Part shown: piece by piece, positions 1 through 64,000 of the stretch
Layout: each line of letters begins with the position of its first letter
How positions within the stretch are numbered: the stretch's first letter is position 1
Source of the DNA: Amoebophrya sp. A120
Lineage: Eukaryota; Protista; Dinoflagellata
Assembly (NCBI GenBank): GCA_905178155.1
Contig: CAJINV010000001.1
Location: 5,920,788 to 5,984,787, forward strand
Reading direction: 5' to 3'
DNA length: 64,000 bases
Translations under genes and position numbers: made by a program
The notes under the pieces: model-generated
Told to the model about the DNA's origin: nothing
What the model saw: only the letters and a program-made list of their open reading frames with translations
Database searches by the model: none

Positions 1-57
1 ACCTTTTTCCCCGACAACTATTACAATGCCGAGGGGCGTTGGGTTAGTCGTCTCGGA

Positions 58-1936
58 GTGGACAGAACGAATTTTAATAGTGTGTCTGAGGCGGGCGCGG
101 GGAAGGTCGAGGAAAACGTAAACGTAAACGAGAGCGGCTTCTTATCAAGTCTTGAGAGAACAAGTAGACATGCTGCGGACACTGCTTCACGAGGTGCATG
201 CGGCGAGGAAGCGAAAAGTGATTATCAGCATCCTGTTTCGTGTCGTGCCAGTGAATTTCAGCACAAGGTGGAAGAAAAGATACTTTCGCCGATGAAGCGC
301 GCAAATGGTAAAAATGTTGAATCCGACGGGAAAAAAACAACAGCTCCCGAGGACGACAGTGACATCGCCCACGACACCGTGCACCAACAGCGGACCCAAA
401 CCCTTTATGATCGCTTAATCCGGGTGGGCGAAGCGTCTGGTTGCCCTGGCCTTTCGCGCTTTCTGCACGAGACACGGTCGGCTGCCTGGCTTGGCTGCTT
501 GTCCTCGGGTATCACTGCGTTTTACGACTTCGGAAAAATATGGCGGAAGGCTGACTATAGAAAGCCTGGCGATATTTATCAGCGAGACCAAGAGCGACAA
601 AAACAGGTTGCTGCCGTCGAAGATAATGTTCGCCCCCAGTCGTTAACAGGGAGTGCCACTGGCAGCACGTATTGCGGAACATCCCGAAGTAAAGCCCGCC
701 AAGTCACGAATGCTAGTACCGGGAACAGTTACCACGCAAATCTGCAGTCTGGCATGCCGGGCGTTGTAGCGGAAGAGGATGACCGCATCTGCCTTGACTT
801 CCACGAGAAGGACCTCTGGCTCAACATATCAAAGAAAACGCATAGTGCCCCACGACCAGAAGAGCGGTCTCTACTATACGCAAACTTTCTACACGAAAAC
901 TTTTTGTATCGCATGAAGGGAAACATCATGCGAGCTTCCTTTGGGAAAAACTTCTGCAATACGGAGGAAACACTTCTTCCACGCGCTCGGGGGTGGGCAC
1001 TTTTCCATATGATGCAACACGCTTGCTGTTCCGAGGCGGCTGTCCGACCCGGCCGCGGAGGAGCACTTGCGGCATTGTCTAGCGCTCGCGCGGGCCTTTT
1101 GGCAAGGGTTTTGCATCGCAGGCGAAGATATCAATTGCAAATATGTCTGGGTCTGGAAAAATGCAAGTTTGTCATGCTTGTCTGGCATGACTCATAAATC
1201 TGTAATGCATGAACAGGAAAAGGGCCTCTTGCCTGTCATGCAAACACGCAGTTTGCCATGCGGATAAGGAAACACAGGAGCAGCTGAAAAATTTGTCATG
1301 CTTAGCTGCGTATTGCAGTCCGCCCACTAGTCAGATTTTAGCATCACAAGTTTCCAGACCCAGACATATTTGCATTTGATAGAAGATTCAGAAACCTCGA
1401 CAAACACTTCGACTCCATTGGCCTCTGATGTCCCTGTGGCCTTTATCGTGGGGACAGGCCACGCCACCGGGGAGACCCTGGTGTTGCTCCAAAGCGATAG
1501 AAATTCTAGTTGTACAGCTTTTAGCAAAGCTGTTGACCACGACAGCTCAGGAACTACATCTTGGTCTTCTGACTTTGAAGACATTATCGACACAAGTGCC
1601 ACAACATGCTGGAGTACTGTTGCTTTAGATGTTGAAAAGTCGTCGTATAATAACACGAGCGGGACCTGCTCCGACGATCGTGGCCACAACTTTTGGTTGT
1701 ACGGCAGCCCTGCTCTGGTCCCAGGCGACGGTCGGTTACCAGCAAACAGGATCCTACCTCAGTTCCGGCCTGAAGAATCCAATACAGATAGAAGCTTTAT
1801 TACTGCTAGTTGTGCTCGGAGAAATTTATTACGTACGCTTGAAAGCTCACCTGTGTACGAAACGCGAAACACTCACAGCACTATGCTGAATGACCTTGAA
1901 GTTCTGAATGAAGCGATGATGCACGTAGGCATGTGA
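58..1936 (+). CDS. Hypothetical protein, exon structure uncertain, interrupted by introner 1129-1381
   Basis: Long ORFs 58..1197 and 1370..1936. Removing the introner plus one GAAGA joins ...FCIAGED|SETSTNTS... The junction to the upstream ORF is unresolved and no domain is recognised. Confidence 0.4.
1129..1381. mobile_element. Introner family A1 (253 bp), 5-bp DR GAAGA
   Basis: TIR TATCAATTGCAAATATGTCTGGGTCTGGAAA / TTTCCAGACCCAGACATATTTGCATTTGATA. GAAGA at 1124-1128 and 1382-1386. Similar to 8014 and 27448. Confidence 0.93.
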
Positions 1937-3036
1937 CCTGCCGAGATGACAACTTTCACGACTCCCGATTGTATAGCCTTACCTGAGTCCCCCGTAATTG
2001 TAGGTTTCTGTTTTTTCGACATCAAATTGAATGAATCAATCTCCCATGTGACATAAACCCAGGCCGTGGACTACCATTCATAGTGTAGCCGTGCTGCTTT
2101 GACTTTGGTTCCTTACTTTCGTGTATTAGAACAACCGATGTAGTTACGAGTTTCTAATAGTAGATCCGTATCTCTTGACGTTTACTTGAAACAGAACAAC
2201 GCAGATATTCGACGTATTTTGATTTAGCGATTCAGCTACTGTCTAGAACGAGGGACTAGCAGAACTAGGTCATGAAATGAATCTCGCCCGTGTAGCATTC
2301 TCGATTTGATTCTTGATTCTAGTTGCTAGCTTTGCCTTCGTTTTGGCAAAAGCATGATGTGTTTATGGGTTCGTGTTCGAATTTTCTTTGATACGAAAGT
2401 TTTTTTCACAAATAAGATACAATTCTAAATCAAATGTTGTTTTTTCTTTGAAGGTCGTCGCTTGCTACTCTTCAATTGAAGAGACCGCGCATGATACTCA
2501 AAAAAAAGATAACAGGGACTACTTTTCTACACATATCTTTTCGTGTAATATAGGCCGACGGGTGCAGTAGATGCAGCCTGGCGACGATCGCCATTTCAGT
2601 CTAATGCGTGGCGAGTAGTTCTTTAATATCCGGACATTAGTACACCTACACCGGTGACGAGGCGGGACCTTTGAGGCGCTCTCACCACTTCGGAGGCCAG
2701 TAAATCCAACCCAGCTCGTTCTGGTATCGACGGCCCAAGAACCACGGAAATCCACCCGGGCGTGCTATCCTCCCGAAGAACACTTTGATTTTTTCTGCCG
2801 CAAGTTGTACGCATTACTACTGTCCTTCTAAGTACTAACTTGGAATAAAGAAGTTCTTCTTTGCGGAGCCTTGCGGCGGGGTTAATGTCCGAGTTGTAAA
2901 TCGCGATTCACCTGAGAGCTGGTCAACATAACGGAAGTACTCCTGTCCACCGCCTTGCCAAAAAAGCAGGACAAGTGCTGTGAGTCGCGCGCCATTCTCC
3001 ACCTCACGGCCCACCTGAGACGACGGGTACGGCAAT

Positions 3037-5580
3037 ATGACCACGGACGTGCAGAATCAGGTTTCCGAGCTGCTGCAGTTTTTCCAGCAGCCGCGGAATA
3101 GCACGGTGCGCGTTGTTTTTGATAAAGTTAAAGCTTGTCGTTCGACTAATGGGATGAAATCGCATGAAGGCACAGCACCTCGATTGGTTCTTGCTTTCGT
3201 TCAAAATTGTCTTTCCGCTTGTCTTGTCTCTCTACAAACTGCATGATTGGTTGAATGCAGGTTGGTAATTTCTACTGCGTAGTACTAGTCTGATGTCGAT
3301 GAAGATTCAAGGCAATGGTCGCGGAATGAAAGAAGTAGAAGCGTATCAACGAAGGGAATTCGATCGTGATGAGGAACAACGTTCGGATCTAAAAAATAAC
3401 TCCACGCGTGTTAAAAATTTTTGCAGGTGAAAAATGTGTTATGCCACCTGCTAGGTGGGGCGTCGCGTAGTAACGAGACAGACGGCGCCTCCTCGGCAGA
3501 TGCAGAAACCGGCACGGAAATAACTGCAGTGGATCATGGAACAGATTCAGCTGCGAACAATGCATCTTCTTCGTCAGTTGCGCAGTTGGTCGAGCTTTTG
3601 CGTCAAGCCAGCAGCGAGGTCGCGACCTCTCCGCCGCGGGGAGGACATCTTCAAGGTGAACAGCAAGCCCGCTCGCTGGACATCCCAAGCCACATGACCA
3701 CTGCGGCCGCAGGAACAAAAAACGGATTTATTTCACCGCCACAGACCGGCAGGAGCGGTTCTTCTCCGGGCTCTTGTGCTGGGACGAATGTTGCGGAGAG
3801 GAAAGAAAAGTCGTCTTCTCCGCCCTCGCGAAGTAAAGCTGGTGCTTCTACTCCTGGGCACCAGGCTCATAGTCAACAAGCTTTGCCGCCGATGCTTTAC
3901 TATCCCGATGGATCCCCGAGCACGGACCGCAGCCAGAGCCCGCCGCGCGAGGACGGCGCGGCCGTCGCCAGCAATGGCTCCACGCCGAACGCCCCCAATC
4001 TGTTTTTCAAAAACCTCGACGGAACTGGAGATTTTTATGGCAGAAACAGGAATGCATATCATGATCATGGAGCAGGAGCAAACAAGCAGCTCGGAGGTGG
4101 TCCCATCATGCTGCAGGGGCCGCGCCCGCCGCGGGGAGGACCCGTGGCGAATGCCGGTGGCAATAGCGCGCAGTACTGCCCGCCGAACCAGCGGGGCGGC
4201 TCCTACTCCCATCCACAGGGTACTATTCCTATCGACCGGGCGGGGAACCACAACATACAGTCAAGCGTTCGGGACCACAACATGCGTCCGCATCCGCTTT
4301 CCGTCAATGAAGATGAAGGCTGGAATCGTCGTGACTTTGACCACCGAGAGTCGCATCATGATCCTCGTCGTCGCACCAGTGAGGATTATGGCGGCAGCCG
4401 AAGTTACAGCGGTAACCACTACAGTAACGGCGCTTCTTCAAGAACCCCTGGCAGCTTTGCACCAACAGGCAGAACAAGCGGCGTGCCGCCCAGGGATCAT
4501 CCGGAATGCAGAGTATCGGAGTGAATACAGAAGTTGTTGTGTACATTCGCAGGCAAAGGCATACTCACAAAAAAAAAAAAGTAGTTGTCATGTTGCGGCA
4601 AATAAAGCCCGAAATTTGCAACATTTATGTGCTGACTGCTTCGATGACACATTGACTTACTTTTCCAGCCAATATCAGTATCACGACCACCGAGCAGACT
4701 CTGGCTTCTATTCTGCGCATTCGACCCCGGCGTCGGCCAACTCTTCCTCCTACGGGCACAGCACCAGTAACAACCCCACCTCGCGAGGATCCGGATCGAG
4801 CACAAATAACCATGCATCGGATCGGTCGCGCGCTCGGCTCTTCGGCCCTTTCTCGCATCAACATGACCGGAACCACGAGCAGGGCGGCGTGTGGCCCTCT
4901 TCTGAGACCCTGCAGCAGGCCGAGCAACGGTGGATGCAGCAGCGCGCGGCGCACGGTGCGGTACTTCTGCAGGAAACAAGCAGGACCGGTGCCCGGCGAC
5001 GCAGTCTGGAGGATCGTTTTTTTCAGCCAGTGGCCATTACAGCACGCGATCACCCCGCCGATCATGGCGGTAGCAGAACAGGTTCGTCCGCAGCCGCACC
5101 GCAGAACTACCACCGAGCTCAGGGATTGCGGAAAAATAGTGTGGAGCTGCTGTACAGCGAATACTTGATTGTTTCTTTCGGTGGGGCATATGCATATGGA
5201 TGGATGCATTCACTTCTGCATTGCGGATGCTCTTTCTTTGCTGCGACAGGCAGCATCCGATTCTTGTCTCGTCATAAATAGTGAATGATCTACATCTTCT
5301 ACTTTATCAGTGAAATACAGAAATGGAGTTCTTCTAAAACTATAGCAACCCGCAAGCCATGGCGAAGCAAGCACGGCGGCAGATCGAGAATGCGGTCATG
5401 ACCTGCTACGATCAAGTGCCCAGCACATCGCGGAAATGGAGTATGTTCCTGCAACTACTCACCACGCTGAGCTCGGCTGAGCTCGACGAGCTGGCCTACC
5501 AGCTCCGGATGGATCGCCGCGCGCCGCTTCCGGACGGCGTCTCGCGCACTTCGAACAACTCGCTCGACTGCGAGTACTGA
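3037..5580 (+). CDS. Hypothetical low-complexity (S/G/P/R-rich) multi-exon protein
   Basis: GT-AG introns 3106-3426 and 4521-4668 join ORFs 3037, 3421 and 3776 in frame. The probable last exon is ORF 5359..5580. Confidence 0.55.
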
Positions 5581-6775
5581 TTTTTACATTCTCAGAAAAT
5601 ATGTGTATTTCTTGTTTGGGTACTACATGATTTTTTCAATTTGCCGCCTAGCTCTGCGTGGCGTTGAAAGTAAAAAGAATAGCGCTGCAGTCGGTACCTC
5701 CAGCGTGAATGCATCAGGGAACATGTTGTTGCATCCCCATCACCTTTACATACAGCGACAATCCACTGCCCCGTCTCAAGGATTTTCCGGAGGACTCCAA
5801 TTATCCGGGCACAAGTGTGATGGTGCGGAACATTATCCATGCAAAATTCATTTGACACGATTCGTCCACATCCCATCAGTCATGAATGTATGAAGACTGT
5901 CGCTGTCCTCGGTAGAAAAAACTGTCTGACGGCATGTTGACGAGTCTGTGAAAGTCGCAAGTTTACATATTCACACGACGTTGTTTTTTATGTTTTTGCA
6001 GTATGTTGGATTTCTTACTTGTCGGAACATCGTGGCTCTGTGGCTTCGAACGCGTTGAATGAGAATTTTGCTGTGATCCCCCTCCCAAACCGATTGTCGC
6101 CGAACATGCTTCTGAATCTGTTGTTTTCGAACAACATCGTGCGTGGCGAGCCGGCTTTTGCTTCGCTGTTTTCGGGACCCTCACTGGTGGGCTGCTTCGA
6201 GCTGGGGGATGGGTACTTATTTTATCAGTTCTAGCCATTTTATCTATCGCTTTCTTCTACTGGAGTGGTTGCAGCGCCGCGCGATGAAAGTTGTCTTCAA
6301 GCTTGAAACTATTTTCAGACTTGTGTACCACGGACGGATGGTAGAACCACACAGTGATACGTACAAAAAGAAAAGAGTACGATATTTCTAAAACCAGGCC
6401 GAGTCTGTTGGAGGACGAGGGCGGAGAAGTGGCCGCTCAAATTGCGGGCATGCGTAACGCGAACGACGACGCAGATGATGTACTTTTTGTTCTATTTTGC
6501 CATACTAGTTAACAGTGATGTCATTGTCAGTCCAAATCCCGCTTGAATCGAACACCATCAACATGAGCATCCGTGATTTATGTCTGGTATCATGAAGAGT
6601 TCCTTTGACCTCCGTTGATAATAAGAGCGCCTCCTTCTGCACTGATGAACTACAAATTTTCTGTTGCTATTTCACACATTATTTACACAGTAACCATACG
6701 TGCCTCTTTACCTAGGTAAACAATTTTCTGGAGACGAAGAATCCGAAAACGCGAGCGGATTACGAGGACCTCCGG

Positions 6776-8654
6776 ATGCGTCACGAGGTGGAACGGAAGC
6801 GATTCGACTGGAGCGAGCGCATCGAGCGGTCCCGCGTCGACCCAGCCTTTCAGACGGAGCCGGCCGAAAAGATTTTGATGGGCCCGTGGAGCAAAGAGAA
6901 CACCGTCGTCCATGCCGTCTCTCAGCAGCTAGATCCCGTGGTGGCGCAATTTGTCGACTTCTTTGACCTGCCACAGAACCTGCGCGGTAAGACTTGTTTG
7001 CCTGTATTTTTATCCTTCTTTCTTCGAATGACACTAGCTACCGAGGAGTTCTCACCTGCTGCGTTCCGAAAACGGACGCTGCGCTAGTGCGACGAAGGGA
7101 GATTTTCGCCGCCATCCTTGTCTAAGTTAAGTAGCACGATTCGTCTGACATCTTTATCATTTATTTCTGCCACTGCAGGAAAGTTAAAGTATCAACGAAT
7201 CCCCCTTGGAGCATCTGTAGCAAAAACCAAAAAAAAAAATGAATCTACAAATCCAGGCGTGAATCTCGGCTACGCGTTTTTGCACTTTCGGAGCCGCAAG
7301 ATTGCAGCGCGGTTCACGGAGCTCTTGAATGGGATGCGGTGTCCGGGGAAGAGCGTGAAGCGCCTCGAGATGATATTGCAAGGAAAAATCCCCCCTCCCC
7401 ATATTGAAAACGCATCCGTTTGAAAATTTGTGATGCAGATTTGCAACCACAAATCGCACCTGTCTTGCAGGAAGCCAAGCGCAGGCTGTCCGCCACGTTG
7501 TGCAGGCGATTTGTAATGCTGTAAGGACTACCGGGCAGCCGTCTACCATGCTATGCGCCTACACCAAAAGGCCCCTACTTAGGCTTGCGACCTGCGTGCA
7601 GTCCTAGCATTGCAAGACAAGTCTGATTTGTGTATGCAAATCCAGCATCACAGATTTCCTGTTCGATATGGGGAGGGGAGATCTTCCCTTTTGATAGATG
7701 ATGGTGACGACGGCGCGTCGTATCCCCTTTATGGATGGCATGCGGCTGCAAGAGGTGAATATCCAGGAAAAAAACTGTGTAAGTGTAACTTTGTAGGAAG
7801 AGCAGCATCACAAATTCGTTTTGCATTACAGAAAGAACCTGTCATGCGCGGATAGTACGTGAAAACACGTATGAAACACGTCTATGACGCACTTCCAGCA
7901 TGACAAGCGTAACTGTTTTGCATTTTTTGCATCACAGATTTACATCACTTACACAGTTTTTTTCTTGCATAGTGAAGCCGACGCGTACAATGTTTTGGTT
8001 CGACGAGGAACGGTATCAAATGCAGAAACGTCTGGGTCTGGAAGAATGCATGTTTGTCATGCTTGTCTGGCATGACTCGAGAATTTGTGTTGCCTAGGCA
8101 CGAAAAGGCCCTCTTGCCTGTCATGCAAAAACGCAGTTTGCCATGCGGAATACGTAAGACATGGCAGCCAGAAAATTTGTCATGCATAGGTGCGTATTGC
8201 AGTGCGTCTATCATTCACTTTTAGCATTACAAGTTTCCAGACCCAGACACATTTGCAATCCATAAACGATTTCCGGACATTCTGGCCGAGTCCATGTTCT
8301 GTTTGAAGCGACAATCGAACGTCATATCAAATGCAAAAATGTCTGGGTCTGGAAGAGTCGGGGCTTGCCATGCACATTTTGCATGACCCGTGAGGTCCGT
8401 GATGCTGGTGCTAGCATCACAGATTTTTTGAGAGCTTCTTGATGCTAATTACGCATGAGAAATGCCCTCACCGCGTGCCAACAACTGACTCCTCTAGCTG
8501 CTCATGCAACACAGATATTTTTAGAATCCGCAGACAGCATTACAAGTCCCAACCTTCCAGACCCAGACATATTTGCAATCCATACGTCAGCTCACACAAC
8601 AACTCGCTCAACCGTCGCGCCCAGTATCCCGGGCCCACCGGCCGGGGCTGGTAA
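6776..8654 (+). CDS. Mei2-like RRM (RRM_2-type) RNA-binding protein; further 5' exons possible from about 6000
   Basis: GT-AG intron 6987-7256 gives VDFFDLPQNLRGVNLGYAFLHF...FTELLNGMRCPGKSVKRLEM. Removing four introners continues the frame as MVTTARRIPF...EVKPTRTMFWFDEERFPDIL...GRGW*. This resembles the Mei2 RRM3 motif DFxYLP...NxGYAFxNF. Confidence 0.75.
7374..7696. mobile_element. Introner family B (323 bp), DR GATGA
   Basis: TATTGCAAGGAAAAATCCCCCTCCCCATAT ... ATATGGGGAGGGGAGATCTTCCCTTTTGATA. DR at 7369-7373 and 7697-7701. Removal restores RLEM|MVTTARR. Confidence 0.93.
7760..7971. mobile_element. Introner family C (212 bp), DR GTGAA
   Basis: TATCCAGGAAAAAAACTGTGTAAGTG ... CACTTACACAGTTTTTTTCTTGCATA. 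DR at 7755-7759 and 7972-7976. Removal restores EVK|PTRTMF. Confidence 0.93.
8014..8264. mobile_element. Introner family A1 (251 bp), imperfect DR AACGG/AACGA
   Basis: TATCAAATGCAGAAACGTCTGGGTCTGGAA ... TTCCAGACCCAGACACATTTGCAATCCATA. Removal restores DEER|FPDIL. Confidence 0.92.
8325..8584. mobile_element. Introner family A2 (260 bp), DR CGTCA
   Basis: A-type TIR with a different interior, which is the reverse complement of 12021-12275. DR at 8320-8324 and 8585-8589. Removal restores QSNV|SSHNN. Confidence 0.92.
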
Positions 8655-9168
8655 ACAGGGCGACGCGGACCTAGAATTCAATGGTATGATCGACGAACTT
8701 GAAGATGATCTGCTCTTCCTCTTGTTTGTGGCAAAGAAAAATGATTCGTACCGCAGTACTGTACATTTTCGTCGGTACGCGAAAGATGCCGAAGCTGCGT
8801 ATAGGTTCGGCCTGGTCAGCTTTGAGTTGTCCTCGGAGCTGATTATATTAGATATCAACATTCAATATAAAAAAGTTAGGATACTGTACTATTTGAATCT
8901 GCAAGAAGCGAGCCTTGCATTTTTTTTTTGTGTGTCACAAGAACCGGGCCTGGAAGTAATTATAGCCTAGATGTGCTGCCAAGTAGATTCTCTTCACTAG
9001 AAGGACTCAGCACTTTCTCCAACTTCAATTTCACGTATCTGCGCATGATAGATTTAGGTACTGGTTGCAAAAGAAAGACCGACTGCTACGCCGACTGATA
9101 CGTTCGATCAAACTTCGGTTGCATCTTATTTCTTCGCAGATCCAACTGCTACACTTCTATCTTGCAGA

Positions 9169-9962
9169 GCCTTCTTCACTAAACACAGCACCTGAGTGCG
9201 CAGTACAGATGCTGTAGTCACAGAGGAAGGATTGATTGGTGATGCAAGTGCAGCACAAAATACGATATGCGCACGATGAATATCTAACGTTTCGAAATAG
9301 ATACGAAAGCAAGCGTACTTTTTTAGAAAAGGCTCTACCTTCCTCGGTTTTTTTTTCGTTTCGATTTGTAGCTCTCGTTACACCAGCTACGAAAAACAGC
9401 CTCACACGGGGATTCATTGGAATAGCCAGCTGCTACACGATGGTTGCAGTTTTTTTTCGAATAGCAATCATGTGCACCATTTTAGCGTAGGATTACGCAC
9501 AACGAGGACGACCACTGAGAATTTATTTTCCGCAATAAAGTTAGTAGTTAGTAATAGGAATACCTATACCACTTAAATCAGTACGAGTACTTTTTTTTTC
9601 GATTTTAGCCTTGGTCTTGGAGGACGACGAGGAGGAAAGCAACAAATCGCACCGACGAATCTACCGCATAGGGTGGCGAGCTAGGGTGTCTGGCTGCCGC
9701 GCACGGCGTGGGAGTTCGCAGGGTAGGCTGGCTGCTGTGCTGAGCCCGGCAAACCTGACCGCGTCACGTGGGGCGACAGCTCTTTGCTATATCTCTAGGC
9801 TATATGTCCACGGTTATTTTTTGCCTTCTTCTGCTACACACTTATAGCGAGGATCTGGATCGATTGATCGAAGCACTCCGCGCACAATTTTGCCGGCCCC
9901 GCTATCTGCTGATAGATGCACTCAGACGCAGGAGGCGTCTACTTGCCTACTATCTGAGTTAG
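9169..9962 (+). CDS. Possible small multi-exon hypothetical protein
   Basis: Short protein-like segments (QVQHKIRYAHDEYLTFRNRYE; EDLDRLIEALRAQFCRPRYLLIDALRRRRRLLAYYLS*) are separated by AT-rich intron-like stretches. Not fully assembled. Confidence 0.3.
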
Positions 9963-11480
9963 TTATCCTGTAGCTGAGATCGTGCAGAGCTTTGCTACGA
10001 GTACTAAGATCTATCAGATTTCTCTACTGGTTGGTTTCTATCCCCTTAGTCAAGTTTTTAGCTATTTTTTCAACCCCGAATGGAAGGCAAAGGTAAAGCG
10101 AGCGACCTCTGTGTAGCTGGAATATGCAGGCTGTGGCAAATGATAAATATTTTTTTCTAGTAATATCAAACCTACTAAAACGTCGACGAGTTGAAGTCTC
10201 AACCTCAATCGATATTTCTTCAAATTTCTTCCATACTTGAGAACAACAACCGTCTGCCTATGTATGGTTTTATCTTTCAAACAGTCACAAAAAATCCTTG
10301 TTGTCACAACAGTTTTGGAAGCAATAAAAATAAATCCGAAAGACATATAACGTTTCACCTCTGTCTGCGAGAAACTCACTTATCTAACTTCTCAAGAGCC
10401 AACCGTTAAAAATTATGCTGCGAATATCATCGGTTGAGTCGAGAGAGGCAAAGTAGATGTTTTCAGAAAGCAACAATGCAAATAAACAGCAAATTTGAAT
10501 ATGTGTAGGTTGGTATTTTCCCATAAAAAGTCATTGAGACTTTTGGTCTACTCAATGCCCAAAAACAGCGAAATCGTCATTTTGACATCGTGTGCCGCGT
10601 GCGGACGCGTTCCTCAGAGCATCTCAAACTACTAACTTAGATCTCTTGCACGACACGCGGCGCAAGTACGTGAGATCGATGCCTTTTTTCGACGAGTCTT
10701 ATTATTTTGTACCCCGGTTTACTTCTAGTTTTACATCTTAGCTTCACACACTAGTGGGAGTGCCACTGATAATCGCTACTTTTTGGGAAACTGAGATAGA
10801 CCAACATGAATCTAAATTTTGGGCCTTGGGAGTCCAGTTTCCGTATTGTTTCGGAATGCATGTCTTAATGACAGAGACAATGTCTTCGCAGGCACGCGCT
10901 TTTGCTCTGAAAAACTGCCGCGCATTTTGTTCACGCTAAGAAAAAGGCGGGGGGGAGAAACAAAAGGAGTGGATGCAAAGTAAAAGCATCAAAAAAAGAC
11001 GAGATGAAATATACTGCACAACCGAACTACCAAGGAAAAGGAAGAACGATCCTCCGACATGTTTGAAGGGAAAAGAGGGAAGGGTTGATAGACATAGATC
11101 AATATGTGCTGGGACAGACATTTCATCACTCGTCGGTACATCGGTGTCGTTTTCGGAAGAACAAATAAAGGGATCTGAGGGCCGTAAGGCGGCTGCTTTC
11201 GGGAGTACTTATTCTCCCTAGTGCAGCCTTGGTTCTTTGTTTTCGGGACGTGGGAAGTGTCGTGGGTGTCTTCGTCCTCGTTTCTGCAGCCGAATGAAAG
11301 ATTAAGATATGATAATTTCTATATCGGTCTCGCATACTCCTTGTCGCGCGACCGTCGCATGGTTAGCACTGGTTTAGCTTTTCGTTCGCTTGATTGCGGA
11401 AAACGAGCCACATGATTTTTTACTGACACAGCAGCTATTAGGAAAAATAAATACATATTAGCAACGAAAAAGCAATAAAG

Positions 11481-13641
11481 ATGTCAGCCACTCAGTGTCC
11501 GGTGGGCACCATGGTGTGGAGCGAATGGACGCCCGGAAACCGCAAAGTCGCTGTGGTTTACGCGTATTACCCCGATACCAACTTCTACCACTTAGATTGG
11601 ATCCACCAACGGGCGTTCTGCCACGATCTTCGCTCTGGTCACGAGAATGAGGACCGGTTCAAGGTGTATTGTCAACGACGACCGTGGCAGGTGCACATAT
11701 TAGATGATGAAGATGAATGCTTGTTATCATTTTTACGACCACGACGATAATTAACGACTTCGAGGATGCAATTCCATTGATACTTACACAGCCCACCACG
11801 ACCTCCAATTTTACTATTTGGTTAGCGCATCGCACGATTCCTCCAGTTTATTACACCACATCAATCGAAATTCCTTTTCCCGATATGAAGATTTTCAATC
11901 GAAAAATCTAGATGTGGCACCACTCGAACCAGAACGCGTGCGGGGCGTTCGAGGGGGGCAGCTCCACCCCGGGCCTGCAACAGGGTGGGGACGACGTGAC
12001 AGTGGACGACGGGAAGGGGGTATGAATTGCAAATGTGTCTCGGTCTGGAAGGTTGCAACTTGTGATGCTGCATTTGGATACTACAAAAATCTGTATTGCA
12101 TGAACAGCAAAAGCGGTCTCGTTTCTGCCACGCCGAGAGGGCATTTCTCGTGCGGTATAGGCATCAGGAAGCTCTCGTCACAAAATCTGTGATGCTAGGG
12201 CATGCATCACAGACGTCAGAGGTCATGCAAACTGTGCATGACACCTTCCACACCCAGACATGTTTGCATTTAATAGGGGGTGTTCATCGGGCTGGGCGTT
12301 GCCATCGCGATTGTCTCCGCGTTGTACCTGTGCTACAAGTGGTATGGATGTGTCAGAATCGAAATTGACAAATATCGAAAACTTTGTGATGCATAAAATC
12401 GATACCAGTTGGGGCCTCAGTTTCCAAGTGGCGCATGACAAATTTCGGGAGCACCCAAATCCAGTCTGTCGTGCTGTTTGGACAAAGAAGACTGTTCCTG
12501 CCATGCTACTCTGGCAGCGCATTGCATACCCCTAAACAGGCTTACAATCGGTCTCAGTTGCCTGCTCCCCAACACAGGCCTTCAGTGCCCTGCATTTTAT
12601 GCATCACAAGTTTTTCGATTTTGTCGATTTCGATCCTGACACATCCATAAGTGGGCCCAGGGGGTCGTGCGGGAGAAGCACATGAAGGAGCATGGGGAGT
12701 ACCCGAAGAAGCGGACATCGTCGTTCCAGTCGCCGGGCAAGTCCGGCGGGTGGACGGCGTGGATGAAGGACGCGAGCTTCACCTGGAACAAAACCATGTC
12801 ACCCTGGAAGTCGTTTTCGCCGCAAAAGGACCTGGACAACCACGACGGTATTGCGCCCGGTGGTCACGCTCACGGGGGAAGCGCGAATAAACGGGATTCA
12901 TACAATCGCGGGCCGTCGCTGTGGGAGCTGGCGCAGCAGGAGTACGGCGGCCAACAGGTTGCTGGAGCAGAATTTCTACCGCAGCACCCTGGGCAGCTTC
13001 AACTCCAACACCCACAACTTCTGAACACTAGCGAGCACGAACTTCCCAACAAGAAGATGAACGGGCGCATAAGCAAAGGCACTGGAGGTGCAGCAGTTTC
13101 TGCGGCGGGACCGCCCCGCGACAGTCGTCGGCCTAGTCAGAACAAGCTTTACGGTGGGGGAAGTACTCACTCGATCGGGTCAACGGCCGCCAGTGCGACC
13201 GCATCTTCCGCGGCCCCAAGTGCGCGCGGCGTGTACAACAACAATCCGCCGTTGCCGAGTCCGAACTCGATGGAAGTCGTGTCTGTCGATTCTGCGGTCA
13301 CCCCCCGACACCCGGGCTTGGCGATCCTGAATCCCCTGAAACTGTTCCCAACCGACGAGGAAACCAAGCGGGGGTACAAGTTTCCAACCGGAACATCTTC
13401 AAGGCCAACTGGTGCAACTACTACTTCCCAACCAGCGTCTCGCCGCCCAAGCGTGGACTCGCAAATGAGCCGACAATCCGCGCAGATAAATCAGCGGCCG
13501 AGTAATCGGGTGGCGCCGGTGCCGCCGGGCGCTGCATCAACCGGAACAAGCACCTCCGCCTCTCGCCGCCCGTCACAAAACACCCAGCTACGCAATGGTG
13601 CGTTATCGTACCACGTGGCAAACAAATACGCGGTGCGCTAA
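11481..13641 (+). CDS. Hypothetical single-pass membrane protein with low-complexity tail
   Basis: GT-AG intron 11691-11911. Removing two introners rebuilds ...DDGKG|VFIGLGVAIAIVSALYLCYKW|AQGVVREKHMKEH..., a hydrophobic helix leading into ORF 12667..13641. Confidence 0.75.
12021..12275. mobile_element. Introner family A2, reverse orientation (255 bp), DR GGGGG
   Basis: TATGAATTGCAAATGTGTCTCGGTCTGGAAGG ... CCTTCCACACCCAGACATGTTTGCATTTAATA. Its reverse complement aligns with 8325-8584. Confidence 0.92.
12343..12649. mobile_element. Introner family D (307 bp), DR AGTGG
   Basis: Imperfect TIR of about 55 bp, TATGGATGTGTCAGAATCGAAATTGACAAA... / ...TTTGTCGATTTCGATCCTGACACATCCATA. Close copies at 43988 and 62168. 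Confidence 0.94.
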
Positions 13642-14460
13642 GAAGCTCGATTGGCGCAATTTATGATTTCTTCCGAATGTTTCAGCTCTACTTTTTTGTG
13701 TACGATAGGTATACTACAGCAGATTTCCACAGGTTTTATTTTCGTAAAGAGCAAGGCTTTTTAACCACGTTTGTTTGATGAAAGCATGATAAATCGTAGA
13801 AATTTATTTGGAAATTAACGCACCACAACACTAGGATGGGCAGCGATACTCGTGATTCTACATGCACCTTCTTGAAGCCGCATTTCAGTACTACCACCGG
13901 CTACAACGCAAGGTACTGAGAAAGCCTATTCGCGGAGACGCTGCCAAAAAGGTACACTAGAAGGAGCCATCGTCGTATACATTGAAACTGCATGTCGACA
14001 TAAAAATGAATTCAAATAAAAATAATAAGCGAGCACCGGAACACGCTCTCCTCTGCCTACAAGAAGTAGCGGGCTTTGGAACAGCCCTGTCGTATTTTCC
14101 TTATCTTACTATGGCAGAAAGAGAAACACAAGAACGCCTTTTGGTTTTCCTTTCGGACCCGTACAGTAGAGAGCGTCGTCGCAAATCGGCAAACAAATTT
14201 CAAAGTTGCATAAGGAGGATGGAAACAAATATGTGAGTTTGCGAAAGCACGTGGTAGGTCGGAAAAGAAGGTGGTGCACAAAATGACAGTTTCTTGAGAG
14301 AACAAGCACTTGGCAAAAAAGCTTTCTGATGCCCCCTGACATCGCTCATTTGGGAAGGAAAAAAAAAACACGCGAATACTTATCAACTCAGCAACTGATT
14401 TTGCATCCTCCCACGCGTATCTATTCGGATTAAGCCTTTATTCCCATCGTGAAAGCGGCC

Positions 14461-17400
14461 ATGAGAGCGACCCTCATGCCGGATCCGAATCTGACCCTGT
14501 CAATCGATATTTTGCTCGCCGGAGTAGCAGCTGCCGTGCTCTACCTGACCGCATCCGATGTTACCGGCGAGCACCAGTGTGTGATTCTCGGGCGCCTGCT
14601 ACCGCTGTTTCTGTTGTTCTTTTCTCTGCGCGTTGCCGTGAGTTGGAGTAAGAGTGGGTCGTCGACGGCACCAGCGGGATGCGAAGGTGGAACGTGTGAG
14701 CAGCGTGAGCAGAGCCGGTATAATCTTGGCCGAGGAGAATCACTGCTCGAAGCGGAAATCGAAGACGTTGAGCAACTTCAGTCATTAACCGCATCGAAGG
14801 TGGCCGGAATAAAGACACCTGGCAAACAGCAGCTAGTGGCGAGCAGAACAAGTTCCTTCTTGGGTAGCTCCTTTTATGAACCAGAGTCGATCGAGGTCGA
14901 GCACGAGGTCGAGGGGAACTACGCAATAAGCAACGCAGCTCCCGTGGAAGCGCTCGGGGCGCCAGTCCAGGATGTCGTGTTCCTTCCTCCGCAAAAGTAC
15001 CTAGCGGATGATATTGCTGCTGCCCACGAAGAACACGACGATGGATTTTATGGAAAAGAACGCGAAATGAAAAACGATGGGTCGTCGTCCTCGTGCCAAG
15101 AAGCGCAAGATACCCCGCCGCTCCTGCTCCATGACTTGTTTTCCAAGAAAACAAATTCGCACAAGAAGGCGGACGAGAAGGAGACTCCTGGAGGTCTGGG
15201 CCATACTGTGTTCGGTCGGAGGATGTCAGAGCCACGGACGTCGGAGGATGTCGGAAGTAGATCTGCGCCCCTGCCGTCTTGGAACGACCAGCCTACTTGC
15301 CGGAAAATCTTCCCGAGCGGCGAGTCCCCTGCGCTTGTCGCTTTGCGGTCCATTTCCGGAGAAGCGAGTCGAAAAAACAGCGGACAGCTCGGAGCTGATT
15401 TTTTTAATACTAGTTGCAACAGTCGCCGGTCGTCAAAAGCATCATTACCGTCTTCGCCAGGCCCGCCAACCCCCGTGTGCGCGGCGACCAGAAGTAATAC
15501 CAAACACGTCGTGGTAAAGATTGATCCGGTTCCGTTTCTCATTTCGCCGGTCAAGGAGGGCGGAGAGGAGAAGACAGGGCGACAGTCAGGGTCGTTCTAC
15601 GATGTTGAGCGAAGAAGGCCGTCGTTTCCGAGAGTCGGTGATGTGTCGTCGCTTGCAGGAATGGCAAACAGCGACGCTCCTGGAGTAGCGTCCTGCGAAA
15701 AACCGCTTTTGAAAAGATCTTCCGACTTTGTGACGACCGCGATGGTGGTTTTGTCGCGCTTCCTACCGTTCGTTCCTGGCCGGAACTCGAGCATTTTTTC
15801 CACTGGGGATGATAGGGCGAGCGTTGACCTTGCCCATAAAAATCCTCGACGAACTACAAGCCTCAGAAGATCACGCAGAGAAACAACAACGGTTCAACAT
15901 CTTGCAGAACATTCAAAAATCTCAAGCACCACGCAAAGCAGAAGCAGCAGCTGGAGGGCGGTTGTACTGCGTCAGCAAGCGCGTCTTGCGCAGTACGAGA
16001 TTAGCGGGATGCACAGCGCGATCGCCGGGTATTTTGTCGCCATGCTGGCGTTGCCGCCCATGTGGTTCGTCCTGGTGGTTGCGGCGCTGCCCGGGCTGCG
16101 GAGTAGCCAGCTGCTGTACTGCTGCGGCGTGTATGTGGTTTTCCGTTTCATTGTTCCACTCATCACCTCCAGCGTTTCCCATTGGCCCATCGACCCTTCC
16201 ACGGCCCTATTCTTGCAGAAGATTTTTCTGCACTACGGCCCGTTCTGGGACGTCGTGTGCGACTTCTGCCGGCCCGTGAACGCTTCTGTTAAAGTTCCGT
16301 GGTTCGCACTCTTTCAAACCTTGCTGGACATCATCGCAGCTGTTGCTCTACTCGTTTGGTTCCTGATCTTGCACGAACGGGGGATGGAAACCGTGCAGGC
16401 AGAAACGCTCGCGTCACAAGCTCGCATGTACCGCCGCCGCAAAGTGTTGCACCAGATGCTGCCGCCGTTCGTCGTGGAGTCGTTTCTGCTGCGGCAGACC
16501 GTTTTTTCCGAAGCCATTGGCGACGTCACAGTTGTGTTTGCGGACATCGAGAATTTCACCGACCTATTGCAGTACTGCGATTCAGATCGGAAGAGCGTGC
16601 GGAGACTCCTGCGGCGGCTCGACCGGCTGTTTTCGCAGTACGACGCGGTCTGTCAGGACTTTTTCGTGAGCAAGATTGAGAACGTGGGGGAGACCTACCT
16701 TGCGTGCGGCGGGCTGCGCCGTCACGTGCAGGCCCGGAACGAGGCGCTGTGCGGAAAATCGGTGGTGTTGGAAAGGTACAAGCGCTGGTCGTCGACCGTC
16801 GGGGCGGAAGCGCTGCGCGCGGACCAGAAATCCGCAATGGACGCGTATTTCACCACCCTGTTTGCCTGCGAGTTGATCCGCTACGGCGAAGAAGGTGTTG
16901 TACGTGGGGCGGTCGGCACGGGAGAAGGCGAGCGTCGAGACGTGGTCGGTGATGACTCGTCGTCCATCTGTAGTTCTTCTGCGCATACAAGAATCATGAT
17001 GTCGCCACCATCCACAACGAAAAATGAAGAGCACGGTCTTGTTTCGCCTGACAAACCACCATCACGTGTTGATGAAGTCGTCGATGATCATGGTACGGGT
17101 ATGGTGCCGTTACAAGAAGACCAAGCGCCAGCGTGCTCATCTCGTGAAAATCATGAGGAGAACAAGCAGCAAGAGCAACAAGCACCCACAGCAGCGTCGC
17201 GTGCCATTTCTTACGTGCGATCAACGACGATCGGCGCAATCCGAAACTTTGGTTCTAGTTCGACAGACGAAAAAAAGTCTACGTACAGCAGCGCTGCAAG
17301 AAACGATAGTGACGACGTCGTTTCACTCTTTGAGAACATGTTGCAGAGCACCTCTGCTATTCCAGTTGTTCCGGCAAGTAGGAGCGTAAACAAGGGGGAA

Positions 17401-19832
17401 ATCTACTTCGCAGAGTCTGAATCTTGTTCCCAACAAGAGAACGCTCCTTCTGGCTGTGGAGATGATCTTCTTCTGCTGAAACTAGGTGACCTTCCGACGC
17501 CGTGTCGCACCCAGGCGAATGTTCCGCTGGACACAAGAAGTAGAAAACCCGTCGACCAAAGAATAGCAAGGCGGCAAGCAATACAGCAAATGCCCTTCAA
17601 TATCCGAGTTGGAGTGCACACTGGTCCTGCGTGCGCGGGAATTGTAGGCTCGCGGAAGCCGCAGTACGCAATTTTCGGCGACACAGTAAACACAGCTGCG
17701 CGCATGAAGTCCACCTCTTCCAGCAACACGGCCGTGCACGTTTCCAGCGCTACACACGCACTCTTGTTACGGTGTCGCGGCGCGACGCAGCCCCAATTCA
17801 AGACACCGTGTTCGAACGCAGCGGATGATTTTGGACTCAGGATTTCGGGGCCGGTAGACGTGTTTGCCAAGGGGAAGGGGACGGTCGAAACCTGGTACGT
17901 CGAACCGACGCAGAAAAGCAAGACGGAGCTGCAGAGAGAGGGGTTAAATCAAGGAAAGAACAAGACGGACTCAGCTGAAGACGAGCAATCCTCCTTCGGG
18001 AGGCAGGAGAGCTTTCACGAGACAGAAAGTAGTCGTGTAATCGCCGCGGCGGAAGAAAGATCAGAAACGGCACTGAGCAACCAGTTGAAGAGCTTAACCT
18101 CGGACAATACTAGCGGAGCCAACATTTTACTGGGGCGATCGTGCGCGCAGGCCCGTGATCTTCCGAAACTAGACAGAGAGGAGGACTTTCAAGTTCGCAC
18201 GAGCGAGCATGGTGTAGTTTACCAAGAGAAGTTTCCAAGCGGCGAAGTAGAGAGCAGCAGGTTCTTCTGCGGAGATACAACTGACCAGAAACCGACATCT
18301 GGGCGGACCAGCATCTTACCAGTGGCGATCATGTCTGACTTTCTGAAAACAGCAGTGATGACGTACATTTTTTTGGACACCGGATCGGCCTTTTTTTCGC
18401 AGAGCTCACGTCCGCTGTCCACAGTCGCGGCACTGCTTTTGATCGGTCGGATTTTCCTTGCTGCAGCGTATTGCTTCGCGACACAGGAGTGGCAGTTGGT
18501 CGCAGGTGTAGCGCTTTTTGCTTTGTCAGTTGGCGCGAACTTGGCAGTCAGCGCAGAAGCTGCAACACTCAGCCCTCGAATGGTTTTGTTTTGGATTGCC
18601 GTAGCAGCCTTTTATTGCGACGCAGCTTCCTCGACGCAGAAAGGCATAACCGCGTGTGTGGTTGTGGTCATTCTTTCCGGATCGGCGTATCTTTTACTTT
18701 TAGTCACTTTGAGAAGGGACGAGAGCGACAGCGAGTACAGTAACTCCACAACAATCGCGGACCTGGTTCTTATCACGCTCCTGAATGTTATTGCAGTGGT
18801 AGTCTTCCTTATGAAAAACACTTCTTCTGCTGCGATGAGGAACTCTGCTGCGGATCTCTTGACAGCCGAGCGGAACCGCGAAAGTCGTGCGGAACAAATG
18901 CTGGCGGACCTCTTGCCGGCGGAGATTTTGCAGAAACTAGCAGGAACGACGAAACTCTCCGGGGACAGATTTAGTGTGGTGACAAGCCCAAAGAAAAGCA
19001 AGTCACTCGTCCACCACTGCTTTTCTGACAGTGCGCTACTTTTCGCAGATATCACGGGCTTCACCGCGTTTGCTTCAAAACGGACTGCAGCGGAAGTAGT
19101 TGCGGTGGTTACGGGGCTCTTTGCCGCTATTGATGACGCATCTCGACAGTGGCATGCTGTGTACAAGGTACAAAATGACTGGATAGGATTTTCTATCCTC
19201 TTCTTGTGCGTTGGTGCTGATTTTGTTTTTTGTTGTTGTGCGAACTGTCAGCACCCCATTCATTGGAGGAGCCAGTCGAATTCGAAAAAACTGGGTAATT
19301 TGCGTTAGGTAATGCTTGCACGAAAAATCAGGTTTGTACGATAGGCGACTGTTACGTTGCAGCGGCCTTCGGTAATCCTACACCGCGCGAAAACATCGTG
19401 CAGATGCTCGCATTCGCATTACGCATGCTCGAGCTCGTGCATGCTAATCAGCAGAACGAAGCCGAGCCGATCAACGTCCGCGTCGGCATACACTGTGGCT
19501 CTTTCGTGGGAGGAGTTTTAGGACAGCGCCAGCTGCGATTCGACATTTGGGGAGAGGATGTCCGAATTGCAAATTTAGTGGAGCAGGAGGGTCAGCCGGG
19601 TGCGATTTGCGTTAGTAAAGCAGTACAGAAGGTCGCTACAGCAGCGGAAGAGCTGATCAACGGAGAGGATGCGCAACTACTGCTTCTGGATGAATCAAAG
19701 TGGTCCTTTCAGTTTCATAGAAGCGTAGCAACGCGCACGGAAGGCAGAAAGAGCAGAGTTGCTAGTGAGGCACATATACCACCCCCGGAGGTTCTTGAAA
19801 TTTACAAATTAATAAAATACGCGAGCACTTAA
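14461..19832 (+). CDS. Membrane-bound class III nucleotidyl cyclase, alveolate-type guanylyl cyclase (TM-C1-TM-C2)
   Basis: C1: VTVVFADIENFT, KIENVGETY, IRVGVHTG, GSRKPQYAIFGDTVNTAARM. C2: LLFADITGFT, YK|VCTIGDCY across GT-AG intron 19168-19331, VRVGIHCG, FDIWGEDVRIANLVEQEG. Two hydrophobic TM clusters. Confidence 0.88.
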
Positions 19833-20418
19833 ACTCATGCAAAGGCAAACTACGAATGAACGCTAGCGTCACATCCATTTTAAAAAATTATGACTGGAGT
19901 GCATTTTGAAAAACATGTCACATAGTTTCGTTTTCTGATTTTATAATTACGTTTCAGCACGACGCATTTCCATTTCTTTTGCAGGTTTTTGTGCTGCGCT
20001 GCAGTCACAAGCATGAGTCTCAAAACAAATTGAACCACAAAAAACATGGTGAGCAAAGCTTGTGCATGGGTATGGAAGCATCCTTAATAGTTCTCCTTTT
20101 CGCTGTACTTAAACGGAAGGAAGTCGCAGTTCTGTCATTTTCCTGTTCGGCTTTTTGTTTTTCGTTTTGTTTGTCGCTGTTCCTGTTCTTTTGATCTCCT
20201 CGTTCTTTAGGTTGTTCTTGCTGTCGTGTCGTTTCCTTCTTTCACGCCGGTTTTCAAATCCGTTGTCAGACAGGAACAGGATCAAGATCAAGTTTTTTAA
20301 CCCGAAGCCTCGTTCGCAGCTTCGGGTTCGTCAAGAGATCAAAGAAACATGAAAACTGAAATACAAATACCATTAGTGAGCGAAGGTTACAAGCAGTAGG
20401 TTGTGTAGCTCTCGGAGG

Positions 20419-23400
20419 ATGCGTTTCGGCTTGCCGTTGCTCGCCGTCGGGGCATCGGCCCTGGCGGTCGAGAATTTTGACAATGAGGAGTATTTTGCGG
20501 ACCCGAGCGAGGCCCTGAACGCCTTCCACTCCCAGTATCGAAGTATGAAGGAAGAAGCCGAGCATCGGACAAAGCACATGAAGCCGGATGAAGCTCTGGA
20601 AATTTTGAAGGCAAAGCTGCCCGAGCACGACCACAGTCACTTGTCCATGCTCGCGCTGAAGGCACGAGACAACGGCACTTTGAACGTCCAAGAGATGGCA
20701 AAAGGTAGTCAGATCTGGCGTCTGTATTTTTTCGTAGTTCGAAGATCGGATTCCGATGCGTGTAGAAAACTCCCCATCACGAAGTTCCGTGAGTTTAGAA
20801 GCCACTTCGCACGTGACAAAGCACCATGTGCGAAAAGACGTTTTTTTTCTAACAAGAGACTTTTTAAATCCCAAAACCAGGTGTTGTTGCCATCAACAAC
20901 ATGTACAAGGAGACCGATCAGGAGCGCATTACCACCCTGACCACGTGCTCGCAAAAGCTGTACGCCATCTACCGCACGAACTTTATGATTGCAAAGGAAA
21001 TCAAGGGCTTGAACGCAAAGAGCGAGGACAAAAACCAGGTGTACGACGACGCGCAGGGGCAGAAAAAGGAGTTTCTGGATGACAAGAAGACCCTGGAACA
21101 GGAGCGTGAGCAGCTGAAGGTCGACCACGCCAACGACATGAAGGAGCCGCTGGCGATATCGAAGTGAAAAAAGCCCCCACCCCATATCGGAAACGGAAGA
21201 TGCGCGAATTTGTGATGCTGTATTTGAGTACACAAATCGACTTGTATTGCTAGAAGGCCAAGAGACGAAGCTGCGGCCTAAATTGCAGGCAATCTGTCAT
21301 GCTGTTTCCCAATTCCAGTTGCCGCCTGTCATCCTGGAGCTGCAAGGCTTTCCCACACTGGACAGCACTACAGTCCGCATCTTTTGCCTTCTAGCATCAC
21401 AGAGCTGATTTGTGACCACAAATCTGCATCACAGATTTCCGTTTTGATATGGGGAGGGGGCGTTTTTCATTGTAATAGGCGAAGGAAGCGGAGAAGGTCA
21501 CGCAGGAGCGTATTTTCACGGTCATTTTGAAGGGCATCAACGAGAAGTGCGGCAGCGGCGACCTGAAGCCGAAGACCAAGAACGCCATGCGGTTCCGCCG
21601 CAACCCGCAGGTCGCGCCGGAGTCCAACGCGACCAACGCCACCGCCGGGTCGGCGCCGTCCCTGGTGCAGAACAGTGAGGAGTTCACCGTCGACGAGGCC
21701 CGCGAAATGGACACCGCGGACGCCGAGTCGCGCATGTGCGTCGGCATGCAGCAGGAGTCCAGCATGAACCGGTTGTTCCTCTCGGTGTTCTCCAGCCCGG
21801 AGGTGCAGGAGGCCACGAAGACGGGTCTGGACATGGACTCGCAGAAGGCCATGGACATGACGCTCGCGAACCTGCGCGCCGCCGAAGACGAGGAAGTCGC
21901 GCCCAAGTACCAGAGCCAGGCCTTGTTGCAGAAGTCCCCGTCTCTGCAGGGGCCCTGGTCCGTCTCGGACGGTACCGACACCAAGTCGCCGATGTGCGGC
22001 TCCGTGGAGCAGATCGACTGCGACGTGCTCATGACCATGATGGGTGAGCAGCTGGAGTGCGCCCGCGAGGAGCTACGGAAGGCTAAGGGTATTAAGCTTT
22101 GAACAATTTAAATCTAAATTTGGTGCCGTTTCTCTTCTCCTCAAATCTTGTTGTATGTGCGGATCTAACTCTGGCCATCTGTTTTTATCATGAAAAATTC
22201 TTGTACGATATCTTCCAAAAATTCACTCCAGGTGAGCGTGCCGCGCTCGAGGACAAGCAGCGTGAGGAGATGCGTCTGAAGGACGGTTCTATCGTTGCCG
22301 CGCAGAAGGCCGCGGACACCCAGCAGAAGTTGATGAACGATGCGCGATCGACCGTGGACGGTTACAAGAGCCAGATCAGCGACTTGAAGGAGGAGCGCAT
22401 CCGCTACGCGAAGTCCATGCACCTGGAGAAGACTAAGTGCCACCTGCAGCTGTTCGAACTCGAGGCCAACGGCTTGTGTGCATGCAAGGCGCTCCGCAAC
22501 TTCTGGCTCAAGGAGACCCTCTCCAAGGCCGGCGTCGAGGACGACGCTGTCACGGACTGCGAGGTAATTACTTATTTTGTGATATGATAGCTTCGGTTGC
22601 TCGATTTGGGTTTATTTTTTGTGTGTCATTGTTCTTGGAAGTCGTGCGATGGTGATCGGCTAAATTTAGATATCAACACACTGCCGCCACACAATAACCT
22701 CATCTCACCGGTAAAAACCACTCCAGGCTGCCGACACCATGATGCCGACCGGCGAGTGCCGCATGGGCCCGAAGGCCACGGGTGAGATTCGCAAGTGCGT
22801 TGCCGGGAATAAGATGCCGGAGGACGACGAGCGCTTGCCCAACCGCAAGTGGACCCGGCAGATGGAGGGCGAACCGGGCCAGTCCAAGGACCTCGAGTCC
22901 CTGGGCGAGAAGCTGTACCTCGAGTGCCCCCCGGAGACCATGATCCTTCCCTGCAACCGCTTTTTGTGCCCCGTCGACTGCGAGGTCGGCGAGTGGGGCG
23001 ACTGGCGTGATTGCTCCGCGGAGTGCGACGGCGGCACCGAGCTGCGTGAGCGGTCCGTGGTTAAGGAGCAGGCCTTCTTCGGTCAACAGTGCCCGGACCT
23101 GATCCAAACGCAGAAGTGTAACACCCAGAAGTGTACCGAAAACTGCAAGCTCCACGCCGACTACGATGACGAGGGCGAGGGCTGCTTGATGGTGCTTATT
23201 ACTTAGCCGCTTTTTTTTTGATGATGCAAGTTGTTTTATGGCAAATTTCTTTTATATGCTCTTCAATGAGAGTCGCATAGCACAAAGTAGATCTGAATTC
23301 GTTGTTCTTTTGTCACGCAGGCTTGCGTCCAGCCGCTGTCCAACACGGAGTCTTCGGGCGCCGTTGCGTACGAGACCAACTACGAGATGGTGACCAAGCG

Positions 23401-25185
23401 CGTGCGCGAGCCGGCCCGCGGTGGCGGTGACTGCCCGCACCACCACAGCAAGGCCCGGTACGCCAAGTCCTCCGTCCTCGCCGCGGAAGACACCATCGAC
23501 AAGAACATCTGCCCGCAGAACAAGTGCGTCGGGGACGAGGTCTGCGCCGACATGATGGACCTGATCATCGTGCACGAGTGCTCCCAGGCCACCGGCCGCC
23601 TCGGGTGCTGGTTCATGGCGCAATTTGTCGTCACTCTGTTGCAGAAGATCCCGACCGCCTTGTACGGGTTCCCCACCACCAACGTCGGTCTGGTTATGTT
23701 CGGAAACGGAAAGGCCGTCAAGAAGGGCGACAAGTGGGTGGTCAACCCGGCCGTCGAGCAGTCGCCATTGACTGACCAGGTGAGATGCTGATATCATTTT
23801 TGGGGTTTTCGAAAGAGTTTCAATCAGCGTTTTAGGATTTAGGAATTGTAATTGAGGTAAATTTCTACTAGTGTTTTTGTCATCCGTGTAGCTCTTGTGT
23901 TGGATTTTTTTGATGACCAATCTCCATTTTTCCTTAGAAGGCGATCTCCGATCTGTGACATTTTGGAAATTGCAACCACTAGCAATCCCAAAAAACGCTA
24001 AAAACCACGACAGGCCACGGACCTGTTTTCCGCGTTGTACAACCACGCGAAGAACCTGATGACCAAGGAGTCCACCTACAACTACCACCTCGGTTTCTCC
24101 AACATGGCCCAGGGCCTGATTGTCGCCGAGAAGTTGCTCGGGGATGCGCGCACCACCGACGGTGGTTCCGCCATCACCGCCGAGAAGAAGATCGTGGTGG
24201 TCACCCGCGGCCGCCGCGTGGAGTGCGGGTCCGCCAAGCAGCGCGCCAAGATGCTGCACAACAAGGGCATCGTCGTCGACGTGATTATGTTCGGCCCCAA
24301 CTACAGCAAGGAGAACTTCGAGTACCTGAACGCCGTCGCCACCTTCCCCACGGAGGGCCACTTGTTCTACAAGGGTGGGCTGGAACTCCTCTCCCAGGTC
24401 GACACCATGCGCGAGATCGCCACCTCCCTGATCCCGAAGGTGTGCCCGGACGCCATCTCCCCGTCCGCACACCTGAAGACCATGTGCGACGGCGCCTACT
24501 CCGACGAGGGTGGCGCGCGAAAGGTATACTTCCTAAATTTCTAGAAGGTGATGGTTTGCTCTGACGAATGAAATTTAATGGGAGATGCTGGTTAAGTTCA
24601 ACTTTGTTGGAACAAACCACATGTTGGAGTTAGGGGTCGCACTAACCTATTTCTAAAAAACAAAATCAGGGCCCGCCGCTCATCGTCGTCCATCGTGGTC
24701 GTAACTGCCCGAACTGGAAGAAGAACATTATGGGCGAGAGCACCGAGCCGGTCGACCTCGTTACTTGCGCGACCGAGGCCCAGAAGCAGGAGTTCAAGTC
24801 TTTCACGTTCAAGCGTGTGCCGGACGGCAGCACCGAGGCAAACTGCTTTACCCACGAGGAACAGGGCAAGGAATCCCAGGTCCTCGGCTATGGCGACGAG
24901 AAGGAGGCCTACAAGCCGGAAGAAAAGACCTGCAACGGCGATGACTTGGTGAAGCCGGGTAGCAAGAACCCGGGTGCGTCGCAGGGGTGGGGCCCGCAGC
25001 CGCTGGCTCCCGAAACCACGCACTACGAGATCCTGGACGACGCCAAGGACTGCCCCAAGCCGTATTACAAGTACCACCGGATGCTGACACTGCCAATAGA
25101 CTTCACGGACGAGTACTTCGACGGGCTGGTCGAGGGTGCCAAGGTCTCCGGTATGATGGGTACCGAGGGTGAGGAGAGCTTCTAG
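20419..25185 (+). CDS. Secreted coiled-coil + thrombospondin type-1 + von Willebrand A domain protein (adhesin-like)
   Basis: Signal-like MRFGLPLLAVGASALA. TSP1: CPVDCEVGEWGDWRDCSAECDGGTELRER...CPDLIQTQKCNTQKC. vWA-like: MDLIIVHECSQA...VGLVMFG...SNMAQGLIVAEKLL...KKIVVVTRG. Several GT-AG introns and one introner. Confidence 0.8.
21157..21477. mobile_element. Introner family E (321 bp, related to B), DR GGCGA
   Basis: TATCGAAGTGAAAAAAGCCCCCACCCCATATC ... GATATGGGGAGGGGGCGTTTTTCATTGTAATA. Removal restores EPLA|KEAEKVTQ. Reverse complement of 43625-43945. Confidence 0.94.
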
Positions 25186-25960
25186 GCGGAGACTCTCCGA
25201 TGACATGAGGATTTGGCAGCGAGGTTTTGTGAAGTAGGCGCACGCATCTCGTTGCGAAATGATTTTATTTAGCGGTGTAGATTTTCTTTTCCCGCTTCGA
25301 TCGCAGCCTTTCTGCCGTCGAAGTATGTTACAACTTTTCACATTTTCAGACTTTATTCACAATTGGGAACAGTATTTCAAAATCCAAAATCAAGTACTTA
25401 ACTTAGAACAGTCTTTTGCTGTTGGGTGCTGCGGTTCGTAAGTACCTCATCCATTTTTATCACGGTACGTTTCGTTTTCTTTTCCAGCGCTTTTGGTTTA
25501 TAAGGGACTAAATGCGCGCTTTCTCCTCTTGACGGCCGGGAAGCTTTGCAGATGCATTCCTGCGACTCAGGCTGAAGTTTCGTTATCAGCACAGACATTT
25601 GTATATATGTATTATTGGCAAAGTAAATTTTTTTTATGTACATTAGTTTCTGATGTGGTTTTATCTATTGGCATGTTGATATCTTTGTGAAAACTATTGC
25701 AGAGTTTTGATGAATACATAGAGTCTGTCCCACAACAAAAAGATCGCGGATCAGAAGCTTTTGCTCGCAGCTGCTATGGTGCTTTTCCGGCTCTTTTTTC
25801 CCACGTACCAGGATAAATTGGTTAAACACCCAACTCACGAAACGGGCGAGTATGTTCGACGGCCGAATGTTCTTCAAAAATGCGGGTGTGTTACAGCACA
25901 CAATCATAAACGACCGGGGAAGTAGGCGGTGCGTCAGTGATCTGGGGGAAGCGACATACG

Positions 25961-26014
25961 GACGCCGCCGTGTAGGTGTGCCTGTATGACGCCGCCGTGT
26001 AGGTGTGCCTATAT
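25961..26014. repeat. 27-bp tandem duplication upstream of a gene
   Basis: GACGCCGCCGTGTAGGTGTGCCT(G/A)TAT occurs twice. Confidence 0.85.
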
Positions 26015-26117
26015 GCGTCGTCATCTCTGTGACATTCGCCTCCGGCAGCGCGCTCATCACTGAATTTTTTGTAATGTGTCATACGCACTAGAAGTAGTCT
26101 CAGCAGAGTTCCAAAGG

Positions 26118-29100
26118 ATGCGGCAGCAGATAGCGGCGCTTTTAGCGACCGCCGGGGTTTCGGGTCGAGAGACCCAGAACCCCGTGGTGACCGGCGCCAT
26201 GGAGTCCACGTCGCCGGATCTTGGCGAGGTGGCCAGTATGCTCGAGGACATGCAGAAGGGTATTCAGCAGCTGCACGATGAGGATGCCTCGCTGTACGAA
26301 AAGGAAGCCTGTCACTGCGAAGAAGAGACTTCAAATCTGGCCGAACCGGGGAAGGGCGTGATTCCGTTGGTAGAAGCTCGTTACGGGCCGTTTGTGTTTT
26401 CTTTTATGTTGTCATTTTCTTTATCTGCGCAGTGTGTGACGCCTGGGTAGGTAAACAGAGCCAGGGTAGTGGGTATTTGCAAGAACGGGTTGAGTAACAT
26501 CCCACATGTATGATAACTCAAACCAACTAAAATACAATTTCCAGGCCGTCCTCGCCATCAATGAGGCCAGTCAGACGATTAAAGAGAAGACTGCCTTGAA
26601 AAAGGACGAGGAAGAGGATCTTGCGACCAACACCGAGGAGCTTGCTGCCGTCCGCAAATTAGAGAAGGAGCAATCTACGGCCTGGGCCAAGCGAAAAGCT
26701 GAGCTGGAGGCTAATATTGCAGAGTCCACTATCCAAGAAAAAAACTGTGTGAGTGTAACTTTGTGTTGCAGAACATACAACAGAGTTACACCTGTCATGC
26801 CAGACAGCCACGAAGTCCTATTTTCATGTGTGTTTTCCCGTACAAGCGACGCATGACAGGTTTTCTCTGTCATGTAGAGCAAATTTGTGATGCTGTTCCC
26901 CAAAGAAACTTACACCTACACACTTTTTTTCCTGGATATCCACACAGGCAGCCAACGCGTTAGCCGGCGCCACACAGAAATTGCAGTCGGAAAAGCACGC
27001 TTCGATCCTCAAGCTGGTTGAAGACATGATGACGGAAACCAAAGGTACATGCTAGCGCTCATTTTTAGGTTTTCTAGCTCTTTCCACAAGCATCTCATTT
27101 GTACTGGAAGCTGTTTTCAGTTTCATCAATTTCCATTTTAACACCGACCGCAGACACTCTGAAGACCTACAACACGGAGAAGTCCACGGAGCAGACTGCT
27201 CGCGACGACCAGAACGTGGCCAACATTAAGACTGAGGCCGACGAGAAGGAGCAGATCCGCCTTGGCGAGGAGTCCATCGCGGACTGCAAGGAAAAGATTG
27301 GCAAGGCCAAGACCAAGTTGCTCGACAACGAGGGCGAGTTGAAGGACGCGCACCAACAGCTCGCGGACCTGACCGCGTTTTGCGAGGCCCAGGCGGGAGA
27401 TTGGGACAAGATGTCCGCCGAGCGCAAGAAGGACTTCGGCGTTTTGGTATCAACTGTAAAAATGCCTGGGTCTGGAAGAATTCATGTTTGTCATGCTTGT
27501 CTGGCATGACTATTAAATCTGTCACGCACGTTACCCAAGAGCTCCGCTTTTCTGTGATGCAGAGGCGCAGCTTGTCATGCAGAATAGGCAACACCTAGGA
27601 GCTCAGAAACTTGCCATGCTGAGCCAGCATTTGTAGCCTCATCATGAGACGCTACCCAGCATCACAAGTTCCCAGACCCAGACATTTTTCCTTTTGATAT
27701 TTGGAGGTCGCGATCAACGTTTTGACGTGCGGTAAGGAGAAGTGCGGCGTGGCGCCGGACGAGACGAATTTTGCCCAAGTCTCCTTCCTGCAGACGTCGA
27801 AAAAGGCCGCATTCTTGGCGAAGTTTTCCCAGAAGAACCGTTCTCACATGAAGAAGCTGCAGCAGTTATCCTGAGTAAAAACGTCCCCACCCCAGAGTCA
27901 AGATGGGGATTTTGCAACACAAGCCATGAAGTTTTGGGAGCCACGCATGACAAATTGCAGGCTGTATTGTAGTGCAGTTTAGCAAGGGAAGTCGCATTAC
28001 AAATCCATCTGCTTATCCTGTTTACAGCATTACAAGTTCCAAAACACGATCGGGAATGCCTATCATGGAGATGCGCATTACAAATGCACTTGCGCTTGCA
28101 GATCTGCATGACAGCTATGGGGTGGGGACGTTTTCAAATACGATAGCAGTCCGACTCCGCCAAGAGAAACGCTGTGCGCTCTTTGGTTCGCTTCGGCGAG
28201 CAGAACGGAATGAGCGAGTTGCTGCAGTTCAAGAGCGTGTTGAAAAACCAAAAAGACCCGCTTCTGGGGGCGAAGAATCTGTTGCGCAAGCTGATCGAGA
28301 AGTTGACGACGGAGATGGCGCTAGACCAGGGCGAGATGAACAAGTGCTCTACGGCGTTGGCGGAGTGCACGACCAAGCGAGACTTCGCGCTGGAGGAAGT
28401 CAGCAAGGTGAATACTATATCAAGATGTGCATATTTTCTTCAAATCCGAGCGCCTTTTTCTTTTTCACTCGCTGAAGTCACCTTCTGGGTGACTTTGACC
28501 TTTGTTACTTCGGGGTTACGTTTAGGGCCATGAGTTAGAATTCAAAGTCGCGTTCGAAAAAAAAACACGAAACCCAACAGTTGAAAGTGGAGGCCGAGGA
28601 GCTCGGATTGTCGGTCGAAGAGGACAAGAAGGAGTTTGGCGAGCAAGCTATCCCACAGAAAAAGACAGGCAGGTCAGATTTGTAATGCAAAAATCAATAC
28701 ACAAAAAAATCTGCCATCGGCGAGCCCATAGCATGCTGTTCAGGACACGCAGTGCCGATTTTTTTGTCTATTTAATTTTGCATTACAAATCTGAGCTGCC
28801 TGCTTTTTTCTGTGTGATACAAGCCGTCGAATACAAGGAGAACCAGGACAATGCCAACGAGAAGACGGAGGTTGTCATCCCCGAAATGGAAGAGGCGTAC
28901 GCGACCGAGAAGCAGGAGCTGACCAAGCAGAAGACCTGGCTGCACCAGGCCGTCGTGATTCTGCGGAAGCACTTTGGCATCGAGGAGAACGATTTGCGGT
29001 CGGGCAGCAAGGACTCCGCCTCCGGCCTCACTGAGGGCGTCACGGAGAAGTCTACGTCGGCCGGAAGGAAGGTAAATAACCAGGGCCAGACCCAATCGAT

Positions 29101-29491
29101 GGGCCAAACGGTCGTTCACATGCTGAACGATTTCTTGGAGCAGCGCACGGCGGAACTGAAAGGGCTCCGCGAGGCGCACATCAAGGCGCTCGCCGGGGAG
29201 CGCAAGCTGAAGCAGGATCTGTCCGCAACCGCAGGTGCTGCGAAATCCAGAACCGAATACTTGCTGGCCACGATCGAAAAGGAAACCGCTGAATTTAACG
29301 AAAAGATTGAAGAGCTGCAAGCTCGGCTGGACGCCGCCGCGGTCAACGGGCGCTGTGTCCAGAAGCTGGAGCCGTGTGGCGTGCAGACCGACATGCGGGC
29401 GAAGCGCGAGGCAGAAATGAAGGCGCTCAAGGAGGCTTGGGACAAGCTTGCGGAGGGGACCGAAGCGGTGCGACCGGCCACCTGGGAGTAA
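26118..29491 (+). CDS. Secreted long coiled-coil protein, interrupted by four introners plus canonical introns
   Basis: Signal-like MRQQIAALLATAGVSG, E/K/A-rich heptad-like sequence and an SFLQ motif. The frame is restored across the elements at 26730, 27448, 27867 and 28649. Confidence 0.75.
26730..26938. mobile_element. Introner family C, reverse orientation (209 bp), DR TCCAC
   Basis: TATCCAAGAAAAAAACTGTGTGAGTGTAA ... TTACACCTACACACTTTTTTTCCTGGATA. The interior is the reverse complement of 7760-7971. Removal restores AEST|QAANAL. Confidence 0.92.
27448..27699. mobile_element. Introner family A1 (252 bp), DR TTTGG
   Basis: TATCAACTGTAAAAATGCCTGGGTCTGG ... CCAGACCCAGACATTTTTCCTTTTGATA. Removal restores DFGVL|EVAINVL. 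Confidence 0.92.
27867..28145. mobile_element. Introner family F (279 bp), DR GCAGT
   Basis: TATCCTGAGTAAAAACGTCCCCACCCCA ... TGGGGTGGGGACGTTTTCAAATACGATA. Removal restores KLQQ|SDSAKRNAV. Reverse complement of 47739-48017. Confidence 0.93.
28649..28819. mobile_element. Introner family G (171 bp), DR CAAGC
   Basis: TIR of about 45 bp, TATCCCACAGAAAAAGACAGGCAGGTCAGATTTGTAATGCAAAAT / ATTTTGCATTACAAATCTGAGCTGCCTGCTTTTTTCTGTGTGATA. Removal restores FGEQA|VEYKEN. Confidence 0.92.
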
Positions 29492-30955
29492 ATAGCGGCA
29501 GGGAAAGCAGGTTTTTGCTGGTGCATAAAATTTTTCGCGCCTTGTAGTATAGATGATAGTGTGTGCGCAGTGTTGTGACACTGAACATCAAGAATCCGCT
29601 TGCAATTTTCTTGAAATTGCCTATTTGCAGAGAAAATTTTGATTTAGATTTTGTACGATTCATTTAGCGGATTTTGGTGCGTTCCGGCTCAGCCACGAGT
29701 TGTTTCACTCACTTTGATACTTTTTTCATCATTTAATACTTGCAACTAAAGACAGACTTTTTACATTGATACTGAATACTTGCTAATCGAAATCGAATAC
29801 TTGTAACTAGTGGTCTACCTGATTTTGAATACTTGCTGAATACGTTTAGATCTAGTTCACGAGCGCGTTGAGACAGCGTTGACTGGCTGCTCGGAAGGCA
29901 AATAGATTTTGCTTTGGCTAAATGAATGATTGATACCCAGGCGGTGGAAAGAAAAATGCAAGCGTGTTATGATGGCAAGTAATGATACCCAGCAGCGTGA
30001 CACGAGGCAAATTCTGACTGCATAGGCGACATTTGTCGTGTAAGGGTCGGCGCAGCGTCTGTTCGGTCGTACCTAGCAGGTGCGAGGACGCGTGCCGCGG
30101 GCGCTGGGGCAAGCACGTGAGAAATTTTTGTCTCAGCGCCAGATACTAGTTTTGTGCTGTAGAAAGGCTCGGCTTTTGATTGTCGGTCAAGACTCGGCTC
30201 ATCGCAAAAAAAAACACAGCTTCCATCGTGCTTGCGCAGGTTTGCCAAAAAGATCCAGCACGTTCGTACTTGCAACAAACAACTCGTCGTTCTGTTGTTT
30301 TCTGTCCACCGTGTAACCTTTCGTACCCGCTTTAGATCGTACAAAATCGAAGAAGCTTGGAAGTGACCCGATCACACGATAAGGACTCCGACGTTCTCTC
30401 AGAGAAAAATTCAAAACCATTGGATGCAAAACCGCATTCTCACGTGCAACTGATGCTGGACGTGACTAACAGATTGATGACTGACTAAACAAGCTACAAC
30501 CCAACTTAAATTCGTCAGCCAAAATTCCATTCCGTTTCAATTCATTCACAACAGATAGAGGCACGCCAAGCGATCTTGATGACGGCGGTATGTTTTATGT
30601 AGCAGATACAGATAGAGCCCAAGTATAGAATTGCGCATTGTGAATTAGAAAAATAAGTAGCTGCACATGCTTCCGAGAAGCGCGACTAAGTAAAAGATTT
30701 TCATGCTTCGCCAGCATGGTTGTTTCAGTCTCTCAGTGTGCCCAGCCCGCGCCGCGGCGAGTACCACTGTGGCCTGAGGCGGTTTTTGGGAAGCGCCAGC
30801 AGTATCAATCTGCTGGTAAAAACAGTGCAGCCAGTAGAAGAGCATTCCGTCTGTGAGACCTGCGTCGTGCTTGTCAACTCACAAGTCGCTGTGGCATACC
30901 TAGTCAACAAGTGCAGCATCGGTCAGGAGGGGACTTCTACCGTTCCGGTGCAAAA

Positions 30956-32270
30956 ATGACGGCGCAGAGTTTGGAGATGCAGAAAAATCCGGAGGAGGAT
31001 GAAGAGCTGAACTCTGTGGAGGCGCATTTGCAGCGCTTTCGGGAAATTCTCGACCCAAATGCCTTCGAATACCTCGGAACCGTGGATCCGGCAGTAGTTG
31101 GAAAAAGCGCAAATGTCAGCGGCCTGAACATAATGGAATTTGAGGGTATAGTCTTACTTTCGCATACAAATTGAAACTCTCGTGTCCTGGCTACGTGCTG
31201 GTCTTATATTCGTTGCAGCTTCTTGCGACAAGAAGAAGAAGAACTATGTTCATATGATTAAGAAAATGATTTGTACTACTTAATAAGTGTTACAGTGCAC
31301 TTTCAAATAGAATGAATGTGGAAAATGAACAGATGTCCTCCTGGACGAGGACAACCTCTTTTACCTCCCGAAAGTGGAACCGCACCGGGGCAGATCGGAG
31401 CGGCTAGGTAGATTTTACCATTTTCTGGACAAGACCACGCTCTATGTAAAGTCAAGGTGGGGCGTTTTCGTTTTTCTACTCTTTCTCCTGACCAGCAGGA
31501 TATACGCGCTCCAGGGTTTCTTTCTCGTGGCCTACGCATGTAGCATTTACCTGCTGAATTTGGTGCTCGGGTTTCTAACGCCAGCCGTCGACCCAGAACT
31601 CGATAATCGAAGAGCTGGCGACACCGACACAGAAGACTTTAGGCCTTTCGGTATACAGATTTTTTTCTTGCCGAAAGCTCGTTACTCCAATTATTTTGTT
31701 GACCTGAAGACGGATCGTGGTAAGTATTAAGTATTTTTATTTCAGTTGTGGGATTCGAGCTTAAGTTTGACTCGAAGATGGATTTTGACGATGTAAAAAA
31801 CATAAACAGTACGGCAAGTCCCGGAGTTTAAATTTTGGTTCGATGCAACGCGGTGTGTGGTGATCAGCTTGACGCTGACAATGTTTCCGTGCTTCGATCT
31901 ACCGGTATTTTGGCCGGTTTTGCTGGTGTATTTTCTCTTGCTCACCTTCTTCACGCTCAAGGAAAGGATAAAGCACATGATCAGGTAAAATGATTTCTTT
32001 GTTTTTTGCAATGTTTTTGCTTGTTTTCACACAGGCAGCATCATCCGGGAGACACGAGCCATTTTGCGTATCGCAGGGAACAAAAGGCAGTTCACTTATT
32101 GCAGTTGTGTAGTTGGTGTGCATCCAGTGAGAATTTTCCTACCTCGACTCCAAATCAGGCACCGCTACCTGCCATTTACGTACGGAAAAAAGACCTACAA
32201 TAAGCTGCCGGAGCAAGACCCGGGGGAAAATCCACCCGGAACAGGAGGGGGTAAGGAGAATATTGTCTGA
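30956..32270 (+). CDS. RER1: RER1 family protein (retention in ER 1, Golgi retrieval receptor)
   Basis: FLDKTTLYVKSRW...QGFFLVAYACSIYLLNLVLGFLTP...EDFRPF; RQVPEFKFW...FDLPVFWPVLLVYF...KERIKHMI|RHRYLPFTYGKKTY. GT-AG introns; the 5' start is uncertain. Confidence 0.92.
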
Positions 32271-33052
32271 TGCTCCAACCACCGGGCCACGCTGCCGAGT
32301 ACAATAGCGAAAGCGGTGGAGCAGAGGAAACGAAATTCGATGTAGTAGTAGAGTAGCGACTGCGACACCGACAGCGACAGCATGGGGAAAGAACACGCCA
32401 AAGCAAGCGGGTCTTCCTCTAATGAGGGCACACCAATTCACAACGAGTCAGCGGCAACCAAACATGCGCGATACACTAAGCGTATCACACGAAAGAATAA
32501 TAGCGTATCAAGAGCACTGCAGTGTTTTTTTGGAAAGCGACACCTTATCAGCTCCACATCGAGCTCTGCCACTGGAAACCTTCAGTTTTCGAAGAATAAA
32601 CGCGATTCTGGAGTGACAGTTTCCAGCTTGTACGTCAAAAAAGAAATAAAACAAGAAGAACAGCGACAGAATATAATGTGGACGCGGAGACTTGAATCCG
32701 GGACCGCAGAAAGCAACAGTCAGGCCGGTTTCCGTTATGCGCCTATTTTTCTGTTCGGATCCGAAGTAAAAATACGAAAGGAGAACCGTAATTCAAGCTA
32801 GAAACCGCTCTATTTTTTGAGAGAGTGCTACAAGTGGATGCGTCGAAAAGAATCGTCTGCAGTGCGTAATCCTGATGAAAGAGAAGCTCGAGAGTGTTGG
32901 GACGCGAGGGAATGCTCCGATTAAGTATTTTGCGGGAGCGGGGGTTCTTTTGGCTTGCAGTCAAGAATGATAATGAGCAATGACTGTGTGCGGCAAAAGT
33001 TGTTTGGGAGACGATCCGTTGCTCTGGTGGGTCGATTATTTGGACAGGAAAA

Positions 33053-34567
33053 ATGTTGTACGCCAGCGGACAATCCTTCGTGGCCGTTTCGACGCAGCGA
33101 CTCATTCCGGTTCGTACCAGAGCAGCAGTTTGTCTTCCGGTTGTTTCTACTAGGGTCAGCGATCATGGGCGGTGGGAATTTATTCGAATCGCCGCGAGCC
33201 GACGTAGTTTATGCACTCGTACAGCCACAACTTCTCGTGTGGCACTTACCTACTTTCAGCGTACTGTCCATCCGCACGACAACATCGCGGGCAGAACTGA
33301 AAATACATTGAACCATTTTTCTGCGTCCAGCAGCTCTTCTCGCTATGCAGCTTCTTCCCCCTCGAAGTCCTCGAAGCGATGTTTTGCATCGAGGAGCGCA
33401 CATCAAAAATCGGCGAAAAGTAGTACTACGCATCAACCCGAAGTCACCATCGAGTTCACGAACGAGAACGACCAGCTCATTCCCACATTTGACGAAGCGC
33501 TGCTCCTGCACACGCGCGCGCGCGCTTGGGCGTTCAGCGGACTGTTTTTCGGCGGCCTGGGTCTGGCGGCAAGCCTGCCGCCGATACTGTTTTCTGCATC
33601 CGGGGCACTGCTGCTTGCATTTCACATCTCCGTCGACCGGCTCATGTTGCACTTGATTGCCATCCATCTGCGTGCACACATCACATCCGCAAAATTCCGA
33701 GCGGTCGAGTTTGAGGACCTGCAAGAACCGGGCAGCTTTGGTGGACAGCAGCACCTCATTCCCCCCGTGAAAAAGTGGAATGTTTTGTTGTCGAGTCCTG
33801 GGTGCGAGCGGGCCTTCGATTGCACAACCGAGGCTCCTCCTGCTGTCGAAACGAGTGAAAATAAAGAGCAAAGCAACTCTTCTGCAACTGCGGATCAAGA
33901 TGAGACGACGACGCGCGAATTTAAAACATCGAGCGGGTCAGGCATCCGCTTCGAGTTCCGTTTCGGAGACCAGGCTAATGTGGAAAACCCCATGTTCGGC
34001 AGAAGCACGGCAACAGGCGGAGGTGATCCGGTTTCGCTTGGCGACATTGCAAAGTACTTGCAGCTGCTGTACCTCCCGACAGAAGCAGAGCTGGTCCTGA
34101 ACAAGGACGGGAAGGACCGCGATAAGGCGGCGGTCTGGGAAGTCCGGATCCAAAACCATGCGAAAATAACGGACAACAGGTCAAGTTCCAAGGAAGATTT
34201 GCTGGCGCGCAAGAACTTGGAGCAAGATCTGCTGGATTCGGTGACTAACGCTTACGTGGTAAAGGAGACGGAAGTGCTCACGCTCCAGCCCCTGCGTTCG
34301 TCGGAGCAGCTGCCGCCGGCCTACAGTGTCAAGTTCGGCTCCGTGCAGCCCGGGCAGATCGCCTACATGAAGACGGTCTTCGATCGGCTTCGGGACAACG
34401 CGCGCCAACAGGGACTGGAGCCCGACGCGCACCCTCTGCAGCGGTACCTCACGGCGCCCCCCATCGACGCGCTGCTAATCGTGCCGGCGCTGTACCACAC
34501 GGGCGGAACGTTGTTTCTGCTCCTGGGGTCGACGATTTTTTTGCTGCGGCGGGAGCCCCAGGCATGA
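33053..34567 (+). CDS. Hypothetical membrane protein, possibly mitochondrion-targeted
   Basis: 504-aa uninterrupted ORF with an R/S/T-rich, acid-poor N-terminus, two central hydrophobic segments and one C-terminal hydrophobic segment. Confidence 0.6.
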   Translation: MLYASGQSFVAVSTQRLIPVRTRAAVCLPVVSTRVSDHGRWEFIRIAASRRSLCTRTATTSRVALTYFQRTVHPHDNIAGRTENTLNHFSASSSSSRYAASSPSKSSKRCFASRSAHQKSAKSSTTHQPEVTIEFTNENDQLIPTFDEALLLHTRARAWAFSGLFFGGLGLAASLPPILFSASGALLLAFHISVDRLMLHLIAIHLRAHITSAKFRAVEFEDLQEPGSFGGQQHLIPPVKKWNVLLSSPGCERAFDCTTEAPPAVETSENKEQSNSSATADQDETTTREFKTSSGSGIRFEFRFGDQANVENPMFGRSTATGGGDPVSLGDIAKYLQLLYLPTEAELVLNKDGKDRDKAAVWEVRIQNHAKITDNRSSSKEDLLARKNLEQDLLDSVTNAYVVKETEVLTLQPLRSSEQLPPAYSVKFGSVQPGQIAYMKTVFDRLRDNARQQGLEPDAHPLQRYLTAPPIDALLIVPALYHTGGTLFLLLGSTIFLLRREPQA

Positions 34568-35760
34568 GGAGGAAGCTGCAGTGCTGGGGATATTGTCGGA
34601 AAAAAATACGAAAAATTCGTCGGGATGGTCATGATTCTTGTGTTTCTTGTGTAGATAGTTGTCATAAAAATGTCTTCGCGTATGCTCCTCCCGGCTCCTG
34701 GGACAACTCGAAGTGAAGAGAAGAAAGAAAAAGAAGATCAAGATTTTGGTTCAATGAAAAAGCTACGAAAGATTTGAACGTACGAAGATCAAGCCAGCAA
34801 AGAACCATTTTCAGCACCGTGATGCACTTCGCTGTGGTAGTAGATGAAATTGAAAGAAGCAGAACACCAAGACAAGCCGCTCAAATGCACAAGAAAAAGT
34901 TTTGATCGCTGCGAAGTCGAGTCATTGAGCGCGGCACAGGAGTTGTGCGGTTTTTTGTTTTTCTTATCAAAAAAAAATCAAAAAAGGATCGCGATCAGTA
35001 TGATATCGAATTTGGAAGAACTATGCACCTAGAGCCATGCGATCCCGAGACGATCACGACTGCGATTTGCCACATCCATGTGTGTGTCTCGTCTTTTGCA
35101 AAGGTAATATACTACGGTAGTTTGTCTTTTGCTGATACCGAAGCTCACCTGAATCAGAACGATCAAGCCAAGAGATCAAGATCGAGATCTTTCGTTATCA
35201 AGCCACAATATCCCGTGCTGGATCTGGTGGTAGTTATCAGGGTTGAATAAATAGAGGTGATGGCTTTGCTGCAATGACAATGTGCTACAAAACAAGTTTC
35301 TGCAGAAGTGATCTGAATGCAATTTACTGCATATCAAGGCGGAAGGTGGGATCATACAGTTAGTGAAAATTATCGATCCCCAGCTGCGATGAAAGGATCA
35401 CAAGATCAGTGCCTTACGGCGCAAAGGTTCCATTTATGATGAACATTCCTGCTGATTCTGCTGTCGAAAATTGAAATTCGAATTCATCAACACTGAAGCA
35501 AAACCTGCAGACTTGGCCAGTAATTTGGTCCAGAAGGTACTGGTAGGAAGTCACTTTTAGTTCGTCCTCGCGCTAAAAGTTCTTGCACTGAGATAGTTGT
35601 TTAACGAAAGATTAAAGACATAAATTTCAAATCGTTGTGGTTTCGAGCATCTCTCTATTTGCATTCATCGTTGAAATTGGAAATCGAGTTTTTCTCTGCT
35701 GTTTTTTCACTCCATCGTTTCGAAAAGTAAGTTCTGATTCACACTTCGTGTTGAGTTCAA

Positions 35761-38700
35761 ATGACCGGCTACGTGTCCACAGACAAGAAGATGACGGCAA
35801 AAAGCGCAGCAGCAGAGAGCAAGAAGAAGATGAAGGAGGTCGAGGCCCAGGAGAGCGCGTCTACCAGCGACGACGAGTCCTCCAGTAGTTCGGCGGAAGC
35901 GGCCCCGGCCGCGAAGGTGGTCGTGCAAAAGCCGAAGGCCAAGGTCGCTGCCCCGGCGGCGAAGAAGGACGAGTCCAGCAGCGAGGAAGAATCGACTTCG
36001 GACGAGAAGAAGCCCGCCGCCGCGGCTCCGAAGGCCAAGGCAGCCGCTGCTGCGGCGAAGAAGGAGGAGTCCAGCAGTGAAGAAAGCTCCAGCGAAGAGG
36101 AGGAGAAGCCGGCGGCCACTGCGAAGGCCAAGGCCGCGCCGGCGCCTGCTGCCGTCGCAGCGAAGAAGGACGAGTCCAGCAGCGAAGAAGAGTCTTCGGA
36201 AGAGGACGAGAAACCCGCTGCTCCGAAAGCCAAAGCGGCACCAGCTACAACTTCCGTGAAAAAAGAAGAATCCAGCAGCGAAGAGGAGTCTTCGGACGAA
36301 AAGCCTGCCCCGAAGGCGAAAGCAGCGCCCGCGCCTGCAGTTGCTGTTCCGGCTAAGAAGGAAGAAGAATCCAGCAGCGAGGAAGAGTCTTCCGAAGAGA
36401 AGCCGGTTGCGAAAGCAAAAGCCGCTCCTGCAGTCGTTCCGGCTAAGAAGGAAGAAGAATCTAGCAGCGATGAAGAGTCTTCCGAAGAAAAGCCGGCTGC
36501 CAAAGCAAAAGCCGCTCCTGCAGTCGTTCCGGCTAAGAAGGAAGAAGAATCCAGCAGCGAGGAAGAGTCTTCCGAAGAGAAGCCGGTTGCGAAGGCAAAA
36601 GCCGCTCCTGCTGCAGCACCGGTAAAGAAAGAGGAGTCGAGCAGTGAAGAAGAATCCTCCGAGGACGAAAAGCCGGCTGCTCCGAAGGCAAAAGCGGCCC
36701 CGGCTGCTCCGGCTAAGAAGGACGAGTCTAGCAGTGAAGAGGAATCTTCTGACGATGAGAAGCCGGCACCAAAGGCTAAGGCCGCGCCAGCTCCGGCTAA
36801 AAAGGAAGAATCTAGCAGTGAAGGAGAATCTTCTGACGATGAGAAGCCGGCTGCTCCGAAGACAAAAGCGGCCCCGGCTGCTCCGGCAAAGAAAGAAGAA
36901 TCTAGCAGTGAAGAAGAATCTTCAGAGGAGAAGCCGGCACCAAAGGCGAAGGCCGCGCCAGCGCCAGTAAAGAAGGAAGAATCTAGTAGCGAGGAAGAAT
37001 CTTCTGAGGATGAGAAGCCGGCTGCTCCGAAGGCAAAAGCGGCCCCGGCTGCTCCGGCAAAGAAAGAAGAGTCTAGTAGCGAGGAGGAATCTTCTGATGG
37101 TGAGAAGCCGGCTGCTCCAAAGGCAAAAGCGGCCCCGGCTGCTCCGGCTAAGAAGGAAGAATCTAGTAGTGAAGAGGAATCTTCAGAGGAGAAGCCGGCA
37201 CCGAAAGCGAAGGCTGCACCAGCGCCAGTAAAGAAGGAAGAGTCTAGTAGCGAAGAGGAATCTTCGGATGATGAGAAGCCGGCTGCTCCGAAGGCAAAAG
37301 CGGCCCCGGCTGCTCCGGCAAAGAAGGAAGAATCTAGTAGCGAGGAGGAATCTTCTGATGAAAAGCCGGCACCGAAAGCGAAGGCCGCACCAGCTGCGGC
37401 GAAGAAAGAAGAATCTAGTAGCGAGGAGGAATCTTCTGACGATGAGAAGCCGGCTGCTCCGAAGGCAAAAGCGGCCCCGGCTGCTCCGGCAAAGAAAGAA
37501 GAGTCTAGTAGCGAGGAGGAATCTTCTGATGATGAGAAGCCGGCTGCTCCGAAGGCAAAAGCGGCCCCGGCTGCTCCGACTAAGAAGGAAGAATCTAGTA
37601 GTGAAGAAGAATCTTCTGACGATGAGAAGCCGGCTGCTCCGAAGGCAAAAGTGGCTCCGGCTGCTCCGGCAAAGAAAGAAGAATCTAGCAGTGAAGAAGA
37701 ATCTTCCGATGAGAAGCCGGCACCAAAGGCAAAGGCAGCACCTGCTCCAGTAAAGAAGGAAGAATCTAGTAGCGAGGAAGAGTCTTCTGATGAAAAGCCG
37801 GCACCGAAAGCCAAGGCCGCACCAGCTCCGGCGAAGAAAGAAGAATCTAGTAGCGAGGAAGAGTCATCGGAGGACGAAAAGCCGGCCCCGAAGGCAAAAG
37901 CGGCACCGGCCCCGGCGAAGAAAGAAGAGAGCAGTGAAGAGGAATCGTCTGAAGACACGGAGCCGCCCGCGAAGAAGGCAAAGATCGAGCAACCGGCTGC
38001 CGCACCCGCCGCTGCACCAGCATCCAAAAAAGAGGAGTCGAGCAGCGACGAAGAGTCTTCGAGCGAAGAGGAACAAAAACCGGCCGCCGCGGCAAAGGCT
38101 AAGGCCGCCCCGGCTCCGGCAGCCAAGAAGGACGACTCGAGCAGCGACGAAGAGTCTTCTAGCGAGGAGGAAAAGAAGCCCCAGACGACCTCCGCCGTCG
38201 CCACAAAAGAGAAGGCCGCTGCGGCGCCCGTGAAAAAGGACGAGGAGTCATCCAGTGGTGAGTCCGATTCGGAGGAGGAAGTCGCGGCCGAGCCGCCGGC
38301 AAAGAAGCAGAAGATCGAGGAAAAGAAGGAGGCTGAGTCCAGTTCTGAGGAGAGCAGTTCCGAGGAGGACAAGCCCGCGGCAAAAAAGGCGGCCGAAACA
38401 ACTCCGGCTGCGGAGGAAAAGGAGGCAGAAGAGGTCGCGGAGCCAGAACACCCCACGAAAAAGCGAAAAATTGACCTCAGCGTCAATTCCTCTGCCGCCG
38501 AAAATAACAACTTCAAGGTAGTTAAGTACTATAAATGCAGTTTTCAGTAACAATTCTAATTCTCGTTGTAGAGCGAAAGCGACCTGCTTTTGCTGCGTCC
38601 TTGGAGCCTGATGCTGCTATGCAAGAGGAGTTTGAAATTGGATGAGATATTGATAAAATCTGAAGCACAAATGAAATTCTGCCACTACACAGGTGTTTGT

Positions 38701-40110
38701 AGGTGGTTTGCCGTGGTCTGCGGACGAAGAAACCGTCCGGAAGGATTTCGAGGAATGCGGTGAGATTGTCTTCTTCAAGGCACTGAAAAAGGAGGACGGA
38801 AGCATGACGGGCATTTGCTTTATCACGTACAAGGATCAGGAGAGCGTCGACAAGGCCTTGGCGTACGACTTGATTCATCTTGTTTCAGTTGATAATGAAA
38901 GTAGATGTAGAACGAAGAGGTCCTGAATTGTAACTGAGGAGTACTTATCTTCCTGCATGAAGAAGGTCAGATAGAGAAACACAACCGTAGTCGTCCCTTC
39001 CGCTGCTCAATATCGTACTTTCTTGAACCAATCAAACAGATTCGATGGAACCGAGTACGGCGGACGGTATATCAAAGTAAACAAGGCGGAAGACAACAGC
39101 AGCAAAGGAAAGGGTAAAAAGGGCGGAGACAACGCTCCGCGAACAGCCAAACCGGAAGGAGGTATTGGGAAACTTTTTTCGGCATTTATTTTGCATGAAT
39201 TGATTGTGTGATCGTAGCCATATGATAAGCCGCGAAGCCGTGCTGCATTCGTGACTAGATATGAACTTACTGCAGCGGGCGCTGCGCGTGAGCCTGTGAC
39301 TTCTAGAGGACATTTTTTGCTGGAAGTTTTTTCGAAACAGCCACATGCGCCGATGAATAAACATCCCAGTTCTGACTGGCAGTCAAATTCTCGCAGTTCG
39401 CTCCGGCTACAGTGTCCTACTTAAACTTCTATTTGGATTTTACATTGCAATATACATCACTGTCGTACTATCGATCCTAGGTCTCACCGTAGTGGTAAAG
39501 CGCTTCAGCAAGGAGATCACCGAAGACGAGATCAAGGAGCATTTCAAGGAGTGCGGCGAAGTATCCGGCTGCCGTATCTGCCGCGACAAGGAAACCGGAG
39601 AGTCCAAGGGTATTGCATTTTTGGACTTCGCGGCCACCGAGGGAACCGACGCCGCGGTGAAGCATAATCGGACTCCCGGTCTCGGCTCGGCGGAACTCAT
39701 CGTGGATTTCTCTGACACCATCAGTGCCTCAGCAAAGGGAAAGGGAAAGAAAGGTAAGTATCTATTTCGCGATCATATTCAAAATTAGAGATTTTTTTTT
39801 CCTATGTTGGTACTAGAGGCAGCACGAGTAAGTACCTGAAAGACGGTAGTGAATGAAGTATGACATCGAGTAGAACATCGTTCGTCAAGCACAGAAAATT
39901 ATGCCATTCCTTCCATACCTTGCAGGGGGTGACGGCAAGAAGGGCAAGAAGGGTGACGGAAAAAAGGGTGACGGAAAGAAGGGCGACGGCAAGAAGGGAG
40001 GCAAGGGTAAGGGCAAGAAGGGAAAGAAGTCTGGTCCCGCCGCTGCGGCCTCCGGCGCTATCGTGGAAGCCACCGGAGCTACGAAAACTTTCGACTCGGA
40101 CAGTGACTAA
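35761..40110 (+). CDS. Nucleolin/Nsr1/gar2-like nucleolar protein (acidic-Ser/Lys repeats, two RRMs, G/K-rich tail)
   Basis: About 900 aa of KKEESSSEEESS-EKPAAPKAKAAPA repeats. RRM1 VFVGGLPWSADEETVRKDFEECGEI...GICFITY; RRM2 ...FKECGEVSGCRICRDKETGESKGIAFLDF. C-terminus ends GATKTFDSDSD*. Confidence 0.85.
35930..38390 (+). repeat. Coding minisatellite (units about 65-80 bp) in the nucleolin-like N-terminus
   Basis: Recurring GAAGAATCTAGYAGYGARGARGAATCTTCTGA...GAGAAGCCGGCTGCTCCGAAGGCAAAAGCGGCCCCGGC units. Confidence 0.9.
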
Positions 40111-40967
40111 AGTTGTGAACGAGACCAATCTATCACTCCGATAAACAAAGAGTTGCATTAGGATAGAACAAAACGGCACGGCATCATCTATGAAAAAGTC
40201 GAGAAATATGGCTACTTACACACAACCGCAAGTAGGAAGAAGACGCCACAATAAAAAACGAACGTTCACAATACTGGAAAACCAGACTGGAACAAGATAT
40301 TTTTTGTTTTGAAAAATAAAGGCACGTGCATCTATTGGAGGTAGGAAGAGGAAAAAGAAAAATTGAACAGTGTGGCGTCTTCAATAAAAACCCGAACCGA
40401 GGAGCTACACAGATCAGACGAACATCGCAGAAATCTTTTTCACCAAGAAAAGTTCTGCCCCTTTACGACTACACAGGCAGACAATTCTTATTGACGCTAC
40501 TGAGCTCCTTCTGTCTTGTGACAGAAGCGAGACAACATCGGAGTAAGAACTGCCATCGCATCATCATGATATGCAAATCGCGCAACTTGCATACCTAGTT
40601 CCTCGCATCTGGACTTTACGAAAAATACGAAAACAGAAACTTCATTTACATCTGGTTTTTGGGAGATGGGAAATGGTGGCGTGCCTTTTGTTCGAGGAAG
40701 TGGTGATAGTAACACTCACGTGCTCCACGTTCTTTTTCTTTCGCGTCAAGAGTAGCTGAACTTGAGTGGAGACAAACACAGTTGATTACGAGAACTCAGT
40801 GCGCCAAAACTTATGAGACGACCACGACAACAAGCAGAGGGACGTGAACTACTTACCTAGTACACTGAGTGAAAACATTTTCACGAAGACTTCGCTGCCG
40901 TGTATAATACAACACGCGATGTAAAAATAAAAGCGAGAGAAGTTTCGTGAGCGAATTCACAAAAACC

Positions 40968-43900
40968 ATGTCAGCAAGATCCGTGTCCCCGGGGAGCCGC
41001 CCGTACGCCCGGGTAGCTTGGAACCCAATTGGCCCGGGCCCTTTTACCCCGCGACTGCAGTATCCGGGTGTGATGACGACCACACCGCGGGGTGTTGTGA
41101 CCTCCACAACCATTGGCGGTGAGTGCCTGCTGGATATTAATGCGAAGATTTTTTAAATATGAATTTTTTCGTTTGTCTACTCTGGTTTTTTTCGTGTGAT
41201 CCGCACAGACCACAAGGACAGAAACCGGGTGTGCTCACAGTACTACTGAGCAGGTGAAATAATCCGATTGGCGTGTTTCTATCAGGTTCTTCCAGTATTC
41301 CGCTCGAACAGGCGGTGGCTTCGAAGATTTTGGCGCAAGCATCGGGTGCCGCGCAGACGCAGTTCGCAGCTGCGCCGGTTGTTTGGACTTCAGCGGCGAC
41401 GAGCGCCACAACAACGAAGTCGACCACGGCGTCCTCTGGGCCAACCAGTTTCGTTCCAACCAAGGTATACTCCGTTCCGGCGCACTACCAGGCGGCCAGC
41501 AGCCTGGCTACGCCGCGAGTGTCGACGCACCAAGTCGTCGGCTCGATGGTGGTGCCACAGCAGCACACGGGCAATCATTCGTCGACGCTGGACAATTCTG
41601 TGGTATCCGTGGCGTCCGCCCGTGGGCGGCGCGATGCAAGCATCAGCGCCACGTTGCGGACGCGGAGCCAGTCCGTGGCCGACCGCTTTGCCATGACGGA
41701 CCTGGACCGGAGCCTAATCACACCGACGTATAGGAATATCGGGGTCCCTGGCTTGTGCGGCAGCTCGCTGGTGAAGCCAGGAACGACCAGAGTGATCGTG
41801 GTAGAGAGGGAATAGTTTCGAGTTTTCTTGCTACTATGCTATGGTCACATGATCTTCCATCAATTCCGTGAAAACGGGCCTCATGTCGTTGTAAAAGAAA
41901 CTCTGACTGCTCGTCATTCTTGTAAAATTTTTGTCAACCAGAACCAAAAATATTGCACAGCGGAAGAGCGAGACGCGGGCGGCTTCTCCGGCACCGACAG
42001 TCAGTGTGTCCGTGCCGACAGCGATTGCGGTGCCACATACCTCGAGCACACGCGTCGCAACTACAGCGGCCACAGTGGTCGTGCCAACAAACTCTAGTAC
42101 CATACCCCACTCGCAGCGCATGGCGTCCACCATTTCTGAGCTGCCGACCCGCGCCTATCACAGCATGAAGTTGGCAAACGGCACCGAGCTCCTTGCCGCG
42201 GCAGCAACAGGTTCTTCGGGGGCTAGTGCCACGACCTCTTCCGCAGCGTGTACCACCACGACTGCTACAACCCCTTCCCGTGTCGTGGTGCCAGCGTCCT
42301 CAGGAGGACCTCCGGCTTCGGCCTACAACATTGTCGAGCCCACCGTTCTTGTGCAGCAGGGCGCGAGCAGAGTGGATGTCGAGGACAAGCAAATGCAGAA
42401 ATTCATGGAAATGAATCAAGGCCACCACCCAGGTGGTGCGGTGCAGCAGTCGACGTCTCTCACCTCCGACAGCACGACAGGGTCTTCGTTGCCTGCGACT
42501 AACCACTATCCACAAGAAACTTCCCGTACACGTACAAATGCAATCTCTGCATGACAAAACTTGCCTTCAATCCTAGTCCAGCATGACAAGTTGGACTCTG
42601 CAAGGTAGCGAAATTTGTCATGCATTTTGTACATGTACAGGAAATTTACATTGCATAACCACGTCTCGAGTTTGGGCAGCGACAAGCAGGGTTTGTCCTC
42701 TCCCGCCATGGTCATGGATACGTCCGCCGTGGAGAAGCACGAGTCTCGCTTCACCTCCGTGGAGGTTTCGCAAAGCCCCGTGCAGCCCGCAGTGAAAACT
42801 ACCAGCAGCTGTGCCTATTCCCCCGACGGCGCGCCGCTCCTGGCCGAAATTGATCTCTTGCGCTCCGAACTGGTCAAGGAACAGAGCGCGCGCAAGCACC
42901 TGGAAGGTGAAATGCACAAACTCGAAGCGCAGGTAGTGCCTAAGATAGATTTAGACCGACGTTCAGGGACGGCTAAGATGTTAATAGCGTTGTACCAGGA
43001 GACTGGATGGACTTTTTCACTTGTTATTTCCAGCCTTGAATGTAAGCCAAGGTTTATTTCAACTGGATCCTGCTGATGCTGAATAAGAAATTGCGCAGCT
43101 GGCTAAACTTTCTGCGGAGTTGGCGTCCAAAGACCTGGGTGGGTCCTGCTCAGGCAGTAAGAGCGAGAAAGAGCACCAGGGGACCGCGAGTACTTCCCTC
43201 TCGCCCACGTCGGCACGAGGGGCCGCGCATACTCATCAATTCACAGACGAAGCAGATTTGGAAATTCAAAAGTATTAAATAGCTGTTATTTGGTGGTTCG
43301 TTATGAGGTTGTGTATTGAAGAATAGATGATACTTGCTCGTTTATTACCCCGTTTTGTTGGGTAATACTACTACTACTACTGTACTCGCGCACTAGGTAG
43401 AAGTCGTAGAATAGATAAAAGCGTCGCCACTTCTTCACACTCTCTCTTCGCGTTGATACATGCAAAAGGACCTCCATGTTCTGAAAACACTTGAGGTACG
43501 TGAAAAAGAATCCCGATTTTCCCTACGCGATCGAGAAGATTGGGCGGGGTCAGTATGTGTTCGGGAAGGAAAAGAAGGAGGTTTTCAAGCGCGGGGCGGC
43601 GCTGCTCGTGCGGGTGGGCGGCGGTATTACAGTGAAATATGCCCCCTCCCCATATCAAAACGGAAATCTGTGATGCAGATTTGTGGTCACAAATCAGCTT
43701 TGTGATGCTGGAAGGCAAAAGATGCGGACTGTAGTGCTGCCTAGCGTGGGAAAGCCTTGCAGCTCCAGGATGACAGGAGGCAACTGGAAGTGGAAAAAAG
43801 CATGACAGATTACCTGTAATTTGGGCCGCAGCTTCGTCTCTTGGCCTTCTAGCAATACAAGTCGATTTGTGTACTCAAATACAGCATCACAAGTTTTCGC

Positions 43901-44328
43901 ATCTTCCGTTTCCGGTATGGGGTAGGGGCTTTTTTCACTTTGATAGGCGGAACGGAGAGCTTGGTGGACTACATGGAGCACCTGCATTATGAAAGTGTTA
44001 GAATCGAAATTGACAAAATCGAAAAACTTGTGATGCATAAAATCGATACCAGTTGGAGCCTCAGTTTCCGAGTGGCTCATGACAAATTTCGGGAGCACCC
44101 AAATCCAGTCTGTCATGCTGTTTGGACAAAGAAGACTGCTCCTGTCATGCTACTCTGGCAGCACACTGCATACCCCTAAACAGGCTTACAGTCGGTCTCA
44201 TTTGCCTGCGTCCCAATGCAGGCCTTCAGTGCCCTACATTTTATGCATCACAAGTTTTTCGATTTTGTCGATTTCGATCCTGACACATCCATATGCATCA
44301 AAAGGGAAGCGTTCGTCAAGCTGCGTGA
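40968..44328 (+). CDS. Low-complexity/coiled-coil protein with C-terminal GAS2 (GAR) microtubule-binding domain
   Basis: After removing the introners at 43625 and 43988: FPYAIEKIGRGQYVFGKEKKEVFKRGAALLVRVGGG|TESLVDYMEHLH|QKGSVRQAA*. VRVGGG-x-x-x-L is the GAS2 domain signature. Confidence 0.78.
42507..42657. mobile_element. Introner family H (151 bp), DR ACCAC
   Basis: TATCCACAAGAAACTTCCCGTACACGTACAAATGCA ... TGCATTTTGTACATGTACAGGAAATTTACATTGCATA. Removal restores ATNH|VSSLGS. Reverse complement of 50042-50192. Confidence 0.92.
43625..43945. mobile_element. Introner family E, reverse orientation (321 bp), DR GGCGG
   Basis: Close reverse complement of 21157-21477; it splits the VRVGGG motif. 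Confidence 0.94.
43988..44293. mobile_element. Introner family D (306 bp), DR TGCAT
   Basis: Close copy of 12343-12649. DR at 43983-43987 and 44294-44298. Confidence 0.94.
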
Positions 44329-45403
44329 TCATGATCAATCACCAGGGATGACGTGTAATAACCAGAAGGAATACATCACTTTTTCTCTACTCTGTGGATT
44401 CTTTTAGTACTTACTATATGAAGGTTCGCGTTCGCCATTGCCGAGAAAGCACATCAGCCGATGCATAGTACTCACACTGTTGAAAATCGCGCCCAGTGGT
44501 CTTGGTAAGCATGGGTTTCAAATTTTTTCAGGTGGGTAACTTTCCTCAATTGTTTTCTCGAGGACATGTTCGACGAAGATCAGGATGTATCCGGTACGAG
44601 AAATCGGTAGCAGGAAAAAAATCGACACGGCATCCAGTCAGATTGATGGAAACGACGCTCACTTGGCCTCGCTTCTTTGACGATGCCGTAACGGAAAAGT
44701 AACCAGTAGAGTCAGATTTTGCAATTTTTTCAGCTGGAAGATGGTGAAACGAAATTCGACCCGTATGTAAGCGATTTACAGGAGCCAACTACGTCTGGCT
44801 TGGCTTATCTGTGCATGTAAGTAGTCATTGTTTTCTAACGAAATCAAATTTATGATATCACGATTATAGAGAAAACGACCCCTGCCAATGCCACGAAAGC
44901 GTACAACTACAACAACACTACGAGCACCCAGAATTGCCTGCATCGCTTACAAAACTTCGAGCTACCGCCCCAGTTTCAAAACTCTCGATTTCATCCCGAT
45001 TCGCATCTTCACGCGAAGGGTATGGGCCTCACCGAATTTCTGACGAAACGGAGAGGGTCCTTCCTTTTCGCTCTAGGCATCAGTTTCTTACTCTTTCATT
45101 TGCGTGTTTTCTCTTCCTTCCCTCGCTGCCACAGAAAAATCTAACGACCAATACAAATTATCTTTTTCATAATTGATTACCAATTTATGCCTATGCCGTC
45201 TGAAAACGATTTTACGGTGGCTCGGCCTCACTTTCGGGCTTCGCTGCATACCTTCGCTTCCATCCGTAGTTTCATTCGATGGCGATGAAGCACCAAAACT
45301 GATCGCAATGCAATTCACAAGAAATGTAAATATTTTATCATATGTCCAGTACGTAGATTCGACGCACGGAAACGTAATATGTAGTGAGGTCACCGAACGG
45401 TTC

Positions 45404-46100
45404 TAACCGGGGAGTTTTTTTGACACCCAGACAGCAAAACGACAGGCAGTTTTCAAGCGGGCGAAAGTGTTTTTTGACGAAAAAAATTTGCACTTATCAA
45501 GCGGCCGGGGCTTTGTTGTCAAACAAGCCCGGTCGAAAACTATCGATTCGCACTTGATAAAACGACGCAGGGGAGCCGGCAAAAGGGGCGCCCTTCTGAG
45601 GCGCCCACCGCCTTGATTTCTGGCGATTTGGGGCGCCCAAAAAGGGGCGCGCAAAAAACGCGCCCAAAACCAGAACAGCGAAACAGCATGGCGCGGCCGC
45701 GATTTCGGAGCATTTTGGGCGGCCGCGAAAGCGGCCGCCTTTTCGCCGGTTTTAGAGCCTGGGAAGCTTTGCAAAAAGCGCTGGCGAGAAATATAAAAAC
45801 GCAAAAAAGAAAAAGCGCGCCAGACGCGCAAAGCCAATCCGCATGCTATGGGCCCGATTTTTCCTCGCTTTTTGGGCGCCCCCCGTGGCGCCAGGATCGG
45901 CCTCATAGCATGTGGGCTGGCTTTCGGAAAGGAATTTCGAAAATCTGCCAAAATTTGCGACGCTTATCAGGCGGCCGCCATACCGTGGGGCCTAACGTTA
46001 CTCACGGCGGTATGGCGGGCCCAGAAAAATCAAAGCCGCGGCCAAGGCGACGGCCGGCAAGAAAACGCCCACGACCTCACTACCTCCGCCTCGGCGGCTA
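45404..46100. other. Intergenic hairpin-rich island (GC stems alternating with A/T tracts), identity unknown
   Basis: GGCGGCCGC-GAAA-GCGGCCGCC at 45718-45739; 29-bp imperfect IR 45830-45858/45896-45924; CCGCCATACCG/CGGTATGGCGG at 45975-45985/46008-46018. Boundaries are approximate. Confidence 0.55.
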
Positions 46101-47254
46101 TACTTGGTATTTATTAATGCCAAGAAAAGTTAGAACTAGAAGTGAAGCCAAATGAACGTCCACACAACTCCAAGCAGAAAGAGGTAAGTCGCATACTATA
46201 ACCAAGAGCGCAGAGTTTAATAGCAGAAATAGACCAGATGGGATAAAAGTACAAGAGCCTAGGACCGCACGCAAGCATTCTCTAGCTCGATTCAAGTCGT
46301 CTTTTCTACACCCGAACACTATGTCAATATTTCTGCTCTGAAACAGAGCAAGCGTTATTTTCAGGTATTTAGTCTTTGTGTTTGTGCTGCTTCGGAGAGC
46401 AGTTCCCCTTCACGAGATTTACTCGTTCGCTTTCTCGCTTTCAAATATGTTCCCCGGCCTATGGCGCGTCGCGGTCGATCAGTCGATTTTCGGACTCAAA
46501 AAGTACAGCATGCGGGACGTTCTTGGGTACCAAGACCTGTCCGCGCGGGTACCGAAGTTGCACACAATCCGCCTTAAAGCTTTTGCTATATCATGCCCGG
46601 TGCTGGCGCATCGTCGGCTGAGGGAGAGTGGTGTCCTTGCTTGCTAGAGTGAATTTTGCAATTTTCCGCACGGCCTCGGTCGCCTCGTCTTCGGAGATGC
46701 TGTAGACGCCGTGTACAGGCAAGGAGAGTCACTATCATGGGAATTTCAGATTTGCTTTCGCTTTGTTTCAAAACAAGGATCCTACGTACCTGTAGTTTCT
46801 TCGGTAAGACGAATATTGGACCTCGTGAGGTCGTAGTTGTCACCAACTTTCTTGCCTCTATGCATGATGCAAGAGCGTCGATTTGGTCGATTTGAATTGT
46901 CGAAATAGTACTTACTACGAGCATCTACAACTATACCGCCCTACTTTCACTATCTATCGTTGTACCATAAATTCGTTACCCGTTGTTCTTCTATCCTGGA
47001 AATAACTGTGCGAGCACTCGCCAGCCTTTGAGGCTGAGTTACAGCGAAGTAACGAACTCATGCGTCAAGTCGTGTCTTCGCAGTTGCATGTGTTGCATGT
47101 GTAGTGTTACAACTCCTGGGATTCGGATTCCACACCAGTTGCTACGTTTGGACGTCGGTCGTGGAGTTAGTTATGGCGAGGAGCACGATTGTTCCTTAAA
47201 GCGGATATTGTCTACTCAGGACGACCACCGCAGTTTGTGCTGTTCCCCAGCACC

Positions 47255-50200
47255 ATGGCCTACGCCTTGCAACATCAGCACCCGTCGGTTTCGCGGCAGT
47301 CCTCCCGAGCGGCGCCACCGCCCGTGGTTCGACAGATTTCCCTCCAGACACTATTGAGAGGAAAAATCTCCCCTCCCCATATTGAAAAGGTATGTTTCCA
47401 AAAATTTGTGTTGCGCATTTGAGGTCACAAATCACATCTGTCTTGCAAGAAGACAAGGGCAGAAGCTTCCGCCCCATTACGAAAGCGATTTGTCATGCTG
47501 TTGGGCCCAAAGGGGGGACGTTTGCCATGCTGAAATACTAGACCCATACGCCCCTACCTAGCCCGGGGATCTGACCGCAATGCTTTCCTGCAATACAAAT
47601 CCGATTTGTGTACTCAGATCCAGCATCAGAAATTTCGTTTTGATATGGGGAGGGGGGATTTTTCCTTTTGATAGACACCGGGGCAGCTGGTGCAGCCGCG
47701 GATCGGTCTCGGGTTTGACCTAAACTCCCTGCGTCGCATATCCTGTGTAAAAATGTACCCACACCAGAGTTGTCATGCGACTTTGCCATGACAGGAACAT
47801 TTGTGATGCGCAACCCCATGACAGGCATTTTCAATCGTGTTTGGGAACTTGTAATGCTGTAAACAGGATTAGCAGATCGATTTGTGATGCGGCTTTCCTT
47901 GCTACCTTGCACTACCTTACGGACTGAAACTTGTCATGCGTGACTCACAAAGCTCCTAGGTTTGTGTTGCAAAATCCCCATCCTGACTCCGGTGTGGGTA
48001 CGTTTTTACTCAGGATATCGCACCGGCTACAGTCAAGATGGCGCAACAAGTTCTGCGCACATGGGACAGTCGCCCGGCGCTACGGGATCTTTCAATGCAG
48101 GCACCTCGTCAACAACAGCAACCGCGTTGCCGGGAGGCAGCAAGCAGAGCTACTCCTCTGCGACCGCGGTATACTCTCGAAATGAAATATTTGTTTCTGC
48201 AACGTGGAGGAGAAGTATTCTGAACTTCAGTAGTATACTTACAGAAAAGGCCGTGCACCTCGTCGTTAGTTTCCCTTTCCACAGGCACTAAGCATCTGAC
48301 GTCTCATTCGCTTCTTCTTGGAGGGGCGAAGATAAATGTCTTGATCTAAAGCGGCCCGATAAAATTAGACCACCAACTCATCTTGCACCTACAGATGTCA
48401 GTCCCTGTGCAGGCGAGCGTCCCACGGAGCGCCATCAGTCCCGGGTGGGTCCGAGGCACCACTCCATTATTGAGAGGAAAAATCCCCCCTCCCCATATCA
48501 AAACGAAGTTTCTGATGCTCGATTTCCGTACACAAATCAGGGCTGTCTTGCAGTACAGGATTGGAGGCATATGCCGTGCCTGAGTGCAGAGCTTCTGACG
48601 TGGACGCTTAGCATCACAAATGCCTATGCTGTAGCCCAGGTAGCATCACAAACCGCCCGCATAGTGCGGCGGAGACTGTAGAGCTGCCTTCTTGCAAGAC
48701 AAATGTGATTTGTGACCTCAAATCAGCAACACTCACAAATTTGCGGAGACGTAGCTTTTCAATATGGGGAGGGGGGATTTTTCCTTTCAATATCCATTTG
48801 AACAGACACACAACACGATCGAGAGCACCGGAAAGAGTTCCATGCCCGAGCACCCCTTCGTTCAACGAATGCAAAGCGCGCACCAAATGTCCCAGTTGGC
48901 GTACCCGCAGGTCACGCTGTCCCTGGATCGCAGTGTTCGTCCCCAGGCTGGCATAAATCCGGCCACTCCTGCTTCGCAGCAGGTGCAGGTGCAGACAACC
49001 ACTTCGGCCAGCAGTAGCAGTCGCGGCGGGTCTTTTGTGGACCAGGCAGCATTTCATCTGCAGCAGCAGTCGCGGTTTCACAGCACCGGAACGACGTCGA
49101 CGCAGAATAGACCCGCAACGGTGCTGACCACGGCGGCCGGCGCCGGAGGTCCTATGAAGGCCTACACGCCAACCGCGGCGATGGAGCAGGCGTATTTCGA
49201 TAATCGCACGATTAGTGACGTGGAGCGCATTGATGTGCGGCTGTTGCAAAAGGACCGAACCAAAGAGGCTGGCACGCCCAATAGCGTCTTTCGCCGAATC
49301 AGTGCTTCGAGCGGCATCGGCAGTGCAGCTGGAGTTGGTGCTGGTGTCAACGTTTCGCAATCTGGTGCGCCGAGCTCCTTGCTAAAGCCGGTGCTGATAC
49401 ACCAGCAGCAGGAAAATTTATCGCAAAGCGCGTCGAAAAAAACGTCCGCACAAGAAACGCTGCTCCGACAACATGCCGCTTCCCAGCCAAGCCAGCTAGG
49501 ACGTGGAGGCACGTCCTCTACTTCCTCCTCCGCCGGGCCAGCCACACGAAGTCAGAATATACCTGTAGCGGCTGTGGTGTCAGCAACCGAACCTCTAAAC
49601 ACCTCAGACGTGGTGGTTTTGGAGGTACTTGCTTAATATTCAGCAAACAAACATTAGAATGTCAATGTATCGACACGTAGAGCAAACGCCATAGGGTGCA
49701 ACCTGTAAGCATCGTACAACAGGAGGTTTGATATGTGAAAGAACTCATCGGGTAGATAAAATCTGGAGCCACAAACTGAATCTGAAACCAGGCCCAGCAA
49801 TCCTCTATTGCAGCGGACCAATCGTCTACCGTGAACCTGCTAGATCAATTTGGGGTCTCCCAAAGTGCGAGCAATTTGCACGCTGATCTCCGGGACACAT
49901 CTGGGTTACTACTACACGATGCTCCTCCGCCGCCAACGTTGCAGGTGAATCTCACAACCGCACCAGCGGCGTCGCGCGGCTCTCTGCCGCCCCACCGAGC
50001 CGCCGCGGAGCCGCGGATGTCCATGGAGTCCTCTCCGGAGCTATGCGATGTAAATTTCCTAGACATGTACAAAATGCATCACAAATGTCGCTACCTTGCA
50101 GAGTCCAACTTGTCATGCTGGACTAGGATTGAAGGCCAGTTTTGTCATGCCGAAACTGCATTTGTACGTGTACGGGAAATTTACTGTGGATAGGAGCCTA

Positions 50201-53200
50201 TGGACATGAGTTCCATCCGAGCGAAGCTGAACCGCATCTACGAACTGGTCGGAAAGCAGGAGAACCGGATGTCTTGTTTGTCGGACAACGTGGGGTCCCC
50301 GCAGGATTCCATTTTCGGCCTAGGAACAGCGCCCGGTGGAGCGATTGTTCCGTCCTCGGTGAAAAAGGGCGCAAAGCAAACCTCGGGGCCCAACTCTCTT
50401 GCCGAGGAGGGGGTTGTACAACCAGATCGGCGATCGCCGCTCGGGCAGTCTGCGAGCAGCGTCCAGCTCTCCGCGCAGCGCAGTCCCATGCCAGCAAGGA
50501 GCGCGCAGCAGCAGCAGCAGCAGGTAGCGCAACGAGCCGCAGCACACACGACGCCGGGGGCCGGTAGCAGCGGGGGCCAGCACGACAGTCACTTCCAGCA
50601 AAACAATAAATCGCAACGTGCCGACCGGAGACCGCACCAGACCATCTCTGACGACCTGCAATCACGCCCACACGAGAGCCCTCTGCCAGTGGCGACGCCG
50701 CAAACTCACAACTCCCAAGCCGCGAACCGCAGGGGAGGTAAAAAAATAAAAATGACTTGTGAATATTCCTGTATCTTCGATACAACTGACAGTTGTATCA
50801 CATCATACACCCCGCTATCGCATGCGCACCAGCATATCGATACTTCGACATCGAAAAGCGCAAATGATGAAAACTACGTGCTGTAGGTTCGACCGTCACA
50901 TCTCAAGCAACGGAGCTGGGCACCGTGGTACGCGCGGCTCCAGGGAGCAGTCGCAGCCGAATCATCGAGGCCGCTGAAGAATATTCGCCCTCACGAAAGC
51001 AACTGGAATTCAACGCGAATGACATCTCACCGATTCCCAATGAGTACTCAAAATTGGCGGAATCGAGCCGCAAGGACTTCGCTGAAGTTTTCGCAGGTTT
51101 GCTCAAATGCTTGGTGCAAAGATAAAGAATTACACTGGATTATCATTTTTCAGATTCGTTGTAGTCTCAGCAGTGTATGTTGGTTCGTTTAACCGAAGCG
51201 ACATCATAAGCGAAAAACGCAGTGTGGGCGAGGGGGAAGGAGCCCTTTTGCAGCGCAGTGGCTTCTCGCACTGGCTTTTCAATCCAAAATTCAAATTACA
51301 GATCACGTCGGCGAGGACGTAGCAGAAGGCCCGACCCCGAGCCACGAGCAGTCCACGCTACGATCCTTTCCGATAGTCGGAGGTATGAAGCTGGCGAAGA
51401 TGGGCGGGGCTTCCTCGTCTGCCTCTCCGAAGGGGCCACCAGAACGGACGCAGTACTTTCTATCTTGCTGTTGTTGGAGCGGGAGCGAGCTCAGCCGCTA
51501 CGGCTTGTACGAAGCTCAAAACGCTTGTGCTTCCAAGATGAAACAAACGAAATAATTTTTTCTTGATTCGCAAACGCGGATATGCTAGAAGTTTAAGTTT
51601 TGGTAGCGAATTTTCATTCTAATACTACATACCAGGCAACGTTCCCCGCATGGGTCCGCTCACTCGCCCGGTTCTTCAGTGGATGAGGAATTCCTGCTGA
51701 AAAAGTATTTTTTCAGATTCTTGTTTAACTACGATCTATGGTTTGCCGTTTGCAGAACGAGCGTCAGAATTCATAAGAACTGCGACTGGCTCTGCTGCTT
51801 CTCTTGTAAAATTCTTTGTCCACCGATCATGCGGAGAACAGGCATTTTTTCCTGTAACAAACGACTTACAGGATCGCGTTCCTGCAGAAACACGCGTCGA
51901 TGTCAGATTCCGCCCTTGTCCTGGAGTGTCGGAAGCTTGGGGTGTTAAAGACACTGAATTCCCGCTCGGAAATGATGGAGATTTTGGAGGAGAAGTTACT
52001 GCGCGGCGGCGAGCAGCGACCAGCCCCGGACGGGGGCAACAGGATTAACAAAACAGCATCGGTAATACCGGGGAAGAACAGTAGTGGTGCAGTTGTGTCA
52101 GCAACTGCTTTAGGCGGCGCCAAGACAACATTCGGGGCCTCAAAAGATGCAGCAACCACTGCAGGTCCTCTCAACATCAACTCCGACGCGGCGGCAGGAG
52201 CTCCTGCTGCGCCGACCACGCCAGTGGACTTGCTGCAAAGGTCGTACGAAGTTCCGTCTACGGCGCCGCCGAAGAAGCGTCCGGGGGAGACACCAACTGC
52301 CTTGCAAGGGTCGCTCGGAGGTGGTGGAACAGGTGACAATTTATCATTTCATCCGGGGATCATGTTGCAGCACTCCACTTCTTCCTCATCATCCTCCGGC
52401 GCGGCAAGAAATAAAGGAGGTGTGCGAGGAGTCGGAGCCACTCCAGATCCAGAAAGCAGCAAGCATCAGCCATCCGGGGTCAAGGAGAAATTATACCGCA
52501 AAGATGTTGAGAACAAGCACAAGGAAGCGGCTTCTGCTGGAGTGGCAGAACGAACTGGTGAGGATAGTACAACCAATAGGAAAGTAGATCCTGGAAATAA
52601 AGACTACGAGGTTCTTCATCCTGGAACGGCCGGTACTTCTACTTCTTCCAGAGGGGACCAACAAATAAGACCAACAGCACCGCAAATAAACGAGACGAAA
52701 AAGATAACTACGGGGACCACACCAGCTGCGGCTTCATCGGTTGTGCCGCCCCGATTCGACGCGTCCACGGCTGCGGTGCTGGAGGAGGTGTTCCAGGAAT
52801 TCACCGGGGTGCCGGGCAACGCGGGACTCTTGCGCCGCGAACACGCCGCAGAGTGCTGCCTGCAGGTGTACAACACCGTGGCCGAGTATTCCGCCCGGCC
52901 GGACTTCGTGGCTGATTCGGTGGAGCAGCGCTTTCCCCGGTTTGACTACGACGGGGACGACAAACTGACTTTCGAGGAGTTCCAGGAAATGTGTGCCTGG
53001 TTGGTCGTCGAGGCGGAGCCCGAAGCGGAGCTTGAGAAGCATTTTGACCCGTGGGACGATCACGCGGCTGGTGCCACCGAAGAGGACGACGCACATATTA
53101 ATTCCGAGGAGATAAAGAGTCGTGGTGCGTCGCAGCTGTACGAGACGCTGCCGCCCCCAGATCCCAACCGCGAGGTGCTGTACCCGGTGTCTTTCCGCCG

Positions 53201-55516
53201 GTGGCGCTGCCGCGGGCGGGGTTCCTCATCTGCGGGCTCATCACAGCAGAGTACAGTGTATTCAGCCACGAAAATCTGCAAAACGCAGATGTGCCTCCCG
53301 CAGGACCTGGTCCGAAAGGAGCTACGCCGGGCCGACCACGCGGCACGCCGCAACAAGAGTTTACTGCCTTTCTCGCACAGGTATAGTACTACAAGAGCGA
53401 TTTGCGTTATTTGCAGTTTGCCGTTTTTTTTCAATTTGTACAGGAGTCGCTGTTGATCTTGATGTTGTTGTCATCTTCAAAGAAGCATATGAACTTGATT
53501 CGAATCAATTGGATTGCACCAGAGCCGAATTACATTTGTCAAAGTAAGTCGGTCCTTCCTCCCAACCACCACGATCGCTTCGGCGCGGCAAGAGAAATAT
53601 GATGACCACTTTCCATTGAATGTTTGAATTTGATACACGTCAGATACGAGTCGACGTACTCTTACTTCTTGCTCCGGAAGCACGCCGGCGTGGAGTTGCC
53701 GGTTTTTTGGACCCGGGTCGAACACACGAACGGCGTCGAGTTCGAGAATATGCATCGCAAAAGTATCGTACCAATAGAAATCGCGTGACAGAATTTCCTG
53801 AGCGTGAGAAATGGAATGCGTAGTAAAAAACTGAGCTAGTGACGAACAAGATGCGGATGCATGACTGCGATTAGTACGAGTGCGATACTTTTGCAGTGTC
53901 GATAGAGAAGTGGCTTAGCGAGATCGTGCGCCAGCTCCTGAAAGCAGTTGCCTTTCTGCACCAGGAGCGCCTGGTGCATGGCAACATTTGTCCCAGCACC
54001 GTCATCGTCGACGACCACCAGGGCCGGGCGGTTCCCGCGGTTGCGCTCGCAGAAACTGGGCTCACCGCTCTCTTTCGGCATCAGGTATTTGATAGAGAAA
54101 CATTTTTTCTTTGTATAGGGTTAAGTAGTCTTAATAGTTTTTGAAAGTCATCAGAGTTCATCTGGTTCGAAATGAACGCCGCAGTTCGGCGGCACTGGAG
54201 CTGCAGCGCAAGTTTCCATGAGCAGGGGCGCAAAATCCGATACTGGTAAAGATTGTATCTTGTTCGTGGTACAACTCAAGAACAACTACAGGAGCAACAT
54301 GGAAGTTTCTCGTGTAAAGTAAGATATCCACCCTCCACAAAATTTAGGAAACTTGGGCACTGTCCTCGGGTTTGGACGCGGTTTGCGAAGCTGGCGAAGT
54401 AGTACCCCGTGGGGATCATGCACCATCAGGGGACCTCCACGGAGGCACGCCAAGCCGTTTTGACGCAAGTGCCAAGGGAGACATCTGGTCCCTCGGGGTG
54501 GTCTTCTACCAGTTTCTCACCGGCAAGACGCCGCCATTTTCCCCGTCGTCTCCCTCTGCAGAGCATGGCAAATCCGCCGATCTGATCGCCGATCTGAGTC
54601 AGTGGTCCAGCTTGAAGCACATTTCGCCCCTGGCCAGCTCGCTTTGCAGTTTCATGCTTTCCAAGGACAGTAAAACGCGGCCGAGCGCGCGGCTCTGCCT
54701 GCAGCACGATTGGTTTCGCTACGCGGAGCGGCTGACGACAAATGGGCCACCGACCGGCTCGCCGACGGCGGACCAGGCGTTTTCACTCATGAAGCCGAAC
54801 TACGTCCGCATAGGAGACCTGGAAATCCGGCTGCGCGGGGCCATTCGGGCGATCGCGTGGGAGTTCCCTTTTCCCATCCCGATTGGGGCGGTGGACGCCT
54901 GCACCCGGTTTGAGGAGCTGGTGGACTTTGGGCTCTCGCCGGACACCACGGACGCCGTGGCCCAAATGATCCCTGGCACCCTTCTCGAAGACCCCATTTT
55001 CGTCCGCCATTTGATTGGCGCCGCACTCACCATCAAGCTGAACGAGCTAGACGAGGTATGATAGCACTCCGGAAATCGTTGTATACAGAAAAAATTTTAT
55101 TGCTGTACTAGTCGGCTTCAGTGCTACTTCTATCAAGAATCGTGAGTACCTACTGTGTCTGGTTCGACAAATTGTGATTGACGCTGGATATGCTAGTGGA
55201 ATGTCACGATGATGAATCTGAGTGTGTGCTGTGTGTGAGCATGTTGACGCGGTCCCTCTCTCTTTACTAGGTTTTGTCGACGATATTCGGTGCCGTGCCA
55301 CCGTACGAAGAGATAGCGGTGGGGGAGCTGCTGCAGGAGCTCGAGGCCGTCGAGGTTGAGGATCTCGACGCCGCGCGCGCGAATCTGATGCAGTTGTTGC
55401 AGCAACAAGAGAGCCTCGAGGTCCGAACCACCTATCAGTGGCTGCGGTCGCACATGTGCTCCGAGCCCACGGGGGATTCCGAAGAGTTTCATCTGGGTAC
55501 TTCCACCGAGCTGTAG
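47255..55516 (+). CDS. Large protein with low-complexity N-terminus, EF-hand and degenerate Ser/Thr kinase domain (CDPK-related pseudokinase)
   Basis: EF-hand RFDYDGDDKLTFEEFQEM. Kinase subdomains QLLKAVAFLHQERLVHGNICPSTVIV, LAETGL, GDIWSLGVVFYQFLTGKTPPF, RPSARLCLQHDWF. Upstream exons join in frame through GT-AG introns and four introners. Confidence 0.72.
47352..47673. mobile_element. Introner family B (322 bp), DR GACAC
   Basis: TATTGAGAGGAAAAATCTCCCCTCCCCATAT ... ATATGGGGAGGGGGGATTTTTCCTTTTGATA. Removal restores SLQT|PGQLVQ. Confidence 0.93.
47739..48017. mobile_element. Introner family F, reverse orientation (279 bp), DR TCGCA
   Basis: TATCCTGTGTAAAAATGTACCCACACC ... GGTGTGGGTACGTTTTTACTCAGGATA. 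Removal restores SLRR|TGYSQD. Confidence 0.93.
48468..48792. mobile_element. Introner family B, reverse orientation (325 bp), DR TCCAT
   Basis: B-type TIRs with the interior inverted relative to 47352 and 7374. Removal restores GTTP|FEQTHN. Confidence 0.93.
50042..50192. mobile_element. Introner family H, reverse orientation (151 bp), DR GGAGC
   Basis: Reverse complement of 42507-42657. Removal restores SSPE|PMDMSS. Confidence 0.93.
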
Positions 55517-57157
55517 CCCGTCAGGGGGGAAGTCAGGGGAGAAGTACCTGCGAGTACTACGAGACGACTGAGAAGCCCGGTAGAAGGAAAAATGGAGATA
55601 GCTTTTCTCTACGGTCCTTCTCCTGCTCCTGGCGGACGCGGCTGCAGATCGATGTTTGCGGCACTTCTTTTTACCTTCTCATAACATCGTCGTCCAAGTG
55701 TAAGATGAGTATGTATCAATCTTCTAGTGCAAAAACCAGGAACAGGGAGTGCGATCGCGGGACAAATGTGGCAGTTTGCGTTTTCGTACTTCCGTGTACT
55801 TCGTGTTGAACATAATAAATTCAACGCGAACATAGCAACAATTGGTTCGCTTCAAGTGCGACATGCTGAAGAGAAGATTTTTTTCGGATTCGTTCAATAC
55901 CAACGAAAATTTCGTGTACACTGGCTTTTTACTTTCAAAGGATGGATAAAATCAAAAGGTTTATTTCAAAGTAACGCTGCGCTTGCAGGCTCGGGCTCGG
56001 CTGGGAAGAATATATTTATATAGGCAAAACAAAAGCAAGGTAAGAGCTAATTTATCACTTCAAGGCAGATCGAGATCCAGATTGAATTGATAGAGAGAGC
56101 AGGAACCAGGTATGTGACGCTGAACAGATACAGAAAAAAACTTAAACTTCAACGTAGTAAAACGTATCGCCATTCCACAGAGCCTCGTGAAAGAAGGCAG
56201 TTGTATCAAATTCGAGTGCATCCTCTCAACACGGCATACGTGCTGATAGGGGGCGATATTAACGCACGTTTCCGATTATGTCGCGTTTACTGTGTGCGAA
56301 AAGTTGTTGTGCGGTTGCGCCGCCCCGTCTCGTAGCGACGGACCAAAATCAATACAAACAGAAGCAGTGCCAGAGTGGTGCGTTTTATCGGTCGCTGTGA
56401 AAGACAAAGAATTCGAATTAGTCGGTTCCGATTTTTCTTTAATTCGTGCAACGGACTGTGTCGACCTCGACATGGTCCGATGCAACGACACAGTCAGCGG
56501 AGGTGCATGTCGGTAAAATCGTGCATGAATTCGTCCAAGTCGTCAGTCTGTCGTCCACATTCGAGCGGTCACGAAGAAGGCACCGCTTCTCGTTTCGGTT
56601 GTGTCCTAGCGTCCTAGCGTCGGTTTGAATTAAGTACTATCGTGCGCCAGCTGCTATAAATGTACTATCGTCCGTTACAATAACTCTCGTACAAAAGAAC
56701 ACTTGACGTACAAGAAGTGGATTTCGGTCTCCGTCGGCGATCGTACGTTCGCGCGCATAAAAATATAAACGGGGTTTCGCTCCCCTACACATCAATGTTT
56801 TTTCGTGCAGAAGGGTTTCAAGTAGAACTACATATGCAGAATTTCTTCCTCAAACTATGACAGTGTTGGTTGTGGTAGCCCCTGTAGCGGCCAATTTCAG
56901 AAGGTGGAATCCAACAAAAACATCTGATCTGCAACTGCGCAAGTACTTACAACTTCCTATCAAGAAATCCAAATCTCGCTAGTATACAAATACGAAACGA
57001 CACGGAACGTCGTGAACGGTGGAAACAAACTCATTCCCAACTAGTACTAGTATCCCTACTAGTACCTGTGTGTAAGACCTCCAAACGAGGACTGCAGCAA
57101 CGAAAGAACAGTAAACAACGACGACTTGATCGTTTGCTGGACACAGAGCTCTCGAAG

Positions 57158-58842
57158 ATGCGGAAGGCGATCCAGTTCTTCGTGGCCGCTGCGGCGCTGC
57201 ACGTCGAGGCCGTGAAAGTTGAAGTGGATATATCCTCCGTGAAATCCCCATCGCCCTCAATTTGTCATGCACGTGCGACACAGTTGAAGTTTTTATGATT
57301 CTACCACCAGTGCATGATCATGACCATGAGATGAAGCATGGATTTCGGTATGAGTCGCAATATCCACCAAAATTATGATGGTGAGGGCGATGGTTTTGCA
57401 CAGCATAGCACACGCGGAAGAAAATCGATGTCGACACGACAACCGCGAACAAGAAGACCCTGGTGTATCACATCAAGAATTGTTGTACTTCCCCTCAGCG
57501 TCAGATGAAAAACTGAAAAGTTTGTTATGGAGAGTCCAAAAGAAACAGAAACAGGAACAGCTGTATGGTGGATTGGCACGACTTGGCTGCACTAAGAACC
57601 TTTAGAATTTCTAGATACGAGCACCCGATCCAAAATGCAATCCTTCACGTGTAATTACAGTATACTCGTCTGGGTCGACCAGTAGAAGTTAGTAACTCTA
57701 ACTCCAACTCACACAGAAAATCAAACCAAAACATTTCGTTTCGGTGCAATTGCAGCTCTTTCGCACAAGAACATGGCAGGAAATTCTGAAAGAGCCGCTG
57801 CACGACACTGCGGATATACGGTTAGAATCAGACGCAGATGTGAAATTGCGCTGCTCCTCGGTAAGTGGGAAGCGACATTTTCATTTGCTTTGGCTTTCAG
57901 CTTTCTGAAACCAGAAGACTCAGTTTGCATTCTGTACTTTTGCATGCGTACTACTGGCGTTATCTCTCCTAGCAAGCTGACGTCTGTCCAGGCGAGCTCG
58001 TGCGAAAGTGTGGCGCATATTCAGGAACTGCTCTGCTTTGAGGTGGGAAGTAATTTCAATGTGATAAAGGGGCGGACAATATGAAAGCGAAAAGTCTCCG
58101 GCCTTCCGAACGCACGGAATTGGAAGTTTGGGATGCATGATGAAAAATGTAAATGGTTCTGTAGTTTTAGCTGTACACCTACACGTATACAACGCAGTAT
58201 GAATGATCTGGTGTTTGAAGATGGGAAGGGCGACGTGTGCTCTAGTGAAAGAAAACTTTGAATGGAGATCAGACGAACACAAATGTATCTGTATGGCATT
58301 CACATTGTTTCCAAGTACAACAAATAGTTTCACTATCCTTCCTTGGCAGCTGTGTGTGGTGCGGGCTTCAGGCCCGAACCACTTCATCCCTCGTCCTAGG
58401 AGAGGAGGACTTGTGTAAGTGCTTCCTCTTCAAATCCAGTAGTAGAACGGCGTACGATCGTCAGGGACTTTTCACCTTGATAGAGAAAACGAATACCAAG
58501 GGAAAGGATGGCGGTTGCTGCGGTGAGGAAGAGGTCATGTGCAAGGACATTGCGAAAGGCGATCGGGCAAAATGCGATGAAGGCCAGGAATGGTACAACG
58601 GCGGAAAAATGCCGAAACACGTATGATAGTGGACAATTTTCCTTCCCCCTAGTAGTAATTTGTGACGCAAATAAGTACCAAATTTACATACCGCCCAATT
58701 CAGGATGATTGTCTCGGACCCTGGGCCTGCCCCGCAAATGAGGGGGAGGGGGAACTGTCCAACATCATAGGACGACGAAGGCGACACGGATAAGCACAAA
58801 AAGTATTGCTGTAGGAAGAGCACGTCCTTCATGTGCTGCTAA
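57158..58842 (+). CDS. Possible small secreted Cys-rich multi-exon protein
   Basis: Signal-like MRKAIQFFVAAAALHVEA. Later segments DGGCCGEEEVMCKDIAKGDRAKC and HKKYCCRKSTSFMCC*. The exon chain is not fully resolved. Confidence 0.4.
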
Positions 58843-61321
58843 TGTGAAGGCAAAACCAAGAGTAGACGCAGCGGCGCAGCGGGAGGTGATGAAAACGAAA
58901 ACCAGGAAGCGGCCGAAAAACCCTCTACGACTGAAAATCAAACGGAACAATGGAAGGCTGCAAGGAGGCGGAAACTAAGTTTTTCATGATCACTATTACG
59001 TTTTTTCACTTTCATCCCAGTTTGTTTCCTCAAGAAGAATAAAGAACTACTTTATTGTTATTTGCGCTTTACATCTACTCGATACACTGCGATTGCGAGG
59101 TCTATGCAGTAGCCACCACTCTTACTCTTTACTTTTTCCTTGATATTTTTTTCCCGGATTCTAACTGTATATCTATTGTGCACACCCACACGAGGGTAAG
59201 GGTTTCCGTTTCCGTACCCAACGGCATTTTTGCGCGACGCACCAGCAACTCTGAGTTGGTTTCCAGACCACTTGAAGATCGCGAGTTTTTGTTTTTAAAA
59301 CTTTGTTTTGCTAGCGCTTGTAGAAGTTTTACTAGTGCAGCGGCTTTTCCAAATGAGGGCGATGAATTCCAACGTGCAGCTCGAACTTCGAACCTTTTAT
59401 TTAAACTCTTGCGCAGCAGCTGCAGCCGAGCACCGAAAAGAACGTTTGTACACAGGAGCCGACCAACTACAGCAAGAACATTCAAACTTCATTGATGACA
59501 CATTTCATACGGATTGTGTCCGTGCGGGTGTGCGCGGGAACTTCTTAAGTATTTTTTTTTTCAGTTTTTGTTGTGTATTTCTTCAATTTCTATTTCGATC
59601 TTTTGCATACGAGTAACGATAAGATAACGAAAACCAAAGTAACGAATTTTTGTTCTCCCCCCAATTACTTCTACTTATGAGCTCTACAAATTAAGTATAT
59701 GTAAAAGCATGTAAAAAATGACGCCGAACTCGGATCGATGCTTCTGAACGGATGGGAAAATAGTACGCCCTGCATTGCCCCTACCACTTCTGAGATGGCC
59801 TGCGCGATTTCTCCAGCAATTCTTGTTGGAGTTGTTGTGCAGCATCCAGCGAAAGTTTGTAAAAAGAAAAGCCAACACCAACGTAGGTAGCGGGTTCAAT
59901 TATACGGTAATTAGTACAAGGAAAACAGGAACCAAAGAAACATGAGTACTTGTGACGAAAAAGTACATGAACACTACCCTCGCTGCGACTATTGTGAACA
60001 AGAAGATCGACGGAGTTTTTATTTCCACTACGGCGAATTTTGTCAACCAGATACAGAATTTTGTTTGCGCGCACGGATAAAGTAAATTAACTGTCATCGT
60101 GAAAAACACATGCGAGCCGTTTTCTTGGTTTGTGTTCTGGCCTTCCTGTTTGAAGATCCGATGTGGTGCAGACTCTGGCTCTCGATGCACGCAAACCGGA
60201 TCGGGATCCGCCTCCAAGGTATTGGATCCGAAGATTGTGGTCGAGCTCCGTGAAAACTCGAACTCGTGGCACTCCATTTCCGCAAGGTCAAGCAACGGCA
60301 CAGCATTTGGTCTTCGAGGCGATGATCTTCTTTGCATCTATCAATCTGAACGAAATATCGAAAAGCACGAAAGTTGTGGTCAACTCGATCGGTTCTCATT
60401 ATAAAGGCAGGAGGACGATCACGATGAATGATTCGGTCCTAATTTATATCTAACGTCGGTTACTAGAGGTAGAGGTGCAGAGTGATCTTTTTTGTTGTGG
60501 TCCGATCGATGGCAAAGCATAAGTAAACTACGAGAGCAAGATGTTTTTTCTGTAGCCATAGCTGGAAGGAGGCAGGTGCTCGGTGTCCAAAGCATCAAGT
60601 TCGAAAGGACGACGAGGTATGTTGTTAATTGTACGAGGAATCACATGAAATGTAAGCTTCAAGGGATCCGCCGCCGCCCCAGCAGCACACGTCACGTCCG
60701 GTTACAGAAGCCAAGCGCTTTCTAGTCTGATTCCCCTCCAAAACCAGGACCCCTTCAAAGAAAATGCTCGTTGTTTAAGTAAGTACTAGTTTACGTTTAT
60801 GAAGTAGATTTTCCCCATCTTTATCTTTTAAACAAGTGAAGCGTCCGCTCGCCACCCAGTATCTTTATGCGTTGACGCTCTTTGCTGGTTGATTTGAATT
60901 TCGACTTTTGGACACGTTTTTCTTGCAGGTGGCTATTTCGACTTCATTACCAGATAAAAAACGAAATGGCGACAGCAGAACCTCGTACGTTGAACAGCGA
61001 ACGTCCAGCAGGAAAACCACGTCGGAGAAGAAGATTATCTCCTCCGTAGTGTACAACCCAGGGCCAGGACGGTGGAGTGGTTGTAGCAACAGTGGAATAT
61101 AATTATCCGCGCCTACTTTATTTTACTGGATTTTCGTTTTTGAAACCGAAAGTCACGAGCAGTGCGGTTACCTTCAAAAGACTGTAAAAACCGCAAAGAA
61201 CAGAACCGTAAACGCTGGCAGAAAACCGCAAACAGGAAGGTAAACGCTCAACACGCGGGACTTGATCTCCGATTTGATGCAGCTACAACCAGTGGAGATC
61301 ATCAACACGACGAAGGACAAC

Positions 61322-62167
61322 ATGAAGCCGAAAGTGCGGTCGTTCCTGAGCCCTCTGGTGGTCGTCGTCCTGGGCTCGAGCCTTTTATTCCTCGCGACCG
61401 ACGCAACCCTGAACTTGGACCCCCACGCAGTGTCAAAGCAGATCCAGGATCAAAGGGACCGTGTGTTTGTGGACGTAAAGTTTGTCGAAGCGTTGCCATA
61501 CTACCGCGGCATGGTACAATTTATAGAAATAGTGCTGGTCAACTTATATTTGTGCTGCTGCGTAGGTGCTTTTATTTCTTCTAAAGTCATTCTGTGGTTT
61601 TGCTGGTCTACAGACTAACTGGAGTATAATTGTCTCCATTTGGAATGCTATAGATACTAGTCCTTGTGCTGGAAAATAAGTCGAAAAATAGCTCCACTAA
61701 CCAATTAAAAACAGAAACTCCTGCCCAGTGGCGAGTTGCGGCGCGAGGTACAGCGGACGGATCAGAAGATTTGCTCGAGCGTGGACGGACCGCAGTGTTT
61801 CCAGGACCAAATGCTCGGCGTGATTCCCCCCTCCTTGGTGCGCAACGTGGAGCGGCCGGGCGGCCGCACGGCGGGCGACGAACAGCAACAGCACGTGAGC
61901 GACGTGGACCTGAACACCCTGCACCAGATTACCAGTCTGACGGGTGCGGAAAAGCTGCCGATCGGCACGCGGGAGGCCTACCCGCCCTCGCTGCCCCCTG
62001 CAACAACTTCTTCTAGAAGTAGCGCAGGAGCGGTGGACAACAACATGAACGCTCTTGATCAACATGTGGGAGCTGCAGACCAAGACCAAGTCGATCAAGA
62101 TTATGCGTCAACATCTTCCTCGACATCGTCATCAGTTTCCAGCAGCAAATACGGGCTAGTTTCCGCA
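61322..62167 (+). CDS. Hypothetical signal/anchor-bearing protein, 3' part disrupted
   Basis: MKPKVRSFLSPLVVVVLGSSLLFLATDA; ORF 61736 runs into the family D introner at 62168. The exon junction between them is uncertain. Confidence 0.4.
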
Positions 62168-62428
62168 TATGGAAGTGTCAGAATCGAAATTGACAAAATC
62201 GAAAAATTTGTGATGCACAAAATCGATACCAGTTGCAGCCTCAGTTTTCAAGTTGCGCATGACAAATTTCGGGAGCACCAACATCCAGTTTGTCATGCTG
62301 TTTGGGCAAAGAAGACTGTTCCTGTCGTGCTACTCTGGCAGCACATTGCATACCCCAAAACAGGCTTCCAATCGGTCTCATTTGCCTGCTCCCCAATACA
62401 GGCCTTCAGTGCCTTACATTTCATGCAT
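62168..62428. mobile_element. Introner family D, truncated or interrupted (45-bp right arm missing); left DR CCGCA
   Basis: Colinear with 12343 and 43988 up to ...TTTCATGCAT (62428), then unrelated sequence. Confidence 0.88.
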
Positions 62429-62440
62429 TTTTGGCTCAAG
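62429..62440 (+). other. Relic of the dinoflagellate spliced leader (3' 12 nt, TTTTGGCTCAAG)
   Basis: Exact match to the 3' end of DinoSL DCCGTAGCCATTTTGGCTCAAG, located precisely at the introner breakpoint. Confidence 0.7.
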
Positions 62441-64000
62441 ACTTCTGTCTTGTGGCCCTTCTCCCACATTAGAGACGGGGCCGCACCCCCGTGAGATCAA
62501 CTCGTCCGGACTCATCGTGGAGATCAACCCCCGTGAGATCCAAGATCCGTAGAGGCACTCTTTAACAGGCATCAGGTGCGGCTGATGAACCTTTCGACCC
62601 ATTCGTAGAAACTTCCTAGTAAATCAAATCGAATCAAAATTAATAATGAGGACACATTTGCCCTCCACCTGAAGCGCGTACGTGCGCAAAATGCTTCGGT
62701 GGCCCCAGCGGGCGTCTCGCCCGGTTCTTCTTCTTGCCACCAGCGGAGGCGAGCAGGTTGACTTGCGTGAGCTTTCCCCCTCTCGGAGTGACGTGCGCGA
62801 ACTTTTCCTCTCGGAGTAAATGCGGGCTTACCTAGCACGAGCTTTTCCTCTCGGAGTAACTTGCGCGACTTCTTCATCTCGGAGTACGGGTCGGCTCTGC
62901 GCGAGCTCCTTCTCCGGTTCACGAGGATGCCGCGCACACTAGCGGAGCGCCCTGCTGCTTGGGAGATCAGGGACTCTTACCATTCTTTGCTTCCTGTTTT
63001 TCATGCATCAAAGTTAAATTTTCAAAATTCATATTTTCATTTGCGTGTTGTCTCTGAACCTGCTTGCTTCGTTTGGTAAAGATTTTCTTTCCTCGCTGTT
63101 CTGGTTGTGGATAGCGGTGTCCGCAGCATATTCTGCGATCTCCTCTCATTCTAAGTGCCCGATACTCAAATACTGATCTCAGGCTCATCATCATACTCGG
63201 ACCGTCGGCGCTGCCTCCGGCCTCGTTTTACGTTTGTGACGCCTTTGCCTGCAGCGGGTGCTTCGTGTTGCAGCGGCTTGTCGGTGTGACCAAATTGGGC
63301 CTGGACTCAGCTTCTCCTGCTTACGGTGTGGTGGTTCCTCGAGATCTGTGCGACAACTGCCGGCCGCAGGATGACCAAGGGGCTTCGCCGGTCGTGGCCA
63401 CCAACTCCATCTCGCAGACGGCTGGAATCTTTCGCTATGTTATTCCTTTATATCAAGGCTGAGTCAGGGCCCCAGGAGCCCTGGTCCGATCGCCCCCAAA
63501 TGTGCGCGGCGCGGCCTCCCACAAGCGAGAGGTCAGCCTTGACATAAAGACGCCCGCCATGTGGTGCGTTCTTCTATACCTGTGCTCCAAGCCTTCGCGG
63601 GTGTTCGTCGGTCGTCGTGCGGTGTCGATCTGTTGCAGGGAGGCGGTTTCCGGACTAGCGGGCGCGAGTGTTCGGTGGTCTGGTCATGGATCGCCAGTTT
63701 CCCCTCCAGCAAGACCGTTCTCGCCTCCTTCTCAGTGAGGTCGTGGATAGGGTTTGGTGGGTGACTCCCGTTGCGTGATGATCCTGCCATTTCTGATTCC
63801 ACGTCCCCGGCACACTCGGGTAGTAGGTCGGGTTGGTGGTTTTCCATCGTCGTTCGCTTGGACCCTGGGGCTTCCTTTAAGGCGTTCGGCAGGTCTTGCG
63901 GCCTCGCGCTTCAAGGTGTGTTGCCCTGAGATCGGGTGGTCTTCGGACTGCTGCGGATCTTCACCTTGCTGCCCGTTGTGCTTCTTGACTGGTGGTTTTC

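What the first reader, a model, noticed from the sequence alone, without database searches (positions are those of the whole stretch)
1129..62428. Multi-family introner system: TAT...ATA TIR elements with 5-bp direct repeats acting as non-canonical introns
Seen: 19 complete elements and 1 truncated element in about 9 families (151, 171, 209-212, 251-260, 279, 306-307, 321-325 bp). Every complete one begins TAT, ends ATA, has 25-55 bp imperfect TIRs and a 5-bp DR of variable sequence, and lies in an apparent coding exon; I found none between genes. Deleting the element plus one DR restores a continuous frame, including conserved motifs (GAS2 VRVGGG, the Mei2-like RRM C-terminus, a TM helix). 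For 13 of 19 the removed length is not a multiple of 3, so removal must be precise. Known: IR/DR-bearing introners with non-canonical ends were reported in Amoebophrya (Farhat et al. 2021, BMC Biology); to my knowledge the removal mechanism is unresolved. Inference: these are non-autonomous DNA transposons with 5-bp TSDs. Their ends match neither Transib (CAC) nor LTR (TG..CA) termini, and no transposase is present in this window.
Basis: partly seen in the sequence, partly recalled or inferred. Interest (0 to 1): 0.92.

Follow-up and report, generated by a model that had tools for sequence, protein, structure and literature searches.

The report
Amoebophrya hairpin transposons acting as introns
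These are the already published jumping-DNA introns of the marine parasite Amoebophrya A120: short elements with mirror-image ends sit inside coding exons and are missing, together with one 5-base repeat, from RNA-derived sequences where this could be checked, likely by a still unidentified hairpin-guided cut-and-join step.

Summary
All 19 elements are present (18 with a perfect 5-bp repeat, one 4/5), against 0 in 30 controls, and four more were missed.

The window is Amoebophrya sp. A120 (99-100% protein hits). These are the introner elements of Farhat 2021, who gave the TAT-N7-AAA end. Gozashti 2025 lists one A120 family with a 5-bp TSD and TA/TA termini.

RNA-derived contigs skip element plus 5 nt at 2 sites, while the DNA run keeps both. 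Public protein models do the same at 7 of 7 further sites.

From 640 kb of a related assembly:
- The repeat is 5 bp in 259 of 346 end pairs and never 6 bp.
- Removed length is indifferent to frame.
- Larger families lie in both orientations at about 1:1.
- GT/GC-AG or AT-AC is possible at only the chance rate (21 of 205).
- A shared internal motif, TGTNATGC, occurs in 230 of 239 elements.

Best reading: non-autonomous transposons, likely inserted by an integrase-type enzyme and removed from RNA by a hairpin-guided step. No transposase was found and the cut register is unresolved. Verdict: already known, with useful constraints on an open mechanism.

The parts
1129..1381 (.). Element, 253 bp, 251-260 bp family, repeat GAAGA
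   Evidence: open frame after removal; not checked in RNA or a model
7374..7696 (.). Element, 323 bp, 322-325 bp family, repeat GATGA, in the RRM gene
   Evidence: junction peptide exact in model P0003
7760..7971 (.). Element, 212 bp, repeat GTGAA; opposite orientation to 26730
   Evidence: junction peptide exact in P0003
8014..8264 (.). Element, 251 bp, imperfect repeat AACGG/AACGA (synonymous difference)
   Evidence: junction peptide exact in P0003
8325..8584 (.). Element, 260 bp, repeat CGTCA; opposite orientation to the other four family members in the window
   Evidence: junction peptide exact in P0003
12021..12275 (.). Element, 255 bp, repeat GGGGG
   Evidence: open frame after removal
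12343..12649 (.). Element, 307 bp, repeat AGTGG
   Evidence: an X5 contig starts matching at 12649 with 426 letters lying elsewhere (indirect)
21157..21477 (.). Element, 321 bp, repeat GGCGA; skipped with one repeat (326 nt) in RNA-derived contigs; a GC-AG register is possible
   Evidence: joint 21151-21478 in X3 and X5, absent in X1; registers
26730..26938 (.). Element, 209 bp, repeat TCCAC; skipped with one repeat (214 nt); no canonical register
   Evidence: joint 26724-26939 in X3 and X5, absent in X1; registers
27448..27699 (.). Element, 252 bp, repeat TTTGG
   Evidence: open frame after removal
27867..28145 (.). Element, 279 bp, repeat GCAGT
   Evidence: open frame after removal
28649..28819 (.). 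Element, 171 bp, repeat CAAGC
   Evidence: open frame after removal
42507..42657 (.). Element, 151 bp, repeat ACCAC
   Evidence: junction peptide exact in P0002
43625..43945 (.). Element, 321 bp, repeat GGCGG; 93% identical to 21157 in the opposite orientation; interrupts a GAS2-like motif
   Evidence: junction peptide exact in P0002
43988..44293 (.). Element, 306 bp, repeat TGCAT
   Evidence: junction peptide exact in P0002
47352..47673 (.). Element, 322 bp, repeat GACAC
47739..48017 (.). Element, 279 bp, repeat TCGCA; opposite orientation to 27867
48468..48792 (.). Element, 325 bp, repeat TCCAT; opposite orientation to 47352 and 7374
50042..50192 (.). Element, 151 bp, repeat GGAGC; 92% identical to 42507 in the opposite orientation
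53749..53904 (.).
   Evidence: Pkinase hit at 54348-55058
57231..57407 (.). Likely older element, 177 bp, repeat decayed to 3/5 (GGATA/GCACA); removal plus 5 nt keeps a frame open
   Evidence: no RNA or model support
58080..58482 (.). Likely older element, 403 bp, repeat 4/5 (GACAA/GAGAA)
   Evidence: no RNA or model support
58622..58769 (.). Likely older element, 148 bp, repeat 3/5 (ACACG/GGACG); removal continues a Cys-rich frame
   Evidence: no RNA or model support
62168..62428 (.). Truncated copy of the 306-307 bp family lacking its right end; reads in frame with the ORF 61709-62491

Best explanation
These are the introner elements of Amoebophrya A120: short repeated elements with TAT...ATA mirror-image ends and a 5-bp flanking repeat that lie in coding exons, were likely inserted as non-autonomous DNA transposons by an integrase-type enzyme making a 5-base staggered cut, and are likely cut out of the pre-mRNA with one repeat copy by a hairpin-guided endonuclease-and-ligase step rather than by splice-site letters. 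SHOWN: the anatomy; the host genome; net loss of element plus 5 nt in RNA-derived contigs (2 sites) and public models (7 sites); presence in DNA; both orientations; no enrichment of canonical splice pairs. INFERRED: that the repeat is a target-site duplication, that the mobiliser is integrase-like (from termini and TSD class only), and that the TGTNATGC motif and TAT-N7-AAA end are binding and cutting signals shared by all families. PREDICTED: the two ends pair in either orientation and bring the exon ends together. UNTESTED: the enzyme, and where within the 5-nt repeat the cuts fall. Identity with the published elements is about 0.97 likely and RNA-level removal about 0.9; the confidence below is for the whole chain including a non-spliceosomal step.
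For: Host: 99-100% hits named Amoebophrya sp. A120. RNA: X3 and X5 skip 326 and 214 nt with 5 ambiguous letters, in the same contigs as 8 listed GT-AG introns; X1 shows neither joint, and its single-copy contigs (about 42-44x) run from exon into element. The joined 20380-25817 transcript is open for 1162 codons; with the element kept it stops at 203. Models: 7 of 7 junction peptides exact; paralogue P0004 aligns across the four RRM junctions at 62% identity with 3 gaps. TSD: exact 5-bp repeat in 259 of 346 end pairs chosen without a repeat requirement, 2 at 4 bp, 0 at 6 bp; 231 distinct repeats among 259; removed length mod 3 = 90/85/84, p 0.89. Termini TAT..ATA in 229 of 240 in a terminus-blind scan. 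Orientation relative to the host strand 47:60, 16:14, 11:15, 7:9, 7:8, 6:7, 5:3, 3:4, all p of 0.25 or more. Canonical register possible in 21 of 205 against 19.0 by chance; G after the final ATA 56 of 205, background level, p 0.54; branch-point-like words no commoner at the sense 3' end than at its mirror. Inner end stem predicted paired (mean probability 0.73-1.00) in 38 of 38 element-strand folds. Farhat did not detect U1 snRNA in A120.
Against: No enzyme was identified: 0 of 115 long ORFs from the related loci hit a transposase or integrase family, four viral scans found nothing, and Farhat found no transposase in A120. G-U-compatible end mismatches are not clearly favoured over A-C (229 vs 198, p 0.15; inner part 130 vs 101, p 0.065), so selection on RNA pairing is not shown. 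The outer end positions 4-10 are only 68% complementary and the terminal 3 pairs are predicted unpaired in some elements. Symmetric ends also present any spliceosomal signal in both orientations, so orientation independence does not exclude the spliceosome. All RNA evidence comes through reverse transcription; X3 and X5 are one sample and are RNA by guess; the public models come from a transcriptome-based pipeline and are probably not independent of such data.
Confidence: 0.5

Rival explanations
1. The same transposon-derived introns are removed by a modified U2-type spliceosome that reads signals inside the symmetric ends. One option is a 3' site T-A-N (final TA of the element plus the first repeat base, a relaxed YAG) with the 5' cut 4 nt upstream of TAT, the hairpin standing in for U1.
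For: Nearly all spliceosomal proteins and U2, U4, U5 and U6 were found in A120. In Fritillaria, TIR-transposon-derived non-canonical introns need the U2 spliceosome. Symmetric ends supply the same signals either way round. The same transcripts carry ordinary GT-AG introns.
Against: No excess of G at the position that would give TAG (56 of 205, p 0.54), no excess of canonical pairs (21 vs 19.0 by chance), and no 3' branch-point asymmetry; CTAAC lies near the 3' end in 4 of 239.
Confidence: 0.35
2. The joints are reverse-transcriptase template switches across a hairpin flanked by short repeats, and in the cell the elements stay in the mRNA, with the genes dead or rescued by ribosome bypassing between the matched repeats.
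For: A hairpin flanked by short homologous repeats is a demonstrated substrate for false introns, about 30% of cDNAs in one yeast case. All RNA data here pass through reverse transcription.
Against: The element interior has depth of at most 13.6 at 21268 against 836.3 for the joined contig in X5, and 6.8 against 159.4 in X3 (contig depths, rough). Two thirds of insertions shift the frame with no avoidance. Host frames stay conserved beyond the insertions (paralogue). Four elements within about 400 nt of one coding region would need four bypasses.
Confidence: 0.06
3. The elements are excised from a working DNA copy of the genome before transcription, as ciliate internal eliminated sequences are.
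For: The geometry (element plus one repeat removed, TA-type ends, orientation-blind) is what a transposase-like DNA excision would give; the ciliate comparison is recalled, not from a call.
Against: X1 shows no joined form at either site and unbroken single-copy contigs run from exon into element. Contigs drop rare variants and only one DNA-like run was laid, so a stage-specific copy is not excluded.
Confidence: 0.05

Closest known systems
Amoebophrya A120 introner elements (Farhat et al. 2021, PMC7789003)
   Same: Same genome; ends begin TAT + 7 variable nt + AAA; 3-5 nt direct repeats, 5 bp in the Fig. S19 legend; many families; RNA-supported removal; no internal transposase; mechanism open.
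   Different: No difference in kind. The paper gives IRs of 8-20 nt and variable repeats; here the ends are about 26-35 bp or longer and the repeat is uniformly 5 bp and abuts TAT...ATA. Orientation independence and the TGTNATGC motif were not in the text I read; its figures could not be seen.
A120 introner family 38 (Gozashti et al. 2025, PMC12130899)
   Same: Listed as TIR DNA, '5-bp TSD, TA/TA Termini', with ORFs similar to Copia/Gypsy elements.
   Different: About 810 bp; the window's elements are 148-403 bp. The paper's automated TSD calls for other A120 families range from 2 to 6 bp and most are of unknown superfamily. I could not compare sequences.
IS3EU/GingerRoot DNA transposons
   Same: TA..TA termini and no target sequence preference.
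   Different: Their TSD is usually 6 bp; here 0 of 346 have 6 bp. No transposase was available to compare.
Euglenid nonconventional introns
   Same: Variable borders, paired ends, short direct repeats, suspected MITE origin, unknown non-spliceosomal machinery. This is the best functional analogue.
   Different: The Euglena signature N3CDG...CHGN5-6|R is present in 0 of 205 in any register; unrelated lineage.
Fritillaria borealis non-canonical introns
   Same: TIR-transposon-derived introns with TSDs in most genes.
   Different: They have preferred end pairs (AG-AC, AG-AT) and need the U2 spliceosome; here no pair is preferred.

Membership tests
Amoebophrya A120 introner elements | Located in the A120 genome | tested here: met
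   Three window queries hit proteins named Amoebophrya sp. A120 at 99-100%
Amoebophrya A120 introner elements | Inverted repeat starting TAT, 7 variable nt, then As | tested here: met
   TAT in 38 of 38 ends; A at positions 11, 12, 13 in 32, 33, 38 of 38; definition
Amoebophrya A120 introner elements | 3-5 nt direct repeat at the boundaries | tested here: met
   5 bp exact in 18 of 19 and 259 of 346 in related loci
Amoebophrya A120 introner elements | Repeated in families | tested here: met
   13 clusters and 20 singletons among 258 elements
Amoebophrya A120 introner elements | Removed from transcripts | tested here: met
   RNA-contig joints at 2 of the 8 elements in the laid stretch (only 15 of 395 joints were displayed); 7 of 7 in public models
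IS3EU/GingerRoot | TA..TA termini | tested here: met
   229 of 240 TAT..ATA plus 6 TAY..RTA variants
IS3EU/GingerRoot | 6-bp TSD | tested here: not met
   0 of 346 at 6 bp
IS3EU/GingerRoot | IS3/integrase-like DDE transposase in autonomous copies | not testable with these tools
   No genome held; none among 115 ORFs scanned
Ginger1/Ginger2 | TG..CA termini | tested here: not met
   definition
Ginger1/Ginger2 | 4-bp (Ginger1) or 4-5-bp (Ginger2) TSD | tested here: met
   5 bp fits Ginger2 as given; one search gives 6 bp for Ginger2
Transib | CAC..GTG termini with 5-bp TSD (recalled, from no call) | tested here: not met
   Termini are TAT..ATA
U2/U12 spliceosomal intron | GT-AG, GC-AG or AT-AC in some register | tested here: not met
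   2 of 19 in the window (GC-AG); 21 of 205 in loci, chance 19.0
U2/U12 spliceosomal intron | Branch point near the 3' end | tested here: inconclusive
   No asymmetry between sense and mirror ends, which symmetric ends could mask
U2/U12 spliceosomal intron | Lariat excision, snRNP dependence | not testable with these tools
   Needs experiments
Euglenid nonconventional introns | N3CDG...CHGN5-6|R signature | tested here: not met
   0 of 205
Euglenid nonconventional introns | Ends paired in RNA | tested here: met
   Predicted only: inner stem pairing 0.73-1.00 in 38 of 38 folds
Ciliate-type internal eliminated sequence | Excised form present in DNA | tested here: inconclusive
   Absent from run X1 at 2 sites, but contigs drop rare variants and one run was laid

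The most novel reading that the evidence does not exclude
Amoebophrya A120 runs a second, non-spliceosomal splicing system that recognises a transposon end (TAT-N7-AAA, inner stem, TGTNATGC) in either orientation and cuts with a fixed 5-nt stagger regardless of exon sequence, even after the repeat has decayed. It would make any insertion of this transposon group into an exon harmless, and all families would be moved by one unclassified integrase-type enzyme with TA..TA ends and a 5-bp TSD.
Probability: 0.4. Interest if true: 0.8.

Novelty: already known. Interest (0 to 1): 0.33.

Why it matters
The system is remarkable but published. What this check adds are constraints on its open question, how the elements are removed. 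One fixed geometry (element plus exactly 5 nt) holds across families. The elements work in either orientation, show no selection for splice-site letters or reading frame, and share one internal motif. Copies with mismatched repeats at 57231, 58080 and 58622 would reveal the cut register from single cDNA or direct-RNA reads. If the removal step is non-spliceosomal it would be a second such system beside the euglenid one, and a possible sequence-independent removable cassette.

Tried and rejected
Whole-genome work was not possible: no genome is held and the related contigs are not held as searchable records.

RNA joints were obtained for one 20-kb stretch only, and its table showed 15 of 395 joints. 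Direct RNA evidence for the other elements, for opposite-orientation siblings and for mismatched repeats is therefore open.

Cut register, three attempts, all uninformative:
- The 8014 mismatch is synonymous.
- The 34 imperfect repeats in the loci gave no polarity.
- A search with the exon between 58080 and 58622 found 0 proteins.

Autonomous partner, not found:
- Three long elements with 5-bp repeats (1104, 834 and 631 bp) have no convincing long ORF.
- 115 of the 339 ORFs of 180 aa or more were Pfam-scanned (chosen by composition and size) with no transposase or integrase hit.
- Four viral-contig scans gave 0.
- The metagenome scan covered 12 of 64 parts and one family's end only.

Other negatives: Rfam found 0 matches in the window. 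The G-U versus A-C test was not significant. An apparent G bias in the window's repeats (9 of 19 at position 1) vanished in the larger set (56 of 205). Per-element strand calling was too noisy and was replaced by locus-level calling. Three look-ups of earlier scan findings returned nothing.
Full report
OBSERVATION. A scan for a 5-bp repeat directly flanking TAT...ATA with at least 15 of 25 end matches found 18 elements of 151-325 bp. Dropping the repeat requirement added 8014-8264 (4/5 repeat), and self-BLAST showed the truncated copy at 62168-62428. The strict scan gave 0 hits in 30 of 30 Markov controls. For 13 of 19 the removed length is not a multiple of 3. Searching with ends from related loci and reading the sequence added four complete elements: 53749-53904 with a perfect repeat, and three with decayed repeats at 57231-57407, 58080-58482 and 58622-58769. 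The last three have no RNA or model support.

WHERE IT COMES FROM. Three exon queries returned proteins named Amoebophrya sp. A120 at 100, 99 and 100% identity. Farhat et al. 2021 (PMC7789003; I read the abstract, passages, sections 11, 12 and 16, and supplementary figure legends, not the figures) describe A120 introner elements whose inverted repeats start with TAT, then 7 variable nt, then at least three As. They have 3-5 nt direct repeats, number 29,850 copies in 1,954 families, and have no transposase in A120 and an unknown splicing mechanism. The window's ends fit: TAT in 38 of 38, and A at positions 11-13 in 32, 33 and 38 of 38. Gozashti et al. 2025 (PMC12130899; passages, and parts 15-17 of 33 of supplementary file 8; files 13 and 14 not searched) list most A120 families as TIR DNA of unknown superfamily. 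Family 38 is given as '5-bp TSD, TA/TA Termini' with Copia/Gypsy-like ORFs. The system is therefore already known.

REMOVAL FROM TRANSCRIPTS. Four runs were laid on 7300-27299. X3 and X5 (one sample; RNA by guess, but their contigs lack 8 listed GT-AG introns) skip 326 nt at 21151-21478 and 214 nt at 26724-26939, each with 5 ambiguous letters: element plus one repeat. X1 shows neither joint; its single-copy contigs at about 42-44x run from exon into element, and element interiors collect depth in the thousands to tens of thousands, consistent with many copies (not a copy number). Depth inside 21157 was 13.6 (X5) and 6.8 (X3) at 21268, against 836.3 and 159.4 for the joined contigs. Only 15 of 395 joints were displayed, so the other six elements in the stretch were neither confirmed nor contradicted; two X5 contigs stop matching at the right edges of 8325 and 12343 with more sequence lying elsewhere. 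Joining exons along the joints gives 1162 open codons; keeping the element stops the frame at 203. Public models P0002 and P0003 contain the exact junction peptide for 7 of the 7 elements they span, and paralogue P0004 aligns across the four RRM junctions at 62% identity with 3 gaps. These models come from a transcriptome-based pipeline, so they are probably not independent of cDNA evidence. 21157 could be read as GC-AG; 26730 has no canonical register. Their opposite-orientation siblings 43625 and 7760 are removed in the models.

ANATOMY IN A LARGER SAMPLE. A family end used as a pattern fetched 149 loci (639 kb) of one assembly, JACKZZ01, from 12 of 64 parts of the collection. Its elements are up to 96% identical to the window's; whether it is the same strain is unknown, and it has no RNA check. 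Of 370 end pairs picked without a repeat requirement, 346 were 600 bp or shorter. Of these, 259 had an exact abutting 5-bp repeat, 47 had 4/5, 16 had 3/5 and 24 had fewer; exact 4-bp and 6-bp repeats occurred 2 and 0 times. There were 231 distinct repeats among 259, and removed length mod 3 was 90/85/84. A terminus-blind scan of loci and window gave TAT..ATA in 229 of 240 pairs with a 5-bp repeat and TAY..RTA variants in 6.

HOST-STRAND ANALYSIS. Host strand was assigned by a codon model for 78 of 149 loci (239 elements; the rest were left out), agreeing with Pfam strand in 13 of 13 assigned loci, a 14th being unassigned. In host orientation, repeat composition matched the flanks and the two ends had the same profile. 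A canonical pair was possible in 21 of 205 against 19.0 by chance (95% range 11-28). The eight largest families (of 13 clusters, plus 20 singletons) lay in both orientations, from 47:60 to 3:4, none departing from 1:1. TGTNATGC or its complement occurs about 7 times per kb inside the window's elements and 0.05 per kb outside, and in 230 of 239 elements of the loci. End positions 4-10 are 68% complementary and positions 11-28 are 88% (TAT and A13 were required by that finder). All 19 elements fold more stably than shuffles on both strands (z -2.3 to -14.0, only 12 shuffles each), with the inner stem paired in 38 of 38 folds and the terminal three pairs variable. 197 of 239 fell in predicted coding segments, a partly circular figure.

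HOW IT LIKELY WORKS. Insertion (inferred): a repeat of fixed length and random sequence is what a staggered double cut leaves, and shared bipartite ends with a subterminal motif suggest one enzyme for all families. TA..TA termini point to integrase-related DDE transposases. IS3EU/GingerRoot have such termini but 6-bp TSDs; Ginger elements end TG..CA (PMC10045372 and PMC6839031, passages). The elements are not filed under either. No enzyme was found. Removal (net result shown, mechanism inferred): it must be precise and efficient, because frame is not respected at insertion. It does not lean on exon-side letters. The paired ends work either way round. I put a hairpin-guided endonuclease-ligase step at about 0.5, as proposed for Euglena (PMC12501133, passages), although the Euglena signature itself is absent (0 of 205). 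A modified spliceosome, as in Fritillaria (PMC11282704 and bioRxiv 2025.08.15.670264, passages), is about 0.35. Against my reading: G-U-compatible mismatches are not significantly favoured (229 vs 198, p 0.15), and symmetric ends would serve a spliceosome equally in both orientations. Template switching is a real hazard for this architecture (PMC2923612, passages) but fits poorly with near-complete skipping and conserved downstream frames. DNA-level excision was not seen in the one DNA-like run laid.

NOVELTY. Already known. I did not find orientation independence, the absence of splice-pair selection, or the TGTNATGC motif in the passages read or through searches. Farhat's Figs 3 and S19-S25 could not be seen and may show part of this, and most subscription papers are not in the library. 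A diplonemid paper (PMC12621601, passages) was read for comparison only. Interest 0.33: a striking, published system to which this check adds testable constraints.

Noticed in passing
window 8324-8356, run X12: Raw RNA reads from another sample under the same species label cover essentially none of the window's exons but 96 reads were laid, nearly all on this 32-nt element end, with one foreign flank on each side. A divergent genotype appears to carry the same end in a transcript that keeps it.
   Followed up: no
window 61709-62491: The truncated copy at 62168 lacks its right end and reads in frame with the upstream ORF, a possible case of an element becoming exon; predicted to be kept in mRNA.
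   Followed up: partly
window 57159-58840: A likely secreted, Cys-rich gene holds three older elements whose repeats have decayed (3/5, 4/5, 3/5) while removal of element plus 5 nt still keeps frames open; no protein was found in the representative library.
   Followed up: partly
window 14434-19829: Adenylate/guanylate cyclase gene: the frame is open from 14434 (1624 codons) but the public model P0001 starts at 16837, so it may be truncated.
   Followed up: no
window 20380-25817: Well-covered 1162-codon transcript with a hydrophobic N-terminus, coiled-coil-like stretches and a thrombospondin type 1 domain; possibly an adhesive secreted protein.
   Followed up: partly
window 35755-38547: 931-codon ORF built of degenerate tandem repeats with strong A skew and no Pfam hit.
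   Followed up: no
L021:505-1608, L029:632-1465, L058:3862-4492: Long elements (1104, 834, 631 bp) with TAT...ATA ends and perfect 5-bp repeats but no convincing ORF; L021 has GC-rich internal repeats.
   Followed up: partly
loci L001-L149: Position 5 of the end is never T (0 of 478 ends) and position 4 is almost never A (2 of 478), although positions 4-10 often differ between the two ends of one element. Exon pieces between neighbouring elements can be as short as 21 nt.
   Followed up: no
window 62769-62886: Short direct repeats of about 50 bp at 82% identity near the window end.
   Followed up: no

Follow-up and report, generated by a model that had tools for sequence, protein, structure and literature searches.

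The closest described system is that of the introners of Amoebophrya sp. A120 (Farhat et al. 2021, PMC7789003; Gozashti et al. 2025, PMC12130899). More than 60% of Amoebophrya introns lack GT-AG ends (PMC7789003). A120 introners were defined by an inverted repeat that starts with TAT, followed by seven variable bases and then by at least three A, and are flanked by direct repeats of 3-5 nt at the exon-intron boundary; their removal is supported by RNA, and a hairpin was already proposed for them (PMC7789003). In a supplementary row, one A120 family is classed as Ginger and described by "5-bp TSD, TA/TA Termini" (PMC7789003/PMC12130899). In the accessible parts of these accounts we found no statement of orientation independence, of a rule by which the element leaves together with one duplication copy, of indifference to the duplication sequence, or of a cut placed one base before and four bases after the element (a 1+4 split).

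The window analysed here is a stretch of 64,000 nucleotides whose host is the A120 strain, as three exons give 100% matches to A120 proteins. Its TAT...ATA elements (Table 1) are the published A120 introners and, as far as the accessible parts of both papers describe these, show nothing different in kind. They combine TAT...ATA terminal inverted repeats with a 5-bp target duplication, both traits of non-autonomous TIR (MITE-like) DNA transposons; the published Ginger-like A120 family agrees with them in duplication length and termini. A search whose criterion included the TAT terminus itself found 18 elements in which the 5-bp duplication is perfect and 13 or more of 20 terminal bases match, while 50 block shuffles yielded none in 49 cases and a single element in one. 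On either side, positions 11-13 hold A in 16-22 of the 23 ends, which fits TAT, seven variable bases and an A run. The elements are repetitive in the genome, with a DNA depth of thousands compared with 30 on the flanks. Comparison with Rfam gave no match, and neither did a search of viral contigs for the terminal pattern.

Table 1. TAT...ATA elements of the window. Where no skip, joint or loss is given, the element is a pattern in sequence only.
Element	Position	Evidence
Family A element	1129..1381	Perfect duplication
Family B introner, oriented as 47352	7374..7696	RNA contigs X1/X3 skip 328 = 323+5; duplication GATGA
Family C introner, reverse of 26730	7760..7971	RNA contigs skip 217 = 212+5
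Family A introner	8014..8264	RNA-contig skip 256 = 251+5, 4 ambiguous letters; base 5 differs between duplications
Family A2 introner, reverse of 12021	8325..8584	RNA-contig skip 265 = 260+5
Family A2 introner, reverse of 8325	12021..12275	RNA-contig skip 260 = 255+5
Family D introner, oriented as 43988	12343..12649	RNA-contig skip 312 = 307+5
Family E introner, reverse of 43625	21157..21477	Skip 326 in RNA contigs and protein P0007
Family C introner, reverse of 7760	26730..26938	214 = 209+5 gone from P0002
Family A-like introner	27448..27699	257 = 252+5 gone from P0002
Family F introner, reverse of 47739	27867..28145	284 = 279+5 gone from P0002
Family G introner	28649..28819	176 = 171+5 gone from P0002
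TAT...ATA element	30624..30898	Duplication 4/5
Family H introner, reverse of 50042	42507..42657	RNA contig X1 skips 156 = 151+5
Family E introner, reverse of 21157	43625..43945	RNA contig X1 skips 326 = 321+5
Family D introner	43988..44293	RNA contig X1 skips 311 = 306+5
725-nt TAT...ATA element	45378..46102	X1 joint 45376-46107; flanks match 2/5
Family B introner, protein kinase gene	47352..47673	327 = 322+5 gone from P0001
Family F introner, reverse of 27867	47739..48017	284 = 279+5 gone from P0001
Family B introner, reverse of 7374/47352	48468..48792	330 = 325+5 gone from P0001
Family H introner, reverse of 42507	50042..50192	156 = 151+5 gone from P0001
Further TAT...ATA introner, within kinase domain	53749..53904	161 = 156+5 gone from P0001
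TAT...ATA element	58080..58482	Duplication 4/5
TAT...ATA element	58622..58769	Duplication 3/5

Six families (A2, B, C, E, F and H) had been predicted to occur as reverse-complement pairs, and alignment finds all six where the original prediction placed them. Their interiors are more alike as reverse complements than on the same strand in families E (94% vs 64%), H (96% vs 51%), F (80% vs 61%), A2 (75% vs 57%) and C (72% vs 55%). For 47352 and 48468 of family B, which sit in one protein kinase gene, the difference is weak alone (68% vs 62%), and the reverse orientation is consistent in a 57-member cluster, where none of 906 edges is inconsistent. One piece of the X1 contigs starts at 48793, directly past the 48468 copy. 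The accompanying claim that all host genes lie on the + strand stands for the genes holding the 13 named copies, to which the strand check extended: the canonical joints of the RNA contigs are GT..AG when read on +, three annotated proteins align to that strand, and the spliced RNA-contig paths stay free of stops across junctions for 200, 465 and 636 aa on +, versus 113, 137 and 175 aa on -. In an environmental assembly, which contains 254 TAT...ATA elements in place (205 of them with perfect 5-bp repeats), predicted host genes carry 12 of 13 families in both sense and antisense, with a skewed count in family B (20:34).

A120 introners are absent from assembled transcripts and annotated proteins in either orientation. 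Each of the 13 named copies leaves as the element and 5 nt more, that is, with one copy of the duplication, so that the sequence from before the insertion is restored and, as predicted, one rule restores the frame in both orientations. Seven of these copies are covered by RNA contigs and seven by annotated proteins, one of them by both; for 47352, 47739, 48468 and 50042 the basis is protein P0001, while in families A2 and E both orientations are seen to be removed directly in RNA contigs. This direct RNA evidence consists of assembled contigs from one sample (X1 = X3) whose RNA label is a guess; contigs X2 and X4 barely cover the introner genes and so contain no introner joints. Between 6600 and 21700 all seven elements are missing together with five bases, and the record coordinates leave no letters in between; the same is true of four elements in X1 contigs among the 15 of 85 joints listed, and of all ten elements enclosed by three annotated proteins. 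A search for an annotated protein spanning 58080 and 58622 gave no match. Left in place, the inserts would introduce stops or frame shifts. The orthologue from A25 aligns without a gap at the junction of 26730 (family C), and orthologues are also ungapped at 27448 and 28649; a 7-residue gap of the A25 orthologue lies shortly before the junction of 27867 (family F). The gene that hosts 21157 (family E) encodes a TSP1/VWA protein (Pfam); the junction of this copy lies outside the part covered by P0008.

The five bases may leave by a fixed 1+4 split, for which one copy is decisive and a second agrees loosely, giving bounds only. The decisive copy is the element at 45378 (fold z -6.8), located downstream of a stop codon, which has a relative in L056 with the same ends and a 4/5 duplication. 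Its flanks match in two of five bases, yet five extra bases leave as in the other copies, one on the left and four on the right, at an X1 joint free of ambiguous letters; having no matching duplication, this copy fixes the cut one base before TAT and four after ATA (n = 1). At 8014 the RNA keeps the right copy of the diverged duplication, so the cut does not follow base 5. Where duplications have diverged in environmental loci, the left copy is the better fit in 16 of 26 cases (p 0.33). The alignment program BLAT slides introns towards GT-AG. Transcripts were aligned with BLAT in PMC7789003, whose Table S4 reports N-T 5' ends in all nine commonest A120 intron types, and these ends fit the 1+4 split but, for that reason, are not independent support for it.

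The reading that we favour, with a probability of roughly 0.55, is an end-guided, ruler-like removal at the RNA level resembling that of Euglena non-conventional introns, in which the terminal repeats alone would be read, probably paired as a hairpin, and the cuts would fall at fixed distances from them, GT and AG going unread. Removal seems indifferent to orientation, interior and duplication sequence, and either orientation probably works because the mirror-image ends read alike on both strands. A DNA transposase would first insert the element at a 5-base staggered cut, regardless of gene direction. Given the inverted-repeat ends in the sequence, the insert in the transcript then opens with UAU and closes with AUA in either orientation. 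Cuts one base before UAU and four after AUA would take five flanking bases along and restore the coding sequence exactly; the 5-base rule is found in 21 copies, and the 1+4 split in one and, as a bound, in a second. Cutting and joining would take place outside ordinary GT-AG recognition, in a Euglena-like manner. For 22 of 23 copies the predicted mean terminal pairing is 0.3-1.0, and for the remaining copy, whose repeats are offset, it is 0; in most copies pairing is predicted in both orientations. No excess of G-U over A-C mismatches was found in the sense-strand terminal stems (31 vs 30 in the window, 140 vs 172 in the environmental loci), so RNA pairing strength bears no mark of selection, and the ends could be read as sequence.

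A modified major spliceosome that removes the introners as lariats is a possible, if rather doubtful, alternative, in which the terminal repeat would provide an N-U-A-U donor on either strand, and the acceptor, four bases past AUA and without AG, would be set either by the hairpin or by a protein that binds the 3' repeat. The original prediction had held that spliceosomal introns need strand-specific signals, a premise that is too strong, since spliceosomal introners work either way in Polarella and Aureococcus (bioRxiv 10.1101/2020.10.14.339549), and terminal inverted repeats give the same letters on both strands. In addition, A120 keeps 83 of 89 spliceosomal proteins, its U1 snRNA being undetected (PMC7789003), a relative with canonical introns has U1 according to the available part of PMC12005148, and Fritillaria introns with non-canonical ends are reported to be spliceosomal (review PMC11282704). 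The donors of 27 ordinary introns in the same genes carry T at +2 (27/27), mostly A at +3 (21/27) and T as the commonest base at +4 (10/27), so that, under the 1+4 split, the N-T-A-T of the introners resembles them except for the first G. These ordinary introns, however, remain strictly GT-AG (27/27, chosen as canonical), while no equivalent cut gives GT-AG in any of 20 window elements (GC-AG is possible at some register in two and GA-AG in one). GT-AG is possible in 7 of 157 environmental insertions, and the duplication NNAGG occurs five times in sense and three in antisense, indicating no pull towards canonical ends; nor do the 157 significantly prefer G at +1 (64 in sense against 48 in mirror, p 0.16) or a terminal AG (13 vs 8, p 0.38). 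In the window, base 4 of the duplication, with which the intron ends, is a purine in 21/24 (p 0.0016 uncorrected), a bias that was rejected, as it did not recur in the environmental loci (93/157, p 0.52). Likewise, a phase bias (57/29/35 of 121, p 0.005 against uniform) fits a symmetric target preference (p 0.16) and was rejected as a splicing signal. No strand-specific need in the duplication sequence was found in the environmental assembly, and no branch consensus is shared among the introners. Subterminal GCAWNACA repeats (82 copies within 5.9 kb of element sequence, against 9 in 57 kb of other sequence) were rejected as branch sites, being as frequent at one end as at the other (122 vs 125 of 157) and missing from the sense strand of 47739 (family F), which is nevertheless removed; they are more likely transposase sites. 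The predicted recognition by symmetric ends alone is thus supported, by the strand-neutral duplication and the dispensable subterminal motif, and the exclusion of the spliceosome is not.

A hairpin next to a short direct repeat is a known substrate of template-switching artefacts, and all the RNA data are based on cDNA, so the elements might be kept in the mRNA, with reverse transcriptase skipping the hairpin between the 5-bp repeats and ribosomes hopping over it. This is highly improbable: single contigs cross five joints unbroken, so that the joined form dominates, the inserts would bring in their stops and frame shifts, orthologues match across junctions, the 45378 copy is skipped although it has no repeat, and repeated ribosome hops of 150-330 bases within one gene are implausible. 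In ciliates, internal eliminated sequences are removed seamlessly from the DNA, leaving one copy of a short repeat. An equivalent excision with the 5-bp repeat as pointer, offered in the original prediction, would leave just such seamless joints, but its chances are slimmer still, because A120 elements, unlike those of ciliates, stay in the DNA (contigs of X5, a single DNA-like run of even depth about 30 that may be the window's own source, run from unique flanks 24-76 bases into elements, and at contig level give depth 0 for all empty-site joints within the 15 of 85 listed), 254 elements are still in place in the environmental assembly, the element-free contigs also lack GT-AG introns and thus derive from mature mRNA, and the 45378 copy leaves although it has no pointer (one case).

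With the elements and the hairpin idea published and either-orientation introners known elsewhere, this is a known system, to which the end-guided reading adds a candidate rule: orientation, interior and duplication sequence would be irrelevant and the cut perhaps at a fixed 1+4 offset. Such a rule tells a second splicing system apart from a spliceosome with relaxed requirements. Tentatively, and with somewhat less than even confidence, A120 could have evolved a second, spliceosome-free system independently of Euglena, with a 1+4 ruler at paired terminal repeats. If so, it would be convergent with that of Euglena, and the 5-base offset of the ruler would equal the duplication length of the transposase, so that any family member, at any gene position and in either orientation, would be erased from the mRNA without trace, which would account for the tolerance of coding sequence to tens of thousands of insertions.

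Among known systems, the introners of Polarella glacialis and Aureococcus anophagefferens (the latter as cited in bioRxiv 10.1101/2020.10.14.339549) are also derived from transposons, with terminal repeats and target duplications, and form introns in both orientations, although with an orientation bias; they need a near-canonical donor and an AG acceptor supplied by element or duplication, whereas A120 introners do not. The introns of Fritillaria borealis resemble those of A120 in their transposon origin, terminal repeats, duplications and non-GT-AG ends, but prefer AG-AC and AG-AT ends and their removal is ascribed to an adapted spliceosome (review PMC11282704). As described in the available parts of PMC12501133 and PMC11282704, the non-conventional introns of Euglena share with A120 the non-GT-AG ends, direct repeats at the junction, complementary triplets near both ends at a fixed distance from the cuts, and a proposed MITE origin. 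Circular excision products have been demonstrated in Euglena; the joints listed for the A120 RNA contigs include no go-back joint, which at contig level is no evidence against circles. The euglenid code consists of three bases followed by CAG, and CTG followed by five bases, and knock-in has been used to test the length of the spacers (PMC12501133, available part); CAG at +4..+6 and CTG at -8..-6 were not found in the A120 introners, which under the 1+4 split have T at +4 and A-T at -7,-6 in 24/24. The two lineages are unrelated, Euglena having CAG/CTG with spacers of 3 and 5 bases, and A120 TAT/ATA with, under the 1+4 split, spacers of 1 and 4.

Three exons of the window (48794, 28826 and 21485) give 100% matches to proteins under the name Amoebophrya sp. 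A120, which assigns the window to this parasitic dinoflagellate. According to the accessible part of Farhat et al. (2021, PMC7789003), A120 introners carry inverted repeats with a TAT start, seven variable bases and a final A run, 3-5 nt direct repeats and a predicted hairpin, and the window elements conform to this description by terminal-base comparison; the elements, their 5-bp duplication and their TA termini are already published. In the window, eighteen elements combine TAT...ATA ends with a perfect 5-bp repeat on their flanks and agree at 13 or more of 20 terminal bases; 50 shuffles together produced one match of this kind. Self-comparison of the window recovered the six reverse-complement pairs at the positions given in the original prediction, and this alignment beats the same-strand one in all six (40 bases trimmed off each end); the margin is clear in five families (E, H, F, A2, C) and narrow in B.

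Removal follows one rule in both orientations: the element and one copy of the 5-bp duplication leave together. Contigs of two RNA runs (X1 and X3, from one sample; their RNA status is guessed, though they also skip GT-AG introns) bridge 7/7 elements in 6600-21700, skipping the element plus five bases every time with zero letters left between, by record coordinates, and X1 does the same at 42507, 43625, 43988 and 45378 (among the 15 of 85 joints listed). Opposite orientations are thereby seen directly in RNA for A2 (8325, 12021) and E (21157, 43625). Element plus five bases are also missing at 10/10 elements from annotated proteins, the models of which derive from transcripts, and this completes the B, C, F and H pairs; a single kinase gene holds both B 47352 and the inverted copy 48468. 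No gap falls at the junctions of C 26730, A 27448 and G 28649 in alignments with the A25 orthologue and with three less closely related proteins (one of them stops short of the C site), and at F 27867 these proteins are gapped shortly upstream. All 13 copies named in the original prediction thus obey the rule, in RNA contigs or annotated proteins, and removal restores the pre-insertion sequence.

A terminal-pattern search of one environmental assembly gave 119 genomic loci, where removal is predicted, with 254 distinct elements (perfect duplication in 205) of 76-95% identity to those of the window. Host strand was predicted with two window-trained scores (one correct for 22/23 window elements, the other for 29/39 blocks), which agree in 44/46 loci where both are strong, and was called for 69/119 loci (191/254 elements). 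A single coding frame is kept in 102/151 elements after predicted removal of the element plus five bases, and in 35-44 for +3, +4, +6 and +7; the scores for +2 and +8 resemble that for +5, and the test accordingly settles the frame only. Clustering of the 184 elements with at least 4/5 duplication bases placed 141 in 13 families (43 unclustered), and environmental copies in both sense and antisense occur, by predicted host strand, in 12 of them; the thirteenth, H, has both orientations in the window. The largest, B, shows a possible mild bias (20:34, p 0.076; 16:32 at clearly coding sites).

Removal appears to be independent of GT-AG, of a particular duplication sequence and of the interior strand. 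GT-AG is allowed in 0/20 window elements at any equivalent cut and possible in 7/157 environmental ones, with no sense-strand excess. Duplication preferences are approximately mirror-symmetric (C early, G late); G at base 5 (64/157) is above background (p 0.005, uncorrected) but not above its mirror (64 vs 48 of 157, p 0.16). The flanks of 45378-46102 match at 2/5 bases and X1 removes one base on the left and four on the right with an unambiguous joint, so that the duplication itself is apparently dispensable in this copy; a relative in environmental locus L056 confirms its ends and has a 4/5 duplication. The 1+4 split rests on this one case, since RNA contigs at the 8014 copy only exclude a cut after base 5 and the register test on diverged duplications of environmental copies had the left copy as the better fit in 16/26 (p 0.33). 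One environmental copy would acquire an in-frame stop with a cut before base 2.

The 45378 element belongs to a long, GC-rich, strongly folded family (z -6.8), in which a small extra hairpin breaks up the 3' repeat and 3/3 copies lie in AT-rich flanks. Elements of different families have in common an 8-base subterminal motif, which is spaced by ~31-32 bases, faces inwards at either end (e.g. 27867-28145) and would likely represent transposase binding sites. Ordinary GT-AG introns (e.g. 6987-7256, 28408-28580) have A-rich 3' ends, and neither a polypyrimidine tract nor a shared branch motif was found in the 27 examined. A truncated D copy ends abruptly before a 12-base stretch with no other exact copy in the window, which presumably resembles a spliced leader beyond its last five letters. 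These five letters are the spliced-leader end in the accessible part of PMC7789003. The break may derive from insertion into the introner of a leader-capped RNA after its reverse transcription, and a stop-free frame spanning it, with no Pfam match, suggests that an introner copy missing one end may be read as coding.

Elements and other features of the window
Positions	Feature	Remarks
8325; 12021	A2 pair	reverse complements
7374, 47352; 48468	B pair	reverse complements
7760; 26730	C pair	reverse complements
21157; 43625	E pair	reverse complements
27867; 47739	F pair	reverse complements
42507; 50042	H pair	reverse complements
45378-46102	long GC-rich element	relatives at L056 343-1109 and L070 from 1504 (environmental loci)
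14434-19832	adenylate/guanylate cyclase gene	Pfam
20419-25185	TSP1 + VWA domain protein gene	Pfam; presumably similar to alveolate adhesins
34729	extra T in one contig of the DNA-like run X5	possibly assembly error or allele
35755-38550	alternation of acidic serine/glutamate and lysine/proline/alanine blocks	931-codon frame, 81-99 base repeats; we assume a likeness to nucleolar phosphoproteins
61709-62494	stop-free frame	261 codons
62168-62440	truncated family D copy	91% to 12343; no 3' repeat

We favour, with a probability of about 0.55, an end-guided removal route separate from the spliceosome. In the original prediction strand-specific signals were taken to rule the spliceosome out, but it is compatible with either orientation because the terminal repeats give both strands the same letters, and spliceosomal introner classes of Polarella form introns either way round, as in Aureococcus (accessible part of Roy et al., bioRxiv 10.1101/2020.10.14.339549); the methods of Gozashti et al. 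(2022, PMC9860276), as far as accessible, also allow for opposite insertion. A relaxed spliceosome is a less probable alternative: given the 1+4 split, the element would begin with N-T-A-T, like host donors except for the G, and, in the accessible parts of the sources, U1 snRNA is undetected in A120 (PMC7789003) and present in a relative with canonical introns (PMC12005148), and a review classes the case as spliceosome adaptation (PMC11282704). However, the 157 insertions show no pull to G or AG, adjacent ordinary introns are strictly GT-AG and a branch consensus is absent. Excision from DNA with the 5-bp repeat as pointer is very improbable, since the DNA-like run X5 (even depth near 30; rare forms lost in assembly, and possibly the source of the window) has contigs that cross from unique flanking sequence into the elements, with depth 0 at every empty-site joint listed, and the pointer fails at 45378, removed despite its mismatched flanks. 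Excision from DNA may still occur at low frequency or in particular stages.

The open-access literature, figures aside, yielded no published report of A120 introners functioning either way round: "orientation" always concerns genes in the main text and supplement of PMC7789003, occurs once in PMC12130899 (methods) and not in 12 of its 14 supplementary files, and the accessible parts of PMC12621601, PMC13326754 and PMC11170887 add nothing further on introner orientation. The feature is a real and confirmed one of a known system, and provides a modestly new, testable removal rule. The terminal repeats give no sign that RNA pairing itself matters, sense-strand G-U and A-C mismatches being equally common in window and environmental elements. 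For the separate, end-guided route, and against a relaxed spliceosome, there is a close match to the architecture of Euglena introns, where, according to the accessible part of PMC12501133, complementary triplets at fixed spacer lengths are required, as judged by knock-in; the likeness of the A120 elements to them is one of architecture.
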